Shown here one piece after another: positions 1-62,259 of a stretch of DNA of 62,259 bases. The translations under genes were made by a program, and so were the position numbers. A model generated the notes under the pieces. The model was not told the DNA's origin and did not search any database. It saw only the letters and a list, made by a program, of their open reading frames with translations. The first letter of the stretch is position 1, and the number at the start of each line of letters is the position of its first letter. The stretch is from a virus (lineage: Duplodnaviria; Caudoviricetes): positions 1 through 62,259 of IMG/VR virus record IMGVR_UViG_3300013132_000055. One strand, given 5' to 3'.

Positions 1-1
1 C

Positions 2-100
2 TACACCAACAGCCGTGGATGGACCGAGCCGTACAAGGTCATGCGAACGGACAACACCTTCACCACAGATGTCTTCACCTTTGAGTTCCTGTCTTCGTGA
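2..100 (+). CDS. 3' end of an upstream CDS (partial, ...YTNSRGWTEPYKVMRTDNTFTTDVFTFEFLSS*)
   Basis: Open frame from the window edge to TGA at 98-100, typical codon usage, ends 7 nt before the next ATG. Confidence 0.6.
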   Translation, partial: YTNSRGWTEPYKVMRTDNTFTTDVFTFEFLSS

Positions 101-107
101 GTGAATC

Positions 108-518
108 ATGCCCGTAGAGATACCGTCCAACATGGTGCAGATTGGAAGATCGGTTCGTGTCGAGCAAGGCTCGCCGTCGAACTTCTACCACCTATCCCAT
201 GTGACGGATACCGACATCTCCGTCAAGGGGATACTCGGGACGGGCTATATCACATCAAGTCCCGTGAATCCTTCGACGGGGGACAAGTACATCATCGTCG
301 CAGGTTCCCCCATCAGCATCTCGGGATCGGCGAACAACGACATCCTTGAGTGGAACGGAAGCGCATGGACGCTCTTCCTTGATGTGAGCAACACCATCAC
401 CAACTTCGGAATGGTCTATGACAGGACCACGAAGAGGATCTACCAATACGACAGCACCGAGGGGTGGAGAGCCCTGATCGTGTCGAAAGCCACCATCGAC
501 GGCGGCACCTTCCCCTAA
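108..518 (+). CDS. Virion/fibre-associated protein, DUF2793-like
   Basis: 136 aa; GDKYIIVAG...DILEWNGSAW resembles the DUF2793 pattern; ends IDGGTF, a common fibre-type C-terminus. Confidence 0.6.
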   Translation: MPVEIPSNMVQIGRSVRVEQGSPSNFYHLSHVTDTDISVKGILGTGYITSSPVNPSTGDKYIIVAGSPISISGSANNDILEWNGSAWTLFLDVSNTITNFGMVYDRTTKRIYQYDSTEGWRALIVSKATIDGGTFP

Positions 519-521
519 ATA
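515..521 (+). promoter_or_regulatory. gp55-type late promoter CTAAATA
   Basis: Variant of T4 TATAAATA; overlaps the upstream stop, 18 nt before ATG 540 with AAGGA RBS. Confidence 0.7.
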
Positions 522-539
522 GCAAGCAAGGAACCATAG

Positions 540-1904
540 ATGTCATCAGTCTTCACTCCACCACCGAATCCCTCTGACGGCGAGGCATACACCTTCGGAA
601 ACCTCGTATGGAACTATGAGGCGGACAACGGCGTTTGGAACATCGCTAGCGGCACCATCATTGGAGGACAGGGTGCCACGGGTCCTGCTGGATCGAATGG
701 AACCAATGGAACCAATGGAACCGATGGCGTAACGGGTGCAACGGGTGCAACGGGTGCAACGGGTGGATTCATCGGGTTCCTCTACACCTTCCGCCATCCA
801 AGTACGGCGACATTCACGACAAGTAATCTTCCCCCAAACGGAGTAATCGGTTTTGCCTCTAACACGGTAGGCAGCAACACGCTGTTCATCAACGACATCG
901 ATCAAGGTGGTGCCACGAACGGCACCGCCATCGGTCGGTTCGATGATTCCACCGACAACTCTTCCGATGGAACGATCTTCATCAGGTGTACCTTCTCGCT
1001 GACGGGTGAGTCGGTTTTCACGCAGGGCACTACACTTACCAACACAGTCAGCAGCGGAATCGCAACGAAGAGTTTCGGTGGAACGCTCGACACCGCACTT
1101 GTCGATCTTCCACCCGATGGATCGTTGGTCTCCTTGGTTCATTTCCGCACAGGAAACCGTGGAGCCGTAGGATCTCAAGGTGTTGCGGGTCTCACGGGTG
1201 CGGGTGTCACGGGCTTCTCCGTTGGTTCTGACGGAATCCTCCGTGGCGTGTTCATCAACAGGGGTGCATCCGAACCTCAGATTGCGGGTCAGACGGGAGA
1301 CATCACTCTCGGCTACATCAAGGGAACCACGGGCCCCGTTGGCGGAACGACGCAACAAGTCCTCTTCGTGGACGCTGCTGTCCCCTACGGCGCATCGGGC
1401 AACAACAACCTCAGGTTTGATGGAACCGCCCTTACCTTCGGTGCGGCGAGTTCAAGCGCACGAATGGCGATCACGGGAGACAACCTTCGCCTCGGCTACA
1501 CGATGGAGGTGCATGACGGCATCTTCACCACCCCCGCAGAGCGTTCCCCGTATCGGGACATGGGATCGATCTCGACCCTGACGATCAACGCCACGGGCGG
1601 CAGCATCCAACGCTACAAGGTGACACCGCAGTCTAACTTCAGGGTCACTACGGGCAGCGGATGGCACCCCGACAGCACGGTCACCGAGACCATCGCCGTC
1701 ATCATCCAAACCACGAACGGAACCACGGGTGAGTTCGCCGCAAGCGTACTCACCGAGAGGGGCAGCAGGAAGCCGATTCTCCTCGGTGTCACGGGCGGCA
1801 TAGACATCCTCAGCATCATGCGTGTCAAGACCTCTAGCGGCGGACTCACGATGGGCTTCCAAGTCGCCAACGGAATGACCGCTGCGAACTTCAGCATCGA
1901 CTGA
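540..1904 (+). CDS. Collagen-repeat fibre/virion protein
   Basis: 454 aa; N-terminal P..P.DG.AY.FG...W.Y....GVW motif, G-X-Y repeats (GATGPAGSNGTNGTNGTDGVTGATGATGATG), Gly/Thr-rich. Confidence 0.8.
   Translation: MSSVFTPPPNPSDGEAYTFGNLVWNYEADNGVWNIASGTIIGGQGATGPAGSNGTNGTNGTDGVTGATGATGATGGFIGFLYTFRHPSTATFTTSNLPPNGVIGFASNTVGSNTLFINDIDQGGATNGTAIGRFDDSTDNSSDGTIFIRCTFSLTGESVFTQGTTLTNTVSSGIATKSFGGTLDTALVDLPPDGSLVSLVHFRTGNRGAVGSQGVAGLTGAGVTGFSVGSDGILRGVFINRGASEPQIAGQTGDITLGYIKGTTGPVGGTTQQVLFVDAAVPYGASGNNNLRFDGTALTFGAASSSARMAITGDNLRLGYTMEVHDGIFTTPAERSPYRDMGSISTLTINATGGSIQRYKVTPQSNFRVTTGSGWHPDSTVTETIAVIIQTTNGTTGEFAASVLTERGSRKPILLGVTGGIDILSIMRVKTSSGGLTMGFQVANGMTAANFSID
672..767 (+). repeat. 9-bp coding tandem repeats (collagen-like GXT/GTN)
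   Basis: ggaaccaat and acgggtgca tandem units. Confidence 0.85.
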
Positions 1905-1922
1905 CGAAAGGCACTCTGCACC

Positions 1923-3662
1923 ATGGGCTTTGCTTGGCACAAACTGATTCCTCGTCCCATCGAAGAGACGCTCGGATGTCTCGACTATTGCTGCTGCGAT
2001 CTTGCTTGCATGCTGACAGTATGTCCTGATCTCTATCCACCAAATCCCGTATACGACAATGATGGAAACATCATCTGTTACGGAAATCAACCGAGTATTG
2101 CACCGAACGGATGCTGCGAGAGGACGATCACGGTCATAGTCTGCACTTGGTCTTGGGACCCAAGTGGGAATGGGGGATTGGGGGAATGGATATCGTTTTG
2201 TGAACCCGAGTCAATGAAGGTTCGCTGTGCATGCTCGGGTGTATACACGCCCGTCGATGACCCCTACGATCCCGACCGAACTTTCCCAGGCGGACCCATG
2301 ACTATGAGGATCACCCTCGGGGATATATCCGACTCGCCCTTCCCATGTACAAGGGTAAATGCCGAAAACTACGCATCCAAGATCGGATGTGATCCAAACA
2401 ACATTTCTGACGAGTTCCCGAGAAGGTATTACAACACCCCCGAACAGGCGGCAGGACTGACTGCGTTCGGATATACGAGGATTTGCAATAGGATCATCAC
2501 ATATTCAGTTCCCGATAGGACGATGATTCTCTCGGGCAGAAACAAATACCGCTACACGGGTTTCCTCTCACCTGAAGCATCCACATTCAACTGCTTGGTG
2601 CCCACTATCATCGACAATCCAGGCGCAAGCGGACTGAGTCAGATGGAGGGTTCTCTCTCCCGACAGTTTCCTGCATCGGACGATGTCCTCGGAAGCCCCT
2701 TGTGGGGAGCGAGGATCGCAACAGGTGCGGGTCCTGATCAGGGCGACGATCCGACCTGCTATCCAAACGCATGTTTCGGCAGCGGTTGCTATGCAGTCGT
2801 GGACAACGATGCAACGGGTCACTACCTGCCGTCCACCACGGTCGGTCAGGGTTACTTCTCGTTCTCATGCTTCAACCCATACGCAGAGTGGAAGGGACGC
2901 AACGAAACGGTAGGTCTCCCGACATGCTCTCTCTATTCCATGGTTTGGGCTGCATACGACTCGGCATGGCGTGAGTATGTCGCTGCGGATGGTTTTTACA
3001 CCACAGAGTCGGCAATACTTGGTGCGGGTGGGACAATCGCAAGCACATTCACGACCCTCAGAAGCAGGTTGTCAACCCTGCTCTCGACCGATCCCTCGGG
3101 AACGGTCGGAGGCGTATCGAATGTTCAGTTGCAACTTGAGTCGTTTGAAGATGGACTCCAATCCTTCATCGATGCGTACTACCTCAATGAGTACAGTTCT
3201 CTCCTCGGCTACAGGGTATTCACCGCTCCTCAGGTGTTCCTGTGGGACCGTGCCTCGTACATCGCAGCGAATGCGGCGAATAAGTGGAAGCACCTCTACA
3301 TCGCAGGAAGCGCAAACATCCTCTTGGACACGGGATGCACCGCCACAGGTGGATGGAAGGGATTCAAGACGGTGCTTGACGAGGTGACGCACGACATGAC
3401 TTGGGGATCGACTCATGCCGCTCAACTGATCGGATTCATGGGATGCAACAACCAAGCGGGCTCCCTCCAAAAGGTGGTTTTGGCGGACATCGGCTGCGGA
3501 GTCGGTGGCTCCGATCCATATTTCGATGTGTCCTGCTCCATCTGTGCGACAGACGCCGAACCTTACTACATGGATCCCGCATACGACTGCGTCCCGCACC
3601 CACAGAATCCAGATCAGTCCTATCTCTCGCTGCTCGACCCGTTCTGCACCTGCTGCACCTGA
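1923..3662 (+). CDS. Cysteine-rich hypothetical protein
   Basis: 579 aa ORF, about 31 Cys by hand count, YCCC near the N-terminus and CTCCT at the C-terminus. Confidence 0.75.
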   Translation: MGFAWHKLIPRPIEETLGCLDYCCCDLACMLTVCPDLYPPNPVYDNDGNIICYGNQPSIAPNGCCERTITVIVCTWSWDPSGNGGLGEWISFCEPESMKVRCACSGVYTPVDDPYDPDRTFPGGPMTMRITLGDISDSPFPCTRVNAENYASKIGCDPNNISDEFPRRYYNTPEQAAGLTAFGYTRICNRIITYSVPDRTMILSGRNKYRYTGFLSPEASTFNCLVPTIIDNPGASGLSQMEGSLSRQFPASDDVLGSPLWGARIATGAGPDQGDDPTCYPNACFGSGCYAVVDNDATGHYLPSTTVGQGYFSFSCFNPYAEWKGRNETVGLPTCSLYSMVWAAYDSAWREYVAADGFYTTESAILGAGGTIASTFTTLRSRLSTLLSTDPSGTVGGVSNVQLQLESFEDGLQSFIDAYYLNEYSSLLGYRVFTAPQVFLWDRASYIAANAANKWKHLYIAGSANILLDTGCTATGGWKGFKTVLDEVTHDMTWGSTHAAQLIGFMGCNNQAGSLQKVVLADIGCGVGGSDPYFDVSCSICATDAEPYYMDPAYDCVPHPQNPDQSYLSLLDPFCTCCT

Positions 3663-3755
3663 TCGAACGATTTGATTTTGCGAGTCCGTGCCTTACCGAA
3701 CAGTCGGTCGAGGTCGATATCCCTACATACACCGCATCTCAGGAGAGCATTTACC

Positions 3756-5699
3756 ATGAGCGACCTCGTCGGTCTTCCCACACTCTATCAGCAGTTCATC
3801 CACCTCAGCCGCTACAGCAGGTGGTTGCCCGAGAAGGGTCGGAGGGAGACTTGGGTCGAGACAGTTGACCGCTACTTCGACTTCTTCGACGAAAACCTCA
3901 TGGAGTATCACAAGTACTCGTTGCCACAGGAGATCCGTGAGGAACTCCGACAGGCTGTCATCAACCTTGAGGTCATGCCTTCGATGCGCTGCCTGATGAC
4001 GGCGGGCGAGGCACTCAGGCGTGACAACATCGCAGGGTACAACTGCTCCTATGCACACATCAACCGTGTCCGTGCGTTCGATGAGATCCTTTATGTCCTC
4101 ATGTGCGGCACGGGTGTCGGCTTCTCCGTCGAGCGTCAGTTCGTAGAGAAGTTGCCCACCATCGCAGAGGAGTTCTCGGACACCGACACGACCATCGTGG
4201 TCGCCGACAGCAAGCAGGGGTGGGCTAAGGCGTTCCGTGAGTTGATCAGCCTTCTCCTCGTCGGTCAAGTCCCCAAGTGGGACCTCTCCAAGATTCGTCC
4301 TGTGGGTGCGAGGCTCAAAACCTTCGGCGGTCGGGCAAGCGGTCCCCGTCCCCTGAACGACCTGTTTCAGTTCACGGTCGAGACCTTCCGCAAGGCTGCG
4401 GGTCGCAAGTTGACCTCGGTCGAGTGCCACGACATCGTCTGCAAGACGGCAGAGATTGTGGTGGTCGGTGGTGTGCGCCGTTCGGCACTCATCTCGCTCT
4501 CCAACCTCACGGACGAGCGCATGAGGGATGCGAAGAGCGGTGCATGGTGGGAAGCGAACCCGCAGAGAGCCCTCGCCAACAACAGCGTTGCTTACAAGGA
4601 GAAGCCCGACATCGGCATCTTCATGGAGGAATGGGTCTCCCTCTACAAGTCCAAGAGCGGTGAGCGTGGCATCTTCAACCGTGCCGCAGCGCAGAAGACG
4701 GTCGCCAAGTTGGGAGACCGTCGAAGCCCGAACCATGAGTTCGGCACGAATCCATGCTCGGAGATCATCCTCCGTGACCGTGAGTTCTGCAACCTCAGCG
4801 AGATCATCGTGCGGGAATCCGACACGATGGAGGACCTTCGCAGGAAAACCCGCCTCGCCACGATCCTCGGGACCATGCAGTCCACGCTCGTCAACTTCCA
4901 ATATATCTCCTCGGAGTGGCGCAAAAACTGCGAGGAGGAGCGTCTCCTCGGCGTGAGCCTCACGGGCATCCTCGACAATCCGATGCTCTACGACTACGAC
5001 AGGGACACCCTGATGCAGCGTCAGGAGGAACTGAAAAAGATCGCCAACGAGACAAACCTTGAGTGGTCACGGACCATCGGGATCAATCCTTCGGCTGCGA
5101 TCACCTGCGTCAAGCCCTCGGGAACCGTGTCGCAGTTGACCGATGCCGCCTCGGGGATCCACCCACGCCACGCTCCCTACTACATCCGCACCGTCCGTGC
5201 CGACAACAAAGATCCCCTGTGCGTGATGATGAAGGACCTCGGCTTCCCCCACGAAGCCGATGTGATGAAGCCCGAGCATACCACGGTCTTCTCGTTCCCG
5301 ATGAAGTCACCCGATGATGCCGTGTACCGCAAGGACATGACGGCACTTGAGCATCTCGACCTGTGGCTGACCTATCAGCGGTACTGGTGCGAACACAAGC
5401 CTTCGATCACCGTGACCGTCAAGGAGCATGAGTGGATGGAGGTCGGCGCATTCGTGTACAAGCACTTTGATGAGATCAGCGGGATCTCGTTCCTGCCGTT
5501 CTCCGACCACTCCTACCGACAGGCACCCTATCAGGACTGCACGGTCGATGAGTACCACGGACTCCTCAACAGGATGCCAAAGGATGTCGATTGGCTCCTC
5601 CTCTCCAAGTACGAGAAGGAAGACAATACGGTCGGCAATCAGACTTTTGCATGCTCGGGAGACAAGTGCGAGATCGTTGACCTCACGGCGACAGGCTAA
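3756..5699 (+). CDS. nrdJ: Class II (adenosylcobalamin-dependent) ribonucleotide reductase, monomeric RTPR type
   Basis: YNCSY, GTGVGFSVE, GGVRRSALI, TNPCSEI, CNLSE, VKPSGT motifs and C-terminal ACSGDKC; start moved to ATG 3756 after AGGAG RBS. Confidence 0.93.
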   Translation: MSDLVGLPTLYQQFIHLSRYSRWLPEKGRRETWVETVDRYFDFFDENLMEYHKYSLPQEIREELRQAVINLEVMPSMRCLMTAGEALRRDNIAGYNCSYAHINRVRAFDEILYVLMCGTGVGFSVERQFVEKLPTIAEEFSDTDTTIVVADSKQGWAKAFRELISLLLVGQVPKWDLSKIRPVGARLKTFGGRASGPRPLNDLFQFTVETFRKAAGRKLTSVECHDIVCKTAEIVVVGGVRRSALISLSNLTDERMRDAKSGAWWEANPQRALANNSVAYKEKPDIGIFMEEWVSLYKSKSGERGIFNRAAAQKTVAKLGDRRSPNHEFGTNPCSEIILRDREFCNLSEIIVRESDTMEDLRRKTRLATILGTMQSTLVNFQYISSEWRKNCEEERLLGVSLTGILDNPMLYDYDRDTLMQRQEELKKIANETNLEWSRTIGINPSAAITCVKPSGTVSQLTDAASGIHPRHAPYYIRTVRADNKDPLCVMMKDLGFPHEADVMKPEHTTVFSFPMKSPDDAVYRKDMTALEHLDLWLTYQRYWCEHKPSITVTVKEHEWMEVGAFVYKHFDEISGISFLPFSDHSYRQAPYQDCTVDEYHGLLNRMPKDVDWLLLSKYEKEDNTVGNQTFACSGDKCEIVDLTATG

Positions 5700-5702
5700 A
5701 TA
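5696..5702 (+). promoter_or_regulatory. Late promoter CTAAATA
   Basis: Overlaps the nrdJ stop, 20 nt before ATG 5723. Confidence 0.65.
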
Positions 5703-5722
5703 GCGGGGAGTCTTTCTTCACT

Positions 5723-6112
5723 ATGGATGTCATCGTGGATGTCGCCGTCTGCATTCTATGGATCGCCATGATCCTCTACATCGGCTTCGATACGAACGCC
5801 GTGTTCTCGTACCTCAAGCGTCTGCCCACGCTGAACTTCATCACCCATGTGGTGGACTACGAGAAGGAGCAGCAGAGTAGAAACTGGCAGATGTCCTACT
5901 CGCTGTACATGCAGGTGAACCACGGCGGCTTCCTCGTCAGCCTACTCACCTGTAGGTACTGCCTCGGTGCATGGCTGGCGATCATCGCCTCGGCTGTGGT
6001 GAAGGACTACGAGTGGATGCCCCTCATCTTCTTCGGATCGCAACTCGCATACACGGGATTCCGTGCGTTGGACAGACACCTCATGGAGGCAGGAGATCAG
6101 GATGTCGGCTGA
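5723..6112 (+). CDS. Membrane protein, DUF1360-like
   Basis: Hydrophobic helices and LLTCRYCLGAW (CxxC..W) motif. Confidence 0.6.
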   Translation: MDVIVDVAVCILWIAMILYIGFDTNAVFSYLKRLPTLNFITHVVDYEKEQQSRNWQMSYSLYMQVNHGGFLVSLLTCRYCLGAWLAIIASAVVKDYEWMPLIFFGSQLAYTGFRALDRHLMEAGDQDVG

Positions 6113-6404
6113 GAACGAGATCATGTTCAACAGCATCGAAGAGATGTTCAACCACATCATGTCCCGTGGAGGTGCCGAGCAATCGACGCACGGGACAACG
6201 GGGCTGTTCACCGCCCTGATGAAGAACTTCACCAATCCCAACACCTGCTCCTGCAAGAAGACCAAGGCGGCGAGGGCGAACATTGTCTCGGTCGCTAGGA
6301 ACCTGAACACCCTGTCGGGAGATCAACTCGTAGCCACCCGAGCCCTCTTCGACGGCAAGGTCGTGATCCTGCGTGAGGCGAACCAAGAGATCGCCCGCTT
6401 CTGA
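6102..6404 (+). CDS. Hypothetical protein
   Basis: ATG 6102 after AGGAG; 100 aa with CSC motif; typical codon usage. Confidence 0.65.
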   Translation: MSAENEIMFNSIEEMFNHIMSRGGAEQSTHGTTGLFTALMKNFTNPNTCSCKKTKAARANIVSVARNLNTLSGDQLVATRALFDGKVVILREANQEIARF

Positions 6405-6431
6405 CGAAAATGGTCAGGGGATAGATACCGC

Positions 6432-6908
6432 ATGGGGGCATCTATGTGGAACCACAGGGTAGTGCGCAAGACCATGAAGGTCGGCGACAGGCTCCACACC
6501 TTCTATGGTGTGCATGAGGTCTACTACGACGATAAGGGACAGCCCATCGGGGTCACGGAGAACTCCGTGGATCTCTACGGGGACAACCCGACCGAGATGC
6601 TCCGTTCCCTCGGGGACATCGCACAGGCTTTCACCAAGCAGATACTCGACTACGAGGACTTGAGGAGTAAGGAAGTCTCCCCATCGTCGTTGGATGACCT
6701 GATGAGCCTCAAGGACATCACCTTCCTGCACGACGAGAACGAACACAGGGTCAGCAAGAAGGCATACGAGAGGGCGATACGGGAGACCGAGAAGGAGCGT
6801 GTCCTCTCGGAAATCATCTATTCCAATGAATGCGAGGGCAAGTCGGTCGATGAAGTCATGCGCTTCTCGGCGATCCTCAAGCAACAGTTGGGAAGGTCGA
6901 ACGCCTAA
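6432..6908 (+). CDS. Conserved phage hypothetical protein (WNHRV...YGVHEVYY type)
   Basis: 158 aa ORF preceded by ATAGATA; N-terminal motif familiar from phage hypotheticals. Confidence 0.7.
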   Translation: MGASMWNHRVVRKTMKVGDRLHTFYGVHEVYYDDKGQPIGVTENSVDLYGDNPTEMLRSLGDIAQAFTKQILDYEDLRSKEVSPSSLDDLMSLKDITFLHDENEHRVSKKAYERAIRETEKERVLSEIIYSNECEGKSVDEVMRFSAILKQQLGRSNA

Positions 6909-6911
6909 ATA
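6905..6911 (+). promoter_or_regulatory. Late promoter CTAAATA
   Basis: Upstream of AAGGAG RBS and the small ORF at 6934. Confidence 0.7.
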
Positions 6912-6933
6912 GAGAGAAGAAAGGAGTACTCAC

Positions 6934-7056
6934 ATGGAAGCAATCGGTTGGGCCATCGTCGCCTTCGTGGCGGGTGCGTTCCTCGGCGCACCGCTCTGGT
7001 CTTGGATCAAGACCACCTGGTCTTGGATCAAGACCAAGTTGCCTTGGAACAAGTGA
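6934..7056 (+). CDS. 40-aa single-TM Trp-rich peptide (not in the ORF track)
   Basis: MEAIGWAIVAFVAGAFLGAPLWSWIKTTWSWIKTKLPWNK; AAGGAG RBS at 6921-6926; own late promoter. Confidence 0.75.
   Translation: MEAIGWAIVAFVAGAFLGAPLWSWIKTTWSWIKTKLPWNK
6996..7037 (+). repeat. 21-bp tandem duplication, each unit a palindrome
   Basis: ctggtcttggatcaagacca(c/a) x2; TGGTCTTG-gat-CAAGACCA inverted repeat. Confidence 0.9.
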
Positions 7057-7083
7057 CCACAAACTTTTCGTAATGGATGCCCC

Positions 7084-8778
7084 GTGATCAAGTTCAAGAA
7101 GATTCGCTGGAAGAACTTCCTCTCCACGGGGAACATCTACAGCGAAATGCAGTTGGACAAAACCGAGACCACCTTGGTACTCGGCGAGAACGGAGCAGGG
7201 AAGTCCACAATGTTGGATGCTCTCTGCTTCGTTCTTTTCAACAAACCCTACCGCTCCGTAAACCTCCCGCAACTCGTCTCTTCGATCAACGAGAAGGACT
7301 GCGTCGTGGAGGTTCACTTCACGGACGGAAGCACCGACTACAAGGTGGTCCGTGGGCAGTCGCCCAAGGTCTTTGAGGTGTGGTCGAACGGCAAGTTGAT
7401 CGACCAAGACTCCAAGGCGAGGGACTATCAGCGCATGCTTGAGGAGACAATCCTCGACATGAACTACAAGTCGTTCTGTCAGGTCGTGATCCTCGGGTCC
7501 GCAAACTACATCCCGTTCATGCGCCTACCCGCAGCCGAGCGCAGATCCGTGGTCGAGTCCATCCTCGACATCGGCGTGTTCTCCACGATGAATGCGCAAC
7601 TGAAGGAGAGGATCAGCGTGAACAAGGAGGAGTTGCAACATGCCGAGGCGGCGGTGTCGGTCGCCCGTGAGCGTGTGTCCCTCCTCAAGCGGATGGTCGA
7701 GGAGGACAGGAAGCGTCAGGAGCATGACGATGCGTGGGAGGCGGAGGAGATCGCCAAGGCGAGGGAGGAGATCCGCATCATCAGGGAGCAGTCCGCCGAG
7801 CATTCCAAGGAGATGTCCGACCTCATGGACTCCATCAAGGACGAGGACTCGGCGAGGAACACCAAGGTCAAGTTCGGGGAGATACGGTCGCAGATGTCGA
7901 AGAGGGTCTCCGCACTCGGGAAGGAGATTGCTTTCTACGAGACGAACGACACCTGCCCTACCTGCACACAGAGAATCGACCAAGGCTTCAGGGACTCAGC
8001 CCTGTCGAAGGCTCGGTCGAGGACGGACGAGATCAACAAAGCACTCGGCGAGGTCGATGGACACATCGCCTTGACGGACAGCCGACTCACCGAGATCTCA
8101 AAGGTCGTGTCCCGTGTGCGTGAACTGAACACGGCGATCATGCGGAAGGCGAACGAGGTCGATGCCGCCGAGAAGCGGATCGCAGGGATCGGCAGGAAAC
8201 CAACGGTCGCAAGCACGGCGGAGAAGGACCTCGCCGATGCCGTGACGGCGGAGGAGGAGTCACTCGACACCAAGCGTGACTTGGTCGAGGAGCAGCACTA
8301 CCTCTCTCTAGCCGCCACCCTGCTCAAGGACAGCGGCATCAAGAGCCGCATCATCAAGAACTACATCCCCGTCATCAACGACACGATCAACAAGTACCTG
8401 ACGAAGATGAACTTCTTCGTTGCGTTCCAACTTGACGAGGAGTTCAACGAGACCATCAGGTCTAGGCACAGGGACGAGTTCACCTACGCATCGTTCAGCG
8501 AGGGAGAGAAGCGCAAGATCGACCTCGCCCTCCTCTTCGCATGGAGAAGGATTGCGGCGATGAAGAACAGCATCACCACGAACATACTGATCCTTGACGA
8601 GATCCTCGACGGAAGCCTTGACGATCAAGGCACCGATGCCTTCCTCGACATCGTCGGGGGACTCGACAAGGAAACGAACACATTCGTCATCAGCCACAAG
8701 CCGAAGGAGATCCTTCAGGACAAGTTCGACAGGACGGTGCAGTTCGTGAAGCGTGGGAACTTCAGCAGGATGGCGTGA
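7084..8778 (+). CDS. gp46: Recombination endonuclease subunit, Rad50/SbcC-like
   Basis: Walker A GENGAGKS, zinc hook CPTC, FSEGE signature, Walker B ILILDE. Confidence 0.96.
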   Translation: MIKFKKIRWKNFLSTGNIYSEMQLDKTETTLVLGENGAGKSTMLDALCFVLFNKPYRSVNLPQLVSSINEKDCVVEVHFTDGSTDYKVVRGQSPKVFEVWSNGKLIDQDSKARDYQRMLEETILDMNYKSFCQVVILGSANYIPFMRLPAAERRSVVESILDIGVFSTMNAQLKERISVNKEELQHAEAAVSVARERVSLLKRMVEEDRKRQEHDDAWEAEEIAKAREEIRIIREQSAEHSKEMSDLMDSIKDEDSARNTKVKFGEIRSQMSKRVSALGKEIAFYETNDTCPTCTQRIDQGFRDSALSKARSRTDEINKALGEVDGHIALTDSRLTEISKVVSRVRELNTAIMRKANEVDAAEKRIAGIGRKPTVASTAEKDLADAVTAEEESLDTKRDLVEEQHYLSLAATLLKDSGIKSRIIKNYIPVINDTINKYLTKMNFFVAFQLDEEFNETIRSRHRDEFTYASFSEGEKRKIDLALLFAWRRIAAMKNSITTNILILDEILDGSLDDQGTDAFLDIVGGLDKETNTFVISHKPKEILQDKFDRTVQFVKRGNFSRMA

Positions 8779-9111
8779 TCACTCGGTGATCAGGCGTAGG
8801 TTCTGCGGGACCGATGCCTCGGGGATGACGATGCCCGTCACGGCGGAGGTGTATTGGTCTCGGAGGTTCTTCCTCGGCACCGCCCTGAAGAGGACCGAGG
8901 TCTCGGGGATCATCAACTTGCCCGTCTCGCAGTACGGGATCCAAGGTGCGAGACCGATCTCGCCCTGCCCCATCGGGAGCATGATGATCGGGTTCTTCAG
9001 TTCGTAGCACCTGATGTTCCTCTCGTCCGAGGAGATGTCGCCGATGTTGCACTCTGCGAGGATCTCCTCACCCGAGGTGAGACGGAAGAGTCGGATGTTC
9101 ACGGGATTCAT
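8779..9111 (-). CDS. Conserved T4-like hypothetical protein (Sm-like, RL.SGEEI motif)
   Basis: 110 aa, IRLFRLTSGEEILAE. Confidence 0.7.
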   Translation of the reverse strand: MNPVNIRLFRLTSGEEILAECNIGDISSDERNIRCYELKNPIIMLPMGQGEIGLAPWIPYCETGKLMIPETSVLFRAVPRKNLRDQYTSAVTGIVIPEASVPQNLRLITE

Positions 9112-9123
9112 GTCGTAGTTCGG

Positions 9124-9339
9124 TCAGGTGATTCCACCTGCGCTCCAATAGGGTGTCTTCTCTCGTTCCTTGGCTATCTGCTTCCTAGAGGGCGAGAGGT
9201 TCCTCGCATCCCTGTAGGAGGGCTTCTTGGCTCGTTCGGGCTTCCCCGTGCGGAGGTCTAGGGTCGTGGTCACATGACCCCCGCCCCCACGGGCGACAGC
9301 CGTTGACCATTCACGGATGAACTCGCCGAAGGTCTGCAT
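9124..9339 (-). CDS. Small basic protein with capsid-targeting-like N-terminus (putative internal head protein)
   Basis: MQTFGEFIRE resembles T4 CTS MKTYQEFIAE; CTAAATA 6 nt upstream. Confidence 0.65.
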   Translation of the reverse strand: MQTFGEFIREWSTAVARGGGGHVTTTLDLRTGKPERAKKPSYRDARNLSPSRKQIAKEREKTPYWSAGGIT

Positions 9340-9345
9340 GGGGGG

Positions 9346-9352
9346 TATTTAG
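9346..9352 (-). promoter_or_regulatory. Late promoter CTAAATA
   Basis: TATTTAG on the + strand, overlapping the gp47 stop. Confidence 0.7.
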
Positions 9353-10395
9353 CCCTGCATCGACTCGGCGTAGATCTCCCTCACCAATGTCTTGAGGCGG
9401 ACGGGGTCACCCACCCCCTGCATCCCGTCGATCTCGTCGCAGATAAGGGTGAGGGTGTCCTTGCTCATGTCCACCGCCGACTTCTCGACCTCCTCCTGCG
9501 TCTTGTCGGTCTGGTCCACCACGGTGACCGAGTGGACAGGGGACTCGTTGAGCCTGTCGAGGAGGTTGTCGAACATGATCGGTCTCGTCTTGGAGTGGAC
9601 CATCATGCGAACAAAGGTGTTGGCGTAGGGCTTGCAGTTCGTGATCGTGTAGTCGTTCTTGGAATCGTCGTAGTCGATCTGATGGAACATCGACCTCGGG
9701 TTCTCCACGAACTCCATGACCTGCGTGTCGGGGTCGAATACATGGAAGCCCTTGCGCTCTCCGAGATCCCCGAAGGTCATCTGATACTGCGTCCCTAGGT
9801 AGTGGATGTTGCCCTTGCTGTGACGGCAATGGAAGTGTCCGCTGTAGACCGCTTGGAAGCGGGAGAGTGCCCTCGGATCCATGCCTTCGTGGTACTCGAC
9901 CCCACGGAGAACCTCGTAGCCGTTGATCTCAAAGTGTCCCATGAGGATGCCCACGGGTGCGTTCTGTATGAACTTCAGGCACTCCTCGGCGTTGTCCTTG
10001 GTGATCCACGGGATGATCCCCACGGGGAGGGTGTCGAGGTAGACCATCGTGGGGCTCTCATGGATCACGATGTTCGGGTAGAGGCTGAAGAGTTCGACCA
10101 CCGAGTTGAGGCGGTTGGTGTTCTTGAAGAACACATCGTGGTTGCCGAGGGTGATGTCCATTTGGACACCCATGTCCCGCAGCCTGTCGAGGAACCTCTT
10201 CCGCACCTCGCCGAGAGTGTGGAAGTTGACGAACTTGCGCCTGTCGAGGAAGTCACCGAGGTGTAGGATCTGATTGATCCCATGCCGTTCGATGTATGGA
10301 AAGAACACCTCCTCAAAGAAACCGAGGAAGTGGTCGAGGAAGATGGGACTGTCGTTCCGAGCCCCGAAGTGGGTGTCGTTGATGACGGCGATCAC
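9349..10395 (-). CDS. gp47: Recombination endonuclease subunit, Mre11/SbcD-like
   Basis: Metallophosphoesterase motifs DTHFG, GDFLD, GNHD, GHFH. Confidence 0.96.
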   Translation of the reverse strand: MIAVINDTHFGARNDSPIFLDHFLGFFEEVFFPYIERHGINQILHLGDFLDRRKFVNFHTLGEVRKRFLDRLRDMGVQMDITLGNHDVFFKNTNRLNSVVELFSLYPNIVIHESPTMVYLDTLPVGIIPWITKDNAEECLKFIQNAPVGILMGHFEINGYEVLRGVEYHEGMDPRALSRFQAVYSGHFHCRHSKGNIHYLGTQYQMTFGDLGERKGFHVFDPDTQVMEFVENPRSMFHQIDYDDSKNDYTITNCKPYANTFVRMMVHSKTRPIMFDNLLDRLNESPVHSVTVVDQTDKTQEEVEKSAVDMSKDTLTLICDEIDGMQGVGDPVRLKTLVREIYAESMQG

Positions 10396-10961
10396 TTGCC
10401 CTCCATGACATCGTCCAAGGGGGGCTTGTTCTCGCCCCTCCTGCCCCTGCGGCTCTTCTTCGGCTTGAGAGCCTCGACATTAGCCTCGGGTACGAGGAAA
10501 TCCGAGAATGGGTTTGTCCCCTCGGTGTAGTCCTTCGCCTTGTCCTCCATCCAGTTACGGAACTTCCCCGTGGGGTCGTTCTGCTCAAACACCCGCATCT
10601 TCACATACATCTGCTTCTTCTCACGCTGTATGCGCCTGAGGAAGGCGTAGTAGATGATCTGCGTGAAGAATGCGAAGGGGTTCCTCGACTTCTTCGGATC
10701 GAAGTTCGCCGCATACATGACGCAGTTCTCGACCGAGTCGCAGATCATCTCCTCCCTGTAGGTGTAGTTGGCGAAGTTGGGCTTCTTCGCCAAGTTGTTG
10801 GCGATGTCGAGGAAGCATTGACCAATGTAGTCGTTGACTCCAGGAGGCTTCTGTCCGCTCTTCTTCGCCTTGATGGCGACCTTTCGGTAGGCGGAGAGTT
10901 CCTTGAGGAAACGCTCGTTGTTGATGTAGTGGTTCTGAGCCTTCCGTGGCTTGTCGCTCAT
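10392..10961 (-). CDS. gp55: Late transcription sigma factor
   Basis: HYINNE.FL, NYTYREEMI.D, NPFAFFTQIIYYAFLRRI..EKKQ; start ATG 10961 after GGAG. Confidence 0.95.
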   Translation of the reverse strand: MSDKPRKAQNHYINNERFLKELSAYRKVAIKAKKSGQKPPGVNDYIGQCFLDIANNLAKKPNFANYTYREEMICDSVENCVMYAANFDPKKSRNPFAFFTQIIYYAFLRRIQREKKQMYVKMRVFEQNDPTGKFRNWMEDKAKDYTEGTNPFSDFLVPEANVEALKPKKSRRGRRGENKPPLDDVMEGK

Positions 10962-10976
10962 CCGCAATAACTCCAC

Positions 10977-11331
10977 CTAGCAGGTGAAGTAGTTATCGAC
11001 TCAGGACGAGCAATCTATAAGGTGACAAACGGGAAAAAGAAGGATACGAAACCGTGTCCTCGTTTGCTGCCTTTTCCCCTACTAGTTTTACTAGGTTCCT
11101 AGTACTAGGTAACAGGTTTACCATCTTCGTAAGTGTTTCTTGGTACTCATTCCTAGTGGTAACTCTTTTACCCTAGACTCAACACCCAAGACTCAACACT
11201 CAGATCTCAAGACTCATTACCCATTACCCAATCTCACTAGGTTATTCCTCTTTCTTTCAAGAGGGAACTTACTGGTATCAACTTGGACTCAATTGTATTT
11301 AGCCGATTCCAAAAATTTTGTAAGGGAAAAT
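10977..11331. other. AT-rich non-coding region with dyads and short repeats (candidate origin or regulatory hub)
   Basis: Largest intergenic gap; CTAG cluster; GGTAA-N5-TTACC twice; AGACTCAACAC twice. Confidence 0.55.
11296..11302 (-). promoter_or_regulatory. Late promoter CTAAATA firing into the AT-rich region toward gp55
   Basis: TATTTAG on the + strand, GGCTAAATA context as at other sites. Confidence 0.5.
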
Positions 11332-11793
11332 TCACATCCTTGGGTCACCACCCCACCCTGGGAACTCGTCATATCCCCTCTTCCCCTCACGACCCTCACG
11401 ACCTTCCTCATTGGGATCGATCATGTCATCATCGGGTCCTTCGTCCATGTCATCGTTCACAGCATCGACGGAACCCATGTTCTCAATGATGTCGGAGTTG
11501 ATCCTCGCCTGTGTGTAGTCGGACACGATTCCTTGGATGGGTCTGACGATGCACATGACAATGTCCTTCTTCACGATGATGTAGTCCTCGGCGGCGAAGT
11601 CGATCCAGTTCTTGAGCATGACATTGACCTCTTGCACGGGAGCCGAGTCCTTGTCCTGCGACTGCACGGTGACGAGAGCCATCTGCATGGGCTTCTCAAG
11701 GATGTAGGAGTTCTTGCCTCCGTTGCCTACACCTGCGATCAAGGTCTCCCCTGTCATCAGCCTCACCATCCTGATTGGGTAGATCTGAGTCAT
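11332..11793 (-). CDS. Conserved T4-like hypothetical protein downstream of uvsW (Sm-like)
   Basis: IRMVRLMTGETLIA motif, acidic tail, synteny. Confidence 0.75.
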   Translation of the reverse strand: MTQIYPIRMVRLMTGETLIAGVGNGGKNSYILEKPMQMALVTVQSQDKDSAPVQEVNVMLKNWIDFAAEDYIIVKKDIVMCIVRPIQGIVSDYTQARINSDIIENMGSVDAVNDDMDEGPDDDMIDPNEEGREGREGKRGYDEFPGWGGDPRM

Positions 11794-13316
11794 AGGGTTC
11801 CCTCGGGTCTCTTGATCCTCATGTCCAAGGGCATCTTGACCAACTTGTACATGAACTGCTCGGACTCGTAGATCTTGAGACGCTTGAGGAAGTGCCTGAG
11901 GGTGTAGTTCAAGGTTTCGCCCTTATGAAGATCGTCGGCGATGTCGTACAACTTGGCGATGTGCTTGCCTTGACTCTTCCTCAACTGCCGACCAATGCTC
12001 TGTAGGACACGGATCCTCGACTTGCTCGGAGAGGCAAAGATCACATTCCTCAGACTGCGGATGTTGATGCCCGTCGAGAATGTCCCGTAGGAGGCGACGA
12101 TGATGGCGTTCTCTTCCTTCTCCACGATGGCTCTGATCCCTTCACGCTCCTCAAGTTCGGTCTCTCCTGCCACGAAGTAGACATTCCGCCCCTCGGCGCA
12201 ACGCTTGATGCTCTCGTACAGGGGCTTTCCGTGCTTCTCCACGAATTGAAAGAGGACAAGGGTGTTCCCTCGGGTGGCTGCGGCGAGATAGGAGATGAAG
12301 TCGTTCCGCTTCTCACACCCGACGAGCCATTCGATCTCATGTTGGTAGTCGAGACCACAGACCGACTCACGAACCTCGGCGGGGTACCGAAGCATGAGGC
12401 ATTCGATCCTCAGGCTAGTGAGGAGGTTGCGATCCATGAGTTCCTTGGTGGTCACGACCCTGTGTACGGGACCGAACAAACCCTCAATAGCCAACTTGTG
12501 GGTCTTGGAGCCGTCTAGGGTTCCCGTGAGGGCGATCCGATAGGGACACTCCGTCAACTTGGTCATAATGCTGTTGAGGCTCTGCGCCTTGAACAGGTGA
12601 GCCTCGTCGCCGATCACGACCTCAAAGTTATCAAACCACTCACGGGGCAACTTGTATATGCTCTGCCATGTCGAGATCACGATCTGCTTGGAGGTCAGTT
12701 TCTCCTCGCCGCCGACGATGCGGTGGCAGTTCGCATCCGCATTCCACTTGACCGTCTCGGAGTAGTCCTTGAAGTCCGAGAACATCTGTGCGACGAGCGA
12801 GATGGTCGGCACCACGATGAGGATCTTCTTGGAGGGGGCGATAGCCTGTTGGTAATACCTACACAGGCTGTAGATGATGAGGCTCTTTCCCGAGGCGGTG
12901 GGCGACAGGAGTACGCATCGGGATTGGTTGAGCGCATGGCAGACAGCCTCGACCTGATGGTCGTGTGGCGACAGGGGTTGCCCTCCTGCGGTAGGCTTCA
13001 GGGCTTCGATCAGCCCCTTGACCTTGTCGCAGTCGTACTTGATCTCGGGCTGCGCCACAGCCGAGTCCACCTGCATCTCGTATCCACGGTCACGGCAGAA
13101 TGTTGCGAGGTAGTTCAACAGACCCGCAGGTAGAAGTCCTGAGTAGGCGTTGAACAGCCTGATCTTGCCGTCCCACACCCTGCGCCGATAAGCGGGGGTG
13201 AACTTGGCACCTGGAACCTCTAGGGTAAAGAAGTCCTGTAACTCATAGGCGACAGAGTTCTCCGTGATTACACGAAGGTGCGCCGAGTTCATGCTGCGGA
13301 CTTCAATCGACGGCAT
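11790..13316 (-). CDS. uvsW: RNA-DNA/DNA helicase UvsW
   Basis: WDGKIRL, SPTASGKS, DEAH, TGT, QSIGR.LR superfamily 2 motifs. Confidence 0.96.
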   Translation of the reverse strand: MPSIEVRSMNSAHLRVITENSVAYELQDFFTLEVPGAKFTPAYRRRVWDGKIRLFNAYSGLLPAGLLNYLATFCRDRGYEMQVDSAVAQPEIKYDCDKVKGLIEALKPTAGGQPLSPHDHQVEAVCHALNQSRCVLLSPTASGKSLIIYSLCRYYQQAIAPSKKILIVVPTISLVAQMFSDFKDYSETVKWNADANCHRIVGGEEKLTSKQIVISTWQSIYKLPREWFDNFEVVIGDEAHLFKAQSLNSIMTKLTECPYRIALTGTLDGSKTHKLAIEGLFGPVHRVVTTKELMDRNLLTSLRIECLMLRYPAEVRESVCGLDYQHEIEWLVGCEKRNDFISYLAAATRGNTLVLFQFVEKHGKPLYESIKRCAEGRNVYFVAGETELEEREGIRAIVEKEENAIIVASYGTFSTGINIRSLRNVIFASPSKSRIRVLQSIGRQLRKSQGKHIAKLYDIADDLHKGETLNYTLRHFLKRLKIYESEQFMYKLVKMPLDMRIKRPEGTL

Positions 13317-13331
13317 AGGAGACTTAGGTAC

Positions 13332-13769
13332 TTATGAGACCCCGCTCATAAACTTTCGCCACTCAATGGCGTTGCGGATGACCCAATTTCGGTTGTTGAT
13401 CCCCTTGATGACCGAGTCGAGGTACTCGACCTTCGCCCTCTGTAGGTCGATCTTGGAGCCGAGCCTGATGAGGTCGGGATCGGCATCCATGTAGAGGTCC
13501 ATGTCCTGACGCAGGATGCGGGTGGCAAAGGGCTCCCACCCGAGTGCCTTGAGTTGATCCTCGTCCATCTTGCCGCTGAACCATTCCCACTTCTGCTTCC
13601 GCAGGATGCGGTAGTCGGAGTCCAACTTGCGGAGGACGAGACTCTCGTCGTGGAAGATGTTGAGGAACTTGCCGTGCAGCATGGGGATTCGGATCGACTC
13701 GTCGCCGAGTTCGGTCCCGTCGATCTTGAGATCGTTCTCCACCATCTGCTTGATGGTCTCCATGTTCAT
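13332..13769 (-). CDS. uvsY: Recombination mediator UvsY
   Basis: D.K.ID...L..ES..IP.LH.K and IRNAIEW.KF..G; adjacent to uvsW. Confidence 0.92.
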   Translation of the reverse strand: MNMETIKQMVENDLKIDGTELGDESIRIPMLHGKFLNIFHDESLVLRKLDSDYRILRKQKWEWFSGKMDEDQLKALGWEPFATRILRQDMDLYMDADPDLIRLGSKIDLQRAKVEYLDSVIKGINNRNWVIRNAIEWRKFMSGVS

Positions 13770-13814
13770 TCGGGTAGATTACCTTTTCTTTGGGTTTCCG
13801 TCAATAGATACGGG

Positions 13815-14369
13815 GTGAAGATCGTCGGCATCGACTACAGCATGACCTGCCCCGCCCTCACCATCAGGGTCGATGGGGAGTTTTTCGTTCCTGTGTCCTA
13901 CTTCCTCAGTCCGACCAAGAAAAACGAGGGAACGGGAAGGATTGGTGACTTGGTTTGGCGTGGAGATCCGTACCCCGAGTACTCCTCGCAGGAAGCACGA
14001 TTCAACGCCATCTCGTCCTGGGCTCTGTCTCTGTGCATGGGTGCGGATCTCGTCGTGATTGAGGATTACGCCATGGGTGCCAAGGGTCGGGTGTTTCACC
14101 TCGGCGAGAACTGCGGACTGCTAAAGCACAAGTTGTGGCACAACGGTCTGCGTTTCACGGTCATCGCCCCGACATCCCTGAAGAAATTTGCCACGGGCAA
14201 GGGAAATGCAGATAAGTGCGCAATGGTTGAGGCGTTCGGGAAGAAGACGGGAATCGATCTACGGCCTGAACTGGGTGGAGGAAGGGACTGCGGCAGTCCC
14301 GTATCCGATGTCGTAGATTCATGGTTTCTCGCAGACTACGGAATGTCCGTCACGAGGACAGGACAGTAG
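13815..14369 (+). CDS. RuvC-like (RNase H fold) Holliday junction resolvase
   Basis: GTG start; IVGIDYS, VIEDYA, PT.LKKFATGKGNADK, D..DS. Confidence 0.85.
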   Translation: MKIVGIDYSMTCPALTIRVDGEFFVPVSYFLSPTKKNEGTGRIGDLVWRGDPYPEYSSQEARFNAISSWALSLCMGADLVVIEDYAMGAKGRVFHLGENCGLLKHKLWHNGLRFTVIAPTSLKKFATGKGNADKCAMVEAFGKKTGIDLRPELGGGRDCGSPVSDVVDSWFLADYGMSVTRTGQ

Positions 14370-14787
14370 TGCCGAGATCAGGGAACGCCTCAAGGACGAT
14401 CTTCTTGTCGAGGCTGTAGGCACGACCGAAGGTTCCGTCGAAGATTTCCTTGATGACCGATGCTTCGGACGGATGGACGGATTCCAAGATCTGAATCAAG
14501 AGTTGATCCTTCCGCTCGGGGGACAACTTGTAGATCTCCTTGAAGATGTACAGCCGCTTCGATTCTTGGAAGAGGTTGGTCATCGTCAACCCATCGGGTG
14601 CCGTGTCGGGGGTGTATTGGGGGAGATCTTTCCTGTACCACTTGCTCTTGTCGAGGAAGGCGTAGTAGAGGATCTGCCTGAGGCTGTGGCTGGAGTTCTC
14701 TCGGAGCATCCTGACGATGTCCTCCTTGCTCCTCGCCTCCTGCATGATGCGCTTCAGCACTTCGGGAATAGTCATTGTCATGGGCAT
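14350..14787 (-). CDS. Conserved T4-like hypothetical protein
   Basis: IPEVL...LRENSS..LRQIL...QILESVHPSEA...V.EAFP pattern; CTACATA upstream. Confidence 0.75.
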   Translation of the reverse strand: MPMTMTIPEVLKRIMQEARSKEDIVRMLRENSSHSLRQILYYAFLDKSKWYRKDLPQYTPDTAPDGLTMTNLFQESKRLYIFKEIYKLSPERKDQLLIQILESVHPSEASVIKEIFDGTFGRAYSLDKKIVLEAFPDLGTTVLSS

Positions 14788-14843
14788 GATGTGGTTCTCC
14801 GTCCTTTATGTAGGCATACATACAGGGCTCGGAGACAGGCATC

Positions 14844-15071
14844 GTGATGGACAGCGATAAGGACACCAACACGCAGCGTCAGAAGGTTTGGCTTAGGGAA
14901 GAGGGCAAGACCGCAGTTGTCCGCAGGGTGGAGACCCATCCGAACTACGGCAAGCAGTACCTCGTCACGGTCTACAGTTCCACTTGGGGTCCCGAGACTT
15001 ATTGGGTGAAGGAATCGAATGTCGAGCAGATCGGACACGGTCGATGGCAGTCGGGAAATGGGAGAGGATGA
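14844..15071 (+). CDS. Hypothetical protein (small beta/SH3-like)
   Basis: 75 aa ORF with GGAG RBS; ATGA coupling to the next gene. Confidence 0.6.
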   Translation: MMDSDKDTNTQRQKVWLREEGKTAVVRRVETHPNYGKQYLVTVYSSTWGPETYWVKESNVEQIGHGRWQSGNGRG

Positions 15072-15328
15072 TGAGCAAGAAGGCACGATCCAAGGTGAAG
15101 AAGACGACCAAGTCCACGAAGGCTCCTGAGCCTGTGGTGTCCCCTGCGCCCGAGCCCACGCCCGTGTGCGCACCTGCGCCCGAGCCCACGCCCGTGTGCG
15201 CACCTGCGCCCGAGCCCACGCCCGTGTGCGGACAGGAAGAAGCCTCTGATCCCGTTCCCACCAAGGAATCGATCATCGATTGGGTGAAGAGGAAGTGGTG
15301 GGCTATTAGGTTCTACGGGCAACTTTGA
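15068..15328 (+). CDS. Hypothetical protein with basic N-terminus and APAPEPTPVC repeats
   Basis: ATG after GGAGAGG overlapping the upstream stop. Confidence 0.6.
   Translation: MMSKKARSKVKKTTKSTKAPEPVVSPAPEPTPVCAPAPEPTPVCAPAPEPTPVCGQEEASDPVPTKESIIDWVKRKWWAIRFYGQL
15143..15230 (+). repeat. 30-bp perfect tandem repeat, about 2.9 copies
   Basis: cctgcgcccgagcccacgcccgtgtgcgca. Confidence 0.95.
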
Positions 15329-15352
15329 AGTCCCAACAGCAAGGTCTACACA

Positions 15353-15607
15353 ATGCCGAACTACGACTACCGCTGCGAGAAGTGCGAACACACCTTTGAG
15401 GAGTTTCACCTGATCAAGGATCGGGGAAAGCCTTGTAAGAAGCCCTGCCCAAAGTGCGGCGAGGGCAAGGTGTCGCAGTTCATCTCATCAGCACCCGTAC
15501 TAATTGATCCTGTCCGTCTAGGTGTCCGCCGCCCCGACAGCGGTTTCAAGGAAGTGATCAGCAAGATCAAGTCCGCCCACCCCCGCAGTCGAATGAAAGA
15601 CTACTGA
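15353..15607 (+). CDS. FmdB-family zinc-ribbon protein
   Basis: MPNYDYRCEKC...FE...CPKCG. Confidence 0.85.
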   Translation: MPNYDYRCEKCEHTFEEFHLIKDRGKPCKKPCPKCGEGKVSQFISSAPVLIDPVRLGVRRPDSGFKEVISKIKSAHPRSRMKDY

Positions 15608-16302
15608 TGCAAAACGAAACAAAGAGACTCGTATCCATTGAGATCGGCGGCGGGGGCAGGTACTACCGATCCCCAACCAACGGTCGGTGGTATCCGTCCG
15701 TCACCACGGTGGTCAACCACAAGGATGCCGAGAAGTGGAAGAAGTGGCGGGAGAACCCCGAAAACGCAGCCACCTCGCAAGCCGCCATCGAACGGGGGAA
15801 CAGGCTGCACACGGTTGTCGAGAACTATCTCGTCAACAAGGAACTGCCGACCACCGACGAGCAGCGTCTTCACTTCGACCCCCTCCTCCCGTACTTGGGC
15901 AGGATCGGGTCGATCTACGCAATCGAAGCCCCGCTGTGGTCTGACGATCTCCTTCTTGCGGGAAGGACCGACTGCATTGGCGATTACGACGGTGTTCCGT
16001 CGATCATCGATTTCAAAACCTCGGGCAAGACCAAGCGCAGGGAGTGGATTACGAACTACTTCCACCAAGCGGCAGCGTACTCCTATATGTGGCAGGAGCG
16101 GACGAGCCAGAAGATCGACCAACTCGTTGTCCTCATCGCATGCGACGATGGATCGGTTCAGGAGTTCATCGAGAAGCGACCGAACCACCGAAGCGGTCTC
16201 GGAGCCACGATCACGGAATATTGGAACAACAACGAGTTCGACCAACTCCAAGGGGTCGTGGACAAGGCATGGGAGGACGCTCAACATGCAATGGCTCAGT
16301 AG
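15607..16302 (+). CDS. PD-(D/E)xK exonuclease
   Basis: YPSVTTV, RG..LH..VE, AGRTDCI, IIDFKTS, Q..AY. Confidence 0.9.
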   Translation: MQNETKRLVSIEIGGGGRYYRSPTNGRWYPSVTTVVNHKDAEKWKKWRENPENAATSQAAIERGNRLHTVVENYLVNKELPTTDEQRLHFDPLLPYLGRIGSIYAIEAPLWSDDLLLAGRTDCIGDYDGVPSIIDFKTSGKTKRREWITNYFHQAAAYSYMWQERTSQKIDQLVVLIACDDGSVQEFIEKRPNHRSGLGATITEYWNNNEFDQLQGVVDKAWEDAQHAMAQ

Positions 16303-16510
16303 GCTCTTTGGTCGGTCGGAACCCGAGGAGACCGAGGACGAGGCACCGCAGAAACTCCATTGCATACGGTTTATGACCGACAGGGGGGAGCAGGTCGCCG
16401 TCCTGCTGACCACCGAGGAGTTTGAGAGGGGCATGCTCCGTTGGGTCGAGACCATCGACACGATGCCGATTGAGGCTACCGACAAAGATTCCGATGAAGG
16501 GATCGGCTGA
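16286..16510 (+). CDS. Hypothetical protein (74 aa)
   Basis: ATG 16286 after GGAGG; coupled to the gp33 start. Confidence 0.6.
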   Translation: MQWLSRLFGRSEPEETEDEAPQKLHCIRFMTDRGEQVAVLLTTEEFERGMLRWVETIDTMPIEATDKDSDEGIG

Positions 16511-16746
16511 TGGGGTCGATACTAAAAGTCGAAGAGACCTTCTCCAAGGAGGTCGAGGAGATCTGCCGAAAGCGCAAGGACGCATCCCTCATAGATGCGA
16601 TCCTTGAGATATGCGAGAAATATGAGATCGAACCCGAGTCGGTGAGCAAGTTGGTCACCAAGCCACTTCGGGAGCGGCTCAAGGCAGAGTTTGAGGACAG
16701 GAATATGATCAAGGGCGGGCGCAAACCACGGCTACCCCTTGACTAG
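16510..16746 (+). CDS. gp33: Late-transcription co-activator
   Basis: FS.EVE...IDAI..ICE...IE.ESV.KL...L.E.LK.E. Confidence 0.9.
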   Translation: MGSILKVEETFSKEVEEICRKRKDASLIDAILEICEKYEIEPESVSKLVTKPLRERLKAEFEDRNMIKGGRKPRLPLD

Positions 16747-16802
16747 GCATACGGGCACGGTACATTCCGCACACTTCACACACGCAATACAGGAGATACG
16801 AC

Positions 16803-17738
16803 ATGTCAGGATTCGCAAACCTCAAGAAGAACAGCCAAGGCTCCATCGACCGTCTCTCGGTCGAGATTCAGAAACTCAGCAGCAAGCAGTCCTACGACGA
16901 TGACCGCATTTGGTCGCTGACGAGAGACAAGAGCGACAACGGCTACGCACTCATCCGCTTCCTCCCACCTGTTGAGGGCGAGGATATCCCGTGGGTTCGC
17001 ATCTTCAGCCATGGATTCCAAGGCAAGGGCGGTTGGCTGATCGAAAACTGCCCGACCACCCTCAGCGGCAGGAAGTGCCCGATCTGCGAGGCGAACAACG
17101 AACTGTGGGGCAGCGGCATCGAAGCCAACAAGCAGATCGCCCGTGACAGGAAGCGCAAGATGTCCTACATCTGCAACATCCTCGTCATCAGCGACCCCGC
17201 CAATCCGTCCAACGACGGCAAGGTGTTTCTCTACAAGTTCGGGAAGAAGATCTTCGACAAGGTTCAGGAGGCGATGAACCCCACCGCCCCCGACGAGCCG
17301 AAGTTCAATCCATTCGACTTGTGGAAGGGGGCGAACTTCAAGTTGAAGTCCCACCGTGAGAGCGGCTATGTTTCCTACGAGAAGTCCTCTTTCCAACCGC
17401 AGTCCGCACTCCTCGACGGCGACGAGAAGCGTCTTGAGGCTCTGTGGAAGACGCAGTACCCGCTGCTTCCTTTCGTCGCTCCCGATCAGTTCAAGTCCTA
17501 CGAAGAACTGTCGAGCCGACTGACCACCGTCCTCAAGGGCGGGGTCTCGGAGGGTGCCGCAACCCGAGCCGAGTCGGCGGATCCCGATGACTTCCGCAGC
17601 AAGATGAAGGCTGCGGACTTGGGCGGCAAGCCCTCGGCTCCGTCGAAGTCTCCCGCCAAGGCGGCGAAGTCCGATGACGATGACGATGAATCCGCCACCT
17701 TCTCGTACTTCAAAAAGTTGACGGAAGACGAAGACTAA
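16803..17738 (+). CDS. gp32: Single-stranded DNA-binding protein
   Basis: DDRIW, NGYALIRFLP, IENCPTT, CPICE, FNPFDLW.GANFKLK, acidic tail. Confidence 0.97.
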   Translation: MSGFANLKKNSQGSIDRLSVEIQKLSSKQSYDDDRIWSLTRDKSDNGYALIRFLPPVEGEDIPWVRIFSHGFQGKGGWLIENCPTTLSGRKCPICEANNELWGSGIEANKQIARDRKRKMSYICNILVISDPANPSNDGKVFLYKFGKKIFDKVQEAMNPTAPDEPKFNPFDLWKGANFKLKSHRESGYVSYEKSSFQPQSALLDGDEKRLEALWKTQYPLLPFVAPDQFKSYEELSSRLTTVLKGGVSEGAATRAESADPDDFRSKMKAADLGGKPSAPSKSPAKAAKSDDDDDESATFSYFKKLTEDED

Positions 17739-17916
17739 AGCGACCGTGTGGTCGCCTGACGGTCGGAGCGGGATCCCTTCCGAAAGGAAACTCCTCCGAG
17801 CAACTCCCCAACTCTGACCGTCTCCCTACAAGCAAGCGACCGTGTGGTCGCCTGACCGACTCGGCTGTCCTTACCCACGGATGGGAACGGGCGACACAGC
17901 CGAGTCGGTCGTTTTT
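17738..17916 (+). ncRNA. Two-module structured RNA element (23-nt hairpin repeat plus long stem), function unknown
   Basis: AAGCGACCGTGTGGTCGCCTGAC at 17738-17760 and 17834-17856, each followed by a different long stem. Confidence 0.5.
17854..17916 (+). terminator. Likely intrinsic terminator between convergent gp32 and tape measure genes
   Basis: 15-bp perfect stem 17854-17868/17896-17910 followed by GTTTTT. Confidence 0.65.
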
Positions 17917-20752
17917 AGAGTGCGGGTGCTTCTTGGAACAGGAGGGCACGGAACGAGGGGTCGTTGTTCCTGCTTGTCCTCGACATGAGGACCGAGGATC
18001 CCCCGCCACCACCTCCGCCCCCGATGACATTCGTCGTGGGTGCGCTGATCATGGATGCGTCCTGCCTTGTTGCCTGATACTGCGCCATGGAGGTCTGTGC
18101 CGCCGCCGTGTTGATCGTCCCCGCAGGGAAAGCCTGAGGCATGGACATGGCTGCGAACTGCACACCGCCACCACCGCTACCGATGGGCACCGCTGCGAAG
18201 TTTCCTGTTGTCATGGGAGCCGCCGAGGGAAGGCTCTGCGGCAGTATGGCTACCGAGCCTCGCTGCTTGTCCTCAAAGATGTCGTTTGCCTTCTTCACCT
18301 CGGGAGGAGCCTCGGGTGTTCCTCCGCCTAGTGCAGCCTTGATTGCACCGCCGATGAGCGGCAACTCGCCGAGGGTGTCTGCAACGGCGTTGAGCATGCT
18401 CGTAAAGAGATCGGTCAACTTGTCATTGAGCCACTCGCCGAAACTGAGGAGGTCTTCAAGCCACACACCGCTTGTGATCCATTCCCATAGCCATGTCGCT
18501 CCTGCTACCAGATACTCCGACAGGGTCTTCGGGAGGTCGTAGTAGAAGAACTTGGAGACATAGAACAACGCCTTGATGATGAGGACGGGGAGCATCACGA
18601 ACTTCTGTATCAACTGACCGACAAGGAACTTGACGGTGGCGAAGAACACCTCGTAGACCGCCTTGAGAACCTTTGAGAACATGCTTCCGCTGCCGTTGAA
18701 GATGTCCACAATGTTCTTGAAGGCATCGATGAACGGCTTGACCATCATGTTGTACGAGGTCTTGGCAAAGTTCGCCAAGGTCTCAAACACGGGACCGAGG
18801 GTGCTATTGAGGAAGTCGAAGATCTTTTGGAAGTCGAGGATGCCGAAGGTGAGACCGCTGATGATCTGAGACACCGCACCCATGATGGCACCCTTGAGTC
18901 CCATCTGCTTGAAGCCCTTGAACGCACCGATGATTCCATCGATGGTCGAGATGAGGATCTGTAGTGGGAAGAACAACTTCGATGCGAGACCGAATCCAAC
19001 CCTCATCGCCTGTAGGATCCGAGGGAAGAACCCAAGAAACTTGCCCACGAACGGGATCGCCTTGGATATACCCAACAGACCCTTCTCAAGGGAGAGGAAT
19101 GTCGAGCCGATCTTTCCCATGAACCCGCCCACGCCCGAGCCGATACCTGAGAAGAGCCTACCGATGCCTGGAATCCCCTTCGTGATGGCGGTCAGGACAC
19201 CGAAGACCTTTTGGATGTAGGTGTAGATGTATCCGACCGTGCCGCCGATGACCACGGCGAGGATGAGGATGATCGTCTTGAACCATCCGTCCTCCTTCTT
19301 GAAGAGATCGCCGAACATGTCCCGCAGAGCCTCGCTCTGCTCGACATAGGCATCGATCATCTTCTGCGCCCACGCAGGGGTGTCGCTCGCAGCCTCGGCT
19401 TCACGCTCCGCAGCCTTGACGCTCTCCTGCTTCATGTTGCTGATGGCGACGAGTTCCGCCTTCTCAAGGCGCATCAGGGTTGCGATGGTCTCCTTGTGCC
19501 GCTTCTGTGCGTCCTTGATCTCCTGAGTGTCGCCCTTCGCCTTCGCAATTGAGGTCGCTGCGGAGAGGGACACACCCTTCTCCTTCATAATCGTTTCAAT
19601 CTGCTTCTTGCGGATCTCGTTGAGTTCTTTCTCGTTTTTCGCCATCATCTCGACATACATCACGGTCTTCTGACCCTCAAGGAACTTCTCCTTGTGGGCT
19701 CGGATAGCCTCGGGCGTGGCATCGGGATTCTCAATCGAATACCGCTTCATCTCCGCTTCGGTGATGGCATCGATCTGATCCTTGATCGCAGATAGACCAA
19801 CAACGCCCCCTTGCGAGAGGAACTTGTCAGCCAAGATGTCTCCCTCAGCCTCGTCACCCTTCTTTGCGAGGTCCTCTGCGGCATATTCCGCAGCCTTCTT
19901 GCGGTTTTCCTCTGTTTCCTCGGCTTCCCTCCGATCCTGTTTCATCTTCTCTTCAAAGGCTTCTTTCTCATCTTCCAGAGCCTTTGCGAGGTTTGCATTC
20001 TTGAGTGCCTCCGCCACAGCGTTGGCTTCCTCATTCATCTTAGAGATGCCTTGTTCGGTGAGTTTTGAGGTCTCCTCGCTGATCCTCTTTTCCATCTCGG
20101 AGACGGTGACACCGATATGCTCCAAGGCGAACATCGATTTGTCGAGGGCGGTTTCAAGATCTATTCCAACGCCAAGGTTGTACTCGCTGACCTTCTCGGA
20201 CATCTCCTTCATTTCGGCGATGGTTTGTTCCCGCTGCTTTGCCTCGGATTCAAGGATCCTTTTACTCTCTTCAAGGGTGGAGGCGTGTTGGAGTATCTCT
20301 TTCTGTGCAGTCTCTAGTTCCGAATTGACAGGCTCCAAGGCTTCAGCGAGTTTCTTGTCGTACTCCTCTTTGATCCTCTTGGTGTTCTGATACCAAGTGC
20401 CGTCTTCCTTTCGGTACTTCTTGTAATCGTCCTCTATCTTCTTCCGTTCATTATCCCGCTTGACGAGCAACCTCTGCTCACGGATCCACGCCTCCGCCAT
20501 CTTGGTGCGGATTTCCTTTTCCTTCTCCATGGCTTGGTCAAGAGACTTGTTGAGTTGCTCGACGGTCTTCATCAACTCGTTGTTCTTGTCAACGAACTGA
20601 TCGAAAGCCTGAGTGATGTCACTCGGATCGGGAAGGGCACTAGCAGGAGGCGGCGGGGCGGGATTGGGCTGACCCATCCCCTGATCGTTCAGAGGGGGTC
20701 TGCCTGGATTTCCACCCGAGCCCATCGGATTGTTGGTTGATTCTCCCGCCAT
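17915..20752 (-). CDS. Tape measure / baseplate hub (gp29-like) protein
   Basis: 945 aa; charged coiled-coil N-half, hydrophobic amphipathic C-half, C-terminal APTTNV; follows gp26/gp51. Confidence 0.75.
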   Translation of the reverse strand: MAGESTNNPMGSGGNPGRPPLNDQGMGQPNPAPPPPASALPDPSDITQAFDQFVDKNNELMKTVEQLNKSLDQAMEKEKEIRTKMAEAWIREQRLLVKRDNERKKIEDDYKKYRKEDGTWYQNTKRIKEEYDKKLAEALEPVNSELETAQKEILQHASTLEESKRILESEAKQREQTIAEMKEMSEKVSEYNLGVGIDLETALDKSMFALEHIGVTVSEMEKRISEETSKLTEQGISKMNEEANAVAEALKNANLAKALEDEKEAFEEKMKQDRREAEETEENRKKAAEYAAEDLAKKGDEAEGDILADKFLSQGGVVGLSAIKDQIDAITEAEMKRYSIENPDATPEAIRAHKEKFLEGQKTVMYVEMMAKNEKELNEIRKKQIETIMKEKGVSLSAATSIAKAKGDTQEIKDAQKRHKETIATLMRLEKAELVAISNMKQESVKAAEREAEAASDTPAWAQKMIDAYVEQSEALRDMFGDLFKKEDGWFKTIILILAVVIGGTVGYIYTYIQKVFGVLTAITKGIPGIGRLFSGIGSGVGGFMGKIGSTFLSLEKGLLGISKAIPFVGKFLGFFPRILQAMRVGFGLASKLFFPLQILISTIDGIIGAFKGFKQMGLKGAIMGAVSQIISGLTFGILDFQKIFDFLNSTLGPVFETLANFAKTSYNMMVKPFIDAFKNIVDIFNGSGSMFSKVLKAVYEVFFATVKFLVGQLIQKFVMLPVLIIKALFYVSKFFYYDLPKTLSEYLVAGATWLWEWITSGVWLEDLLSFGEWLNDKLTDLFTSMLNAVADTLGELPLIGGAIKAALGGGTPEAPPEVKKANDIFEDKQRGSVAILPQSLPSAAPMTTGNFAAVPIGSGGGGVQFAAMSMPQAFPAGTINTAAAQTSMAQYQATRQDASMISAPTTNVIGGGGGGGGSSVLMSRTSRNNDPSFRALLFQEAPAL

Positions 20753-20764
20753 GATCGTTCCTTG

Positions 20765-20968
20765 CTAGTGGTGTTGCTGATGCTTCAGCGACTCCATCTT
20801 TTCCTTCTCATCCTTTAGGTGCTGCATGAGGAGGTCGATGTAGACCCTCCGTTCCCACGGCATCATGCCCTCAAGATCGGTCAGCGTGTAGTTGAAGTGC
20901 TGCATCATGGCGAAGTTGACCGATAGCATGTTCAGAAGGCTGTCGTGGGAGGAGGCTATGAGAAAAAA
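20765..20968 (-). CDS. gp51: gp51-like baseplate hub assembly catalyst (probably the -1 frameshift extension of gp26; first ATG at 20929)
   Basis: SHDSL...NFAMMQH..Y.L..LE.MMPWER..Y. Confidence 0.85.
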   Translation of the reverse strand, partial: FFLIASSHDSLLNMLSVNFAMMQHFNYTLTDLEGMMPWERRVYIDLLMQHLKDEKEKMESLKHQQHH

Positions 20969-21663
20969 CTTGCGATCCCCTTGAGCAGATGCTCGTTCGG
21001 GGTCTTGCAATGGGTGCAGATGAACTGCACGGACTTCTCAATCTTCGGCATGGTGTCGAGGAAGTCGAACAGTTTCCTGAACTGATCCTGCGTCATCTGT
21101 TCGATGAACTCACGAATTTCCGACTCCTCCATCTCGGAGCAGTCGTACACGGTCTCCCCTTGGTTGATCTTGTCGATGCACTTGGTCAGCAGGGAGAATG
21201 TCCTGTCCACATCCGAGCCGTTTTCGATGGAGTCGATGTCCTCAAGGGTCGGGTATCGCATCACGATGCTGATGTCTGAGACGAGGGGGATGACCTTCTT
21301 GTGGTTTGGGGAAAATTGCGGTACGAGTTCCTTGATGTTGACCTCGCACTCGGTGCCGCCGCCGCACTTCTCGCACTTGACCATCGGCTTCGTGGTTTCC
21401 CCGACCGATTGGCTGCGGAGTTGCAGGAACAGGTACTCCATGTCGAGCAGGGGGATCTTGGTCACATCGACCTTGCCTCCCGTGCAGGAAAGCACGACCT
21501 CCCTGATTGCGCTGTAGATGCTCTTCTCGTTCTTGGTCTCCGCCGCCATGAGGAGGATCTTCTCCTCCTTGACGATGAACGGACGGTATTCCACCTTCTT
21601 CCCGCTGAGGGGGAGGGTGGTCTGATGCTTGGGTACTGATGCGAGGATTCCGCTGAGGGACAT
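20956..21663 (-). CDS. gp26: Baseplate hub assembly chaperone
   Basis: YRPF.VKEEKILL, D.EYLFLQLR..SVGE, CxxC twice, MRYP, ends GIASFF. Confidence 0.92.
   Translation of the reverse strand: MSLSGILASVPKHQTTLPLSGKKVEYRPFIVKEEKILLMAAETKNEKSIYSAIREVVLSCTGGKVDVTKIPLLDMEYLFLQLRSQSVGETTKPMVKCEKCGGGTECEVNIKELVPQFSPNHKKVIPLVSDISIVMRYPTLEDIDSIENGSDVDRTFSLLTKCIDKINQGETVYDCSEMEESEIREFIEQMTQDQFRKLFDFLDTMPKIEKSVQFICTHCKTPNEHLLKGIASFFS
20962..20968 (-). promoter_or_regulatory. -1 slippery heptamer T-TTT-TTC
   Basis: gp26 frame AGT TTT TTC TCA TAG; -1 frame TTT TTT CTC ATA GCC is open into gp51. Confidence 0.75.
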
Positions 21664-21688
21664 TGTCAATCTCCTATATTGTAGATGT

Positions 21689-22723
21689 TCATCCGAAGAA
21701 ACCCGCCCCGAAGAACCCTTGGGTCTGCGAGAGGAGGGTCAGCCCGAGGTCGAGTCCGCCTTGGCGTGGGGTTTGGTACACGACCCTACCATCGACACTC
21801 CTCGGGAAGTCTTCATTCTTGTACTCAGCCAACTGCTTGGAGTACGCCTCAAGTATCGAACGCTGCTTCCTTTGGACTTGGTCGAAGTTCGCCCGTTCAC
21901 GCATGCCTCCGACGATGAAGCCGCTCACAGCCTTGTTGAGGTTGTATTGGCTCTGCCGCAGGATCTTCTCGTTGGAACTGTTGTCGATCACGGGGAAGCC
22001 TGTGTCGGTGATCGTGGGAAGCGTGTTGGTGTAGGTCAGGTTGATCCCTTGCAGGGAAACCATATCGTGATACATGATGCCGACATCGATTGTCATCGGT
22101 TCGGTGGATGACCCGTAGTTCAGGGATCCTCCGTTGATGTTCACCCTGTATGGGTACACCTCCGTGAGGCGCACACCCGTGATCTTTCCCTGATACATCG
22201 CCTCCATAGCCATGTCGAAGTTCCTGACATGCCTCGGGAGGAGCATGATGTAGACCTCGCTGTCTCCAGCGTAGTCATCGTAGAACTTCCATTGCTTGGT
22301 GACGGGGTTCTGTAGGTAGGAGTACCACCCGTCGAAGAACTCCTTCTCAAACAGGTCGGAGCCGCAGTTGAACTGAAACAGCATGCCCGAGCCGTTGTTG
22401 GTGTTCTTCTTGTACGGGAAGACTCGGTTCGCACCTGCCGTGATGTAGTTCTCTTCGGTGGTGTACCAACTCTTGTCGTTGATCGTCATCGACTTGCAGG
22501 TGGTGGCGAGTCGAGCGACATCGGGTACGAACTCCATGCCAATAGCCTTACGGACCCGCTCGTTGGGGAACATCATCACCAACCATCGGTTGGCGGACAT
22601 GAACCCCGTCTCCCGCAGCCGCCCGTAGGCGTAGTCCATGAAGGACGGTGCGGGGCTGTCTTGCGATCCCTGTTGGAACCGTGCCCGTGCGGAAAGTAGG
22701 TCTGATCGGAAGTCTAGTCCCAT
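21689..22723 (-). CDS. Tail-tube-fold protein (gp54-like tube initiator)
   Basis: NRW.V, C.S.TI, FFDGW, YDDY, L.EVYP pattern of the gp19/gp54 family. Confidence 0.7.
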   Translation of the reverse strand: MGLDFRSDLLSARARFQQGSQDSPAPSFMDYAYGRLRETGFMSANRWLVMMFPNERVRKAIGMEFVPDVARLATTCKSMTINDKSWYTTEENYITAGANRVFPYKKNTNNGSGMLFQFNCGSDLFEKEFFDGWYSYLQNPVTKQWKFYDDYAGDSEVYIMLLPRHVRNFDMAMEAMYQGKITGVRLTEVYPYRVNINGGSLNYGSSTEPMTIDVGIMYHDMVSLQGINLTYTNTLPTITDTGFPVIDNSSNEKILRQSQYNLNKAVSGFIVGGMRERANFDQVQRKQRSILEAYSKQLAEYKNEDFPRSVDGRVVYQTPRQGGLDLGLTLLSQTQGFFGAGFFG

Positions 22724-22731
22724 GGCAGTAT

Positions 22732-23328
22732 CTATTTCGCCAACTTCCAGACATCCTCCCGAGAGGCTCCTTGGAAATCATCCATGGGGAAGAACGGGAC
22801 GGTCTTCCACTCTGCGGAGGAGATGAAGGCGATGTTGCTGACGATGTGGGGATAGAGGTACCGCTTGATGCAGGGACGGTACGGCTTCAACTTCTTGGTC
22901 GCCTTCAGGATCGGGTAGGTCACTTTGATGAGTGCCTTGTAGTTGTTGTAGACCGCCCAGTTGGGGTCATCCACCAACTTGATGAGGTTGTTTAGAAACC
23001 CCGCACGGACGGTCGGCGGGAGGTAGTGGAGGTTCAGCCCGAGGAATCCGTTCGGCTTGGGGTGGAGGATGATGACCACGGGGAATGCGTCCCAAAAAGG
23101 AAGTTCATCCTGCGTCTTCGGGTCGTAAGCGTAGAACACCATCCTGCCAGGACTCAGTTCTCGCTTCTTTGTGATCGTCTTGGAGGAATCGATGAACGAG
23201 GATTGCCGCATCCCCGTCTTGATCTTGGAAAGATTCTTTGCAAGCCATTGGGTCGCCTTCGGATCGCTCAGTCTGATCCCCGAGCGACCGAATGCGGTCA
23301 AGACTTTTGATGCTTCTTTCTTGCTCAT
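22732..23328 (-). CDS. gp2: DNA end protector protein
   Basis: PGRM.FY.YDPK...LPFWD.FP, FLGLNLHYLPP, CIKRYL. Confidence 0.92.
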   Translation of the reverse strand: MSKKEASKVLTAFGRSGIRLSDPKATQWLAKNLSKIKTGMRQSSFIDSSKTITKKRELSPGRMVFYAYDPKTQDELPFWDAFPVVIILHPKPNGFLGLNLHYLPPTVRAGFLNNLIKLVDDPNWAVYNNYKALIKVTYPILKATKKLKPYRPCIKRYLYPHIVSNIAFISSAEWKTVPFFPMDDFQGASREDVWKLAK

Positions 23329-23789
23329 CCCTTGACCTTTCCGAAGATGTTTTCTTCAGTCAGGATGCGGAAACTCCAACCCCTGTTCTCGCAGTAGTCC
23401 CTAGCAGCCGACCACTTCGCCGAGTTGATCATCCAATTCCTGATCTCGGTCACCTTGCTCTTGGTGACCTTCTTCGTGGTGGGCTGTTCGGGCTTCACCG
23501 TCTGCTTCTTCGGCTTGACCTCTATGAGCGACTCCTCGACGGTGCCATCGGGCTTCTTCATGCGAACCCAAAAGTCAACGAAGTACCTGTGCCTCCGTCC
23601 GTCGAGGGGGGAGATGTACGGGACGATGACTTCCTCGGATGACCACTCGACCACCGAGTCGTTCTCGTCGCAGAAGGTCATAAACCTCCGCTCCCACAGC
23701 GAACGGTAGAAGCACATGTTGGGGTCGCCCCTGTACTTCTGCGTCTGCTTCGGTCTGAACTTTCCCTTGTATGACTTACCCGTGGCTAT
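23325..23789 (-). CDS. gp4: Head completion nuclease (TnsA-like); probable ATA start
   Basis: YKGKF.P....KYRGDP upstream of the annotated ATG; YRSLWE, WSSEE, RYF.DF, EVKP, N.AKW.AA. Confidence 0.92.
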   Translation of the reverse strand: MATGKSYKGKFRPKQTQKYRGDPNMCFYRSLWERRFMTFCDENDSVVEWSSEEVIVPYISPLDGRRHRYFVDFWVRMKKPDGTVEESLIEVKPKKQTVKPEQPTTKKVTKSKVTEIRNWMINSAKWSAARDYCENRGWSFRILTEENIFGKVKG

Positions 23790-23809
23790 GACGGAGTCCT
23801 CCGTTTCCT

Positions 23810-23832
23810 TATTTAGCCGCTTCCGCTAAATA
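23810..23832. promoter_or_regulatory. Back-to-back divergent late promoters
   Basis: TATTTAGC-cgcttcc-GCTAAATA at the gp4/gp48 strand switch. Confidence 0.85.
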
Positions 23833-23840
23833 CGGTCACC

Positions 23841-25010
23841 ATGGCAAGAGAATACAGCAGCGTCAGGACATACGAGGATATCCGTGCGATTGAGGGCATG
23901 CTTCTCGGCAAGTCGAGGTCTGCCTTTGAGCGTCGGCTCTACGACCGTGGTAGCGATATGCGGGACAGGAAGCATTACAAGTATCCGCTTGAGATCCTGA
24001 GCAGCCCCGACCATCAAAACGCCATGTGCATTGAGATTTGGGACAACAATCCCGCATACCTCGCCACCAAGCGTGAGGTCTTCAAGCGACTAGGTGAGAG
24101 TTCAGCCCGAGCAATCGGTGCCGCACAGGAAACGGCAGAGTCGGGCGAGGGAGGAGCAGACATCGGCGACATCGTCGGTGCGGGCCTCCAAGGTGCGGCT
24201 AGTGCTGCGGGGCTCTTCGTTAGTACCATTGCCGATGCCTTAGTTGGGGGCAACCTTCAGGGGCAGGGATTGGGACGGGACTCGTACACGGAGGAGCAGA
24301 CGGGGCTTGCGGGGGCTACCGCTCCCGTCATGCACAGGATCTACCTCTACATGCCCACGAACATGAGTTTCGGATATGGGTTTGAGTACGAAGATGCCAA
24401 CATGAGCGGGATGGACATCCTCAAGTTGCCGAAGGCTCTCGCTGAGGGCAATGCGGAGGTGGCTCGGGACATCGGCAAGAAGATCGCCATGTCGAACCTC
24501 AAGGTGCTTGACGATCTTGCGAGTAAGGTCGGTATCGAAGCGGGAACCCTCGGGAAGTTCACATCGGCGCAGCAGAGGCAGGTCATCAATCCCATGAACC
24601 TCCACATCTTCAAGGAGGTCAAGCGGCGTGAGTTCTCTTTCGGGTACACATTCCTACCGAAGAGCCGTAAGGAGATGCTCAACTGCCATGAGATCGTGAA
24701 CATCCTCAAGTTCTTCTCCCACCCGAAGCGTTCCGAGGGCAATGGAAGGTTCCTCGACTATCCCGCCGAGTTTCAGATCTACTTCCTACAGGGGGACGGG
24801 AAGAACAACACATACATGCCGTACATCTTCAAGTGCGCCCTCAAGGACATCAAGGTCACTTATGGAGAGGAGACGGTCTTCTCGACCTTTGAGTCGGATG
24901 AGATCGGTGCCTCGCCCACGAAGATGAAGTTGGATCTGACCTTCAGCGAACTTGAGATCCTGACCCGTGAGAGGTTTGGCATCGATGTCATCGGCATTCC
25001 GACCGCATGA
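23841..25010 (+). CDS. gp48: Baseplate tail-tube cap
   Basis: KYPL, IYLYMP, NP....F..V..REFSF.Y.F.PKS..E, YP.EF.I, L.L.F.ELEILTR. Confidence 0.88.
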   Translation: MAREYSSVRTYEDIRAIEGMLLGKSRSAFERRLYDRGSDMRDRKHYKYPLEILSSPDHQNAMCIEIWDNNPAYLATKREVFKRLGESSARAIGAAQETAESGEGGADIGDIVGAGLQGAASAAGLFVSTIADALVGGNLQGQGLGRDSYTEEQTGLAGATAPVMHRIYLYMPTNMSFGYGFEYEDANMSGMDILKLPKALAEGNAEVARDIGKKIAMSNLKVLDDLASKVGIEAGTLGKFTSAQQRQVINPMNLHIFKEVKRREFSFGYTFLPKSRKEMLNCHEIVNILKFFSHPKRSEGNGRFLDYPAEFQIYFLQGDGKNNTYMPYIFKCALKDIKVTYGEETVFSTFESDEIGASPTKMKLDLTFSELEILTRERFGIDVIGIPTA

Positions 25011-25018
25011 GGTGAACC

Positions 25019-25927
25019 ATGGGATACTTCGACTTCCTTCCTAGCGTGGCTTACCCGAACGATGAGGGCGGTAGGACCATCGTCAAGGACATCCTCGTCC
25101 GTGGCAAGATCCTCGACTCCCTCCGTGACGCTGCCTCCGCAGCCCTTGAGTACACGGTGGAGGACGAAGAGAGACCCGAGACCATCGCATACAGGGTCTA
25201 TGGTCGAGCCGACTACCATTGGCTGATCCTCCTGTTCAACGAGGTCCATGACCCGTTCTTCTCATGGCCGATGAGCATCAACGAGATGGAGAAGCACATG
25301 GAGGCTTCCTACTCGGGCAAGGCACTCTTCATCGATCCCGTGGGTCTATGGGATCTTGACAAGGAACGCCCCCTCGACAGGAGGGTGCCTCACTTCGCCG
25401 AGGGGGACTTGATCCAGCAGAAGGACACATCGGGCTCCGTGGTTGCCACGGCAAAGGTGGTCTCTTGGGATCCCAATCTCTACAAGGTGGTGGTCAACTC
25501 GGTGAGCGGTTCATTCAGGCTCGTCGGTGAGGCGGCTAGGCACACCGCCGTCATCTCCGACAGGACAGCCCTGACGAGGGACATCACAACGGTCAACTCC
25601 CGAGGCAAGACGATCACCGTGCCGCTCGTAAGGATCACGGATGACAACAGGTATGCCTTGCACCGATTTGAAAACTCGGCGCAGGAGGAGATCTCGCCTT
25701 GGTTCTCCGCCAAGGACAATCCCGTGCCGCTCATCGACAAGTACGCACTCGGGAGGTCCGAGGTCCTGCCGATGGGCGAGGACGATGTGGGGGATGACCT
25801 CGGAAACGCCACGGTCGTGACCAACATAGTCCATGAGGAGAGGGTGAACGACGGTAAGCGCAACATCAGGGTGATGCGCCCCGAGTACATCGACCTTGTT
25901 CTGAGGGACTTCCGAAGCCTGTTCTGA
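25019..25927 (+). CDS. gp53: Baseplate wedge subunit (LysM-like)
   Basis: YF..LP, ERPETIAY.VYG...HWLILL.N...DP...WP, E...ND.KR.I. Confidence 0.9.
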   Translation: MGYFDFLPSVAYPNDEGGRTIVKDILVRGKILDSLRDAASAALEYTVEDEERPETIAYRVYGRADYHWLILLFNEVHDPFFSWPMSINEMEKHMEASYSGKALFIDPVGLWDLDKERPLDRRVPHFAEGDLIQQKDTSGSVVATAKVVSWDPNLYKVVVNSVSGSFRLVGEAARHTAVISDRTALTRDITTVNSRGKTITVPLVRITDDNRYALHRFENSAQEEISPWFSAKDNPVPLIDKYALGRSEVLPMGEDDVGDDLGNATVVTNIVHEERVNDGKRNIRVMRPEYIDLVLRDFRSLF

Positions 25928-25934
25928 GGACACC

Positions 25935-27404
25935 ATGCCCGAGATCGATGACGAAACGATGATGCGACCTGGCGATGTGGTGATCGATGAGATCACCCTC
26001 CGCTCCTACACGGGCTTCAACCTGAGCCTCAGGGGCATCTTTCAGAACTTCGTTATCTACGAGGACATCTTCTCAAACTGCATGTCGGGGAGCGTGACGC
26101 TCATCGACAGTATGAACCTGATCAAGCACTTCCCGATCATCGGAGCCGAGACGCTGACGGTCAAGTACAAGACTCCCTACAAGGGATCACCTCTCGTAAA
26201 GTTGGTCTTCCGAACCTACAAGATCTCGGTCAAGGTTCAGACGGCGCAGCCCTTCACGCAGATGGTCAGGATTGAATTCATGTCCGACCATGCGATCAAG
26301 AGCATGCAGAAGAAGGTGTCGAAGTCGTTCTCGCAGATGCCCGTTTCCAAGATGGTGGAGAACATCTTCCTTGAGTACCTCGCACGGACGGACGAGGAGA
26401 ACAGCGGCATACTGTCGGCTGCGGTTCAGGGTGCGATTGCAGGTGGCATGATCGGGGGCGTGGGTGGACCCCTCCTTGCCGTCCCTGCGGCTGCGTTCGG
26501 TGCTGCCATGGGTGCGGTCAAGGAGGCGAACGACGATGACAGGATCCCCCTGAAGACCGTCGAGGAGACATATGACAACCGATCCTATGTCATACCGTAT
26601 TGGTCGCCGCTGTACACGATCAACTGGTTGGCGCACAGGGCTCGGTCCAAGTACGACACCTCGCTCTGCGACTATGTCTTCTACGAGAACTCGGACGGTC
26701 ACCACTTCGTCCCGATCTCAAGGCTCAAGCGTCAGCCCGTCAAGTTCACCTACACGGACTATGTGCAGGGGTTCCGAAGCGTGTCGGGCGACAGGATGAT
26801 GGAGTCCGAACTGCGGAACATCATGGCTATGACTGTGGAGGACATCTCGGACAGGGTCAAGCAGCAGAGCCTCGGCATGCTCTCGTCAGCCATACTTGCT
26901 CACGACATGGTGACCAAGTCTTGGAAGACGGTCCACTTCAACTACGACGAGTCCTTCTATAGGCAGGGTCTCCATGTCGAGCAGTACCCGCTCCTACCCG
27001 CCGAGAAGACCGATTACTCCAAGGCTGTGGAGTCGAGCCTCAAGTACTACCCAAACACGACATACACGGTCAACGGGATCGTGTCGAACAGCGACCCCGA
27101 GGAGACTGTCCTTTTGAGGCAGTCCCTACTCAATCAGATTCATTCCGTGAATCTCATAGTCGAGTGCCACGGGGACACGAATGTGAAGGTGGGTCAGATC
27201 ATCGAACTGAAGATCCCTGCTCCCGAATCAACCAAGAAGGCTGACAAGTACGAGGATGACTACATGCTCGGTCGGTATCTCGTCACCACGGTCAAGCACA
27301 CGGTCACAGATAGGGAACACACCATGACCATGACCCTATCCCGTGACTCGCTTCCCGAGCCGATCACCGACTTCAAGAAGCCCGAACTTGCGGTGGAGAA
27401 CTGA
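25935..27404 (+). CDS. Baseplate hub protein (gp27/VgrG-like position)
   Basis: IYEDIFS..MSG, PIIG.E, FYEN.DG.HF, G.YLVT.VKH; directly upstream of gp5. Confidence 0.7.
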   Translation: MPEIDDETMMRPGDVVIDEITLRSYTGFNLSLRGIFQNFVIYEDIFSNCMSGSVTLIDSMNLIKHFPIIGAETLTVKYKTPYKGSPLVKLVFRTYKISVKVQTAQPFTQMVRIEFMSDHAIKSMQKKVSKSFSQMPVSKMVENIFLEYLARTDEENSGILSAAVQGAIAGGMIGGVGGPLLAVPAAAFGAAMGAVKEANDDDRIPLKTVEETYDNRSYVIPYWSPLYTINWLAHRARSKYDTSLCDYVFYENSDGHHFVPISRLKRQPVKFTYTDYVQGFRSVSGDRMMESELRNIMAMTVEDISDRVKQQSLGMLSSAILAHDMVTKSWKTVHFNYDESFYRQGLHVEQYPLLPAEKTDYSKAVESSLKYYPNTTYTVNGIVSNSDPEETVLLRQSLLNQIHSVNLIVECHGDTNVKVGQIIELKIPAPESTKKADKYEDDYMLGRYLVTTVKHTVTDREHTMTMTLSRDSLPEPITDFKKPELAVEN

Positions 27405-27405
27405 A

Positions 27406-28905
27406 ATGCACAACCATGAGCCCATCCGTCCCGACTTCCTCGGCAAGAACGGCTTCATTTGGTGGCAGGGTGTGGTCGAGGACATCTATGACCCCCTGAA
27501 GGTCGGTCGTGTCCGTGTTCGTATCCTGGGTTGGCATACCGATGACAAGTCGGAGATCCCGACCAAGGATCTCCCGTGGGCGCATGTCGTGATGCCGACG
27601 AACAGCGCATCCATGTCAGGCAAAGGTTGGTCGCCAACGGGCATCCTTCAGGGTACATGGGTGGTGGGCTTCTATCGTGACGGTTTGAACGCACAGGAGC
27701 CTGTGGTCTTCGGCACCCTCGGTGGCATCAATACGGTGTCAATAACGGTTCCGAACATACCGCAGACGGGCTTTCCATTCGTGGATGCCGAGACGAGCCG
27801 AAGGTTGACCGCTCAGATCATTCAGTCGAAGAAGGAAGAGGTCTTGTCTCAGTTGGAGGAGGCGAAGGACGATGTCGGACTGAAGCCGTATCAACTGCCG
27901 AAGAATCCAGTCATAGACCCGAGCAAGGGCTTCACGGACCCCGATGGTCTCTATCCCCTGATCTCAAGGATGGATGAGGCGGACACGAATCGACTCGCCC
28001 GAAACGAACAGGTGGACAACACCATCGTCAGGAAGAAGCGTGAGAGCCTTGAGCGATGCTCGACGGCACTCTATGGGTTTTGGTCCGAGCCCGAGACCCC
28101 ATATGCAGCCGTCTATCCGTTCAACAATGTGTACGAGTCTCAGGCGGGTCACATCATCGAATACGACGATACCCCGAGGGCGGAGAGGCTTCACTTCTAC
28201 CATTGCTCGGGCTCGTTCACGGAGATCCATCCCAAGGGCAGCGAGGTCCATAAGGTCGTGGGCAACGCATGGGACATCACGCTCAACGACAAGATGGTCT
28301 TGGTAAAGGGCAACGCATCGTTCAACGCCGACAAGACGCTCAAGGTGAAGATGGGGAAGGACCTTGAGATTGAGGTCCTTGGCGATGTCAAGATGCTCGT
28401 CAACGGCAACATGACCACCGAGGTGAAGGGGAACGCCCTACACAAGGTCGGGGGGACATACACCCTGTCGAGTGAAGGGAACATGGTCATCATGGCACCC
28501 CGCATCGATCTCAATCCCGAGGGTGAGAAGGCATCCGAGGTCAGCACATTCATGGACAAGTTGCGGGGCTTCGTCAACTCGCTCATCAACGCATTCACCC
28601 CACCCGATCCCAAGGTCACGAATACGGAACCTACGCCGACACCGCCCGAACTTCCACCCGCACCGACAAGACCACAAGCAGAGGAGAAGGCGGAGGATCT
28701 GTTTGAAGAGGACAGGAACAGGATCAGGAACAAATATCCAGGTCTGCGTTCCAAACCCATCGAACTTCTTCTTGGTTACAGCGACGATGAGGTCGCTCTA
28801 TTGGTGGAGAGGCCGAAGCGGTTGACCGATTTCGGCAGTTCCGCCGACCAAGAGAGGCTACTCGTACAGAGGATCGGTCAATACGAGTCGAGGAGACAGG
28901 ACTAG
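27406..28905 (+). CDS. gp5: Baseplate central spike, no lysozyme domain
   Basis: WWQGVVED..DP.K.GRVRVRI.G.H OB-fold, YP.N.V.ES..GH..EYDDTP..ER, beta-helix repeats. Confidence 0.92.
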   Translation: MHNHEPIRPDFLGKNGFIWWQGVVEDIYDPLKVGRVRVRILGWHTDDKSEIPTKDLPWAHVVMPTNSASMSGKGWSPTGILQGTWVVGFYRDGLNAQEPVVFGTLGGINTVSITVPNIPQTGFPFVDAETSRRLTAQIIQSKKEEVLSQLEEAKDDVGLKPYQLPKNPVIDPSKGFTDPDGLYPLISRMDEADTNRLARNEQVDNTIVRKKRESLERCSTALYGFWSEPETPYAAVYPFNNVYESQAGHIIEYDDTPRAERLHFYHCSGSFTEIHPKGSEVHKVVGNAWDITLNDKMVLVKGNASFNADKTLKVKMGKDLEIEVLGDVKMLVNGNMTTEVKGNALHKVGGTYTLSSEGNMVIMAPRIDLNPEGEKASEVSTFMDKLRGFVNSLINAFTPPDPKVTNTEPTPTPPELPPAPTRPQAEEKAEDLFEEDRNRIRNKYPGLRSKPIELLLGYSDDEVALLVERPKRLTDFGSSADQERLLVQRIGQYESRRQD

Positions 28906-28923
28906 CAGGACGGAGGAAAAGAC

Positions 28924-29634
28924 ATGTGTTTTCATGCTCCCGCCAACAGAATACCCGTATCCAACACCCCGCAGTCCGCTGCGACTCAGGGTGCTGTCAC
29001 CATTCCTAGTGGAACGGAGGGAAACACCGAGAACTACATGAAACTCGGTGCGGAGGCGAAGGTGTCTGCCGTGACGAGCGAGGATGTTTCGATCAAGGGC
29101 ATGGTCAATCCTCCCGTGGCTACCGACTTCACGGAGTCGAAGCAGTCGTTGAACGAGTTGACGGCGCAGCGTGGGGACCTTGCCAAGGTGCCCGACATCG
29201 ACATCTGCGGATTTATGAGCAAACTCCCTGAGATAGACATCGATCTTGGCGGTGCGGGAGAAGGCATCCCGAGCCTGAACGACATCATGCTTGCGATCAA
29301 CGGCGTGACCCTCCCCGCCCTACAGGCTGTCTCGGAGGGGATCACCGACATCGTCGGCAGGATTGGGGATGCCATCGGCGACCTTGGTGCTGCGATCCAA
29401 GGGAGCGTCCCCACGATCACCTGCGGCAAGCGTCCCGTGGTCGATCCGTTGCAGGTCGCCGCCTCGGCTGCGGGCGCACCTGCGCTCGGGGCTGCGCTTG
29501 CGGCTGCGCCCGCACCCACGCCCGCACCCACGCCCGAGCCCGTTCCCTATGGAACCGACCCGAACATCGTCATCGAATCCCCCGATGTCACGGTGAGGAG
29601 CCTTGATGACACCATCGACTCGGGAGAGTTCTGA
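28924..29634 (+). CDS. Hypothetical virion protein
   Basis: 236 aa ORF with GGAGG RBS; Ala/Pro-rich segment. Confidence 0.7.
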   Translation: MCFHAPANRIPVSNTPQSAATQGAVTIPSGTEGNTENYMKLGAEAKVSAVTSEDVSIKGMVNPPVATDFTESKQSLNELTAQRGDLAKVPDIDICGFMSKLPEIDIDLGGAGEGIPSLNDIMLAINGVTLPALQAVSEGITDIVGRIGDAIGDLGAAIQGSVPTITCGKRPVVDPLQVAASAAGAPALGAALAAAPAPTPAPTPEPVPYGTDPNIVIESPDVTVRSLDDTIDSGEF

Positions 29635-30428
29635 TGGCATTCGGAATGACGGGACAGAACCCCATAGAGTTCTACTACCCCGAGAGGGAGTTCGGAGCCC
29701 TCAACATCAAGGATCAGGACAACTCGACATCGTCAATCTACGACGAGATCGAATGGCTGTCCCCCGCCATCCTCAACAAGGATTACAACGAGACATTTCC
29801 GAATCGACCCGTCTACGAGCAGCAGCGGTTCCTGCGTGACGGAGACAAGGTCGAGTCCTGTTCCGTTTCGGCGAGGCTCAGGGCTACCTATGTCTCTCAG
29901 CGAGGATCGCTGCCGACTACGGGAGGATCGCTGAAGTTCGCCATCGTTAGCGGCACATTCCCGCCAAGCATGACATTGAACATCGATACGGGCAACCTGT
30001 TTGGCAGGATCGATGACCTTGATGACATCTTCCCCGAGGAGTTCGGGGTTCCTCCCGAGGGTCTGCCCGAGGATCCACTTGCCGAGGAGGCGAAGGCGGT
30101 GTTTGGCTTCGACTACGGGGATCAGGGACCAAAGAAGTTCACCGAGAACAACTATGCGGAGAAGGGATCCGCATCTCTTCACAAGGGCGGGTTCGGGATC
30201 GACAAGGACATCGTCTTCACGGCGAGGGCGTTCGACTCCGCCGCACCAACTACAAGATACATCGACGGTGTGTTCACGATCAAGACGATGAACAACTGGT
30301 CATCGGACAGGGATGAGTTGATCCTAAATATCAGGAATCAGTTCTTCATCGATGGTAAGCCTGTGACGAACGAGGAGTACCTCACCACCATGAAGGAGAG
30401 GGGATACTTCTCCGACAACTGTCCATAA
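29634..30428 (+). CDS. Hypothetical virion protein with putative Ig-like (He_PIG-type) motif
   Basis: FAIVSG.FPP.MTL...TG.L.G and FT.RA.D. Confidence 0.65.
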   Translation: MAFGMTGQNPIEFYYPEREFGALNIKDQDNSTSSIYDEIEWLSPAILNKDYNETFPNRPVYEQQRFLRDGDKVESCSVSARLRATYVSQRGSLPTTGGSLKFAIVSGTFPPSMTLNIDTGNLFGRIDDLDDIFPEEFGVPPEGLPEDPLAEEAKAVFGFDYGDQGPKKFTENNYAEKGSASLHKGGFGIDKDIVFTARAFDSAAPTTRYIDGVFTIKTMNNWSSDRDELILNIRNQFFIDGKPVTNEEYLTTMKERGYFSDNCP

Positions 30429-30437
30429 GGGAGAAGT

Positions 30438-30725
30438 ATGCCAGCCGCACACAGACATACCGACATCTGCTCGGGTCACTCATGCTTCCCCCCGAGGAAC
30501 AACATAGAGGGATCGGGGAATGTCTTCGTCAACAGCCTCGGGTGGCACAGGAAGGGCGATGGTTGGGCTACGCATTGCTGCGGTCCATCCTGCCATAGCA
30601 GCAAGACGGCGGAGGGATCGTCCTCCGTCTTCGTCAATAGCCGTCCTGCGGCTAGGGTCGGGGATCCCGTGCATTGCGGCTCCGCATGCGCTAGGGGAAG
30701 CAACAATGTATTCTGCGGGGGCTAA
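30438..30725 (+). CDS. gp5.4: PAAR spike-tip protein
   Basis: MPAA.R..D.C.GH, GS..VFVN..PAARVGD...CG; CTAAATA at 30324-30330. Confidence 0.92.
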   Translation: MPAAHRHTDICSGHSCFPPRNNIEGSGNVFVNSLGWHRKGDGWATHCCGPSCHSSKTAEGSSSVFVNSRPAARVGDPVHCGSACARGSNNVFCGG

Positions 30726-30730
30726 CGGGA

Positions 30731-31360
30731 ATGTGGGCAAACCTGTCATTTTGGTTCGATTTCGGGATTGCGGTTTCTGGAGTCTTCGGCGGCATCGCCG
30801 CAGGGATCTTCTACACCAAGGTCAAGATCAAGGTGCAGGAGAGGAAGGCGGTCGAGGAGGCATCGATCAATCCGAAAAACTCCTCCTTCCAAAGCAAGCA
30901 TACAAGCGTCCATGAGATGCTTACTAGTCTTCGGATCAAGACGGGTGCGGACAGGGCGAGGATCGGTCACTTTCACAACGGGGGCAAGTTCCTAGACGGG
31001 ACACCCATGAAGAAGTTCAGCGTGACCCATGAGTCCTGCGAGAGGGGCATCCCTTATGACGGTGCCAACCTACAGAACATTCTCGTAACCATGTTTTGGG
31101 ATCTGATCGAAACCATGAGGTCGGACCTACCGAGTCTCCATTGGTCGATGGACATGAAGGAGGGGTACTTTCGCTCCTACAACAACGCCAACGGCATCAT
31201 GGCATACTCGGTGCTTCCGATTATGAAAGAAGACCTGTGCATCGGGTTCATCGTTTTGGAGTGGTTCAATGCGGAGAAGACACCATCCAAGCAGGACACC
31301 TTTGAGATTATCTTCGCACAGGCAAGGGAGTACATCGAACTTGAACTCGCATTGAGGTGA
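30731..31360 (+). CDS. Single-TM protein with GAF-like soluble domain (holin T-like)
   Basis: N-terminal TM, then L..LR...GADR..I..FHNG and PI.....CIGFI.LEW GAF-type pattern. Confidence 0.55.
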   Translation: MWANLSFWFDFGIAVSGVFGGIAAGIFYTKVKIKVQERKAVEEASINPKNSSFQSKHTSVHEMLTSLRIKTGADRARIGHFHNGGKFLDGTPMKKFSVTHESCERGIPYDGANLQNILVTMFWDLIETMRSDLPSLHWSMDMKEGYFRSYNNANGIMAYSVLPIMKEDLCIGFIVLEWFNAEKTPSKQDTFEIIFAQAREYIELELALR

Positions 31361-31362
31361 CC

Positions 31363-31755
31363 ATGGCTAAGGTAGAGAACACATCCTCGGACCTCGACAT
31401 CAACTTTGACCGCAATCCCCTGTCGGGAGATGTTGCGATGCGGCGGGACGAGGAGGCGATCAAGAGGGCACTCAAGAACCTCATCCTCCTCAAGAGGAAC
31501 GAGAAGCCCTTCCATCCCGAGATCTACTCGGGGATACAGGACATGCTCTTTGAGTTGGTCGATCCCCTCACCGTCATTGAGGTGAAGAAGAGGATCTCGG
31601 ACACCATCCGCAACTACGAGCCCCGTGTGAACACCGCCGTTGTTGATGTGGCGGATGTCATAGATAGGAACGAGATCAGGATCACGATTCGCTTCACGAT
31701 CAAGAATGTGCAGCGGGTCTTCTCGACCACCGTCGCCGTTACGAGGCTGAGATGA
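31363..31755 (+). CDS. gp25: Baseplate wedge subunit
   Basis: DLD..F...P...D, AIKR.LKNL, EKPF.P, I.NYEPRV. Confidence 0.93.
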   Translation: MAKVENTSSDLDINFDRNPLSGDVAMRRDEEAIKRALKNLILLKRNEKPFHPEIYSGIQDMLFELVDPLTVIEVKKRISDTIRNYEPRVNTAVVDVADVIDRNEIRITIRFTIKNVQRVFSTTVAVTRLR

Positions 31756-33677
31756 GAAACACCTCCAACACACCCATCAACGCACTCGGATTTGACGAGA
31801 TCAAGGCGAACCTGAAGGAGTTCCTTCGGGGTCAGGAGCAGTTCAAGGACTACGACTTTGAGGGAGCGTCCCTCAACATCATCCTCGACCTCCTCTCGTA
31901 CAACACCCACTATCAGGCGTTCTACGCCAACATGGCTGCGAACGAGTCGTTCATCGACTCCGCCGCCATCAGGGAGTCGGTGGTCTCTCTCGCCAAGCAC
32001 CTCGGCTACACCCCCCGATCCAAGAAGGCGGCTCGTCTTGTGGTGGATGCGATCCTCACTCCAGGCGGTGTGGACACGGTCTTCACGCAGACGGTCATCC
32101 AAGGGAAGCAGTTCATCGATAGGGGTACGATCTTCCGAGGCAAGGACACGAACGGCAAGAGCGTCAACTTCGTCAACCTCGACAACTACAAGGCTGTTCG
32201 CAGGGGCGGGGACAACATCGTCAGGGACATCGTTATCCACCAAGGCTATCTCAAGCAGATCTCGTTCGTTGCGAACACGCAGGGCGGGACCAATGCCATG
32301 TTCACGATCCCCGACAGGAGCGTGGACATTGACACCATAGTCCTGTTCGTTCAGCGTTCGCAGACCGACAGCACGGGGTCTCAGGAACTATGGACTCGGG
32401 CGACCGACATCAACAAACTAAACTCGACCTCTAACGCATTCTTCGTGCAGGAGAGCCGTGAAGGTCTGTGGGAGATCTACTTCGGGGACGGGATCGTCGG
32501 CAAGGCGGTCGAGAACGGCAACATCGTCACCGTGCGCTATCTCGTCACGAACGGGAGCGAGGGGAATGGGATCGGCTTCGATGAGACCACGGTCAAGCGG
32601 TCCATCACCTGCAACGATTCCCGTGTGACGGAGGTCAAAATTCAGACCGACGATGCGGGGGATGTGCAGATCTCCTTCGGCGGCGAGGACTCGGAGGACA
32701 CCGAGTCGATCAGGTTCTACGCTCCCCGCAACTATCAGGCGCAGGACAGGGCTGTCACCACGGATGACTACAAGGCGATCCTCGGGCGTGAGTATGCGCA
32801 GAGGGCTGATTCGTTCTTCATTTGGGGCGGCGAGGAGAACGATCCGCCGCAGTACGGCAAGGTCTTCATCTCCATCAAGCCGAGGGTTGGGTCGAGGCTC
32901 TCGACAGCCGAGAAGCGAGCGATTGAGAACACCATCCTCGGCGAGAAGAACCTAGTGACCATCACCCCCGAGGTGGTGGATCCCGATCTTCTCTACATCA
33001 ATCCATCGGTGACCGTCTACTACGATGAATCGAAGACCACTCTCAACAGCACGGGTGTCGAGTCGAGGGTGATCGAACTGATCAAGACCTTCGCAGATTC
33101 CTACCTCGGTCTGTTTCAGCGGAACTTCCGAATGTCGAAGTTCTCATCCACCATCGACGGCTCTTCGGGGGCGATCAATGCCAACAGCACGGACATCACC
33201 CTCACGAAGAGGTTTGAGCCAAGCCTCGGCAGGGCTGCGCCCTACGCCATCAACTTCGACAATCCCCTGCTGCATCCCGTGGACGGATACACCCCGATCC
33301 TGTCGAGCGAGATCTTCAGGCACATAGACACGACATCGTCTGCGACGGTCAAGCCCGTGGTCGATGCCTTCGTGGACGATGACGGATACGGGAACATCAG
33401 GATCTACAAGCAGGTGGGAAGCACCAAGGTGTTCCTGAACAGGAACACGGGAAGCATCGATTACGAGACGGGCAAGATCTTCCTGCGCAACCTCAAGATC
33501 GAAAGCCTTGACGATGGGAAGACCGAACTCTCCCTTACGGTGATCCCGAGGAACAAGGACATCTTTGCCCGTAGGAATCAGATCGTCCTCATCGATCCGA
33601 ACAGCATTTCGGTCACCACGGTGCCCGAGAAGACGGTCATAGATAGGGGTGCTAGCGACTCCGCCTTCACTCGTTGA
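31752..33677 (+). CDS. gp6: Baseplate wedge subunit
   Basis: F.DYDFEG, LSYNTHY, ESF.DSA..RESVVS.AK.LGY.P.S, FGDG..G, Q.RAVT..DY, WGGE.N.PP.YGKV. Confidence 0.95.
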   Translation: MRNTSNTPINALGFDEIKANLKEFLRGQEQFKDYDFEGASLNIILDLLSYNTHYQAFYANMAANESFIDSAAIRESVVSLAKHLGYTPRSKKAARLVVDAILTPGGVDTVFTQTVIQGKQFIDRGTIFRGKDTNGKSVNFVNLDNYKAVRRGGDNIVRDIVIHQGYLKQISFVANTQGGTNAMFTIPDRSVDIDTIVLFVQRSQTDSTGSQELWTRATDINKLNSTSNAFFVQESREGLWEIYFGDGIVGKAVENGNIVTVRYLVTNGSEGNGIGFDETTVKRSITCNDSRVTEVKIQTDDAGDVQISFGGEDSEDTESIRFYAPRNYQAQDRAVTTDDYKAILGREYAQRADSFFIWGGEENDPPQYGKVFISIKPRVGSRLSTAEKRAIENTILGEKNLVTITPEVVDPDLLYINPSVTVYYDESKTTLNSTGVESRVIELIKTFADSYLGLFQRNFRMSKFSSTIDGSSGAINANSTDITLTKRFEPSLGRAAPYAINFDNPLLHPVDGYTPILSSEIFRHIDTTSSATVKPVVDAFVDDDGYGNIRIYKQVGSTKVFLNRNTGSIDYETGKIFLRNLKIESLDDGKTELSLTVIPRNKDIFARRNQIVLIDPNSISVTTVPEKTVIDRGASDSAFTR

Positions 33678-33697
33678 GGCGGTGAAGGGCGAGGAAA

Positions 33698-35881
33698 ATG
33701 AGCATCGACGGAGACCGTCAACTATCACAGTTCGTGTCAGACAGGCTCCCCGAGTTCGTGCGGGTGGATCATCCCACGCTCGTCGCCTTCATGGCTGCGT
33801 ACTACGAATGGCTCGGTCTGCGGAGGAATCAGGGGAAGATCGTGTCGCCGCTCGACATGAAAGAGATCCCCGACATCGATACAACCCTCGACCAATTCGT
33901 TGAAAAGTTCAAGGCTGAGTACCTCCTCAACTTCCCCGAGTCTCTTGCGGTCAATCCCGACACGGGAAATCTCGTTGACCCGAGGAGACTCGTAAAGAAC
34001 ATCAAGCAGTTCTACCTCGCCAAGGGCACGGAGAAGTCATACGAGTTCTTGTTTCGTATCCTCTATGACACGGCGGTCGAGTTCTACTATCCCAAGAAGG
34101 ACATCCTGCGGCTCTCCACGGGGCGTTGGACACAGAACAACTACCTGAGGCTGTCGAATGCCTTGGGCGACAGCATCTACAGGGCTGCGGGAAACACCGT
34201 GGTTCAGCGTAACGCAGGGGGACAGATCCTCGCCACGGCGAGGTGCGTCGAGGTCAGCGTCTATCAGGTCGGCAACTTCGATGTGGCGGAGATGCTCATC
34301 TCGGGCAGGAACGGCACATTTCAGGCGGGTAACCTCGGGATTGAGTTCACGGACGGCGACGAAACCTTCCGTGAGGTCAAGGTGTACAGCGTCATCTCGT
34401 CGGTCTCGGTCACTAACGGCGGAGCCGACTATCAGGTGGGCGAGAAGGTGACCTTCGTGCCTGTCGGCAGCGACAGCGGTCAGAGGGGATCGGGAACGAT
34501 CACCGAGGTGGACAGCCTCGGAGGCATCCGAAAGATCAACATCGATGACTTCGGCATCAACTATCAGGTGGTGCCGACAATCTCAATCGCAACGAGCAGG
34601 GGAACGGGCTTCTCGGGGGCGGTCACGGTCGGGGCTCTGGCTCAATCTGCGGGGTTCTATGCCAACAACGACGGTCGCCTCAGCACCAACAAGGTTCTTC
34701 AAGACAACAAGTACTATCAAAATTGGTCGTATGTCTTGAAGAGCGAGGTCGTGATCGACAGGTACAGGGAGATCGTTCGCCGACTCGTCCATCCCGTGGG
34801 AACAGCCATGTTCGGCACGGTACTCATCAAGCGTTGCGCTCATACCGATCTTGAAAATGCGTCGAGCCTCGTTTCCTACGAGGTTCCGATCATCGGGCAC
34901 TACATCCCATACACATTCCGTACCTTCGATGACCTGTCGGCATGGTTTATGACAGGGATCACGGGAGGCATGACCGCTGCGGGTTACAACCCCTCGTTCC
35001 ACGACATCTACATCAAGGGAGAGGGTGACGGGCTCGTAGTGGGCGGAAATCCGATCAGCAACAACATCCCGTTTGCTGCGACAGGTGGGGCGTTTGGACT
35101 GACGGGATTCCGAAATGCAGACCCATTCTGGATCGTCTACAAGCACCCGAACCTAAAGGTCAGCGGGGAGAAGCACATCGCCAAGATATGGACTACACAG
35201 ATCAGCGATTTTTTGACATGGGATGAATGGGATCTCTCCTCCGATCCCGACAATCAACAGAGGATCAATGAGTGGGTCAAGGAACTCAACGATAAGACCG
35301 CACCTGACGGTACTGAGAATGCCTGTTGCAAGGGATCTTGCTGCCGAGGTGAACTTTACAGGGAACCCCACGACTTCAACTACGCATTGCTGAACTACAA
35401 CGAGGACAGCGAGTTTCGCAAGATCACCGCTCGGGCTTTCTTCAACATGCCCATCGGACAACCCTTCGATTGCCGCACGGAGAGTTTCCCTACGCTTGCC
35501 GTGCCGAAGTTCAGCATGATTCAACCACTATCGGGTGGGACGGTGAGGAACACATCGGCACCCGTTGGGACATCTCCTGCCGACTATGACTTCTTTAGGA
35601 CCCTTACGGTTCGGTTCAACATCGACAACGGCGACAATCTCTCGCTCTCTCAGATCGGTGCCGAGAAGATCAGGGTCGTGTTGGACGGCAAGAAGACCGT
35701 TGATGTCGGTCTCAACTCACGCAGCATTAGGTTCGGCAAAGTGAGGGATGGGAGGCATTCTTTGAGGCTTGAGATCCTCGACTCAAGGAATAGGCTCATC
35801 GCAGGTACGAGGGAGATCGTCATCTTCGCCTACGAGTTCGTTCCCCCGCAGCAGGTTCCGACCCCATCTACAGAGGCATAA
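33698..35881 (+). CDS. Baseplate wedge initiator (gp7-like)
   Basis: LPEFV...P..V.F..AYYEW, FY.AKGT..S..FLFR.L, QD..YYQ..SY.L, VHP.G..FG. Confidence 0.8.
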   Translation: MSIDGDRQLSQFVSDRLPEFVRVDHPTLVAFMAAYYEWLGLRRNQGKIVSPLDMKEIPDIDTTLDQFVEKFKAEYLLNFPESLAVNPDTGNLVDPRRLVKNIKQFYLAKGTEKSYEFLFRILYDTAVEFYYPKKDILRLSTGRWTQNNYLRLSNALGDSIYRAAGNTVVQRNAGGQILATARCVEVSVYQVGNFDVAEMLISGRNGTFQAGNLGIEFTDGDETFREVKVYSVISSVSVTNGGADYQVGEKVTFVPVGSDSGQRGSGTITEVDSLGGIRKINIDDFGINYQVVPTISIATSRGTGFSGAVTVGALAQSAGFYANNDGRLSTNKVLQDNKYYQNWSYVLKSEVVIDRYREIVRRLVHPVGTAMFGTVLIKRCAHTDLENASSLVSYEVPIIGHYIPYTFRTFDDLSAWFMTGITGGMTAAGYNPSFHDIYIKGEGDGLVVGGNPISNNIPFAATGGAFGLTGFRNADPFWIVYKHPNLKVSGEKHIAKIWTTQISDFLTWDEWDLSSDPDNQQRINEWVKELNDKTAPDGTENACCKGSCCRGELYREPHDFNYALLNYNEDSEFRKITARAFFNMPIGQPFDCRTESFPTLAVPKFSMIQPLSGGTVRNTSAPVGTSPADYDFFRTLTVRFNIDNGDNLSLSQIGAEKIRVVLDGKKTVDVGLNSRSIRFGKVRDGRHSLRLEILDSRNRLIAGTREIVIFAYEFVPPQQVPTPSTEA

Positions 35882-35891
35882 GTAATCTGCC

Positions 35892-38237
35892 ATGCCATCG
35901 TCTTGCGACCCATTCCGACAAAATCACAAGCGAATCACCGCAGATGCGCTGTTCGCCATCTACAGCGACACCGATGACAAGAACCTGTTCCTGTCCATCG
36001 GCAAGATCACGGGTTGGTCGGGTCTCGGAACGGATGAGAACCCTCCGACGAGCATTGACAGCGTCAAGGATGACACGGAACTTTGGAGGGGCATCTTCGC
36101 ACACAAGAGGATCGACAGGTCGGATGTCTCCCTCGTCGTGCGGAGGTACGATTGGAAGCCCTTCGTTGTCTACACCCCATATCGGGACGATCTCGACCTT
36201 TTCGATGACTTCGATCCCGCCCCATTCTACGCCCTCGTTGACGATGAGAGGGTGTACAAGTGCATCGACAACAACAACGGTGGACAGTCCCTCGTTGCAC
36301 CCACCCACACCGATAGTCAGATCCGCAGGTTGAGTGATGGGTATCGGTGGAAGTTCCTCTATCAGATCGCCGAGTCGAAGAGGAAGTTTCTGACGAAGAC
36401 TCAAGGCGATGCCATCGGGTACATGCCCGTTGAGTATGTCGATTATTTGCGCCTCAACGACGAGCGCATCCTGCAATGGAACACACAGCAAGCGGCTGTG
36501 GACGGTGAGATCGCCTTCGTCAAGGTGAATCCCGATGTCAAGCCTTTCGTGGTGTCCGACACATGCCTGTTCGCTAGTGCCAACAACACGGTGGTCGCTG
36601 ATGTCGCCTTGGGAGCCACGGGTATCACCCTGACCTCTCCGAGCCTCATCCTCAAGCCGAACTACTACAACGACATGGTTCTGTCCATCGACAGCGGTCA
36701 GGGGCAGGGTCAGCGCAGGAGGATCTCCACCTTCACTCCATCAGGAGGAGGTGGTGCAGCATTCATCACTACTGTAGATCCCTTCTCGACTAGCGTTTCG
36801 GGTGGAGGTAATGCAAGCACTTTCTCCATCGTCCCGAATATCCGAGTTGTCGGGGACGGAAACTCGTATAGCAACTCATACAATCCCTACACCAAGGCTG
36901 CGGAGGTTTCGGTGCGCTTCGGTGCGACGGCGGATTTCAGCGTGGTCGGTGCGACCTCATGCGCCGATTTCTTTGAACTCCGCCGCCTCGTTGACTCCAT
37001 CGAACTCGTTGACGGCGGCAGGGATTACACCTTCGCCGACCTTGAGTTCATCAAGGGGCTTGTGGTTCCTACCGACAAGGTTTTCCTTGACGATCTCGCC
37101 GAGGCGATCATGTCTCCTCCAGGAGGTCACGGATCGAATCCCGTCAAGGAACTCGGATGCTCCTCTATCATGGTCTCCAAGGAGTACTCTCAGGACGAGG
37201 AGGGCAAGGTCAGCACACAGAACGAGTACCGTCAGTTTGCAGTCCTCCTCAATCCCCTCCTCGCCGAGAAGCAGGTGCGGCTGAAGTTCTTCGCCACGGG
37301 AGTGAGCGGATCATTCACGGTTGGTGGAACCGCAGGACAGGCAGCGACAGGTGGATTTAGCGGTGCTTACGGAGATGTGGTCTCTTGGAGGGCGGGTGCT
37401 TCGGGTCACAGCGGCACGAACGAACTCGTACTCACCGAGATCAGGAACGGCGACTTTGAGTACGGTGGGAATGTCGGGGGACTGACCACGATGTCGGTCG
37501 ATGTCCGAACGATTGCGGGAACCGAGTCGAGAAGGCTTCTCAGGCTCACCCTCGCACCAACCGATCCCGCCTTCTCGGGTTCCGCTACCGACTTCACCAA
37601 GGGATACCTCGTCCACGGAATCGGGGATTGGTCAACCTCGACCTTCGCTTCCCGAGCGGTTGGCGAGGTCTACGCATGGGAGCCTCAGGTGGGGTCGAAC
37701 ATCCTCGGATTCCTATACCTTGAGAATCCGCAGGGTGCTTTCAAGATCAACGAGCGTGTCTCTCAGACGGACTTGTTCTACTCGGACTACAGCAGGGGAT
37801 TGAGCGGCATCGGTCAAGTCAGGGCAATCGACACGGTCATCAGGCAAGGCGTGGACACCTACGACCAAACCACGACCCTCGTCATGTCCTATGACGGAAG
37901 CAACTTGTTCAAGACCACCTCGTTCCTAGAGGATGCGTTCAAGGATTTCATACTTGGTGCCACGGCTTCGGCGAACGGGTATGTGATGGATTGGACACTC
38001 GGGGGCACAGGCACCACGGGAACCCTCAGGGTCTCGGGCACTCAGGGGATCTTCAGCACGGGCATGACGGCATCATACGGACTCACCACGGATACCAATC
38101 TCGCCACGATCACGCAGGTCATCCATACCGCTGAACTCAAGTACCGTTCGGGAGAGGTTCTATACATACAGAACATGAAGCCGATCCAAAGAGATCTTGA
38201 GCAACGGGAAGAGATCAAGATCGTCATCGACTTCTAA
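35892..38237 (+). CDS. gp8: Baseplate wedge subunit (gp8-like, extended)
   Basis: R.DW...Y..Y, VYKCIDN, DGY.WKFLY, P.GGHG.N...EL, SGEVLY.....I.R...Q.E.IK.V..F. Confidence 0.85.
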   Translation: MPSSCDPFRQNHKRITADALFAIYSDTDDKNLFLSIGKITGWSGLGTDENPPTSIDSVKDDTELWRGIFAHKRIDRSDVSLVVRRYDWKPFVVYTPYRDDLDLFDDFDPAPFYALVDDERVYKCIDNNNGGQSLVAPTHTDSQIRRLSDGYRWKFLYQIAESKRKFLTKTQGDAIGYMPVEYVDYLRLNDERILQWNTQQAAVDGEIAFVKVNPDVKPFVVSDTCLFASANNTVVADVALGATGITLTSPSLILKPNYYNDMVLSIDSGQGQGQRRRISTFTPSGGGGAAFITTVDPFSTSVSGGGNASTFSIVPNIRVVGDGNSYSNSYNPYTKAAEVSVRFGATADFSVVGATSCADFFELRRLVDSIELVDGGRDYTFADLEFIKGLVVPTDKVFLDDLAEAIMSPPGGHGSNPVKELGCSSIMVSKEYSQDEEGKVSTQNEYRQFAVLLNPLLAEKQVRLKFFATGVSGSFTVGGTAGQAATGGFSGAYGDVVSWRAGASGHSGTNELVLTEIRNGDFEYGGNVGGLTTMSVDVRTIAGTESRRLLRLTLAPTDPAFSGSATDFTKGYLVHGIGDWSTSTFASRAVGEVYAWEPQVGSNILGFLYLENPQGAFKINERVSQTDLFYSDYSRGLSGIGQVRAIDTVIRQGVDTYDQTTTLVMSYDGSNLFKTTSFLEDAFKDFILGATASANGYVMDWTLGGTGTTGTLRVSGTQGIFSTGMTASYGLTTDTNLATITQVIHTAELKYRSGEVLYIQNMKPIQRDLEQREEIKIVIDF

Positions 38238-38246
38238 GGTGAACAG

Positions 38247-41200
38247 ATGCCTTCATACGACTCAAGCATTTTCAATGTCGATCCGTACTACGACGATTTC
38301 TCGGAGGACAAGAAGTTCCTTCGGCTCATGTTTCGTCCAGGCTACGGAGTTCAGGCGAGGGAACTGACGCAGGTTCAGACCATCCTTCAGAATCAGATTG
38401 AGCGTTTCGGATCGCACATCTTCGATGAGGGCAGCATCGTCCTCGACGGCAGGATCAGCGAGAACAGGGTCAAGTACGCAAAGGTTGCCCTCGGCACCAC
38501 GGTCGATCCCGCAGACTTCGTCGGTACGGTCGCTCATGTCTCGGGCAAGGCGAACGCAAGGATCGTCCATGCAGAGGACATCCTTGAGAATTCAGGCGAC
38601 GAGTACAGCGTCCTGTTCTTCGACTACATGGATGGTGGCACCACCTTCGGGACCAACGACACGATCACCGCCACGGCTGCGAACGGCACGGGGATCACGG
38701 CGGGGATCACGGGTCCCACAATCGGTGGCATCGTCGGCGATGCGGTCGTGGTCTCGGTCGAGCGTGGAGTCCGCTTCGTGGAGGGCTACTTCGTCCTCAA
38801 CACGGCACAGTCGCTCGGCGCATACACGCTGACGGGAAACACGGGTTCCCATGTCCGACTCTACAACTCGCCAACGACGAGTGTCGGTTTCACGGTGAGC
38901 AAGTCCTTCGTCACCGCCGAGGATGACACCACGCTCAACGACCCTGCGTTCGGCTTCTACAACTACGCCGCACCTGGCTCCGACCGCTTCAAGATCGACC
39001 TCACCCTCTCACAGAAGGCTTTCCTTCCTAGCGACACGGCATCCATCGACAACTTCAGCCGAGTCGGGTTCATTGAGTTCATGCGCCTCAACGGCGGCGA
39101 CATCGTCAAGGTCGAGAAGTACCCCGACTACGCCATGCTTGAGGATACCCTCGCACGGCGCACCTATGACGAGTCGGGGAACTACACGGTCACCCCGTTT
39201 GAACTGAACCTCAAGGGTCCCACCTCCGTGGGAGCCACCAAGGTCCTGAAGGCGGAACTCTCCACGGGCAAGGCTTATGTCTTCGGCTATGAGTTTGAGA
39301 CTCAGAGCAAGACGAAGTTGAACCTCCCGTGCGCCCGTGGGGGTGCGCACCTGCGCACGGTCGAGCGTGACTTCAACCGCTCGGTCGGTCCCTACACCCG
39401 TGTCATCGTCTCGGGCATCGCCGACTCCATCGGTGCGACTACCGACTTCGCCAAGCACCCAAGCGTGTTCCTTTCCACGGGCGAGAGCGGTGCTGCGTTC
39501 GCATCAATCGGCACGGCTAGGGTTCGTTGGCTTGAGCCGTATTCGTCTCCCGTCTACAACCTCTCACTTTACGACATCAACATCACGGGTCCGACCGCCG
39601 TGTTCACCGATGTGAAGCGCATCTTCTTCCCAAGCCTCACCGCTGCGGGCAAGCATGCCTTCGCCATCACGGGCAGCGCAGGTCTACAGAGCGAGAGTCA
39701 GAGCCTCCTCCTCTATCAGGTTCCCGAGGGCTCGGGCGTGACCGCATTCACGGATGCGAACTACGCCATCACGACCTACAAGACGCAGACCGCCTCGACG
39801 CTCCCCCACTCGTTCTCGGTCAACGCCGTGTCGGGTCTTGAGTTCGCCGTGGGCACTTCCGAGGTGAGTCTCCCGAATCAGGATGTTCTCATCTTCGATC
39901 AGGACGGCAAGGTCGTTGGCGGCACGGCTGCGAGGGATGGTGGGAACCCCGCAGTCCTCTCCATCACCGTCTCGTCCAACACAAGCAGCGGCAAGAAACT
40001 GCACATCATCACCTCCGAGGATGTCACTCAGTCCCCGATGACGAGTCGTACCAAGACCTCGCAGACCGTGAGTCTCACGCTCACGGGTCAATGGGGATCC
40101 TCTCTGACGGGCGACGGTCGTGGCAGCACCGCCGACACCCTGTATCTGAATGGATACACGGATGTCCTTCAGGTTCTCTCCCTCACGGGAACGAAGGGTC
40201 CGAGCAGCGGGATCAGCATCCTGCCGTACATGAACTTCGATGACGGTCAGCGTGACTCGCACTACGATTGGTCGAGGATGTGGATGACGGCAGGTGTCAC
40301 GGGCATCACGGGTCCGTTCTACGCAACCTTCCGATACCACAGCCACAGCGCAACGGATGGACCGTTCACGGTCAAGTCGTATCCCGACTACGAGGACATC
40401 CCCTCCTATACGAGCCGCACCACGGGAACGGTGTTCAGCCTTCGTGACTGCATCGACTTCCGTCCCGTGAGGAACACGGACGGCACGATCAAGACCAACA
40501 CTTGGGTGCCCACGAACACCTCTGCGAACGACAACAACTTTGAATACACGCACCACCTCCCGAGGACGGACAAGATCGTCCTGACGAGGGACCGTAGGTT
40601 CGCAGTACTCTCGGGTGTCCCATCTCTCAATGCGGACATCCCCGCCGACGATCCGAACGCCATGTCCCTCTACATCGTGCGGATGAACCCGTACACCTTC
40701 TCGGCTGACGATGCGTCGATCCGCTATGTCGAGAACAAGCGGTACACGATGCGTGACATCGGTGACCTTGAGAAGAGGATCGAAGCGGTCGAGTACTACA
40801 CCACGCTCACCCTCCTTGAGCAGGAGGCGAAGGCGAAGAAGATTCTCGACAGCGCAGGAGACGAGATGCCGAAGAAGGGCATCCTTGTCGATCAGTTCAA
40901 GGGTCACACGGTAGCGGACAACACCGATCCGATGTTCGCAGCGAGCATCGACTACGAGAAAAACGAACTGCGTCCTCCGTTCACGATCCGATCCTACGGT
41001 CTCACGGCGGGATCCCTCTCAAATGTGGTGGGCAACCTCACGGACGGTGTCTACACCCTCGACTTCACGCAGTCCCCCGAGATCTCGCACATCCTGTCGA
41101 GCGAATCGGTCACGGTCAATCCGTCCACGATCATCTCCTTCCTCGGAAGCCTCAAGGTTTCCCCCTCGACCGACACTTGGTACGACACCGAGAAGCAGCC

Positions 41201-43190
41201 GAAGGTCAGGGTCAATGTCGAGGGTGAGAACGACAACTGGGAGCAGAACGCCAACTACGGATTCGGCACCCGCTACAACGATTGGGAGGCGATTTGGTTC
41301 GGGCGTGAGAACGCCAACGAGAAGAACACCAAGCCGAACCTCGTCCGTAACAAACTCCTCACGGCGAAGGCCGAGGGCGTGTCCCTGTCGAGCATCAACT
41401 CGTCGGTCACGCCCGAGAGCATGAAGAAGATCATCCGCAACAGGACCGTGGGCAGGGATGTCCTCCCTGTCGCCCGTGCGAAGACCCTGACTCTCACGGC
41501 AAAGGGACTCAAGCCAACCACGGCGTACCGTGTGTACTGCGACGATGTCGATGTCACGGCGTACTGCACCTCGGGAAGCGCATCGACCGACAACAAGGGC
41601 GAAGCGACGATCTTGTTCTCGTTCAACGCACCACAGACCGCACCCTATGCCGAGCAGAACTTCCTCATCGGACGGCACACGATAAGGGTCACGGACGGCA
41701 CGAATGCCGACGATCCGTCGAACTGGACTATGCTTGCCGAGGCGACCTACACCGTCGAGGGCGCATATGACTCGGTCGGTGAAGAGGGGATCCTCTCGAC
41801 CCGTTTGCCCGACACCCGCCGCAAGTCGGTGAAGTCGGACAAGATTGTGTCCAATCTGTCGGACATCCTCACAAGTTCTGGAGAGATCAGAGGATACAGC
41901 GATCCCCTGAGTCAGACGGTCTATATCGATCCCGTCAAGTACCCGAGGGGTGTGTTCGTCAAGTCGGTGGACATGTACTTCTCGGATAAAGAATCGCTCA
42001 CGACGATTCCCGTCACGGTTCAGATCCGCCCGACCATCTCGGGCTATCCCCACCCGTCCAAGGTACTTCCGTTCGCCACCTCGACTCTGTACTCGGATGG
42101 TGTCTCCACCGCCGACCTGATCACGGCGGGAGACCAAGACGAGACCAACTTCGCCTTCAGTAGCCCCGTATACCTGCTTCCCGCCCGTGAGTACGCCATC
42201 TGCGTCTCCACCAACAGCCCGAACTACTCGGTCTTCACGGGCACCATCGGCAGCACGATCCTCAGGGAATCCGAAGAAGATCCGAAGATCTCGGTCACCA
42301 AGCAGCCGATGATGCGGTCGCTCTTCAAGGGAACCAACAGCGGGACCCTCATAAAGAACGACAATCAGACACTAGCCCTCAGGCTCAACCTGTGCAAGTT
42401 CACGGCATCGGGAAATATGACCGTCGAGAACGAGGCTGACTCAGGATCGGCGACCCTGACGGTCAACGAGTTCAGGTTCAACGCCACGGACTTTGTGCCC
42501 GAGGGATCGGACATCTCGTACTCGGCATCCATAGCGACGAGTTCTCCGACCACCTACACCGAGATCCCTGTTGGCAAGAACATTGTGCCGAGCAACGGGA
42601 ACCTCAGTCTCCTCTCTGCGAACGCCGAGGCGGGATTCGGAACCTTTACCGTTTCCATGTCGGCAAGCAGCGACGGATATGTCTCCCCTGTGTTTGACAT
42701 GGAAAGGTCGAGCGTGGTCTCGGCGGCGAACCTCGTCAACAACAGCATTATCACCACCATCGGGGATGCGGCGTACAACGGCGAGATCGAACCGACGAAC
42801 TCGGGTGCGACTGAGGCATACAGGACCAAGGCTCGGTACATCACCAAGAAGGTCACCCTTGAGGAGGGTGCCGAGGCGAACAACATCACCGTGACTCTCT
42901 CCCTGTGCAACCCGAGGAAGGGAAACTCCACCGCCGCAAGCGTACAGGTGTTTGTCCGCCCGATTCCCGTTGGCGAGATCGACTTTGACAACATCAACTA
43001 TGTGAAGTTGACCACCACGGACACGGGGGTCTCGACCTCCGATGATGACTTCCGTGAGGTCACTTTCACGAACATCGGCAGCACCACTCTCAACAAGTTC
43101 AGGACATTCTCGGTCAAGATCGTCATGTACGGTGAGACGAACGGCTCCGCCATCCCGAGGATCAGGAACCTGAGGGTCATTGCAACATGA
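38247..43190 (+). CDS. Large virion structural protein (VrlC/DUF4815-like)
   Basis: N..PYYDDF, LMFRPG..VQARELTQ.Q, DNA-like DPA/APG.DR.K, LARRTYDESG.Y, RYTMRDIG.LE.RI..EYYT.L..LE. Confidence 0.88.
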   Translation: MPSYDSSIFNVDPYYDDFSEDKKFLRLMFRPGYGVQARELTQVQTILQNQIERFGSHIFDEGSIVLDGRISENRVKYAKVALGTTVDPADFVGTVAHVSGKANARIVHAEDILENSGDEYSVLFFDYMDGGTTFGTNDTITATAANGTGITAGITGPTIGGIVGDAVVVSVERGVRFVEGYFVLNTAQSLGAYTLTGNTGSHVRLYNSPTTSVGFTVSKSFVTAEDDTTLNDPAFGFYNYAAPGSDRFKIDLTLSQKAFLPSDTASIDNFSRVGFIEFMRLNGGDIVKVEKYPDYAMLEDTLARRTYDESGNYTVTPFELNLKGPTSVGATKVLKAELSTGKAYVFGYEFETQSKTKLNLPCARGGAHLRTVERDFNRSVGPYTRVIVSGIADSIGATTDFAKHPSVFLSTGESGAAFASIGTARVRWLEPYSSPVYNLSLYDINITGPTAVFTDVKRIFFPSLTAAGKHAFAITGSAGLQSESQSLLLYQVPEGSGVTAFTDANYAITTYKTQTASTLPHSFSVNAVSGLEFAVGTSEVSLPNQDVLIFDQDGKVVGGTAARDGGNPAVLSITVSSNTSSGKKLHIITSEDVTQSPMTSRTKTSQTVSLTLTGQWGSSLTGDGRGSTADTLYLNGYTDVLQVLSLTGTKGPSSGISILPYMNFDDGQRDSHYDWSRMWMTAGVTGITGPFYATFRYHSHSATDGPFTVKSYPDYEDIPSYTSRTTGTVFSLRDCIDFRPVRNTDGTIKTNTWVPTNTSANDNNFEYTHHLPRTDKIVLTRDRRFAVLSGVPSLNADIPADDPNAMSLYIVRMNPYTFSADDASIRYVENKRYTMRDIGDLEKRIEAVEYYTTLTLLEQEAKAKKILDSAGDEMPKKGILVDQFKGHTVADNTDPMFAASIDYEKNELRPPFTIRSYGLTAGSLSNVVGNLTDGVYTLDFTQSPEISHILSSESVTVNPSTIISFLGSLKVSPSTDTWYDTEKQPKVRVNVEGENDNWEQNANYGFGTRYNDWEAIWFGRENANEKNTKPNLVRNKLLTAKAEGVSLSSINSSVTPESMKKIIRNRTVGRDVLPVARAKTLTLTAKGLKPTTAYRVYCDDVDVTAYCTSGSASTDNKGEATILFSFNAPQTAPYAEQNFLIGRHTIRVTDGTNADDPSNWTMLAEATYTVEGAYDSVGEEGILSTRLPDTRRKSVKSDKIVSNLSDILTSSGEIRGYSDPLSQTVYIDPVKYPRGVFVKSVDMYFSDKESLTTIPVTVQIRPTISGYPHPSKVLPFATSTLYSDGVSTADLITAGDQDETNFAFSSPVYLLPAREYAICVSTNSPNYSVFTGTIGSTILRESEEDPKISVTKQPMMRSLFKGTNSGTLIKNDNQTLALRLNLCKFTASGNMTVENEADSGSATLTVNEFRFNATDFVPEGSDISYSASIATSSPTTYTEIPVGKNIVPSNGNLSLLSANAEAGFGTFTVSMSASSDGYVSPVFDMERSSVVSAANLVNNSIITTIGDAAYNGEIEPTNSGATEAYRTKARYITKKVTLEEGAEANNITVTLSLCNPRKGNSTAASVQVFVRPIPVGEIDFDNINYVKLTTTDTGVSTSDDDFREVTFTNIGSTTLNKFRTFSVKIVMYGETNGSAIPRIRNLRVIAT

Positions 43191-43393
43191 ACAGGGACAA
43201 GGTCCCCGTTCGCAACGAACCCCTTGTCCGTGACATGAGGACAGGTGCCTTGCTCTCGACAGACAGGGATGCCTTCCGTGCATACGAGGACAGGAAGCGG
43301 GAGCGTCAGGCGCAGCAAGACAGGCTAAATAGCCTTGAGGGGAAGGTCGCTGAGTTGCAGCGCATCCTCTCCGAACTCATAGAGAAACGGTAA
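43187..43393 (+). CDS. Small conserved coiled-coil protein
   Basis: LVRD..TGA.L and C-terminal heptads; typical neighbour of the VrlC-like gene. Confidence 0.75.
   Translation: MNRDKVPVRNEPLVRDMRTGALLSTDRDAFRAYEDRKRERQAQQDRLNSLEGKVAELQRILSELIEKR
43325..43331 (+). promoter_or_regulatory. Late promoter CTAAATA
   Basis: GGCTAAATA 68 nt upstream of the fibre gene. Confidence 0.6.
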
Positions 43394-43399
43394 CCGTAG

Positions 43400-46300
43400 A
43401 TGTCCTGCACAGCATCAGACTTCGTCAACATCCAACCCCTGACCCTGTCGGACACCTTCAACACTTGGTTCGACAGGACCAATGAGGTCATCGCCGCAGC
43501 GAATGGGATCAACATCCTTGATGTGGTGGCGGGACCCACGGCGGGTGGTCTGATCCGTGAGACGGGATGCTCGGCGGGATACTACAACGGCGTGGTCACC
43601 CTTTCGGTGAATCCAGGCGCAGGTATCGGCATCGGCACCGAGGCGTTCGATGGCAACTTCAACGAGGTCGTGATCGATGCTGTCAGGCTTGAGAACCTCG
43701 GCACGGGATCGACGGCGAATCCCGCTGTCGGCGACTACATCATCGTCAGCGACATCAGCGACACCCGTCAGGGCTCTGCGGGAACCCCGAAGCGCACCGT
43801 TGCTAGCAGGATGCTCCCTTCTGCCGTTTACTTCGGTGATGCGGGAGAAGGCACCTTTGAGATATACGGCGATGTCACCATTCACGGCGACATCAACATC
43901 GAAGGCGACCAATCGTACATCGATGCCAACGATCTCCGCATCGAAGACAAGATCATCGAACTCGCCTACAACAGGTACTCGCAGTTCACCATCCAAAAGA
44001 CGGGTATGACTGCGGGATCGTTCGATGTCGGTGCGACCGCCTACTACATCGATCCAGGTTCCGCCACCCTCACGGCGAACTCGACCACCATCGGCTACAT
44101 CCGAGCGTTCACTTACTCGGGAAGCACCACGGGCTCGGTGCAGATGCACTCGTTCAACGAGGGCGGCGTGTCCGACATCGTCAACGGCGGCAGTCTCTAT
44201 GTGGACGGTGCTTCGCTGACCTTCGATGTCACCTCGGTACCGTTTACGGACACGGCGTTCTACAACGACACGCTCCTGACCCCCGCAGGAATCGACATCA
44301 AGGGCGCATCGGGCGACAAGACCTTCCTTTGGAACCTCAAGACCCCCGACACTCTCTCGACTTGGAACGCCTTCGTTGCGAACACCAACCTTGGCGTGAC
44401 GGGTGCGGCGAACTACATCATCTCGTCCAAGTTCGCATCGTTCGGATACGGCGCAGGTACGGATGACACCTACACCTTCTACGGTGCAGGAGACTCGTTC
44501 ACCAAGGCTGCGGTCGGCACGGAACTCGTCCTTCAGCACAGCGCAACGGGCGAAGCGGGGATCACCTTCGCACAGGTCTTCTCGGGCAGCACGGGTCCCG
44601 CAGTCTACCCTGGGGTCACGGCGACCAATTGGTCGAAGTACCTCAACGCCGACCAACTCGACGGTGCCCACGCACTCACCACCTCGACTGCATGGTCGAT
44701 CCCCGTGGCACTCGCCAACGGCAAGATCCATGAGGATTGGGTCAACTCCGATGCGATCCGCAAGACCTTCTCGCAGACGGGTCACTCGTTCGTCATGGGC
44801 GACATCCTGCGGTTCGACACGAATGGATCGCTGACTTTCGCCCGTGCAGACACAATTCCGACCGCCGAGGCACTCGGCATGGTCGAGGTCGCCTCGGGCA
44901 GCACCCTCACTCTCGTCACCAAGGGCTTCATCTCGGGGCTCACGGGTACGAGGATCAACGCACTCAAGCCCCTCGTCACGGGCAACGCCTATTACCTCAG
45001 TCAGTCCGTTGGTGGCGGTATGATCACCAACCCCGACTCGGGCGCATACGAGATCACGGCGGGTCAAGTCCGAAAGGCGATGTTCATCGCCTCGGGCATC
45101 GACAAGGGATATGTGGTCAACTACACGGGCGTGGTGGTTGGCAACGACCCCACCGACCTGATCTACCTCAGCCGTGTCGCTCCCGTGGGAAGCGTCCATC
45201 CGTTTGCGGGACTGACCTCGGCGATCCCCGATGGTTGGCTCCTCTGCAACGGTGCTGCTGTCGGAAAGAACGATCAGTCGGATCTCTTTGCAGCCGTCGA
45301 GAACACATACTTCGCTGATGCGGAGGTGTACGACTCGTCCACTCTCACGATGGACGGGGACACCCGTACCCTCGCAGCGGGAGACGCTGTTTATGTGACA
45401 TGGTCAACGGGCAGCGCAAACCTGATCATCTCATCGGTGAACACAGGAAACCGAAGGATTGGTTTCCCCGACACGCCGTTTGCTGACCTTCCACAAGGAG
45501 CAAATCTCAATGTCTACGGCAGGACTGTTGCATCGACGGTCGGACGCTCGGTGTTCTTCCTTCCCGATCTTCGCCGCAGGACGGTGTTCGGAACCTCGTT
45601 CGGATCGGGACTTGCGGGTAGTGGCAACCTTACTCCTTCCCTTGCCCTCGGCAATGTCGGTGGAGAGCATGAGGTCACCCTCTCGTCCAACAACATCCCC
45701 CCGCACACACATTCCCTAGACACCACGGTCAGGAGCGATACGAGCGGGATCTACGGATCCTCCTCGACGCAGACGGGGGCTCTCCTCGGATCGGGAGAGG
45801 ATCCCGCAGCATTCGGCATCCTCCCTCCGCATGTGGTGATGCACTACATCATCCGTGCCAAGAAGGGCGTGTCGGCAACGATCCTCACGGGTCACAATCA
45901 CGACAATCAGTACATCAGGTACAACATTCCGCACACCACGGGTGCGGGTGCGGGTAGGACTCTCACCGATTCCGACAGGGTTCAGTTCCGCAGCAACGCA
46001 CAAGTTCTGCGCAACGACGGAGACGATGTCTTCCGTGGAACCCTTGAGATCACGGGTAGTCTCCGTGTCGAGGACAATGTCTCGGTCACGGGAAGCGTCT
46101 CGGTCGTGGAGGACCTCTCGGTGGGCGATGCACTCACCGTTGGAGGGGTGTCTCGGTTCGACGCAGCCATGAAGGTCACGGGTGGTTCGATCACCATCGT
46201 GAACGCCACGGGTGCCAAGGAATGGAGCAATTACTCACCGCTCAACAACGGATCTTCCCAATGGAACGATGCTGGAATGAGGATTGTTGGTGGTAGTCTC

Positions 46301-47041
46301 AACAAGACTGCCATCAACCTGTTCAACAACAACTCCATCAATTCCGATGTCGATGGGGGATACAAGGATCAGGGCAGGGTCAACTTCTACGGTGTGGGGG
46401 TTACGGGCGCAAACGAGCCCCCGCAGTACACCGCTAGCCTCGGATACGCACTCTACGGTCCAAATGCAGTAGCCTCCGATGGAAATACCCTCGGTGCGGG
46501 TCAGTACGAGTACCGTGTCGGGTTCAACATCGCAGGAAAGAGCGCACCGTCCACCTATGTGGATGAGACCGCTCTCCTCATCACCCGCAAGTCGGGGGAT
46601 GGTGTCGGCAACGGAAGCATTCACTACCAACTGAAAAAGTTATCCACATACAACACTACGGTTGCAAACAACACCGTGGTTATGAACTCAAACGGAGAAC
46701 TGCTATTGGGGCCCGCCGTGGGTGCCGTGGATACGGTAGGTACTGTGGCGATTCAGGTGTGGAATGGAACATTCGACGGACCTCTTGATAGAGGTGTGGT
46801 CGTGATGCCAGCGAATGTGCCTGATGCAAATGCAATTTTTGCAATCATCAATAATAAAACGATAAGGGTACTAGGTGAGGGCACATGGAATGGCTATGTC
46901 TCGGTGAGAAATACTCCACAGAATGACACCTACACAACTTTCACCCCTTTCGAGAACAAGACCACAAACGATCAAATACAAATCCTCCAAGGGGAGTTCA
47001 CCAGTTGCAGCGTCGTGATTCACGCATACAGGATTGACTAA
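43400..47041 (+). CDS. Tail fibre protein with tail-collar domain
   Basis: DTF..W...TN N-terminus, I.DK.IEL, LNAD.LDG, PVGS..PFAG...P.GWLLCNG, F.LPDLR.R. Confidence 0.85.
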   Translation: MSCTASDFVNIQPLTLSDTFNTWFDRTNEVIAAANGINILDVVAGPTAGGLIRETGCSAGYYNGVVTLSVNPGAGIGIGTEAFDGNFNEVVIDAVRLENLGTGSTANPAVGDYIIVSDISDTRQGSAGTPKRTVASRMLPSAVYFGDAGEGTFEIYGDVTIHGDINIEGDQSYIDANDLRIEDKIIELAYNRYSQFTIQKTGMTAGSFDVGATAYYIDPGSATLTANSTTIGYIRAFTYSGSTTGSVQMHSFNEGGVSDIVNGGSLYVDGASLTFDVTSVPFTDTAFYNDTLLTPAGIDIKGASGDKTFLWNLKTPDTLSTWNAFVANTNLGVTGAANYIISSKFASFGYGAGTDDTYTFYGAGDSFTKAAVGTELVLQHSATGEAGITFAQVFSGSTGPAVYPGVTATNWSKYLNADQLDGAHALTTSTAWSIPVALANGKIHEDWVNSDAIRKTFSQTGHSFVMGDILRFDTNGSLTFARADTIPTAEALGMVEVASGSTLTLVTKGFISGLTGTRINALKPLVTGNAYYLSQSVGGGMITNPDSGAYEITAGQVRKAMFIASGIDKGYVVNYTGVVVGNDPTDLIYLSRVAPVGSVHPFAGLTSAIPDGWLLCNGAAVGKNDQSDLFAAVENTYFADAEVYDSSTLTMDGDTRTLAAGDAVYVTWSTGSANLIISSVNTGNRRIGFPDTPFADLPQGANLNVYGRTVASTVGRSVFFLPDLRRRTVFGTSFGSGLAGSGNLTPSLALGNVGGEHEVTLSSNNIPPHTHSLDTTVRSDTSGIYGSSSTQTGALLGSGEDPAAFGILPPHVVMHYIIRAKKGVSATILTGHNHDNQYIRYNIPHTTGAGAGRTLTDSDRVQFRSNAQVLRNDGDDVFRGTLEITGSLRVEDNVSVTGSVSVVEDLSVGDALTVGGVSRFDAAMKVTGGSITIVNATGAKEWSNYSPLNNGSSQWNDAGMRIVGGSLNKTAINLFNNNSINSDVDGGYKDQGRVNFYGVGVTGANEPPQYTASLGYALYGPNAVASDGNTLGAGQYEYRVGFNIAGKSAPSTYVDETALLITRKSGDGVGNGSIHYQLKKLSTYNTTVANNTVVMNSNGELLLGPAVGAVDTVGTVAIQVWNGTFDGPLDRGVVVMPANVPDANAIFAIINNKTIRVLGEGTWNGYVSVRNTPQNDTYTTFTPFENKTTNDQIQILQGEFTSCSVVIHAYRID

Positions 47042-47382
47042 TGGCCGAAACCATCAACAGGGACATGGATCAGGGGGCGAACTTCTTGTTCGACTATGTG
47101 GTCAAGGGGACCAACGGTCAGCCCACGGACATCTCCACGGGTCACACCGCTTATGCGCAGATGAGGAAGTTCTACTCCTCCTCCTCCGCTGTGAACCTCA
47201 CGGCTTCGATCACGGGAAGCACGGGGAACATCCGTGTCTCCCTTGGTGTCACGGGCACGGCTGCTGTCAAGGCGGGCATCTGGTACTACGATGTTGAACT
47301 GCACTCCAACGGCAGCGCAACTGTCACTCGGCTCGTTCAGGGCATGGTGACGGTCTACCCCGAGATCACGAAAATCCCGTAA
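47041..47382 (+). CDS. Small virion structural protein
   Basis: N...DQGA.F, AQMRK.Y.S, G..YYDVE, R.VQG...V.P..T. Confidence 0.8.
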   Translation: MAETINRDMDQGANFLFDYVVKGTNGQPTDISTGHTAYAQMRKFYSSSSAVNLTASITGSTGNIRVSLGVTGTAAVKAGIWYYDVELHSNGSATVTRLVQGMVTVYPEITKIP

Positions 47383-47459
47383 CCCATAGTCTTTTCCCAT
47401 GCTTCGCATCGGAGCCTCCATACATACGGGCACAACCCGTTTCGTAATGGAGATCTGAA

Positions 47460-48662
47460 ATGAGCGAAGCATTGATGATTGAAGCACCCGCTGCCCCCGT
47501 CGCCGCAGCCCCCTCGGTTCCCGCACCGAGCAAGCACAAGACCCTCACCCTCTGCATGATCGTGAAGAACGAGGCGCATGTCATCGAACGATGCCTTGCC
47601 TCCGTCCTGCCCGTGATCGACTACTGGGTGGTCGTGGACACGGGATCCACGGACGGCACTCAACAGAAGATCAAGGATTTCTTCGACCGCAACGGGATCA
47701 AGGGCGAACTCCATGAGCGTCCGTGGCTCGACTTCGGTCACAACCGCAGCGAGGCTCTTGAACTCGCACAGAAGACCGACACCGACTATGCCCTGATGAT
47801 CGATGCGGACGAGATCCTTGTCTTCGATCCAGGCTTCGATCCCATGGCGTTCAAGGACAGCCTTACCGCCGACCTCTACAACATCTTTGCACAGTTCGGG
47901 CAGACCCGATACCACCGCCCCCAACTGACGAGCAACAAGAAGCGGTTCTACTACCGTGGCGTTCTCCATGAGTATGTGGATTGCCACGATCCAATCGGTA
48001 CCCGTGACTTCGTCCGTGGGTTTATGAACACCCCGATCCAAGACGGTGCCCGCTCGTCCGATCCTCAGAAGTACGCCAAGGATGCCCTCAAGTTTGAGGA
48101 AGCCCTCGCCTCGGGCAAGGTCGAGGAGAAAGACATCAACCGCTACCACTTTTACATGGCGCAGTCGTACCGTGACTCGCAGCAATGGGAAAAGGCACTT
48201 GGGTGCTACCTCAAGAGGGCTGACCTCGGCGGATGGAACGAGGAGGTCTTCTACTCGCTGTATCAGGCGGGTCGCATCATGGAGATCCTCGAAAAGTCCG
48301 TGGATAACATCATTCAGGTCTACTTCAAGGCGTATCAGACCGCACCGTGGAGGGCTGAGAGCCTTTGGGCTGCGGCTCGTCTCTGCCGTGCGTTCAGCCG
48401 CTTCGACCAAGGCTACCGCTTCGCCAAGCAGGGTCTCAAGATCCGTTACCCCGAGGGTGCGCTCTTCGTCGGTCAGGGGATCTACGAGTGGGCACTCCTT
48501 GACGAGTTCGCCATCGCCTCTTACTGGACGGGTCACTACCGTGAGTCGAGGATCGCCTCCATCCAACTCCTCAAGGATGGGAAGTTCCCTCCCGATCAGA
48601 AGGAGCGGATCGAAGCGAACATGAAGTTCGCCACGGATTCCCTCCTCAACGAAGGGGAGTGA
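47460..48662 (+). CDS. GT2-family glycosyltransferase with C-terminal TPR-like repeats
   Basis: LCMIVKNE...I.RCL.S, VDTGSTDGT, DFG.NR, DADE (DxD), G.LHE, FY.AQSY.D. Confidence 0.92.
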   Translation: MSEALMIEAPAAPVAAAPSVPAPSKHKTLTLCMIVKNEAHVIERCLASVLPVIDYWVVVDTGSTDGTQQKIKDFFDRNGIKGELHERPWLDFGHNRSEALELAQKTDTDYALMIDADEILVFDPGFDPMAFKDSLTADLYNIFAQFGQTRYHRPQLTSNKKRFYYRGVLHEYVDCHDPIGTRDFVRGFMNTPIQDGARSSDPQKYAKDALKFEEALASGKVEEKDINRYHFYMAQSYRDSQQWEKALGCYLKRADLGGWNEEVFYSLYQAGRIMEILEKSVDNIIQVYFKAYQTAPWRAESLWAAARLCRAFSRFDQGYRFAKQGLKIRYPEGALFVGQGIYEWALLDEFAIASYWTGHYRESRIASIQLLKDGKFPPDQKERIEANMKFATDSLLNEGE

Positions 48663-48668
48663 CATCCG

Positions 48669-48675
48669 CTAAATA
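48669..48675 (+). promoter_or_regulatory. Late promoter CTAAATA
   Basis: Intergenic, upstream of the second fibre gene. Confidence 0.75.
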
Positions 48676-48711
48676 GGTGGCGGTTCACCAAACAGTCAGG
48701 AATCACCACCG

Positions 48712-51700
48712 ATGGCATACAGCGCAATCCCAATTTTCCCTAGCGGCGGCGGCGGGGACGGACGCAGGATCCTCAACACTTGGGCGGTCCCTGGGGGGCA
48801 TCCGTTCGATGTGGGTCATGTGGTCCTCTACACCGCAGGGGTGACGGGATTCCAACTCGGGATCGCAGACGATCTCGACATGGCTCAGACTGTAGGCATC
48901 GTTGAGGCGACCACCACCGAATCCATAACTGTCGTCTATCAGGGCGAGATCGACTTCGCAGGATCTTCGCTCCTGATAGACGATGGCTCTATTAGCCTCA
49001 CGGCGGGACTCGTCTACTACCTCTCGCCGACCAACGAGGGCTACCTCACATCCGTTCGTCCGCTTGACGGCGCATCGTTCGTGCAGGGTGTCCTCGTCGC
49101 CACCGACACGCATGAAGGCATCGTTATCAACTCGCTGCCTCAGGCACCGACCACGGCATCCCTCTACACGCCCGTGGGATCCATCGTCCCGTTTGCGGGT
49201 CCGTACAGCGAGATCCCCGAGACTTGGCGCATCTGCGACGGTGCGGCGGTCAGGAAGTCGGGTGCGACCCCGTTGGATGGCGAGACATACGACAGTCTCT
49301 ACGGTGTCATCGGCGACAAGTACAAGGTCACGGGACTCGTCTCCGACCTGACGGGTCCTGTCAGCAACATCTATCGGGATGTCATCATTTCCTTCTCGCA
49401 GGAAGGACATGAGGACTACTCGGGAACGACTGCACATGGTCTGCTCGACGCATACGATGCCGATACGCATAAGCAATACAAAATCGGTTGGGGTGGGACA
49501 AACGACTTCGCAGTCGCCGCCCTGACCGCAGCCTCGACCTCCACGGTGAGGTTTCACTTCCTCGCACCCTACACGGGTACGAGCGTGGTCAACTTCAGCG
49601 GGGCATCGGTCAACGCTCCGATCACGATCCAATCCCTCGTTGACGGGGAGGTGGCGGGATATACCTCGCAGAGGTTCTTTATTCCCGACCTCCGAGCGAG
49701 GACTGTGTTCGGTGCGGGATATTCCGTGGGACTCACGGGAACGAACCGTGGCGAGATCAAGGGCGAGGATCTCTACCTCCTCACCACGGATGACATTCCT
49801 GACCACATCAACAAGGTCTACACCTATCCGACGAATCCTGCTCCTGATGCGGCTGGCGGCGGAACGAATGTCGTTGCGCTCATCGCCGACAGGGACAACT
49901 GCGACATCGTTCAGGCAATCGTCCACGATTCTTCGTTCACCGCCGACAATGATCCGATCAACCTCTTGCCTCCCCATGTGGTGACCAATTGGATCATCCG
50001 ACACCGTCCGTTTGAAGGGCCTGGAGTCGAGGTTGGTCCCCGTGGTCCGCAAGGTCCTGCGGGTCCGCAAGGTCCTGCGGGTGATACGGGTGCCACGGGC
50101 GCAGACGGTCCTGCGGGTCCTGCGGGTCCCACGGGTCCCACGGGTCAAGATGGTGCCACGGGTGCCACGGGCGGAGATGGCCCTGCGGGTCCTGCGGGTC
50201 CTACGGGTCCTGCGGGGGAATGTGATTGCAGCGGTTGCCTCCAAGGGGGAGGACCGCTTCCCGACAAGAGCATCTATCTCGCCGCCACATCGCAGTACAA
50301 GGACGGGAACATCGGAGACGCATCGGGGACCATCCTTGAGGAGCAGATCTCGACCGATCCCCTCTACCCCACCGATTTCGCATATGCGATGTCCTCGTTG
50401 ACCGTGACGGGCACGAACATCGAAAGTCCTGCGACTTTCTACTACCGTGACCCTGCCAACAATCCCAACGAACAGACCTACGCCTACGCTCCGACTCGTC
50501 AGTATTCTCCACATCCGACCACGGGTCTCGTTCGGGGTACGACGATCAATGCGGCGATCATTGCGGGGGAGGCACCAACGGGTCCTACCACCTGTGGTGG
50601 TGGACTCGCAAGTCCATTTGAGATCATCCTACAGAATGGTGTGTACACGCTCGACAAGAGCATCTACACCAACCTGCCCCGTGACCTCTATATCGGTGGT
50701 CAGACGGGAAGCGTCATCAATCAGACGGTCTCGGGTGTCACCGTACTCCCTGTACTCAATGCGGGTGCGACGAGCATGACCGCATTCTCGTTGCAGTTCA
50801 ACATCGGCACGGGGCAGTCGATGATTGCCGCAACAGGAACCGCCATCGTCATTCCTCCGCCGAACAGCATCGTCTACGGTTCCATCCCATCGGCAACGGG
50901 GATGTACGGACTCACCGCCACCATCGAAGGTGCGACGAGCGGCACGGCGGGATTCTTCAACTCGCTTGCGGGTGGGTATGTGGTCAAGGGAATCAGCGGA
51001 CAGACCCTCACGGTCGATGTCCTCACCGAGGGAGGAGTGACCTCCAACTTCGGCAACTTCTTCAACCAAACTTATCAGCGGTACATCAACAGCATCGATG
51101 TCTACCGTGTCACGGTTCACACCACCTCGCAGGACGGCATCTTCTTCTCGGAGAAGGGCACCCGAACCTACTTCGGGGATTCGACGGTGGCAGTCAACGG
51201 AGTGCAGTTGGGAGGCATCGCCTTCGTCAACGATGCCACGGGCACGGCACTCAACGATGCGAGCCTGTCGGGCTTCGCACCGAGCGGCTACTACAGCAAT
51301 GTCAGGGGTCTTGAGACGGACGGCGGACTGATCAAGGCAAGCGGTTGTGTGTTCATCAACTACCCGATTGCGGCACACGCATTCAACGGTGGTTCGGTGA
51401 CCCTCAACCACTCGTATGTCAGCAACTCCTACTACGGTGTTGCCGTGGACAGCGGGGCGAACGCCAAGATCGAAGGCAGCGTCATCTCCCATTCCGCCAT
51501 TCCCGTGATTGCGGAGGGTGCGGCGAATGTCAAGATCAGCCACGATCTTGGTCATGTCGGCAAGAGTCACATGATCGCCAACAAGGGCGGCATCTGCGTT
51601 GTCAACACCCCATTGGAGATGGGAAGCACCCGTGTCTTCGGACCTGGTGTCTATGCCGAGAACTCAAGCGTGAAGATCAAGCCGTTCACCGAGATCTACT

Positions 51701-52017
51701 CACAGACCGACACCACCAAGGGTGGCGGCGGAGTCTCCATCTCGGATGCGGTGATCAACAACAAGTTCGTCGTGCTTGCGGTGAACTCAAGCGTTTCTAC
51801 TCCCGACATGTACGGTGCCCTCGGAATCTCGGGTACGGATCCCGTTACCAAGACAACGAAGCCGAAGTTCAAGGCGCAGGGAACCTTCCAAGGGATCAAC
51901 TCCAAGATCATCCTCTCCTACGACAACAATCCGCTCGTCACCCCCGTGGTCGATACGAGTACCCTTGAGGACACGATCAAGGGCAACGCATCGGTTCTCC
52001 CACTCCCAACGGTGTAA
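48712..52017 (+). CDS. Tail fibre/spike with tail-collar domain, collagen segment and C-terminal beta-helix-like region
   Basis: [10 protein letters not shown]...[14 protein letters not shown], (GXY)~20, parallel-beta-type repeats near the C-terminus. Confidence 0.85.
50035..50220 (+). repeat. Collagen-like GXY coding repeat
   Basis: [62 protein letters not shown]. Confidence 0.92.
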
Positions 52018-52020
52018 CCC

Positions 52021-52428
52021 ATGTTCAAGCAGCACAATGACAAGATCTTCCTTGACGGCATGGAGGTGCCCCTCCCGCTGTTCAGGATGCTTGAGCCGAA
52101 CTACACCCACCCCTCCGATCTCATCGTCATGTTCTACGACGGTGAACGAAGGCACTACAGGACGAAGCACCGTTCGTGGTCGATCATGGGTAGGTGGGAG
52201 GACGGCGAGAGATACCTTGCCCGCAAGGAGGATTTCGCCCGACTCATGCGAGGGGAGAACAACGAGAGCATCGCAGCCGAGATGCAGGTGGCTGAGGTCA
52301 AGTCCGACCTAAAGGCTAAATACGCCGAGGAGGAGAAGACCGATGTCGAACTGCACAAGCGGACTGATCTCGACAAGGGCGGAACTAAAAGAGTACGCTC
52401 TCCGAGCAAACGGGCACCCCGTAGTTGA
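52021..52428 (+). CDS. Hypothetical protein (possible fibre chaperone), overlaps gp13 by 86 nt
   Basis: 135 aa ORF starting 3 nt after the fibre stop. Confidence 0.65.
   Translation: MFKQHNDKIFLDGMEVPLPLFRMLEPNYTHPSDLIVMFYDGERRHYRTKHRSWSIMGRWEDGERYLARKEDFARLMRGENNESIAAEMQVAEVKSDLKAKYAEEEKTDVELHKRTDLDKGGTKRVRSPSKRAPRS
52316..52322 (+). promoter_or_regulatory. Late promoter CTAAATA for the neck operon
   Basis: GGCTAAATA followed by GAGGAG RBS and ATG 52343. Confidence 0.75.
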
Positions 52429-53197
52429 GATCAACATCGCCGACGAACAACTTGAGGACCGCATCAACGATGCCCTTCAGTTCTTCAGCGAGTATCACTT
52501 CGACGGCGTGGAGAAGGTCTACCTGAAGTACAAGTTGTCGCAGACCGACATCGACAACGGGTACATCTCCTTCGTCGCCGACAACAGGCAGTCGCAGACC
52601 GCCGATGGTTCGGGTTTCATCGACGGGGATGCCGTGCAGACGAGCATCGATCCCGACTGCCCCGAGAATGTTCTCCTACAGAGCCTCATCGTCAGCGTGA
52701 CGAGGATCTTCCCGTTCACGCAACAGTCTGTGGGCATGTTCGATGTCCGCTATCAGTATGCCTTGAACGACCTCTACACCTTCGGCACCATCGACTTGGT
52801 GCAGTACGACATGACGCAGCAGTACCTCCAACTGTTGCGGCAGTTCCTCTCTCCCGACAAGAGCGTCCGATTCAATAGGGTCGCCAACAAACTGTACATC
52901 GACAGCGACAAGCGGCAGTTCACGGCGGGAATGTACCTCATCATCGAAGCCTACCGAATCCTCGACCCGAGGGTGTACCCCGAGGTATACAACGACCGCT
53001 TACTCAAGAAGTACTGTGTGGCACTCATCAGGTGGCAATGGGGTGTCAACTTGTCGAAGTACAGCGGGATCAAGTTACCAGGAGACATCACCCTCGACGG
53101 ACAGAGCATGATGAAGGACTCTTGGCAGCAGAAGGAAGACATTGAGAAGGAGATCATTCTGAAGGGCGAGTTGCCCGTTGACTTCATCATGGGCTGA
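52343..53197 (+). CDS. gp13: Neck protein
   Basis: LK.Y.LR..G.PV..INI..EQ.EDRI..ALQ.F.EYHFDG, QWG.NL.KY.G..LPG. Confidence 0.95.
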   Translation: MSNCTSGLISTRAELKEYALRANGHPVVEINIADEQLEDRINDALQFFSEYHFDGVEKVYLKYKLSQTDIDNGYISFVADNRQSQTADGSGFIDGDAVQTSIDPDCPENVLLQSLIVSVTRIFPFTQQSVGMFDVRYQYALNDLYTFGTIDLVQYDMTQQYLQLLRQFLSPDKSVRFNRVANKLYIDSDKRQFTAGMYLIIEAYRILDPRVYPEVYNDRLLKKYCVALIRWQWGVNLSKYSGIKLPGDITLDGQSMMKDSWQQKEDIEKEIILKGELPVDFIMG

Positions 53198-53205
53198 AAG
53201 GAAAT

Positions 53206-54099
53206 ATGGCACTCAATCCGTACATCAGGGTCAACAGCAAGACCTATGTCCCCGAGCAGAGCCTCATCGATGAACTCACCGTCGAGGCGATCAAGATCTA
53301 CGGACATGAGATGTATTACATCCCTCGGGACTTGGTAACAAGGGACGATCTGTTCGGGGAGTCGAAGTACTCACGCTTCACCTCGTTCAAGATGATTGAG
53401 ATGTACATGGACACCACCACCGCCTTTGAGGGCGGGGACACATTCACGAAGTTCGGCTTTGAGATCAGGGACAGCGTCAAGTTCACCGTGTCCCGCAGGA
53501 GGTTCAAGAGAGAGACGGGCAAGGACAGGCCCCTTGAAGGAGATCTGCTGTTCCTTCCGATCAGCAAGGGTCTCTTTGAGATAAAGTTCGTGGAGCATGA
53601 GAACCCCTTCTACCAGTTGGGCAAACTCTACTCCTTCCAGTTGACATGCGAACTGTTCCAATACTCGGAGGAGGAGTTCGATACGGGTGTTCCCGAGATC
53701 GATGCCATCAACGAGGAGACGGGGTTCAAGGTCAATCTCGACTTGGGGGCGTTGTATGGAGGAGGAACTTTTGCAGAAGGCGACAGCGTATATCAATACG
53801 AGGATGGTTCGCCTACAGGACCAACTGCGGGAGCATCTGCGAGGGCGGTGGTCTTCTCGTATGACGCATACGCAGATCCGCTCCGAGTATCTCTTTCCGA
53901 TGTTGTTGGTACTTGGATCTCGGAGACCTCCTCGGGAGCGACCGCATACATAGCCAAGTCGAACAACTCCGTCTACGCATCCATTTCGGGCAAGGATGAC
54001 ACCATGGGCATCCTTGACGAGGCGAAGAACGATGCCATCCAAGAGGAAGCCGAGGGAGTCTTCAACTTCGATGAGGAGAACCCGTTCGGGGATCCGTGA
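53206..54099 (+). CDS. gp14: Neck protein
   Basis: EQ.L...L..E.IKIYG...YYIPR, KFG....D, RP.EGDL, FVEHE.PFYQLG, F.E.NPFG. Confidence 0.95.
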   Translation: MALNPYIRVNSKTYVPEQSLIDELTVEAIKIYGHEMYYIPRDLVTRDDLFGESKYSRFTSFKMIEMYMDTTTAFEGGDTFTKFGFEIRDSVKFTVSRRRFKRETGKDRPLEGDLLFLPISKGLFEIKFVEHENPFYQLGKLYSFQLTCELFQYSEEEFDTGVPEIDAINEETGFKVNLDLGALYGGGTFAEGDSVYQYEDGSPTGPTAGASARAVVFSYDAYADPLRVSLSDVVGTWISETSSGATAYIAKSNNSVYASISGKDDTMGILDEAKNDAIQEEAEGVFNFDEENPFGDP

Positions 54100-54102
54100 T
54101 TT

Positions 54103-54954
54103 ATGCTTGAGTACTACTACCACAGCACCGTCAGGAAGGTCGTGGTGGGGTTCGCCTCGCTGTTCAACGACATCTATGTCTCAAGGAAGGGACAGTCGGG
54201 TGCGGAGACCGAGAGGATCCGTGTCCCCCTTGCCTATGGACCGCAGCAGAAGTTCCTCCGCCGCCTAGACAGGATCGGCACCGACTTCGATCAACAGGCT
54301 GTGAGGCTTGAGACCTACCTGCCGAGGATGTCGTTTGAGATCAACTCTCTACAGTACGACTCCTCTCGCAAGTTGAACAGCATTCAACAGACGGTGGGGT
54401 ACAACGCTTCGGCTGACAACAAGTTGAAGCGGCGGTACGAGCGTGTTCCGTACAACATGCAGTTGACTGTCGGGGTGATGACCAAGACGATGGATGACTG
54501 CCTACAGATCGTTGAGCAGGTCCTCCCGTACTTCACCCCCGAGTATGTCTTCACTATCAAGGCAATCGATGGTCTCGACATGGATGTCGATGTGCCCATC
54601 GTGATCTCCTCGGTCAGCCTCACCGAAGGCGACGATGGGTCATATGGCGACTACTCGACCCGAAAGATCAACTTCGCCAACATGGCTTTCCAAGCCAAGA
54701 TGTACCTCTACGGACCTGTCAAGACGGTGCCCGTGATCACACAGGCGCAGGTCAACTTCTTCGACTTCGGCGACTACGGCAAGGAAAGGGACACCCTCAA
54801 GAAGTACGCCGACATCAGCGTCACGGCGGCTGACGGGATCACGGCGGGCAGTTACGCACCGTCCCTCACGGCGGGTTGGACGGGTGCGGGTGCGACCCAT
54901 GCGAATGTGTTCATCCGTGAGTACCCGCCGACACCGTGGGGAACCACGGGATGA
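54103..54954 (+). CDS. gp15: Tail sheath stabilizer / tail terminator
   Basis: YH...RK.V..F..LFN.I, VPLAYGP..KFL, LPRMSFE, QI.EQ.LPYF.P. Confidence 0.95.
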   Translation: MLEYYYHSTVRKVVVGFASLFNDIYVSRKGQSGAETERIRVPLAYGPQQKFLRRLDRIGTDFDQQAVRLETYLPRMSFEINSLQYDSSRKLNSIQQTVGYNASADNKLKRRYERVPYNMQLTVGVMTKTMDDCLQIVEQVLPYFTPEYVFTIKAIDGLDMDVDVPIVISSVSLTEGDDGSYGDYSTRKINFANMAFQAKMYLYGPVKTVPVITQAQVNFFDFGDYGKERDTLKKYADISVTAADGITAGSYAPSLTAGWTGAGATHANVFIREYPPTPWGTTG

Positions 54955-55439
54955 CAGGAGACAGCGTGAACGACATCGACATGAACATAGCGAGTGCGCT
55001 AGGAATAGACCCCTCCCGTGCGCCCGTGCCCATACACACGCCCGAGCCCCCACCCGAGCAGGAGATTCTCCCCGCAAGGCAGGGGGGCTACACGGCTCAG
55101 GATGCCGACAGGGACTATGCCGAGGTCCGCCGCAACCTCAAGGTGGTCATTGAGAAGTCTCAAGAAGCCATCGAAGGCATCATCGAACTCGCACAGGACA
55201 GCCAGCAGCCCCGAGCCTACGAGGTGGTGGCGCAACTCATACAGTCGAACCTTGAGGCGAACACCCGACTCATGGACCTTCACCGCCGCATGAAGGACAT
55301 CAAGCGGCAGGATGTGGTCAACAAGACCACGAATGTCACGAACAATTCCATCTATGTCGGCAGCACCGCTGACCTACAGAAGATGATCCGTGACCAAAGG
55401 AAGGCTATGGATTCGGGCGAGGAGTCCGCCCATGAGTAG
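54951..55439 (+). CDS. gp16: Terminase small subunit
   Basis: DY...R.NL, PRAYEV, TNN...VGST.DLQK. Confidence 0.93.
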   Translation: MTGDSVNDIDMNIASALGIDPSRAPVPIHTPEPPPEQEILPARQGGYTAQDADRDYAEVRRNLKVVIEKSQEAIEGIIELAQDSQQPRAYEVVAQLIQSNLEANTRLMDLHRRMKDIKRQDVVNKTTNVTNNSIYVGSTADLQKMIRDQRKAMDSGEESAHE

Positions 55440-57114
55440 CGACGGAACCTACATGGGAAACCCCCTTCTCAAGGGGGAGTATGTCCAACAGGAGTTCACG
55501 AAGGACCAACTCGCCGAGTACATCAAATGCTCCGAGGACCCCGTCTATTTCATCGAAAACTATGTCAAGGTCGTGACCATCGATTCGGGACTCGTTCCGT
55601 TCAAGATGTACGATTGGCAGAGGAACATCGTCAGGTCGGTCTTCGACAACCGTTTCGTTATCTGCAAGATCCCCCGACAGAGCGGCAAGACCACCACCCT
55701 CGTCTCCTGCATTCTCCATCTCGTCCTCTTCAATCCCGACTACAAGGCGGCGATCCTCGCAAACAAGTTGAAGACGGCGACCGAGATCATGGACAGGGTG
55801 AAGATCGCATACGAGAACCTTCCGAAGTGGTTGCAGCAGGGCGTGAGGGAGTGGAACAAGACTTCCGTCACCCTTGAGAACGGGTCCAAGATCGTCTGCT
55901 CGTCCACCTCGTCATCCGCCGTGCGTGGCTCGGCGTACAACTTCCTGCTCCTAGACGAGTTCGCCTTCGTCCCCGACCAGATTGCCGAACAGTTCTTCGC
56001 CTCCGTCTATCCGACGATCACTTCGGGAAAGACCTCCAAGACGGTCATCGTGTCCACCCCGAACGGGCTGAACCTGTTCTACAAGATGTGGCAGAACGCT
56101 AAGAACGGGAAGAGTGAGTTCAAGCCCGTCGAGGCGAATTGGTGGCAGGTTCCAGGTCGTGACGCTCGGTTCAAGGAGACCACGATCAGGAACACATCCG
56201 AGCGGCAATGGCTGTCGGAGTACGAGTGCGAGTTCCTCGGATCACAGGAGACCTTGATCAAGGCATCCAAGATCGCATCCCTTGCATTCACCACCCCGAT
56301 CCTTGAGACCGAGGAGGGCATGGCGGTCTACGAGAATCCCATGAAGGGGCACATCTACGCCGCCACGGTGGACTCCTCACGGTCCATCGGGCAGGACTAC
56401 AACACGATCACGGTCATTGATGTGACCTCCGTGCCGTACAAGGTGGTCTGCAAGTTCAGGTCGAACACCATTCCCGTGCCGATCTTCCCCGAGGTGATCA
56501 AGCGGGTGGGGGACAAGTACAACGAAGCCTATGTCCTAGTCGAGATCAACGACACGGGGCAGCAGGTAGCCGACATCCTCAAGGATGACTTGGAGTACGA
56601 GAATGTCATCTCCATCTCCATCAAGGGCAAGAAGGGGCAGCGGGTCGGCGAAGGCTTCGGCGGGGCGAGGATCTACAGCGGTGTCAAGATGTCCGCTCAG
56701 GTCAAGAAGGCAGGATGCCTGATCCTGAAGGAGATGATCGAATCGGACAAGTTGATCCTCAACGACTTCGACATCATCTCCGAACTGTCCACCTACATCC
56801 TCAAGGCGGGGTCATACGAGGCTACCGAGGGGTACAACGACGATCTCATAGCCACCCTTGTCATGTTCGCATGGCTCACCACGCAGGAGTACTTCAAGGA
56901 CCTTGTCAACCTAGATGTCCGTAAGCGGGTCTTTGAGGAGAAGATCAGGAAATTGGAGGAGGACATGGTCCCCTTCGGCTTCATGGACATGGGAATGGAC
57001 GAGATGGACGAGGCTGTCAAAGCCCTGTCGAGCGAACCGAGCATGACTCCGAAACCGTCCAAGAGGAACAGGTCTTGGATGGACGATGCCGACGAGATCC
57101 TCGGTCAGCCTTGA
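55432..57114 (+). CDS. gp17: Terminase large subunit
   Basis: Y.GNP.LK, C..DP.YF..NY, PRQSGKTT, LDEFAF, STPNG.N.F. Confidence 0.97.
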   Translation: MSSDGTYMGNPLLKGEYVQQEFTKDQLAEYIKCSEDPVYFIENYVKVVTIDSGLVPFKMYDWQRNIVRSVFDNRFVICKIPRQSGKTTTLVSCILHLVLFNPDYKAAILANKLKTATEIMDRVKIAYENLPKWLQQGVREWNKTSVTLENGSKIVCSSTSSSAVRGSAYNFLLLDEFAFVPDQIAEQFFASVYPTITSGKTSKTVIVSTPNGLNLFYKMWQNAKNGKSEFKPVEANWWQVPGRDARFKETTIRNTSERQWLSEYECEFLGSQETLIKASKIASLAFTTPILETEEGMAVYENPMKGHIYAATVDSSRSIGQDYNTITVIDVTSVPYKVVCKFRSNTIPVPIFPEVIKRVGDKYNEAYVLVEINDTGQQVADILKDDLEYENVISISIKGKKGQRVGEGFGGARIYSGVKMSAQVKKAGCLILKEMIESDKLILNDFDIISELSTYILKAGSYEATEGYNDDLIATLVMFAWLTTQEYFKDLVNLDVRKRVFEEKIRKLEEDMVPFGFMDMGMDEMDEAVKALSSEPSMTPKPSKRNRSWMDDADEILGQP

Positions 57115-57127
57115 AAACGGACAGAGG

Positions 57128-57134
57128 CTAAATA
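57128..57134 (+). promoter_or_regulatory. Late promoter CTAAATA for gp18
   Basis: Intergenic GGCTAAATA, then AAGGAG RBS. Confidence 0.8.
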
Positions 57135-57167
57135 CCCCCGTTCAACCTATCCAAGGAGAGAGCAGAC

Positions 57168-59048
57168 ATGGCATTCCAACTCAGCCCAGGCGTGAATGTG
57201 ACCGAGCGGGACCTCACGACGATTGTTCCCGCCGTCGCCACCACCAATGCGGGTATCGTGGGTCTCTTCAACTGGGGTCCCTGCAACAAGCGGATCCTCG
57301 TTGACAGCGAGAACAACCTCGTTCAACTTTTTGGCGCACCCGATGACAATGTCGCCGAGTGGTGGTTCCCCGCCGCAAACTTTCTTGGCTACGGCAACAA
57401 CCTTCAGGTGGTCCGTGCCACGATCAACGGCATGATCAATGCTAATGGCAGGGGCTTCACGGGAGGCACGGCGGATAACTCCGACGATGCCTTGGTCGAG
57501 AACGATGACAAGGTCGAATTCGTGACCGTGGACAACATGGGATCGTTCATCGCCCGTTATCCAGGTGCCCTCGGCAATAGCCTTGAGGTGCAGATCTGCG
57601 GTTCGTTGTCCCTTACCGCCGTGTCCAACATCACGGGTGGCTTCACCGCTTACGGTGCCGACTTTGAGGATTGGACCTATGCAACCCAGTTCGATTCCCG
57701 CCCGACCTCCACCTCGTTCATCGAAGGCATCGGTGGTTCGGGTGACGAGTTCCACGCCGTGGTCATCGACCGCAAGGGTCTGATCTCGGGCACCCGTGGC
57801 GAGATTCTTGAGAAGTTCCAAGGCATGTCGTTCCTGCCGAATGTCACCGATTCCCTCGGCAACAGCATGTACTATGTGGACAAGATCAATCGTGAGTCCA
57901 AGTACATCTTCGCCATTGAGAAGTCTGGAGCGAACGACTACGACGATCTCTTCCTCGGTGGCACGGGCCCATGGGGCAACACCGCAGTCAAGACTTGGTA
58001 CTTGGCGGGTTCTCTCAGCACCACCTCGGGTATCACGGCATCGAATGTCTCGTTCGGTGTCGGCGTGTGGCAACTCGGTGCGGGTTCGGACGGTCTGACC
58101 GCCGAGCAGACGGAGTACCTCAAGATCGCCTTCGGTCAGGATTCCGATGCGGATCCCGAGGGATATCGCCTCTTTGAGGATGCGGAGACCGTGGATGTCA
58201 ACCTCCTCATCGGTGGCCCTGACAGGAGTTTTACCCCTTCGACCGACCTCACCACGGGTCTCACGGGCTTCGTTGCCCCCCTCATCAAGGACATCGTGGA
58301 TGCCCGCAAGGACTGCGTTGCCTTCTTCTCGGTTCCGAACAAGGACCCGAATGAGACGGATCAGCGCAAGTTGGACCGTGCGATCCAATACCGCAACAAC
58401 ATCGGCTCGTCCTCGTACTGCGTGATCGACTCGGGTTACAAGTACCAGTACGACATTTACAACGACAAGTACCGTTGGGTGCCGCTGAACGCCGACATCG
58501 CAGGTCTCTGCGCTCGTTCGGATGTGAACTTCGACCCGTGGTATAGCCCCGCAGGTTTCAACCGTGGTCAGATCCGTGGCGTGGTCAAGTTGTCCTTCCA
58601 ACCCCGTCAGGCAGCAAGGGATAGCCTCTATAAGAGCGGCATCAATCCCGTTGCCACCTTCTCGGGAGAGGGCACCGTCCTCTACGGCGACAAGACCGCC
58701 CTCGCCAAGCCCTCGGCATTCGACCGCATCAATGTGCGCCGTCTGTTCATCGTGCTTGAGAAGGCAATCTCGACGGCATCGAAGTACAGCCTGTTTGAGT
58801 TCAACGATGCCTTCACCCGTGCGCAGTTCCGCTCGCTTGTCGAGCCGTTCCTCCGTGATGTTCAGGCTCGCCGTGGCATCTTCGACTTCAAGGTCGTGTG
58901 CGACGAGAAGAACAACACCCCCGAGGTGATCGACAGCAACAGGTTCGTCGCCGACATCTACATCAAGCCGAACCGCAGCATCAACTTCATTCAGTTGAAC
59001 TTCATCGCCACCAAGACGGGCGTGAACTTCAGCGAGGTCGGTGCCTGA
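57168..59048 (+). CDS. gp18: Tail sheath protein
   Basis: SPGV.V.E.DLT, ARYPG..GN, W.SPAG.NRG, FDRINVRRLF, IKP.RSINFI.LNF.A. Confidence 0.97.
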   Translation: MAFQLSPGVNVTERDLTTIVPAVATTNAGIVGLFNWGPCNKRILVDSENNLVQLFGAPDDNVAEWWFPAANFLGYGNNLQVVRATINGMINANGRGFTGGTADNSDDALVENDDKVEFVTVDNMGSFIARYPGALGNSLEVQICGSLSLTAVSNITGGFTAYGADFEDWTYATQFDSRPTSTSFIEGIGGSGDEFHAVVIDRKGLISGTRGEILEKFQGMSFLPNVTDSLGNSMYYVDKINRESKYIFAIEKSGANDYDDLFLGGTGPWGNTAVKTWYLAGSLSTTSGITASNVSFGVGVWQLGAGSDGLTAEQTEYLKIAFGQDSDADPEGYRLFEDAETVDVNLLIGGPDRSFTPSTDLTTGLTGFVAPLIKDIVDARKDCVAFFSVPNKDPNETDQRKLDRAIQYRNNIGSSSYCVIDSGYKYQYDIYNDKYRWVPLNADIAGLCARSDVNFDPWYSPAGFNRGQIRGVVKLSFQPRQAARDSLYKSGINPVATFSGEGTVLYGDKTALAKPSAFDRINVRRLFIVLEKAISTASKYSLFEFNDAFTRAQFRSLVEPFLRDVQARRGIFDFKVVCDEKNNTPEVIDSNRFVADIYIKPNRSINFIQLNFIATKTGVNFSEVGA

Positions 59049-59092
59049 TCGTGATGATGGAAACCCCGATACATAAGGAGAAGGAGTCCTAA

Positions 59093-59719
59093 ATGTCACA
59101 GTTCAGCATCGATGCGTTCCGTGCGAACCTCATCAACGGTCTTGCGAGGAACAACCTGTTCCTCGTCCAAGGCAACTTCCCAGGCGGCGGAACCAACGCC
59201 ATTCAAGGTGCGGCTGCGGTTGCAGGTGCCCTCTTCGGAGGATCCGTGGCGGGTGCAATCACGAATGTCGCTGCCGCCGTGGGCGGCGGAAACCCGAGTT
59301 CGCAGATTTCGTTCCTTTGCAAGTCCTCAAGGATCCCGTCCTCGACCATTGCAACGAACCAAGCGTTCTACATGGGTCGCCCGTTCAAGTATCCAGGTGA
59401 CAAGATGTTCAACGATTGGGGCATGAGCGTCTACAACGACGGCACCTACGGTCTCCGCAAGTCCTTTGAGGCTTGGATGAACCTGATGAACACCAACAGG
59501 ACCAATGTCGGTCCCAACGGTGTCAGCGGGTACATGACCGATTGGACCGTCACGCCCCTCACCCGTGAAGGCAATCCCATCGCCCGATACAAGTTGATCG
59601 GTTGTTGGCCCACCACAATTGCCGAGACCACTCTCGACATGGGTGCGCAGTCCGAACCATCGACTTTCGATGTGACGATTGCGTATCAGTACTTTGAAGT
59701 CGAAGGCGTGACCACCTGA
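59093..59719 (+). CDS. gp19: Tail tube protein
   Basis: GLAR.NLF.V, FLCK...IP, GR..K..GD..F..W...YND, FE.W, WPT; follows gp18. Confidence 0.92.
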   Translation: MSQFSIDAFRANLINGLARNNLFLVQGNFPGGGTNAIQGAAAVAGALFGGSVAGAITNVAAAVGGGNPSSQISFLCKSSRIPSSTIATNQAFYMGRPFKYPGDKMFNDWGMSVYNDGTYGLRKSFEAWMNLMNTNRTNVGPNGVSGYMTDWTVTPLTREGNPIARYKLIGCWPTTIAETTLDMGAQSEPSTFDVTIAYQYFEVEGVTT

Positions 59720-59747
59720 CATCAGGTAGACGAGGGAACTATACATC

Positions 59748-61250
59748 ATGGCACTCTTTGGCTTTGACTTAGGTCGCAGCAAGAAACAGAAAAAGCAGGA
59801 CAAGGCTCTGAAGTCGTTTGTCGTTCCGACATTCGATGACGGAGCCATTCCTGTTGAAGCGGGCGGCTTCTACGGTCAGTACATCGACCTCGACGGCACC
59901 GTCCGCAACGACTTTGAACTCACGATGAAGTACCGTGAGATGGCACAGGATCCGATTGTCGAGGTGGCGGTCGATGACATCGTCAACGAATCGATCATCA
60001 TGGGCGAGAAGAAGTCCCCCGTGAAGATCCTTCTCGACAGGCTTGAGGAGAGCGATGGTGTCAAGCAGAAGATCCATGAGGAGTTCAGGAACCTCCTGAG
60101 GGTCATGCAGTTTGAGACCAAGGGAGCGGAGATCTTCCGTCGATGGTATGTCGATGGAAAGATCTTCTTCCACCTCATCATCGATGAGGAGAACCCGCAG
60201 AAGGGCATCCTTGAACTCCGCTATGTGGATCCGATGAACATCCAGAAGATCCGTGAGTACACCAAGGAGACCCTGAAGAACGGCACCAAGATCATCACGG
60301 GATACAAGGACTTCTACCTGTACAACAAGGACAATCCCCGTGCGGGTGGTAATGCTGCGGGTATCAAGATCAGCGAGGATGCGATTGCATTCTGCTCATC
60401 GGGTCTGATGGACAGCCGCTACAAGCGAACGGTCGGCTTCCTGCACAAGGCGATCAAGCCGCTCAATCAACTCCGCATGTTGGAAGATGCCATCGTCATC
60501 TACCGCATCAGCCGTGCGCCTGAACGCCGCATCTTCTACATCGATGTCGGAAACCTCCCCAAGACCAAGGCGGAGCAGTATGTCAAGGACCTGATGAACC
60601 GCTACCGCAACCGCCTCGTCTACGATGCGAACACGGGCGAGGTCAGGGATGACAAGAAGTTCATGTCCATGCTTGAGGACTACTGGCTCCCACGCCGTGA
60701 AGGTAGCCGTGGTACCGAGATCACCACCCTACAGGGCGGTCAGAACCTCGGCGAACTCACCGATGTCATCTACTTTCAGAAGAAGGTCTACAGGGCACTT
60801 TCGGTGCCCTCAAGCCGTCTTGAGCAGGACAAGCAGTTCATGCTCGGTCGAAGCACCGAGATCACCCGTGACGAGGTCAGGTTCACGAAGTTCGTCCACA
60901 GGCTCCGCACCAAGTTCAGCGAACTGTTCTTCGACATCCTGCGGAAGCAACTGATCCTCAAGAAGGTCATCACCGCCGACGAATGGCCTGAGATGAAGGA
61001 ATCGATCTACTTCGACTTCCTCAAGGACAACCTGTTCACCGAACTCAAGAACGCCGAACTGCGGAGGCAGCAGGTCGAGGAGTTGGGGAACATAAAACCA
61101 TACATAGGTAAGTACTACAGCCATGAGTGGGTGCGCAGGAATGTCCTCGGCTTCTCTGAAGCGGACATGAAGACGATGGATCGTGAGATTGAGAAGGAAC
61201 GGAACGCAGGAAAGATCGAACCCGACAACTCGCAGTTCGGTCTTGCCTAA
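59748..61250 (+). CDS. gp20: Portal protein
   Basis: FRRWYVDG, LHKAIK..NQLRM.EDA..IYR..RAPERRIFYIDVGNLP, EDYWLPRREG. Confidence 0.97.
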   Translation: MALFGFDLGRSKKQKKQDKALKSFVVPTFDDGAIPVEAGGFYGQYIDLDGTVRNDFELTMKYREMAQDPIVEVAVDDIVNESIIMGEKKSPVKILLDRLEESDGVKQKIHEEFRNLLRVMQFETKGAEIFRRWYVDGKIFFHLIIDEENPQKGILELRYVDPMNIQKIREYTKETLKNGTKIITGYKDFYLYNKDNPRAGGNAAGIKISEDAIAFCSSGLMDSRYKRTVGFLHKAIKPLNQLRMLEDAIVIYRISRAPERRIFYIDVGNLPKTKAEQYVKDLMNRYRNRLVYDANTGEVRDDKKFMSMLEDYWLPRREGSRGTEITTLQGGQNLGELTDVIYFQKKVYRALSVPSSRLEQDKQFMLGRSTEITRDEVRFTKFVHRLRTKFSELFFDILRKQLILKKVITADEWPEMKESIYFDFLKDNLFTELKNAELRRQQVEELGNIKPYIGKYYSHEWVRRNVLGFSEADMKTMDREIEKERNAGKIEPDNSQFGLA

Positions 61251-61258
61251 GGGAGAAG

Positions 61259-61987
61259 ATGGAAAAGAGCCGCATCAGGAACGCCATCGACAGCCTCGTT
61301 GGGAAGGATGCCTCGGGATTCAGGGGCTCCGTCCGCACCGAGTTGCTTTCCCGTGTCCACGGCATCTTCGACTCGCTCAAGGGGCAACTCTCTCGGGACA
61401 TCATCTCGGAGAACCTACCTGGCGCACCTTCCGCACCCCCCGTCACGAAGCCCATCAAGGCGGGAGACCTCAAGATCGTCCCCACCGCCGCAGGTGCCGC
61501 CAAGGATGACATGTCGCTCGACCCGAACTTTGAGAAGGAGTTCTACCAATCCTCCTCGGACTACAAGGGTCAGAAGATCACCGTCAAGCAACTAGGCACG
61601 GGTTTCGGCAAGCCCGTCAGGATCTACATCAACGACCGCAGGTGGGAGTTCTTCCCAGGTCCGAAGGTCGGCATCAAGGCTGCGAAGGACTACATCGACG
61701 GCATGGTGAAGGATGTCAAGAAGGATCCGCAACTCGCCGCAGCGATGACTGCGCAGATCGCCAAGGACAAGGCTGCGGGTGTCTCGACCGTCGCAGCCCC
61801 CGTCGATGCGGGCAAGCCGAACGAGGTCGCCGATGCGAACCTCAAGCAGAAGGAACTTGAGACGGGTCAACCCGCAGGTGGCAAGAAGCCTCCGCAGAAG
61901 GCACCCGTCCCACCGAAGCCGAAGGCGGCTTCCAAGCCACCTGCTCCACCCAAGCCAAAGCCAAGCAAAGAGGTCAAGCCAAAATGA
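61259..61987 (+). CDS. Prohead core-like protein (gp67/gp68 position) with Pro/Lys-rich tail
   Basis: Directly after portal; helical N-terminus ending IISE; low-complexity C-terminus. Confidence 0.55.
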   Translation: MEKSRIRNAIDSLVGKDASGFRGSVRTELLSRVHGIFDSLKGQLSRDIISENLPGAPSAPPVTKPIKAGDLKIVPTAAGAAKDDMSLDPNFEKEFYQSSSDYKGQKITVKQLGTGFGKPVRIYINDRRWEFFPGPKVGIKAAKDYIDGMVKDVKKDPQLAAAMTAQIAKDKAAGVSTVAAPVDAGKPNEVADANLKQKELETGQPAGGKKPPQKAPVPPKPKAASKPPAPPKPKPSKEVKPK

Positions 61988-62259
61988 GTAGCAAGAATCA
62001 AATCAACGACATCCAAGAAAGTAGTTTTCGTATCCTTATCAAGTCCAGAGAGGGTAACGAAGTGGAGCACATCTTTCGACTCTCGTCTAAAAAAGAGGCT
62101 CAAGACTATGTAAATATGGAAAAGAAGGCTTGGTCAAAGGAGATTGCTTCTGAAGGAAAGAAACGACAAGATGTCGTTTCGTGGAAAATTGTAGATTCTC
62201 TAGAGAGCCCAACCCACTCCTTTAGTAAGGGAAAGTTGATTCCTAACGCTTATTACAAA
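61984..62259 (+). CDS. Partial CDS running off the window, AT-rich
   Basis: ATGA overlap with the upstream stop; open frame MSSKNQINDIQESSFRILIKSREG... to the end. Confidence 0.65.
   Translation, partial: MSSKNQINDIQESSFRILIKSREGNEVEHIFRLSSKKEAQDYVNMEKKAWSKEIASEGKKRQDVVSWKIVDSLESPTHSFSKGKLIPNAYYK

Follow-up and report, generated by a model that had tools for sequence, protein, structure and literature searches.

Proteins that face outward on the tail, baseplate and fibres of a T4-like phage contain the tetrapeptide G-x-T-[G/A] about four times more often than expected, as judged within the 62,259-nucleotide stretch of DNA analysed here (the window). Motif counts, fold comparisons and gene linkage tip the balance slightly in favour of an O-glycosylation sequon of the form G-[hydrophobic or small]-T-[G/A], in which Ser may replace Thr, and of its recognition by the product of ORF 47460-48662, a candidate glycosyltransferase (GT). 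Since the motif is in excess on exposed proteins and an enzyme of the protein-glycosylating type is encoded among the fibre genes, the particle may carry a sugar coat.

Distribution of the motif

Ten virion ORFs, named by their start positions (540, 33698, 35892, 38247, 43400, 47041, 48712, 53206, 54103 and 57168; Table 1), hold 55 G-x-T-[G/A] motifs in the 7125 residues that remain when collagen tracts (at least four G-x-y triplets) are masked. Shuffling predicts 12-17, namely 12.5 when whole proteins are shuffled and 13.8, 14.7 or 16.5 with blocks of 40, 20 or 10 residues. None of 2000 shuffles reached 55 under any scheme, the 10-residue blocks included. The remaining 27 window ORFs (10610 residues) contain 7 motifs, with 6.1-6.5 expected. 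Every tetrapeptide that the initial annotation had listed, protein by protein, is present in the ORF to which it was assigned, and NrdJ, gp46, gp47, UvsW, the large terminase and the portal, where it had called the motif scarce or absent, have none. The same annotation had proposed composition-shuffled controls, and the outcome (55 vs 12.5-16.5, 0/2000 shuffles) excludes Gly/Thr content alone as the explanation.

Table 1. Features of the window discussed in the text. Motif counts are observed vs expected; the last column refers to homologues from the clade or other relatives.
Feature	Position	Strand	Motifs and matches	Motifs in homologues
Collagen-like fibre-type protein, 454 aa	540..1904	+	7 motifs in G-x-y tracts, 5 outside	
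gp7-like baseplate wedge, 727 aa	33698..35881	+	3 vs 0.6; phrog_17744 3e-60	Clade 45 vs 18.0
gp8-like baseplate wedge, 781 aa	35892..38237	+	7 vs 1.1; phrog_438 2e-63	Clade 137 vs 34.2; outgroup 60 vs 56.9
VrlC-like / DUF4815 structural protein, 1647 aa	38247..43190	+	10 vs 2.1; PF16075 2.6e-55	Clade 172 vs 43.9; outgroup 92 vs 81.6
Fibre with tail collar domain, 1213 aa	43400..47041	+	9 vs 3.2; PF07484 3e-8	Clade 87 vs 36.6
Small beta-rich protein, 113 aa	47041..47382	+	3 vs 0.26; phrog_1084, phrog_3304	10 clade homologues, 32 vs 2.8
Candidate GT, 400 aa	47460..48662	+	Pfam, PDB, AF2, Foldseek; between two fibre genes	
Fibre with collagen tract and collar domain, 1101 aa	48712..52017	+	5 motifs outside tract, 7 inside	
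Collagen-like tract with G-x-T triplets, residues 442-504 of fibre 48712	50035..50223	+	Pfam Collagen 7.9e-8	
gp14-like neck protein	53206..54099	+	2 motifs, both in C-terminal third	Relatives 7 vs 1.6 and 7 vs 3.0
gp15-like tail sheath stabiliser	54103..54954	+	3 motifs within last 40 residues	Relatives 12 vs 1.7 and 24 vs 3.7; distant group 5 vs 4.1
gp18 tail sheath, 626 aa	57168..59048	+	8 vs 1.0, all at residues 96-367 (variable domains)	

When all patterns of the form a.bc were scanned, the top two with more than three occurrences were G.TA (28 vs 6.7 expected) and G.TG (27 vs 8.2). The ten ORFs hold 17 copies of the reverse [GA]T.G (14.7 expected), 51 of G.T[not G/A] (58.5) and 116 of [not G].T[GA] (115), while G[hydrophobic]T[GA] occurs 36 times (6.8). 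Hydrophobic residues occupy x, flanked by uncharged sequence that follows an alternating pattern. Forty-two motifs, against 11.6 expected and a maximum of 25 over 1000 shuffles, lack Gly at -3 or +6 and are therefore not collagen-like. Apart from the two fibres, no paralogous domain common to the carriers was detectable. Fibre 48712 exceeds the gathering cut-off of the Collagen triple helix repeat (PF01391; 32.4 bits vs 27.2) and has Thr at Y in 7 triplets of its tract; ORF 540, with 17 bits, falls below this cut-off.

Among IMG/VR relatives, the motif is enriched about threefold in gp8, VrlC, gp7-like, fibre, sheath and gp15 proteins, compared with about onefold in the outgroup T4-like homologues and S-SM1 (41 vs 30.1 expected in the latter). 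Loci centred on gp8 give 484 vs 162.5 in the clade (28 loci) and 283 vs 278.6 in the outgroup (50 loci). Sheath-centred loci give 125 vs 44.7 and 132 vs 50.3 in two near groups and 199 vs 172.3 in a distant one. Judged from these sequence comparisons, the enrichment is clade-specific although the folds are common to outgroups. Several motif sites keep their position, and in gp8 core columns the clade has the exact motif where outgroups show near-motifs, one example being GATA in 24 of 26 as against GALA or GASA. The earlier proposal that the sites lie mostly in lineage-specific insertions stands in part; it does not apply to gp8, since 6 of its 7 window sites fall in alignment columns filled by 36-45 of 45 outgroup sequences.

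The residue at the Thr position is informative. In the clade, G.T[GA] is enriched 3.49-fold and G.S[GA] 2.17-fold (1.21 and 1.22 in the outgroup), whereas G.V[GA] and G.N[GA] stand at 0.66 and 0.92; the Cys version, G.C[GA], is absent from the same residue-swap count (0 vs 9.5 expected). The rise of Ser with Thr, but not of isosteric Val, suggests that the hydroxyl is what matters.

The tail sheath protein matches phrog_23 (1.7e-123), and its modelled fold aligns with that of T4 gp18 (3foa; Z 27.7, rmsd 2.7, 349 aligned). Across the clade, its motif columns occur only at window residues 85-366, which we take from the T4 literature to be the outer domains. Alignment of 32 sheath sequences places motifs in 36 distinct columns, of which 15 are singletons, indicating turnover of sites. 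In the sheath model (medium confidence, pLDDT 74, consulted for secondary structure only and for this sole protein), motif sites lie in coil, in isolated bridges and at a helix start. In relatives, the tube (0 vs 2.8 and 0 vs 3.7), the portal (0 vs 1.6 and 0 vs 1.7), the inner baseplate (gp5, gp6 and others; 9 vs 22) and the terminase are free or almost free of the motif. Scaffold and prohead protease have none, and the capsid protein has 2-3 vs 0.6-0.9. That exposed proteins bear the motif and hidden ones lack it counts for the glycosylation reading. The small terminase, a non-virion protein, carries conserved motifs in relatives (6 vs 0.3 and 7 vs 0.4), which counts against this reading.

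The candidate glycosyltransferase and its gene neighbours

As modelled, the product of ORF 47460-48662 is a GT-A (GT2) plus TPR-like glycosyltransferase, predicted to be of the peptide- or protein-modifying kind. It matches Pfam families PF00535 (2e-10; 41.3 bits vs cut-off 23.3) and PF13704 (4e-8) and, among PDB sequences, GmaR (5e-8), the ThuS-like 7msk (4e-4) and SunS (5e-4). The AF2 model (pLDDT 93.4) contains GT-A strands at residues 29-192, ten paired helices at 204-399 (pLDDT >90) and no membrane segment. Its best Foldseek matches are SunS 7msn (8e-15) and ThuS 7msk (2e-14) over about 390 columns, i.e. full length, the next family following at 3e-7. The DxD is D115/D117, and D60, D115 and D117 are invariant among 40 homologues. 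TPR chains are among the Foldseek matches, and TPR Pfam families were detected in 3 of 120 listed homologues (P0116, P0119 and P0120) and in the L226 protein; the window GT itself has no Pfam TPR match at E<=0.01. Three marks of an SgtA-like enzyme were found: an N-terminal GT-A (GT2) fold with a metal-binding DxD, a C-terminal TPR-type helical repeat domain, predicted from model and homologues, and an adjoining G-x-T collagen-like gene, fibre 48712 starting 50 nt downstream. The protein is not a member of the SunS family of peptide S-glycosyltransferases (TIGR04195, an equivalog; NCBIfam score 31.1 bits vs cut-off 350). No other candidate modifying enzyme was seen among the scanned window ORFs.

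HMM matches to ORF 47041 occur in 22 loci, in 20 of which the GT gene directly adjoins. At 65 viral loci with a diverged GT (33-47% identity), ORFs up to 6 kb downstream hold 244 motifs vs 96.5 expected and upstream ORFs 59 vs 57.2. The 22 loci of this set with a downstream ORF that is 47041-like or collagen-bearing account for 221 vs 76.4, and the other 43 have nothing nearby (23 vs 20.1). Collagen-bearing ORFs from T4-like loci where no GT was seen (n=15) give 13 vs 21.9. In contig G011, the GT (39% identity) lies about 36 kb from the sheath gene, and motifs are in excess in gp8 (5 vs 1.6), VrlC (9 vs 3.6) and overall (33 vs 13.0). All enriched contigs that span the fibre region proved to contain the GT, which was found in none of the 10 non-enriched T4-like contigs searched, among them records 91%, 85% and 70% complete. 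It must be noted that the phages with a GT belong to a small number of lineages (perhaps two or three) akin to one another, so that this co-occurrence represents few independent events.

Bacterial GT homologues (36-48% identity) have a tract of at least 8 G-x-y triplets within 6 kb at 40 of 80 loci, as a raw proportion; in 25 of these 40, Thr occupies at least 60% of Y positions. Dispersed motifs are not in excess at the bacterial GT loci (218 vs 210.5). In Tunturi_5, the GT (37% identity) adjoins a GPT/GAT-rich fibre, and 4 motifs lie outside the tracts where about 7.6 are expected.

Proposed glycan coat and alternative explanations

The initial annotation had proposed selection for a recognition or modification site. 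Restriction of the motif to one clade and to exposed proteins, its presence at core positions where outgroup homologues have near-motifs, the Ser/Thr preference, the GT among the fibre genes and the SgtA precedent all lend indirect support to this proposal. That the GT reads the motif, that the sites are modified and which sugar they bear are all three things that we infer. A soluble GT-A plus TPR enzyme of the SgtA or SunS kind would act in the host cytoplasm during infection, using some nucleotide sugar as donor and moving the sugar onto the Thr hydroxyl of the tetrapeptide on accessible loops. Its family-typical substrate would be the G-x-T-G unit of collagen-like fibres, single G-x-T-[G/A] copies having perhaps been selected in this clade on unrelated exposed virion proteins. 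The proposed coated set comprises the fibres, the VrlC-like protein, gp7/gp8, the outer sheath domains and the neck tails, with capsid and small head proteins probably included. Because the sequon would have been selected on many exposed proteins, the particle would carry a glycan coat. A broader model, to which we give a little less than an even chance, assumes that the whole T4-like virion is O-glycan-coated by one phage enzyme, that the code G-x-T-[G/A] stems from the collagen unit and is scattered singly over every exposed protein, from fibres and baseplate periphery to sheath surface, neck and probably capsid, and that this and the pairing of the enzyme family with (G-x-T)n are one system. 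If so, the enzyme family and the (G-x-T)n proteins found across many bacterial phyla would amount to a widespread cytoplasmic O-glycosylation with a simple sequon.

An artefact at the DNA level (a nucleotide motif, codon-context bias, collagen-repeat slippage or mosaic exchange of fibre genes) is highly improbable. The motif Thr codon is indeed ACG in 52 of 69 cases and some sites are tandem, for instance with two adjacent units in VrlC and likewise in gp8. However, ACG before G or A is equally preferred outside the motif (81/117) and in non-virion genes (49/74), the bias before G being genome-wide. The DNA pattern GGNNNNACNG[GC] occurs 69 times in frame 0 compared with 13 over the five other frames combined (4 and 2 in the other sense frames; 1, 2 and 4 in antisense); the signal is thus reading-frame specific and acts at the protein level. 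In addition, G.TA, not a collagen unit, is as enriched as G.TG, and the motif is present in conserved core proteins. Codon and frame counts have already largely refuted this explanation. It is also unlikely that the motif is purely structural, a turn, strand edge or helix cap favoured by the virion proteins of this clade and read by nothing. The hydrophobic x and the uncharged, alternating flanks would suit a strand or turn element, as would the conserved position of several sites and the sheath model, where two motif Thr lie in isolated bridges and one begins a helix. Against it, outgroup orthologues of the same fold are not enriched, Val is depleted and Ser enriched at the Thr position, sheath sites turn over, the carriers other than the two fibres have no detectable common domain, and secondary-structure context varies between sites.

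Alternatively, the GT may be confined to the fibres' collagen-like G-x-T tracts, and the dispersed tetrapeptides may be under selection for a different role, be it some other O-linked modification (e.g. phosphate), docking of a factor for decoration or assembly, or contact with a component of the host surface. The bacterial homologues, which adjoin (G-x-T)n genes and lack the dispersed motif, and Tunturi_5, which has tracts only, are as this alternative would predict, and a Ser/Thr preference suits any hydroxyl-directed chemistry. We nevertheless consider it rather unlikely, since the dispersed enrichment tracks the GT in two diverged phage groups and is missing from the 10 searched contigs in which no GT was found, and the scanned window ORFs offer no other candidate enzyme. 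Moreover, SgtA takes short linear peptides in which G-x-T-G occurs once (PMC7157674), and isolated units would then be expected to serve as substrates.

Comparison with known systems

Listeria GmaR is a flagellin O-GlcNAc transferase that modifies Ser/Thr of an exposed filament protein and is also an anti-repressor; we know of no G-x-T-[G/A]-type sequon in flagellin. GmaR (PDB 22ao, 7x9r) is the best PDB sequence match of the window GT (5e-8 over the nucleotide-binding half) and likewise combines GT2 with TPRs, but the alignment covers only about 95 residues. In mycobacteriophages, phage-encoded glycosyltransferases are said, by Freeman et al. in 2023, to decorate virion proteins, the glycosylated sites reportedly lying in extensions at the C-terminus of the capsid and tail tube proteins. 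Those phages are siphoviruses of Actinobacteria with different enzymes, whereas here the motif is a dispersed four-residue one. Bacillus anthracis BclA is a collagen-like GPT-repeat surface filament O-glycosylated on Thr. It belongs to a bacterial exosporium and has its sites within the triple-helical tract only, unlike the phage motif, which also occurs outside tracts.

SunS and ThuS (7msn, 7msk) resemble the window GT in joining GT-A to a helical repeat domain (TMq 0.6). They modify ribosomal peptides, glycocins being O- and/or S-glycosylated according to the abstracts of that literature. They differ in sequence (14-17% identity, with the NCBIfam SunS score far under cut-off), the phage has no Cys motif, and its putative substrates are large structural proteins rather than bacteriocin precursors.

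A close parallel is SgtA of Clostridioides difficile, a 358-aa protein in which a GT-A domain is joined to four TPRs and whose gene adjoins the GPT-repeat gene bclA3 (PMC7157674). In peptides of 12-17 residues, some of which have a single G-x-T-G or G-x-S-G, it transfers beta-O-GlcNAc onto Thr and likewise onto Ser (PMC7157674). Unlike the SgtA/BclA3 pair, the system described here belongs to a T4-like phage and not to a spore former, the acceptors proposed for it are single tetrapeptides in a range of virion proteins that are not collagen-like, and G-x-T-A is no rarer than G-x-T-G. Like SgtA, the window GT (400 aa) has an N-terminal GT-A and a C-terminal TPR-like domain and is encoded next to a collagen-like G-x-T gene. 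The SgtA N-terminus, as we read it by eye from the forward cloning primer printed in PMC7157674, resembles GT residues 27-35, the likeness being otherwise architectural. The G-x-T-G unit, with Ser also tolerated, is the acceptor of SgtA and a proposed acceptor here, and SgtA is soluble and works on short linear peptides (PMC7157674).

The G-x-T-[G/A] motif in the window

The initial annotation read the tetrapeptide G-x-T-[G/A] (G.T[GA]) as a putative modification site on outward-facing virion proteins, and every instance that it listed is present. Once every run of four or more G-x-y triplets is masked, the ten ORFs named as carriers (gp7-like, gp8-like and VrlC-like proteins, fibres, orf47041, gp14, gp15, the gp18 sheath and a collagen-like protein) hold 55 copies of the motif in 7125 residues. 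The expected count is 12.5 when whole proteins are shuffled and 13.8, 14.7 and 16.5 in blocks of 40, 20 and 10 residues; 55 is reached by none of 2000 composition-shuffled controls under any scheme. The 27 other ORFs of the window hold 7 motifs, with about 6 expected. When every three-letter pattern of the form a.bc is ranked and those seen three times or fewer are set aside, G.TA (28 vs 6.7 expected) and G.TG (27 vs 8.2) come first; G[hydrophobic]T[GA] is found 36 times vs 6.8. Counts match expectation for the motif reversed, for G.T before residues other than G or A, and for x.T[GA] lacking the Gly; all three fixed positions are required. Charged residues are scarce in the flanks, and V, L, A, I and T make up most of the residues at x. 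The original observation is confirmed and extended.

The window is a 62-kb fragment of a T4-like myovirus, 54-60% in GC. Family scans of the window detect replication and metabolism genes (NrdJ, gp46, gp47, UvsW, gp32), inner baseplate genes (gp5, gp6, gp48, gp53, gp54), peripheral genes (gp7-like, gp8-like, VrlC/DUF4815, two fibres) and neck and other genes (gp13, gp14, gp15, small and large terminase, sheath, tube, portal). Portals of named phages match that of the window at 56% identity or less, the top matches all being T4-like cyanophages of Synechococcus or Prochlorococcus, and megablast matched no named phage to the structural region at the DNA level. Two large ORFs have no Pfam match (see table); the longer holds 0 motifs vs 0.8 expected, the other 2 vs 0.7. 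The small-terminase ORF, as called, has a GTG start overlapping the end of gp15 and matches its family only from about residue 52; it holds three motifs, though not a virion protein, and its relatives also have conserved motifs. Very long antisense ORFs span whole structural genes, and one of 650 aa exceeds the overlapped sheath gene in length. They are a codon-usage artefact rather than genes, because sense genes avoid the codons TTA, CTA and TCA (none of each in gp18 or in the glycosyltransferase gene).

Coordinates of ORFs and gene runs in the window and in the compared contigs
Sequence	Positions	Strand	Length	Feature
Window	47460-48662	+	400 aa	GT2 glycosyltransferase (GT), between two fibre genes
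Window	47041-47382		113 aa	orf47041, beside the GT gene
Window	17915-20752	-	945 aa	Large ORF, no Pfam match
Window	1923-3662	+	579 aa	Large ORF, no Pfam match
Window	54936-55439			Small terminase, as called
Window	57147-59099	-		Long antisense ORF
Window	47355-48665	-		Long antisense ORF
Window	43415-45199	-		Long antisense ORF
Window	48703-50514	-		Long antisense ORF
L003	6814-7704			Motif-rich small ORF between portal and prohead protease
L016	6803-7162			Motif-rich small ORF between portal and prohead protease
L009	7470-7859			Motif-rich small ORF between portal and prohead protease
G011	46802-47305			Motif-rich small ORF between portal and prohead protease
L226	1359-9307			Run of glycan-building genes

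Distribution among relatives and carrier proteins

The homologous proteins of Synechococcus phage S-SM1 hold 41 motifs vs 30.1 expected. In IMG/VR loci centred on the sheath gene, counts are 125 vs 44.7 at a sheath identity of at least 67%, 132 vs 50.3 at about 48-55%, and 199 vs 172.3 in a more distant group. In loci centred on gp8, the motif-enriched clade (n=28) gives 484 vs 162.5 and the outgroup of further T4-like phages (n=50) 283 vs 278.6; counts over relatives repeat homologous sites and so are not independent, and the ratio is roughly alike in each gp8-centred locus taken singly. By protein, and on families labelled by BLAST, the clade values are 172/43.9 for VrlC, 137/34.2 for gp8, 45/18.0 for the gp7-like protein, 87/36.6 for the fibre and 32/2.8 for orf47041. 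Locus ORFs were called mechanically (longest ORF, greedy), and in one table the window's sheath gene is displaced by its antisense ORF.

Hidden or non-virion proteins of the clade (tube, portal, large terminase, gp13, inner baseplate with 9 vs 22, scaffold and prohead protease) are nearly motif-free. The motif is present in the capsid protein (2-3 vs 0.6-0.9) and in small ORFs of 119-167 aa between portal and prohead protease (2-4 vs 0.3-0.5), which may encode head decoration proteins. Four gp8 "outgroup" loci with full-length matches of 26-29%, L117, L119, L130 and L131, are themselves enriched (18 vs 6.7, 18 vs 7.5, 11 vs 5.7 and 8 vs 3.6); these short contigs resemble the lineage of contig G011.

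Within single proteins the motif itself appears to be selected. Clade gp8 sequences hold 3-8 motifs and outgroup sequences 0-4, and core gp8 columns filled in nearly all outgroup sequences show the exact motif in the clade and near-motifs in the outgroup. Across 32 clade sheath sequences there are 36 distinct motif columns, 15 of them singletons, all within window residues 85-366 and none in the conserved N- or C-terminal core. A sheath model (pLDDT 74) aligns with T4 gp18 (3foa, Z 27.7), and its eight sites lie in coil, isolated bridges or a helix start; therefore they share no single structural context, and exposure on the sheath is suggested by this one medium-confidence model. At the Thr position, Ser is enriched 2.17-fold in the clade vs 1.22-fold in outgroups, and in the clade there is no rise for Val (0.66-fold), Asn (0.92-fold), Ala or Asp. 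The hydroxyl group is the feature common to the enriched residues.

Several causes other than selection for a recognition site can be set aside. Residual collagen-like periodicity does not account for the signal, since motifs outside any possible period-3 glycine run number 42 vs 11.6 and G.TA is enriched as much as G.TG. Nor do DNA-level causes: of the matches to the degenerate DNA pattern of the motif, 69 lie in frame 0, 4 and 2 in the two remaining sense frames, and 1, 2 and 4 in the antisense frames. ACG codons are preferred before G or A in general, as an effect of context. The signal resides in the protein, not in the DNA. GC content is rejected because enriched relatives range from 38 to 59%, and a generic trait of T4-like or collagen-bearing fibre proteins because enrichment is missing from S-SM1, from the outgroup loci and, where T4-like loci show no GT, from their collagen-bearing ORFs (13 vs 21.9). 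A shared inserted domain is likewise rejected at the sensitivity of BLAST, by which the carrier proteins have no detectable paralogous domain in common, the two fibres excepted.

The candidate glycosyltransferase and its neighbours

By sequence, the closest solved relatives of the GT are the Listeria flagellin glycosyltransferase GmaR (5e-8), ThuS (7msk, 4e-4) and SunS (5e-4). The AF2 model (pLDDT 93.4) shows ten paired helices after a GT-A domain, and Foldseek ranks the glycocin glycosyltransferases SunS (8e-15) and ThuS (2e-14) first, over the full length, followed by wall-teichoic-acid enzymes at 3e-7 with low TM-scores (0.32-0.35 of the query). Its DxD is invariant in 40 homologues. The family is large, with 3085 representatives at E<=1e-30, and many of its members carry additional GT, sulfotransferase, methyltransferase or TPR domains in the same protein. 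Identity within the clade is 60-95%, and the GT is better conserved than the sheath (in L022, 76% vs 53%). Among named phages, tblastn returned only five records, all distant.

The GT is found in every enriched contig that spans the fibre region (L005, L013, L019, L022, L026, L041, L164-L175). A search of ten non-enriched T4-like contigs detected it in none; among them are records with an estimated completeness of 91%, 85% and 70%, and in two of these records there is no GT2 domain of any kind. It was not found in five short enriched outgroup fragments, which are only 11-30% complete and hence uninformative. In 65 further viral loci (GT identity 33-47%), motifs number 244 vs 96.5 in ORFs up to 6 kb downstream, and 59 vs 57.2 in the upstream ORFs. 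The downstream signal sits in 22 loci with an orf47041-like or collagen-bearing gene after the GT (221 vs 76.4); the other 43 give 23 vs 20.1.

Of 22 loci with a homologue of orf47041, 20 have it directly beside the GT gene; it precedes that gene in the clade and follows it in a second T4-like group, and the pair is conserved in both gene orders. Homologues of the second group have a Gly/Thr-rich inserted loop with several motifs. The protein may serve as the main substrate of the GT, or as an adaptor or fibre tip. Complex prediction for GT and orf47041, run without control pairs, gave no answer (score 0.00) and speaks neither for nor against binding. In L226, of the second group, genes for UDP-Glc/GDP-Man dehydrogenase, carbamoyltransferase, methyltransferase and GT10-, GT7C- and GT1/4-like proteins run directly upstream of the GT-TPR and fibre genes. 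G011 carries a diverged GT about 36 kb from its tail genes; even so, the motif is in excess (33 vs 13.0) in its gp8, VrlC, gp15, sheath and one fibre. Its tube, portal and terminases hold no motif.

Interpretation and comparison with known systems

The most likely reading, which we favour slightly on sequence statistics, fold similarity and gene linkage, is that the GT, an SgtA/SunS-like enzyme whose gene lies among those of the fibres, would recognise the motif as a sequon for O-glycosylation. From the motif counts, such an enzyme would be expected to prefer acceptor residues in the order T > S >> V and to require Gly at -2 and Gly or Ala at +1. Counting against it are the conserved motifs of the small terminase, a non-virion protein, and the fact that GT-bearing phage groups are few and related. 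Among bacterial loci with a GT of 36-48% identity, 40 of 80 have a G-x-y tract of at least eight triplets within 6 kb, a count made without a random-locus control, and Thr fills at least 60% of Y positions in 25 of these 40. The longest tracts reach about 400 consecutive G-x-T triplets. Where the DNA is GC-rich, some of the tracts called in six frames may lie out of frame and be artefacts (e.g. L274, L320, L325). In the jumbo phage Tunturi_5, a GT homologue of 37% identity is encoded a few kb away from a fibre gene that has GPT/GAT tracts. Only tracts, and no dispersed motif, were found at the bacterial loci and in Tunturi_5; the enzyme family may be tract-specific, with another reader for the dispersed motif. 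GT homologues beside very long (G-x-T)n collagen-like tracts (L247, L259, L310, L322 and others) occur in Alphaproteobacteria, Chlamydiae, Streptomyces, Polyangiaceae and other groups, and in the tracts of some 400 triplets Thr occupies over 90% of Y positions.

To our knowledge, glycosylated virions are documented for very few phages; we know of none among T4-like myoviruses, and a literature search at abstract level found none. In T4-like phages from aquatic habitats, glycosyltransferase genes are usually assigned a role in modifying DNA or the host surface, as PMC12801897 also states. If the sequon reading holds, a short, cytoplasmically written O-glycosylation sequon would explain such genes, and the predicted glycan coat would affect how the phage adsorbs, its host range and stability, and whether grazers or antibodies recognise it. 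The sequon would in addition be a simple tag for glyco-engineering. A direct test is feasible with the enzyme, a single substrate of 113 residues and synthetic peptides.

The nearest precedent is SgtA of C. difficile (PMC7157674), a protein of 358 aa in which a GT-A domain is combined with four TPRs; its gene adjoins bclA3, which encodes a collagen-like protein with GPT repeats. On linear peptides of 12-17 residues, including some with one G-x-T-G or G-x-S-G unit, SgtA attaches beta-O-GlcNAc to Thr and can also use Ser (PMC7157674). The window GT matches this architecture, with a TPR-like helical domain after the GT-A domain. On the sequon reading, the acceptor unit of collagen-like glycoproteins, a known kind of system, would here be dispersed over a phage particle.
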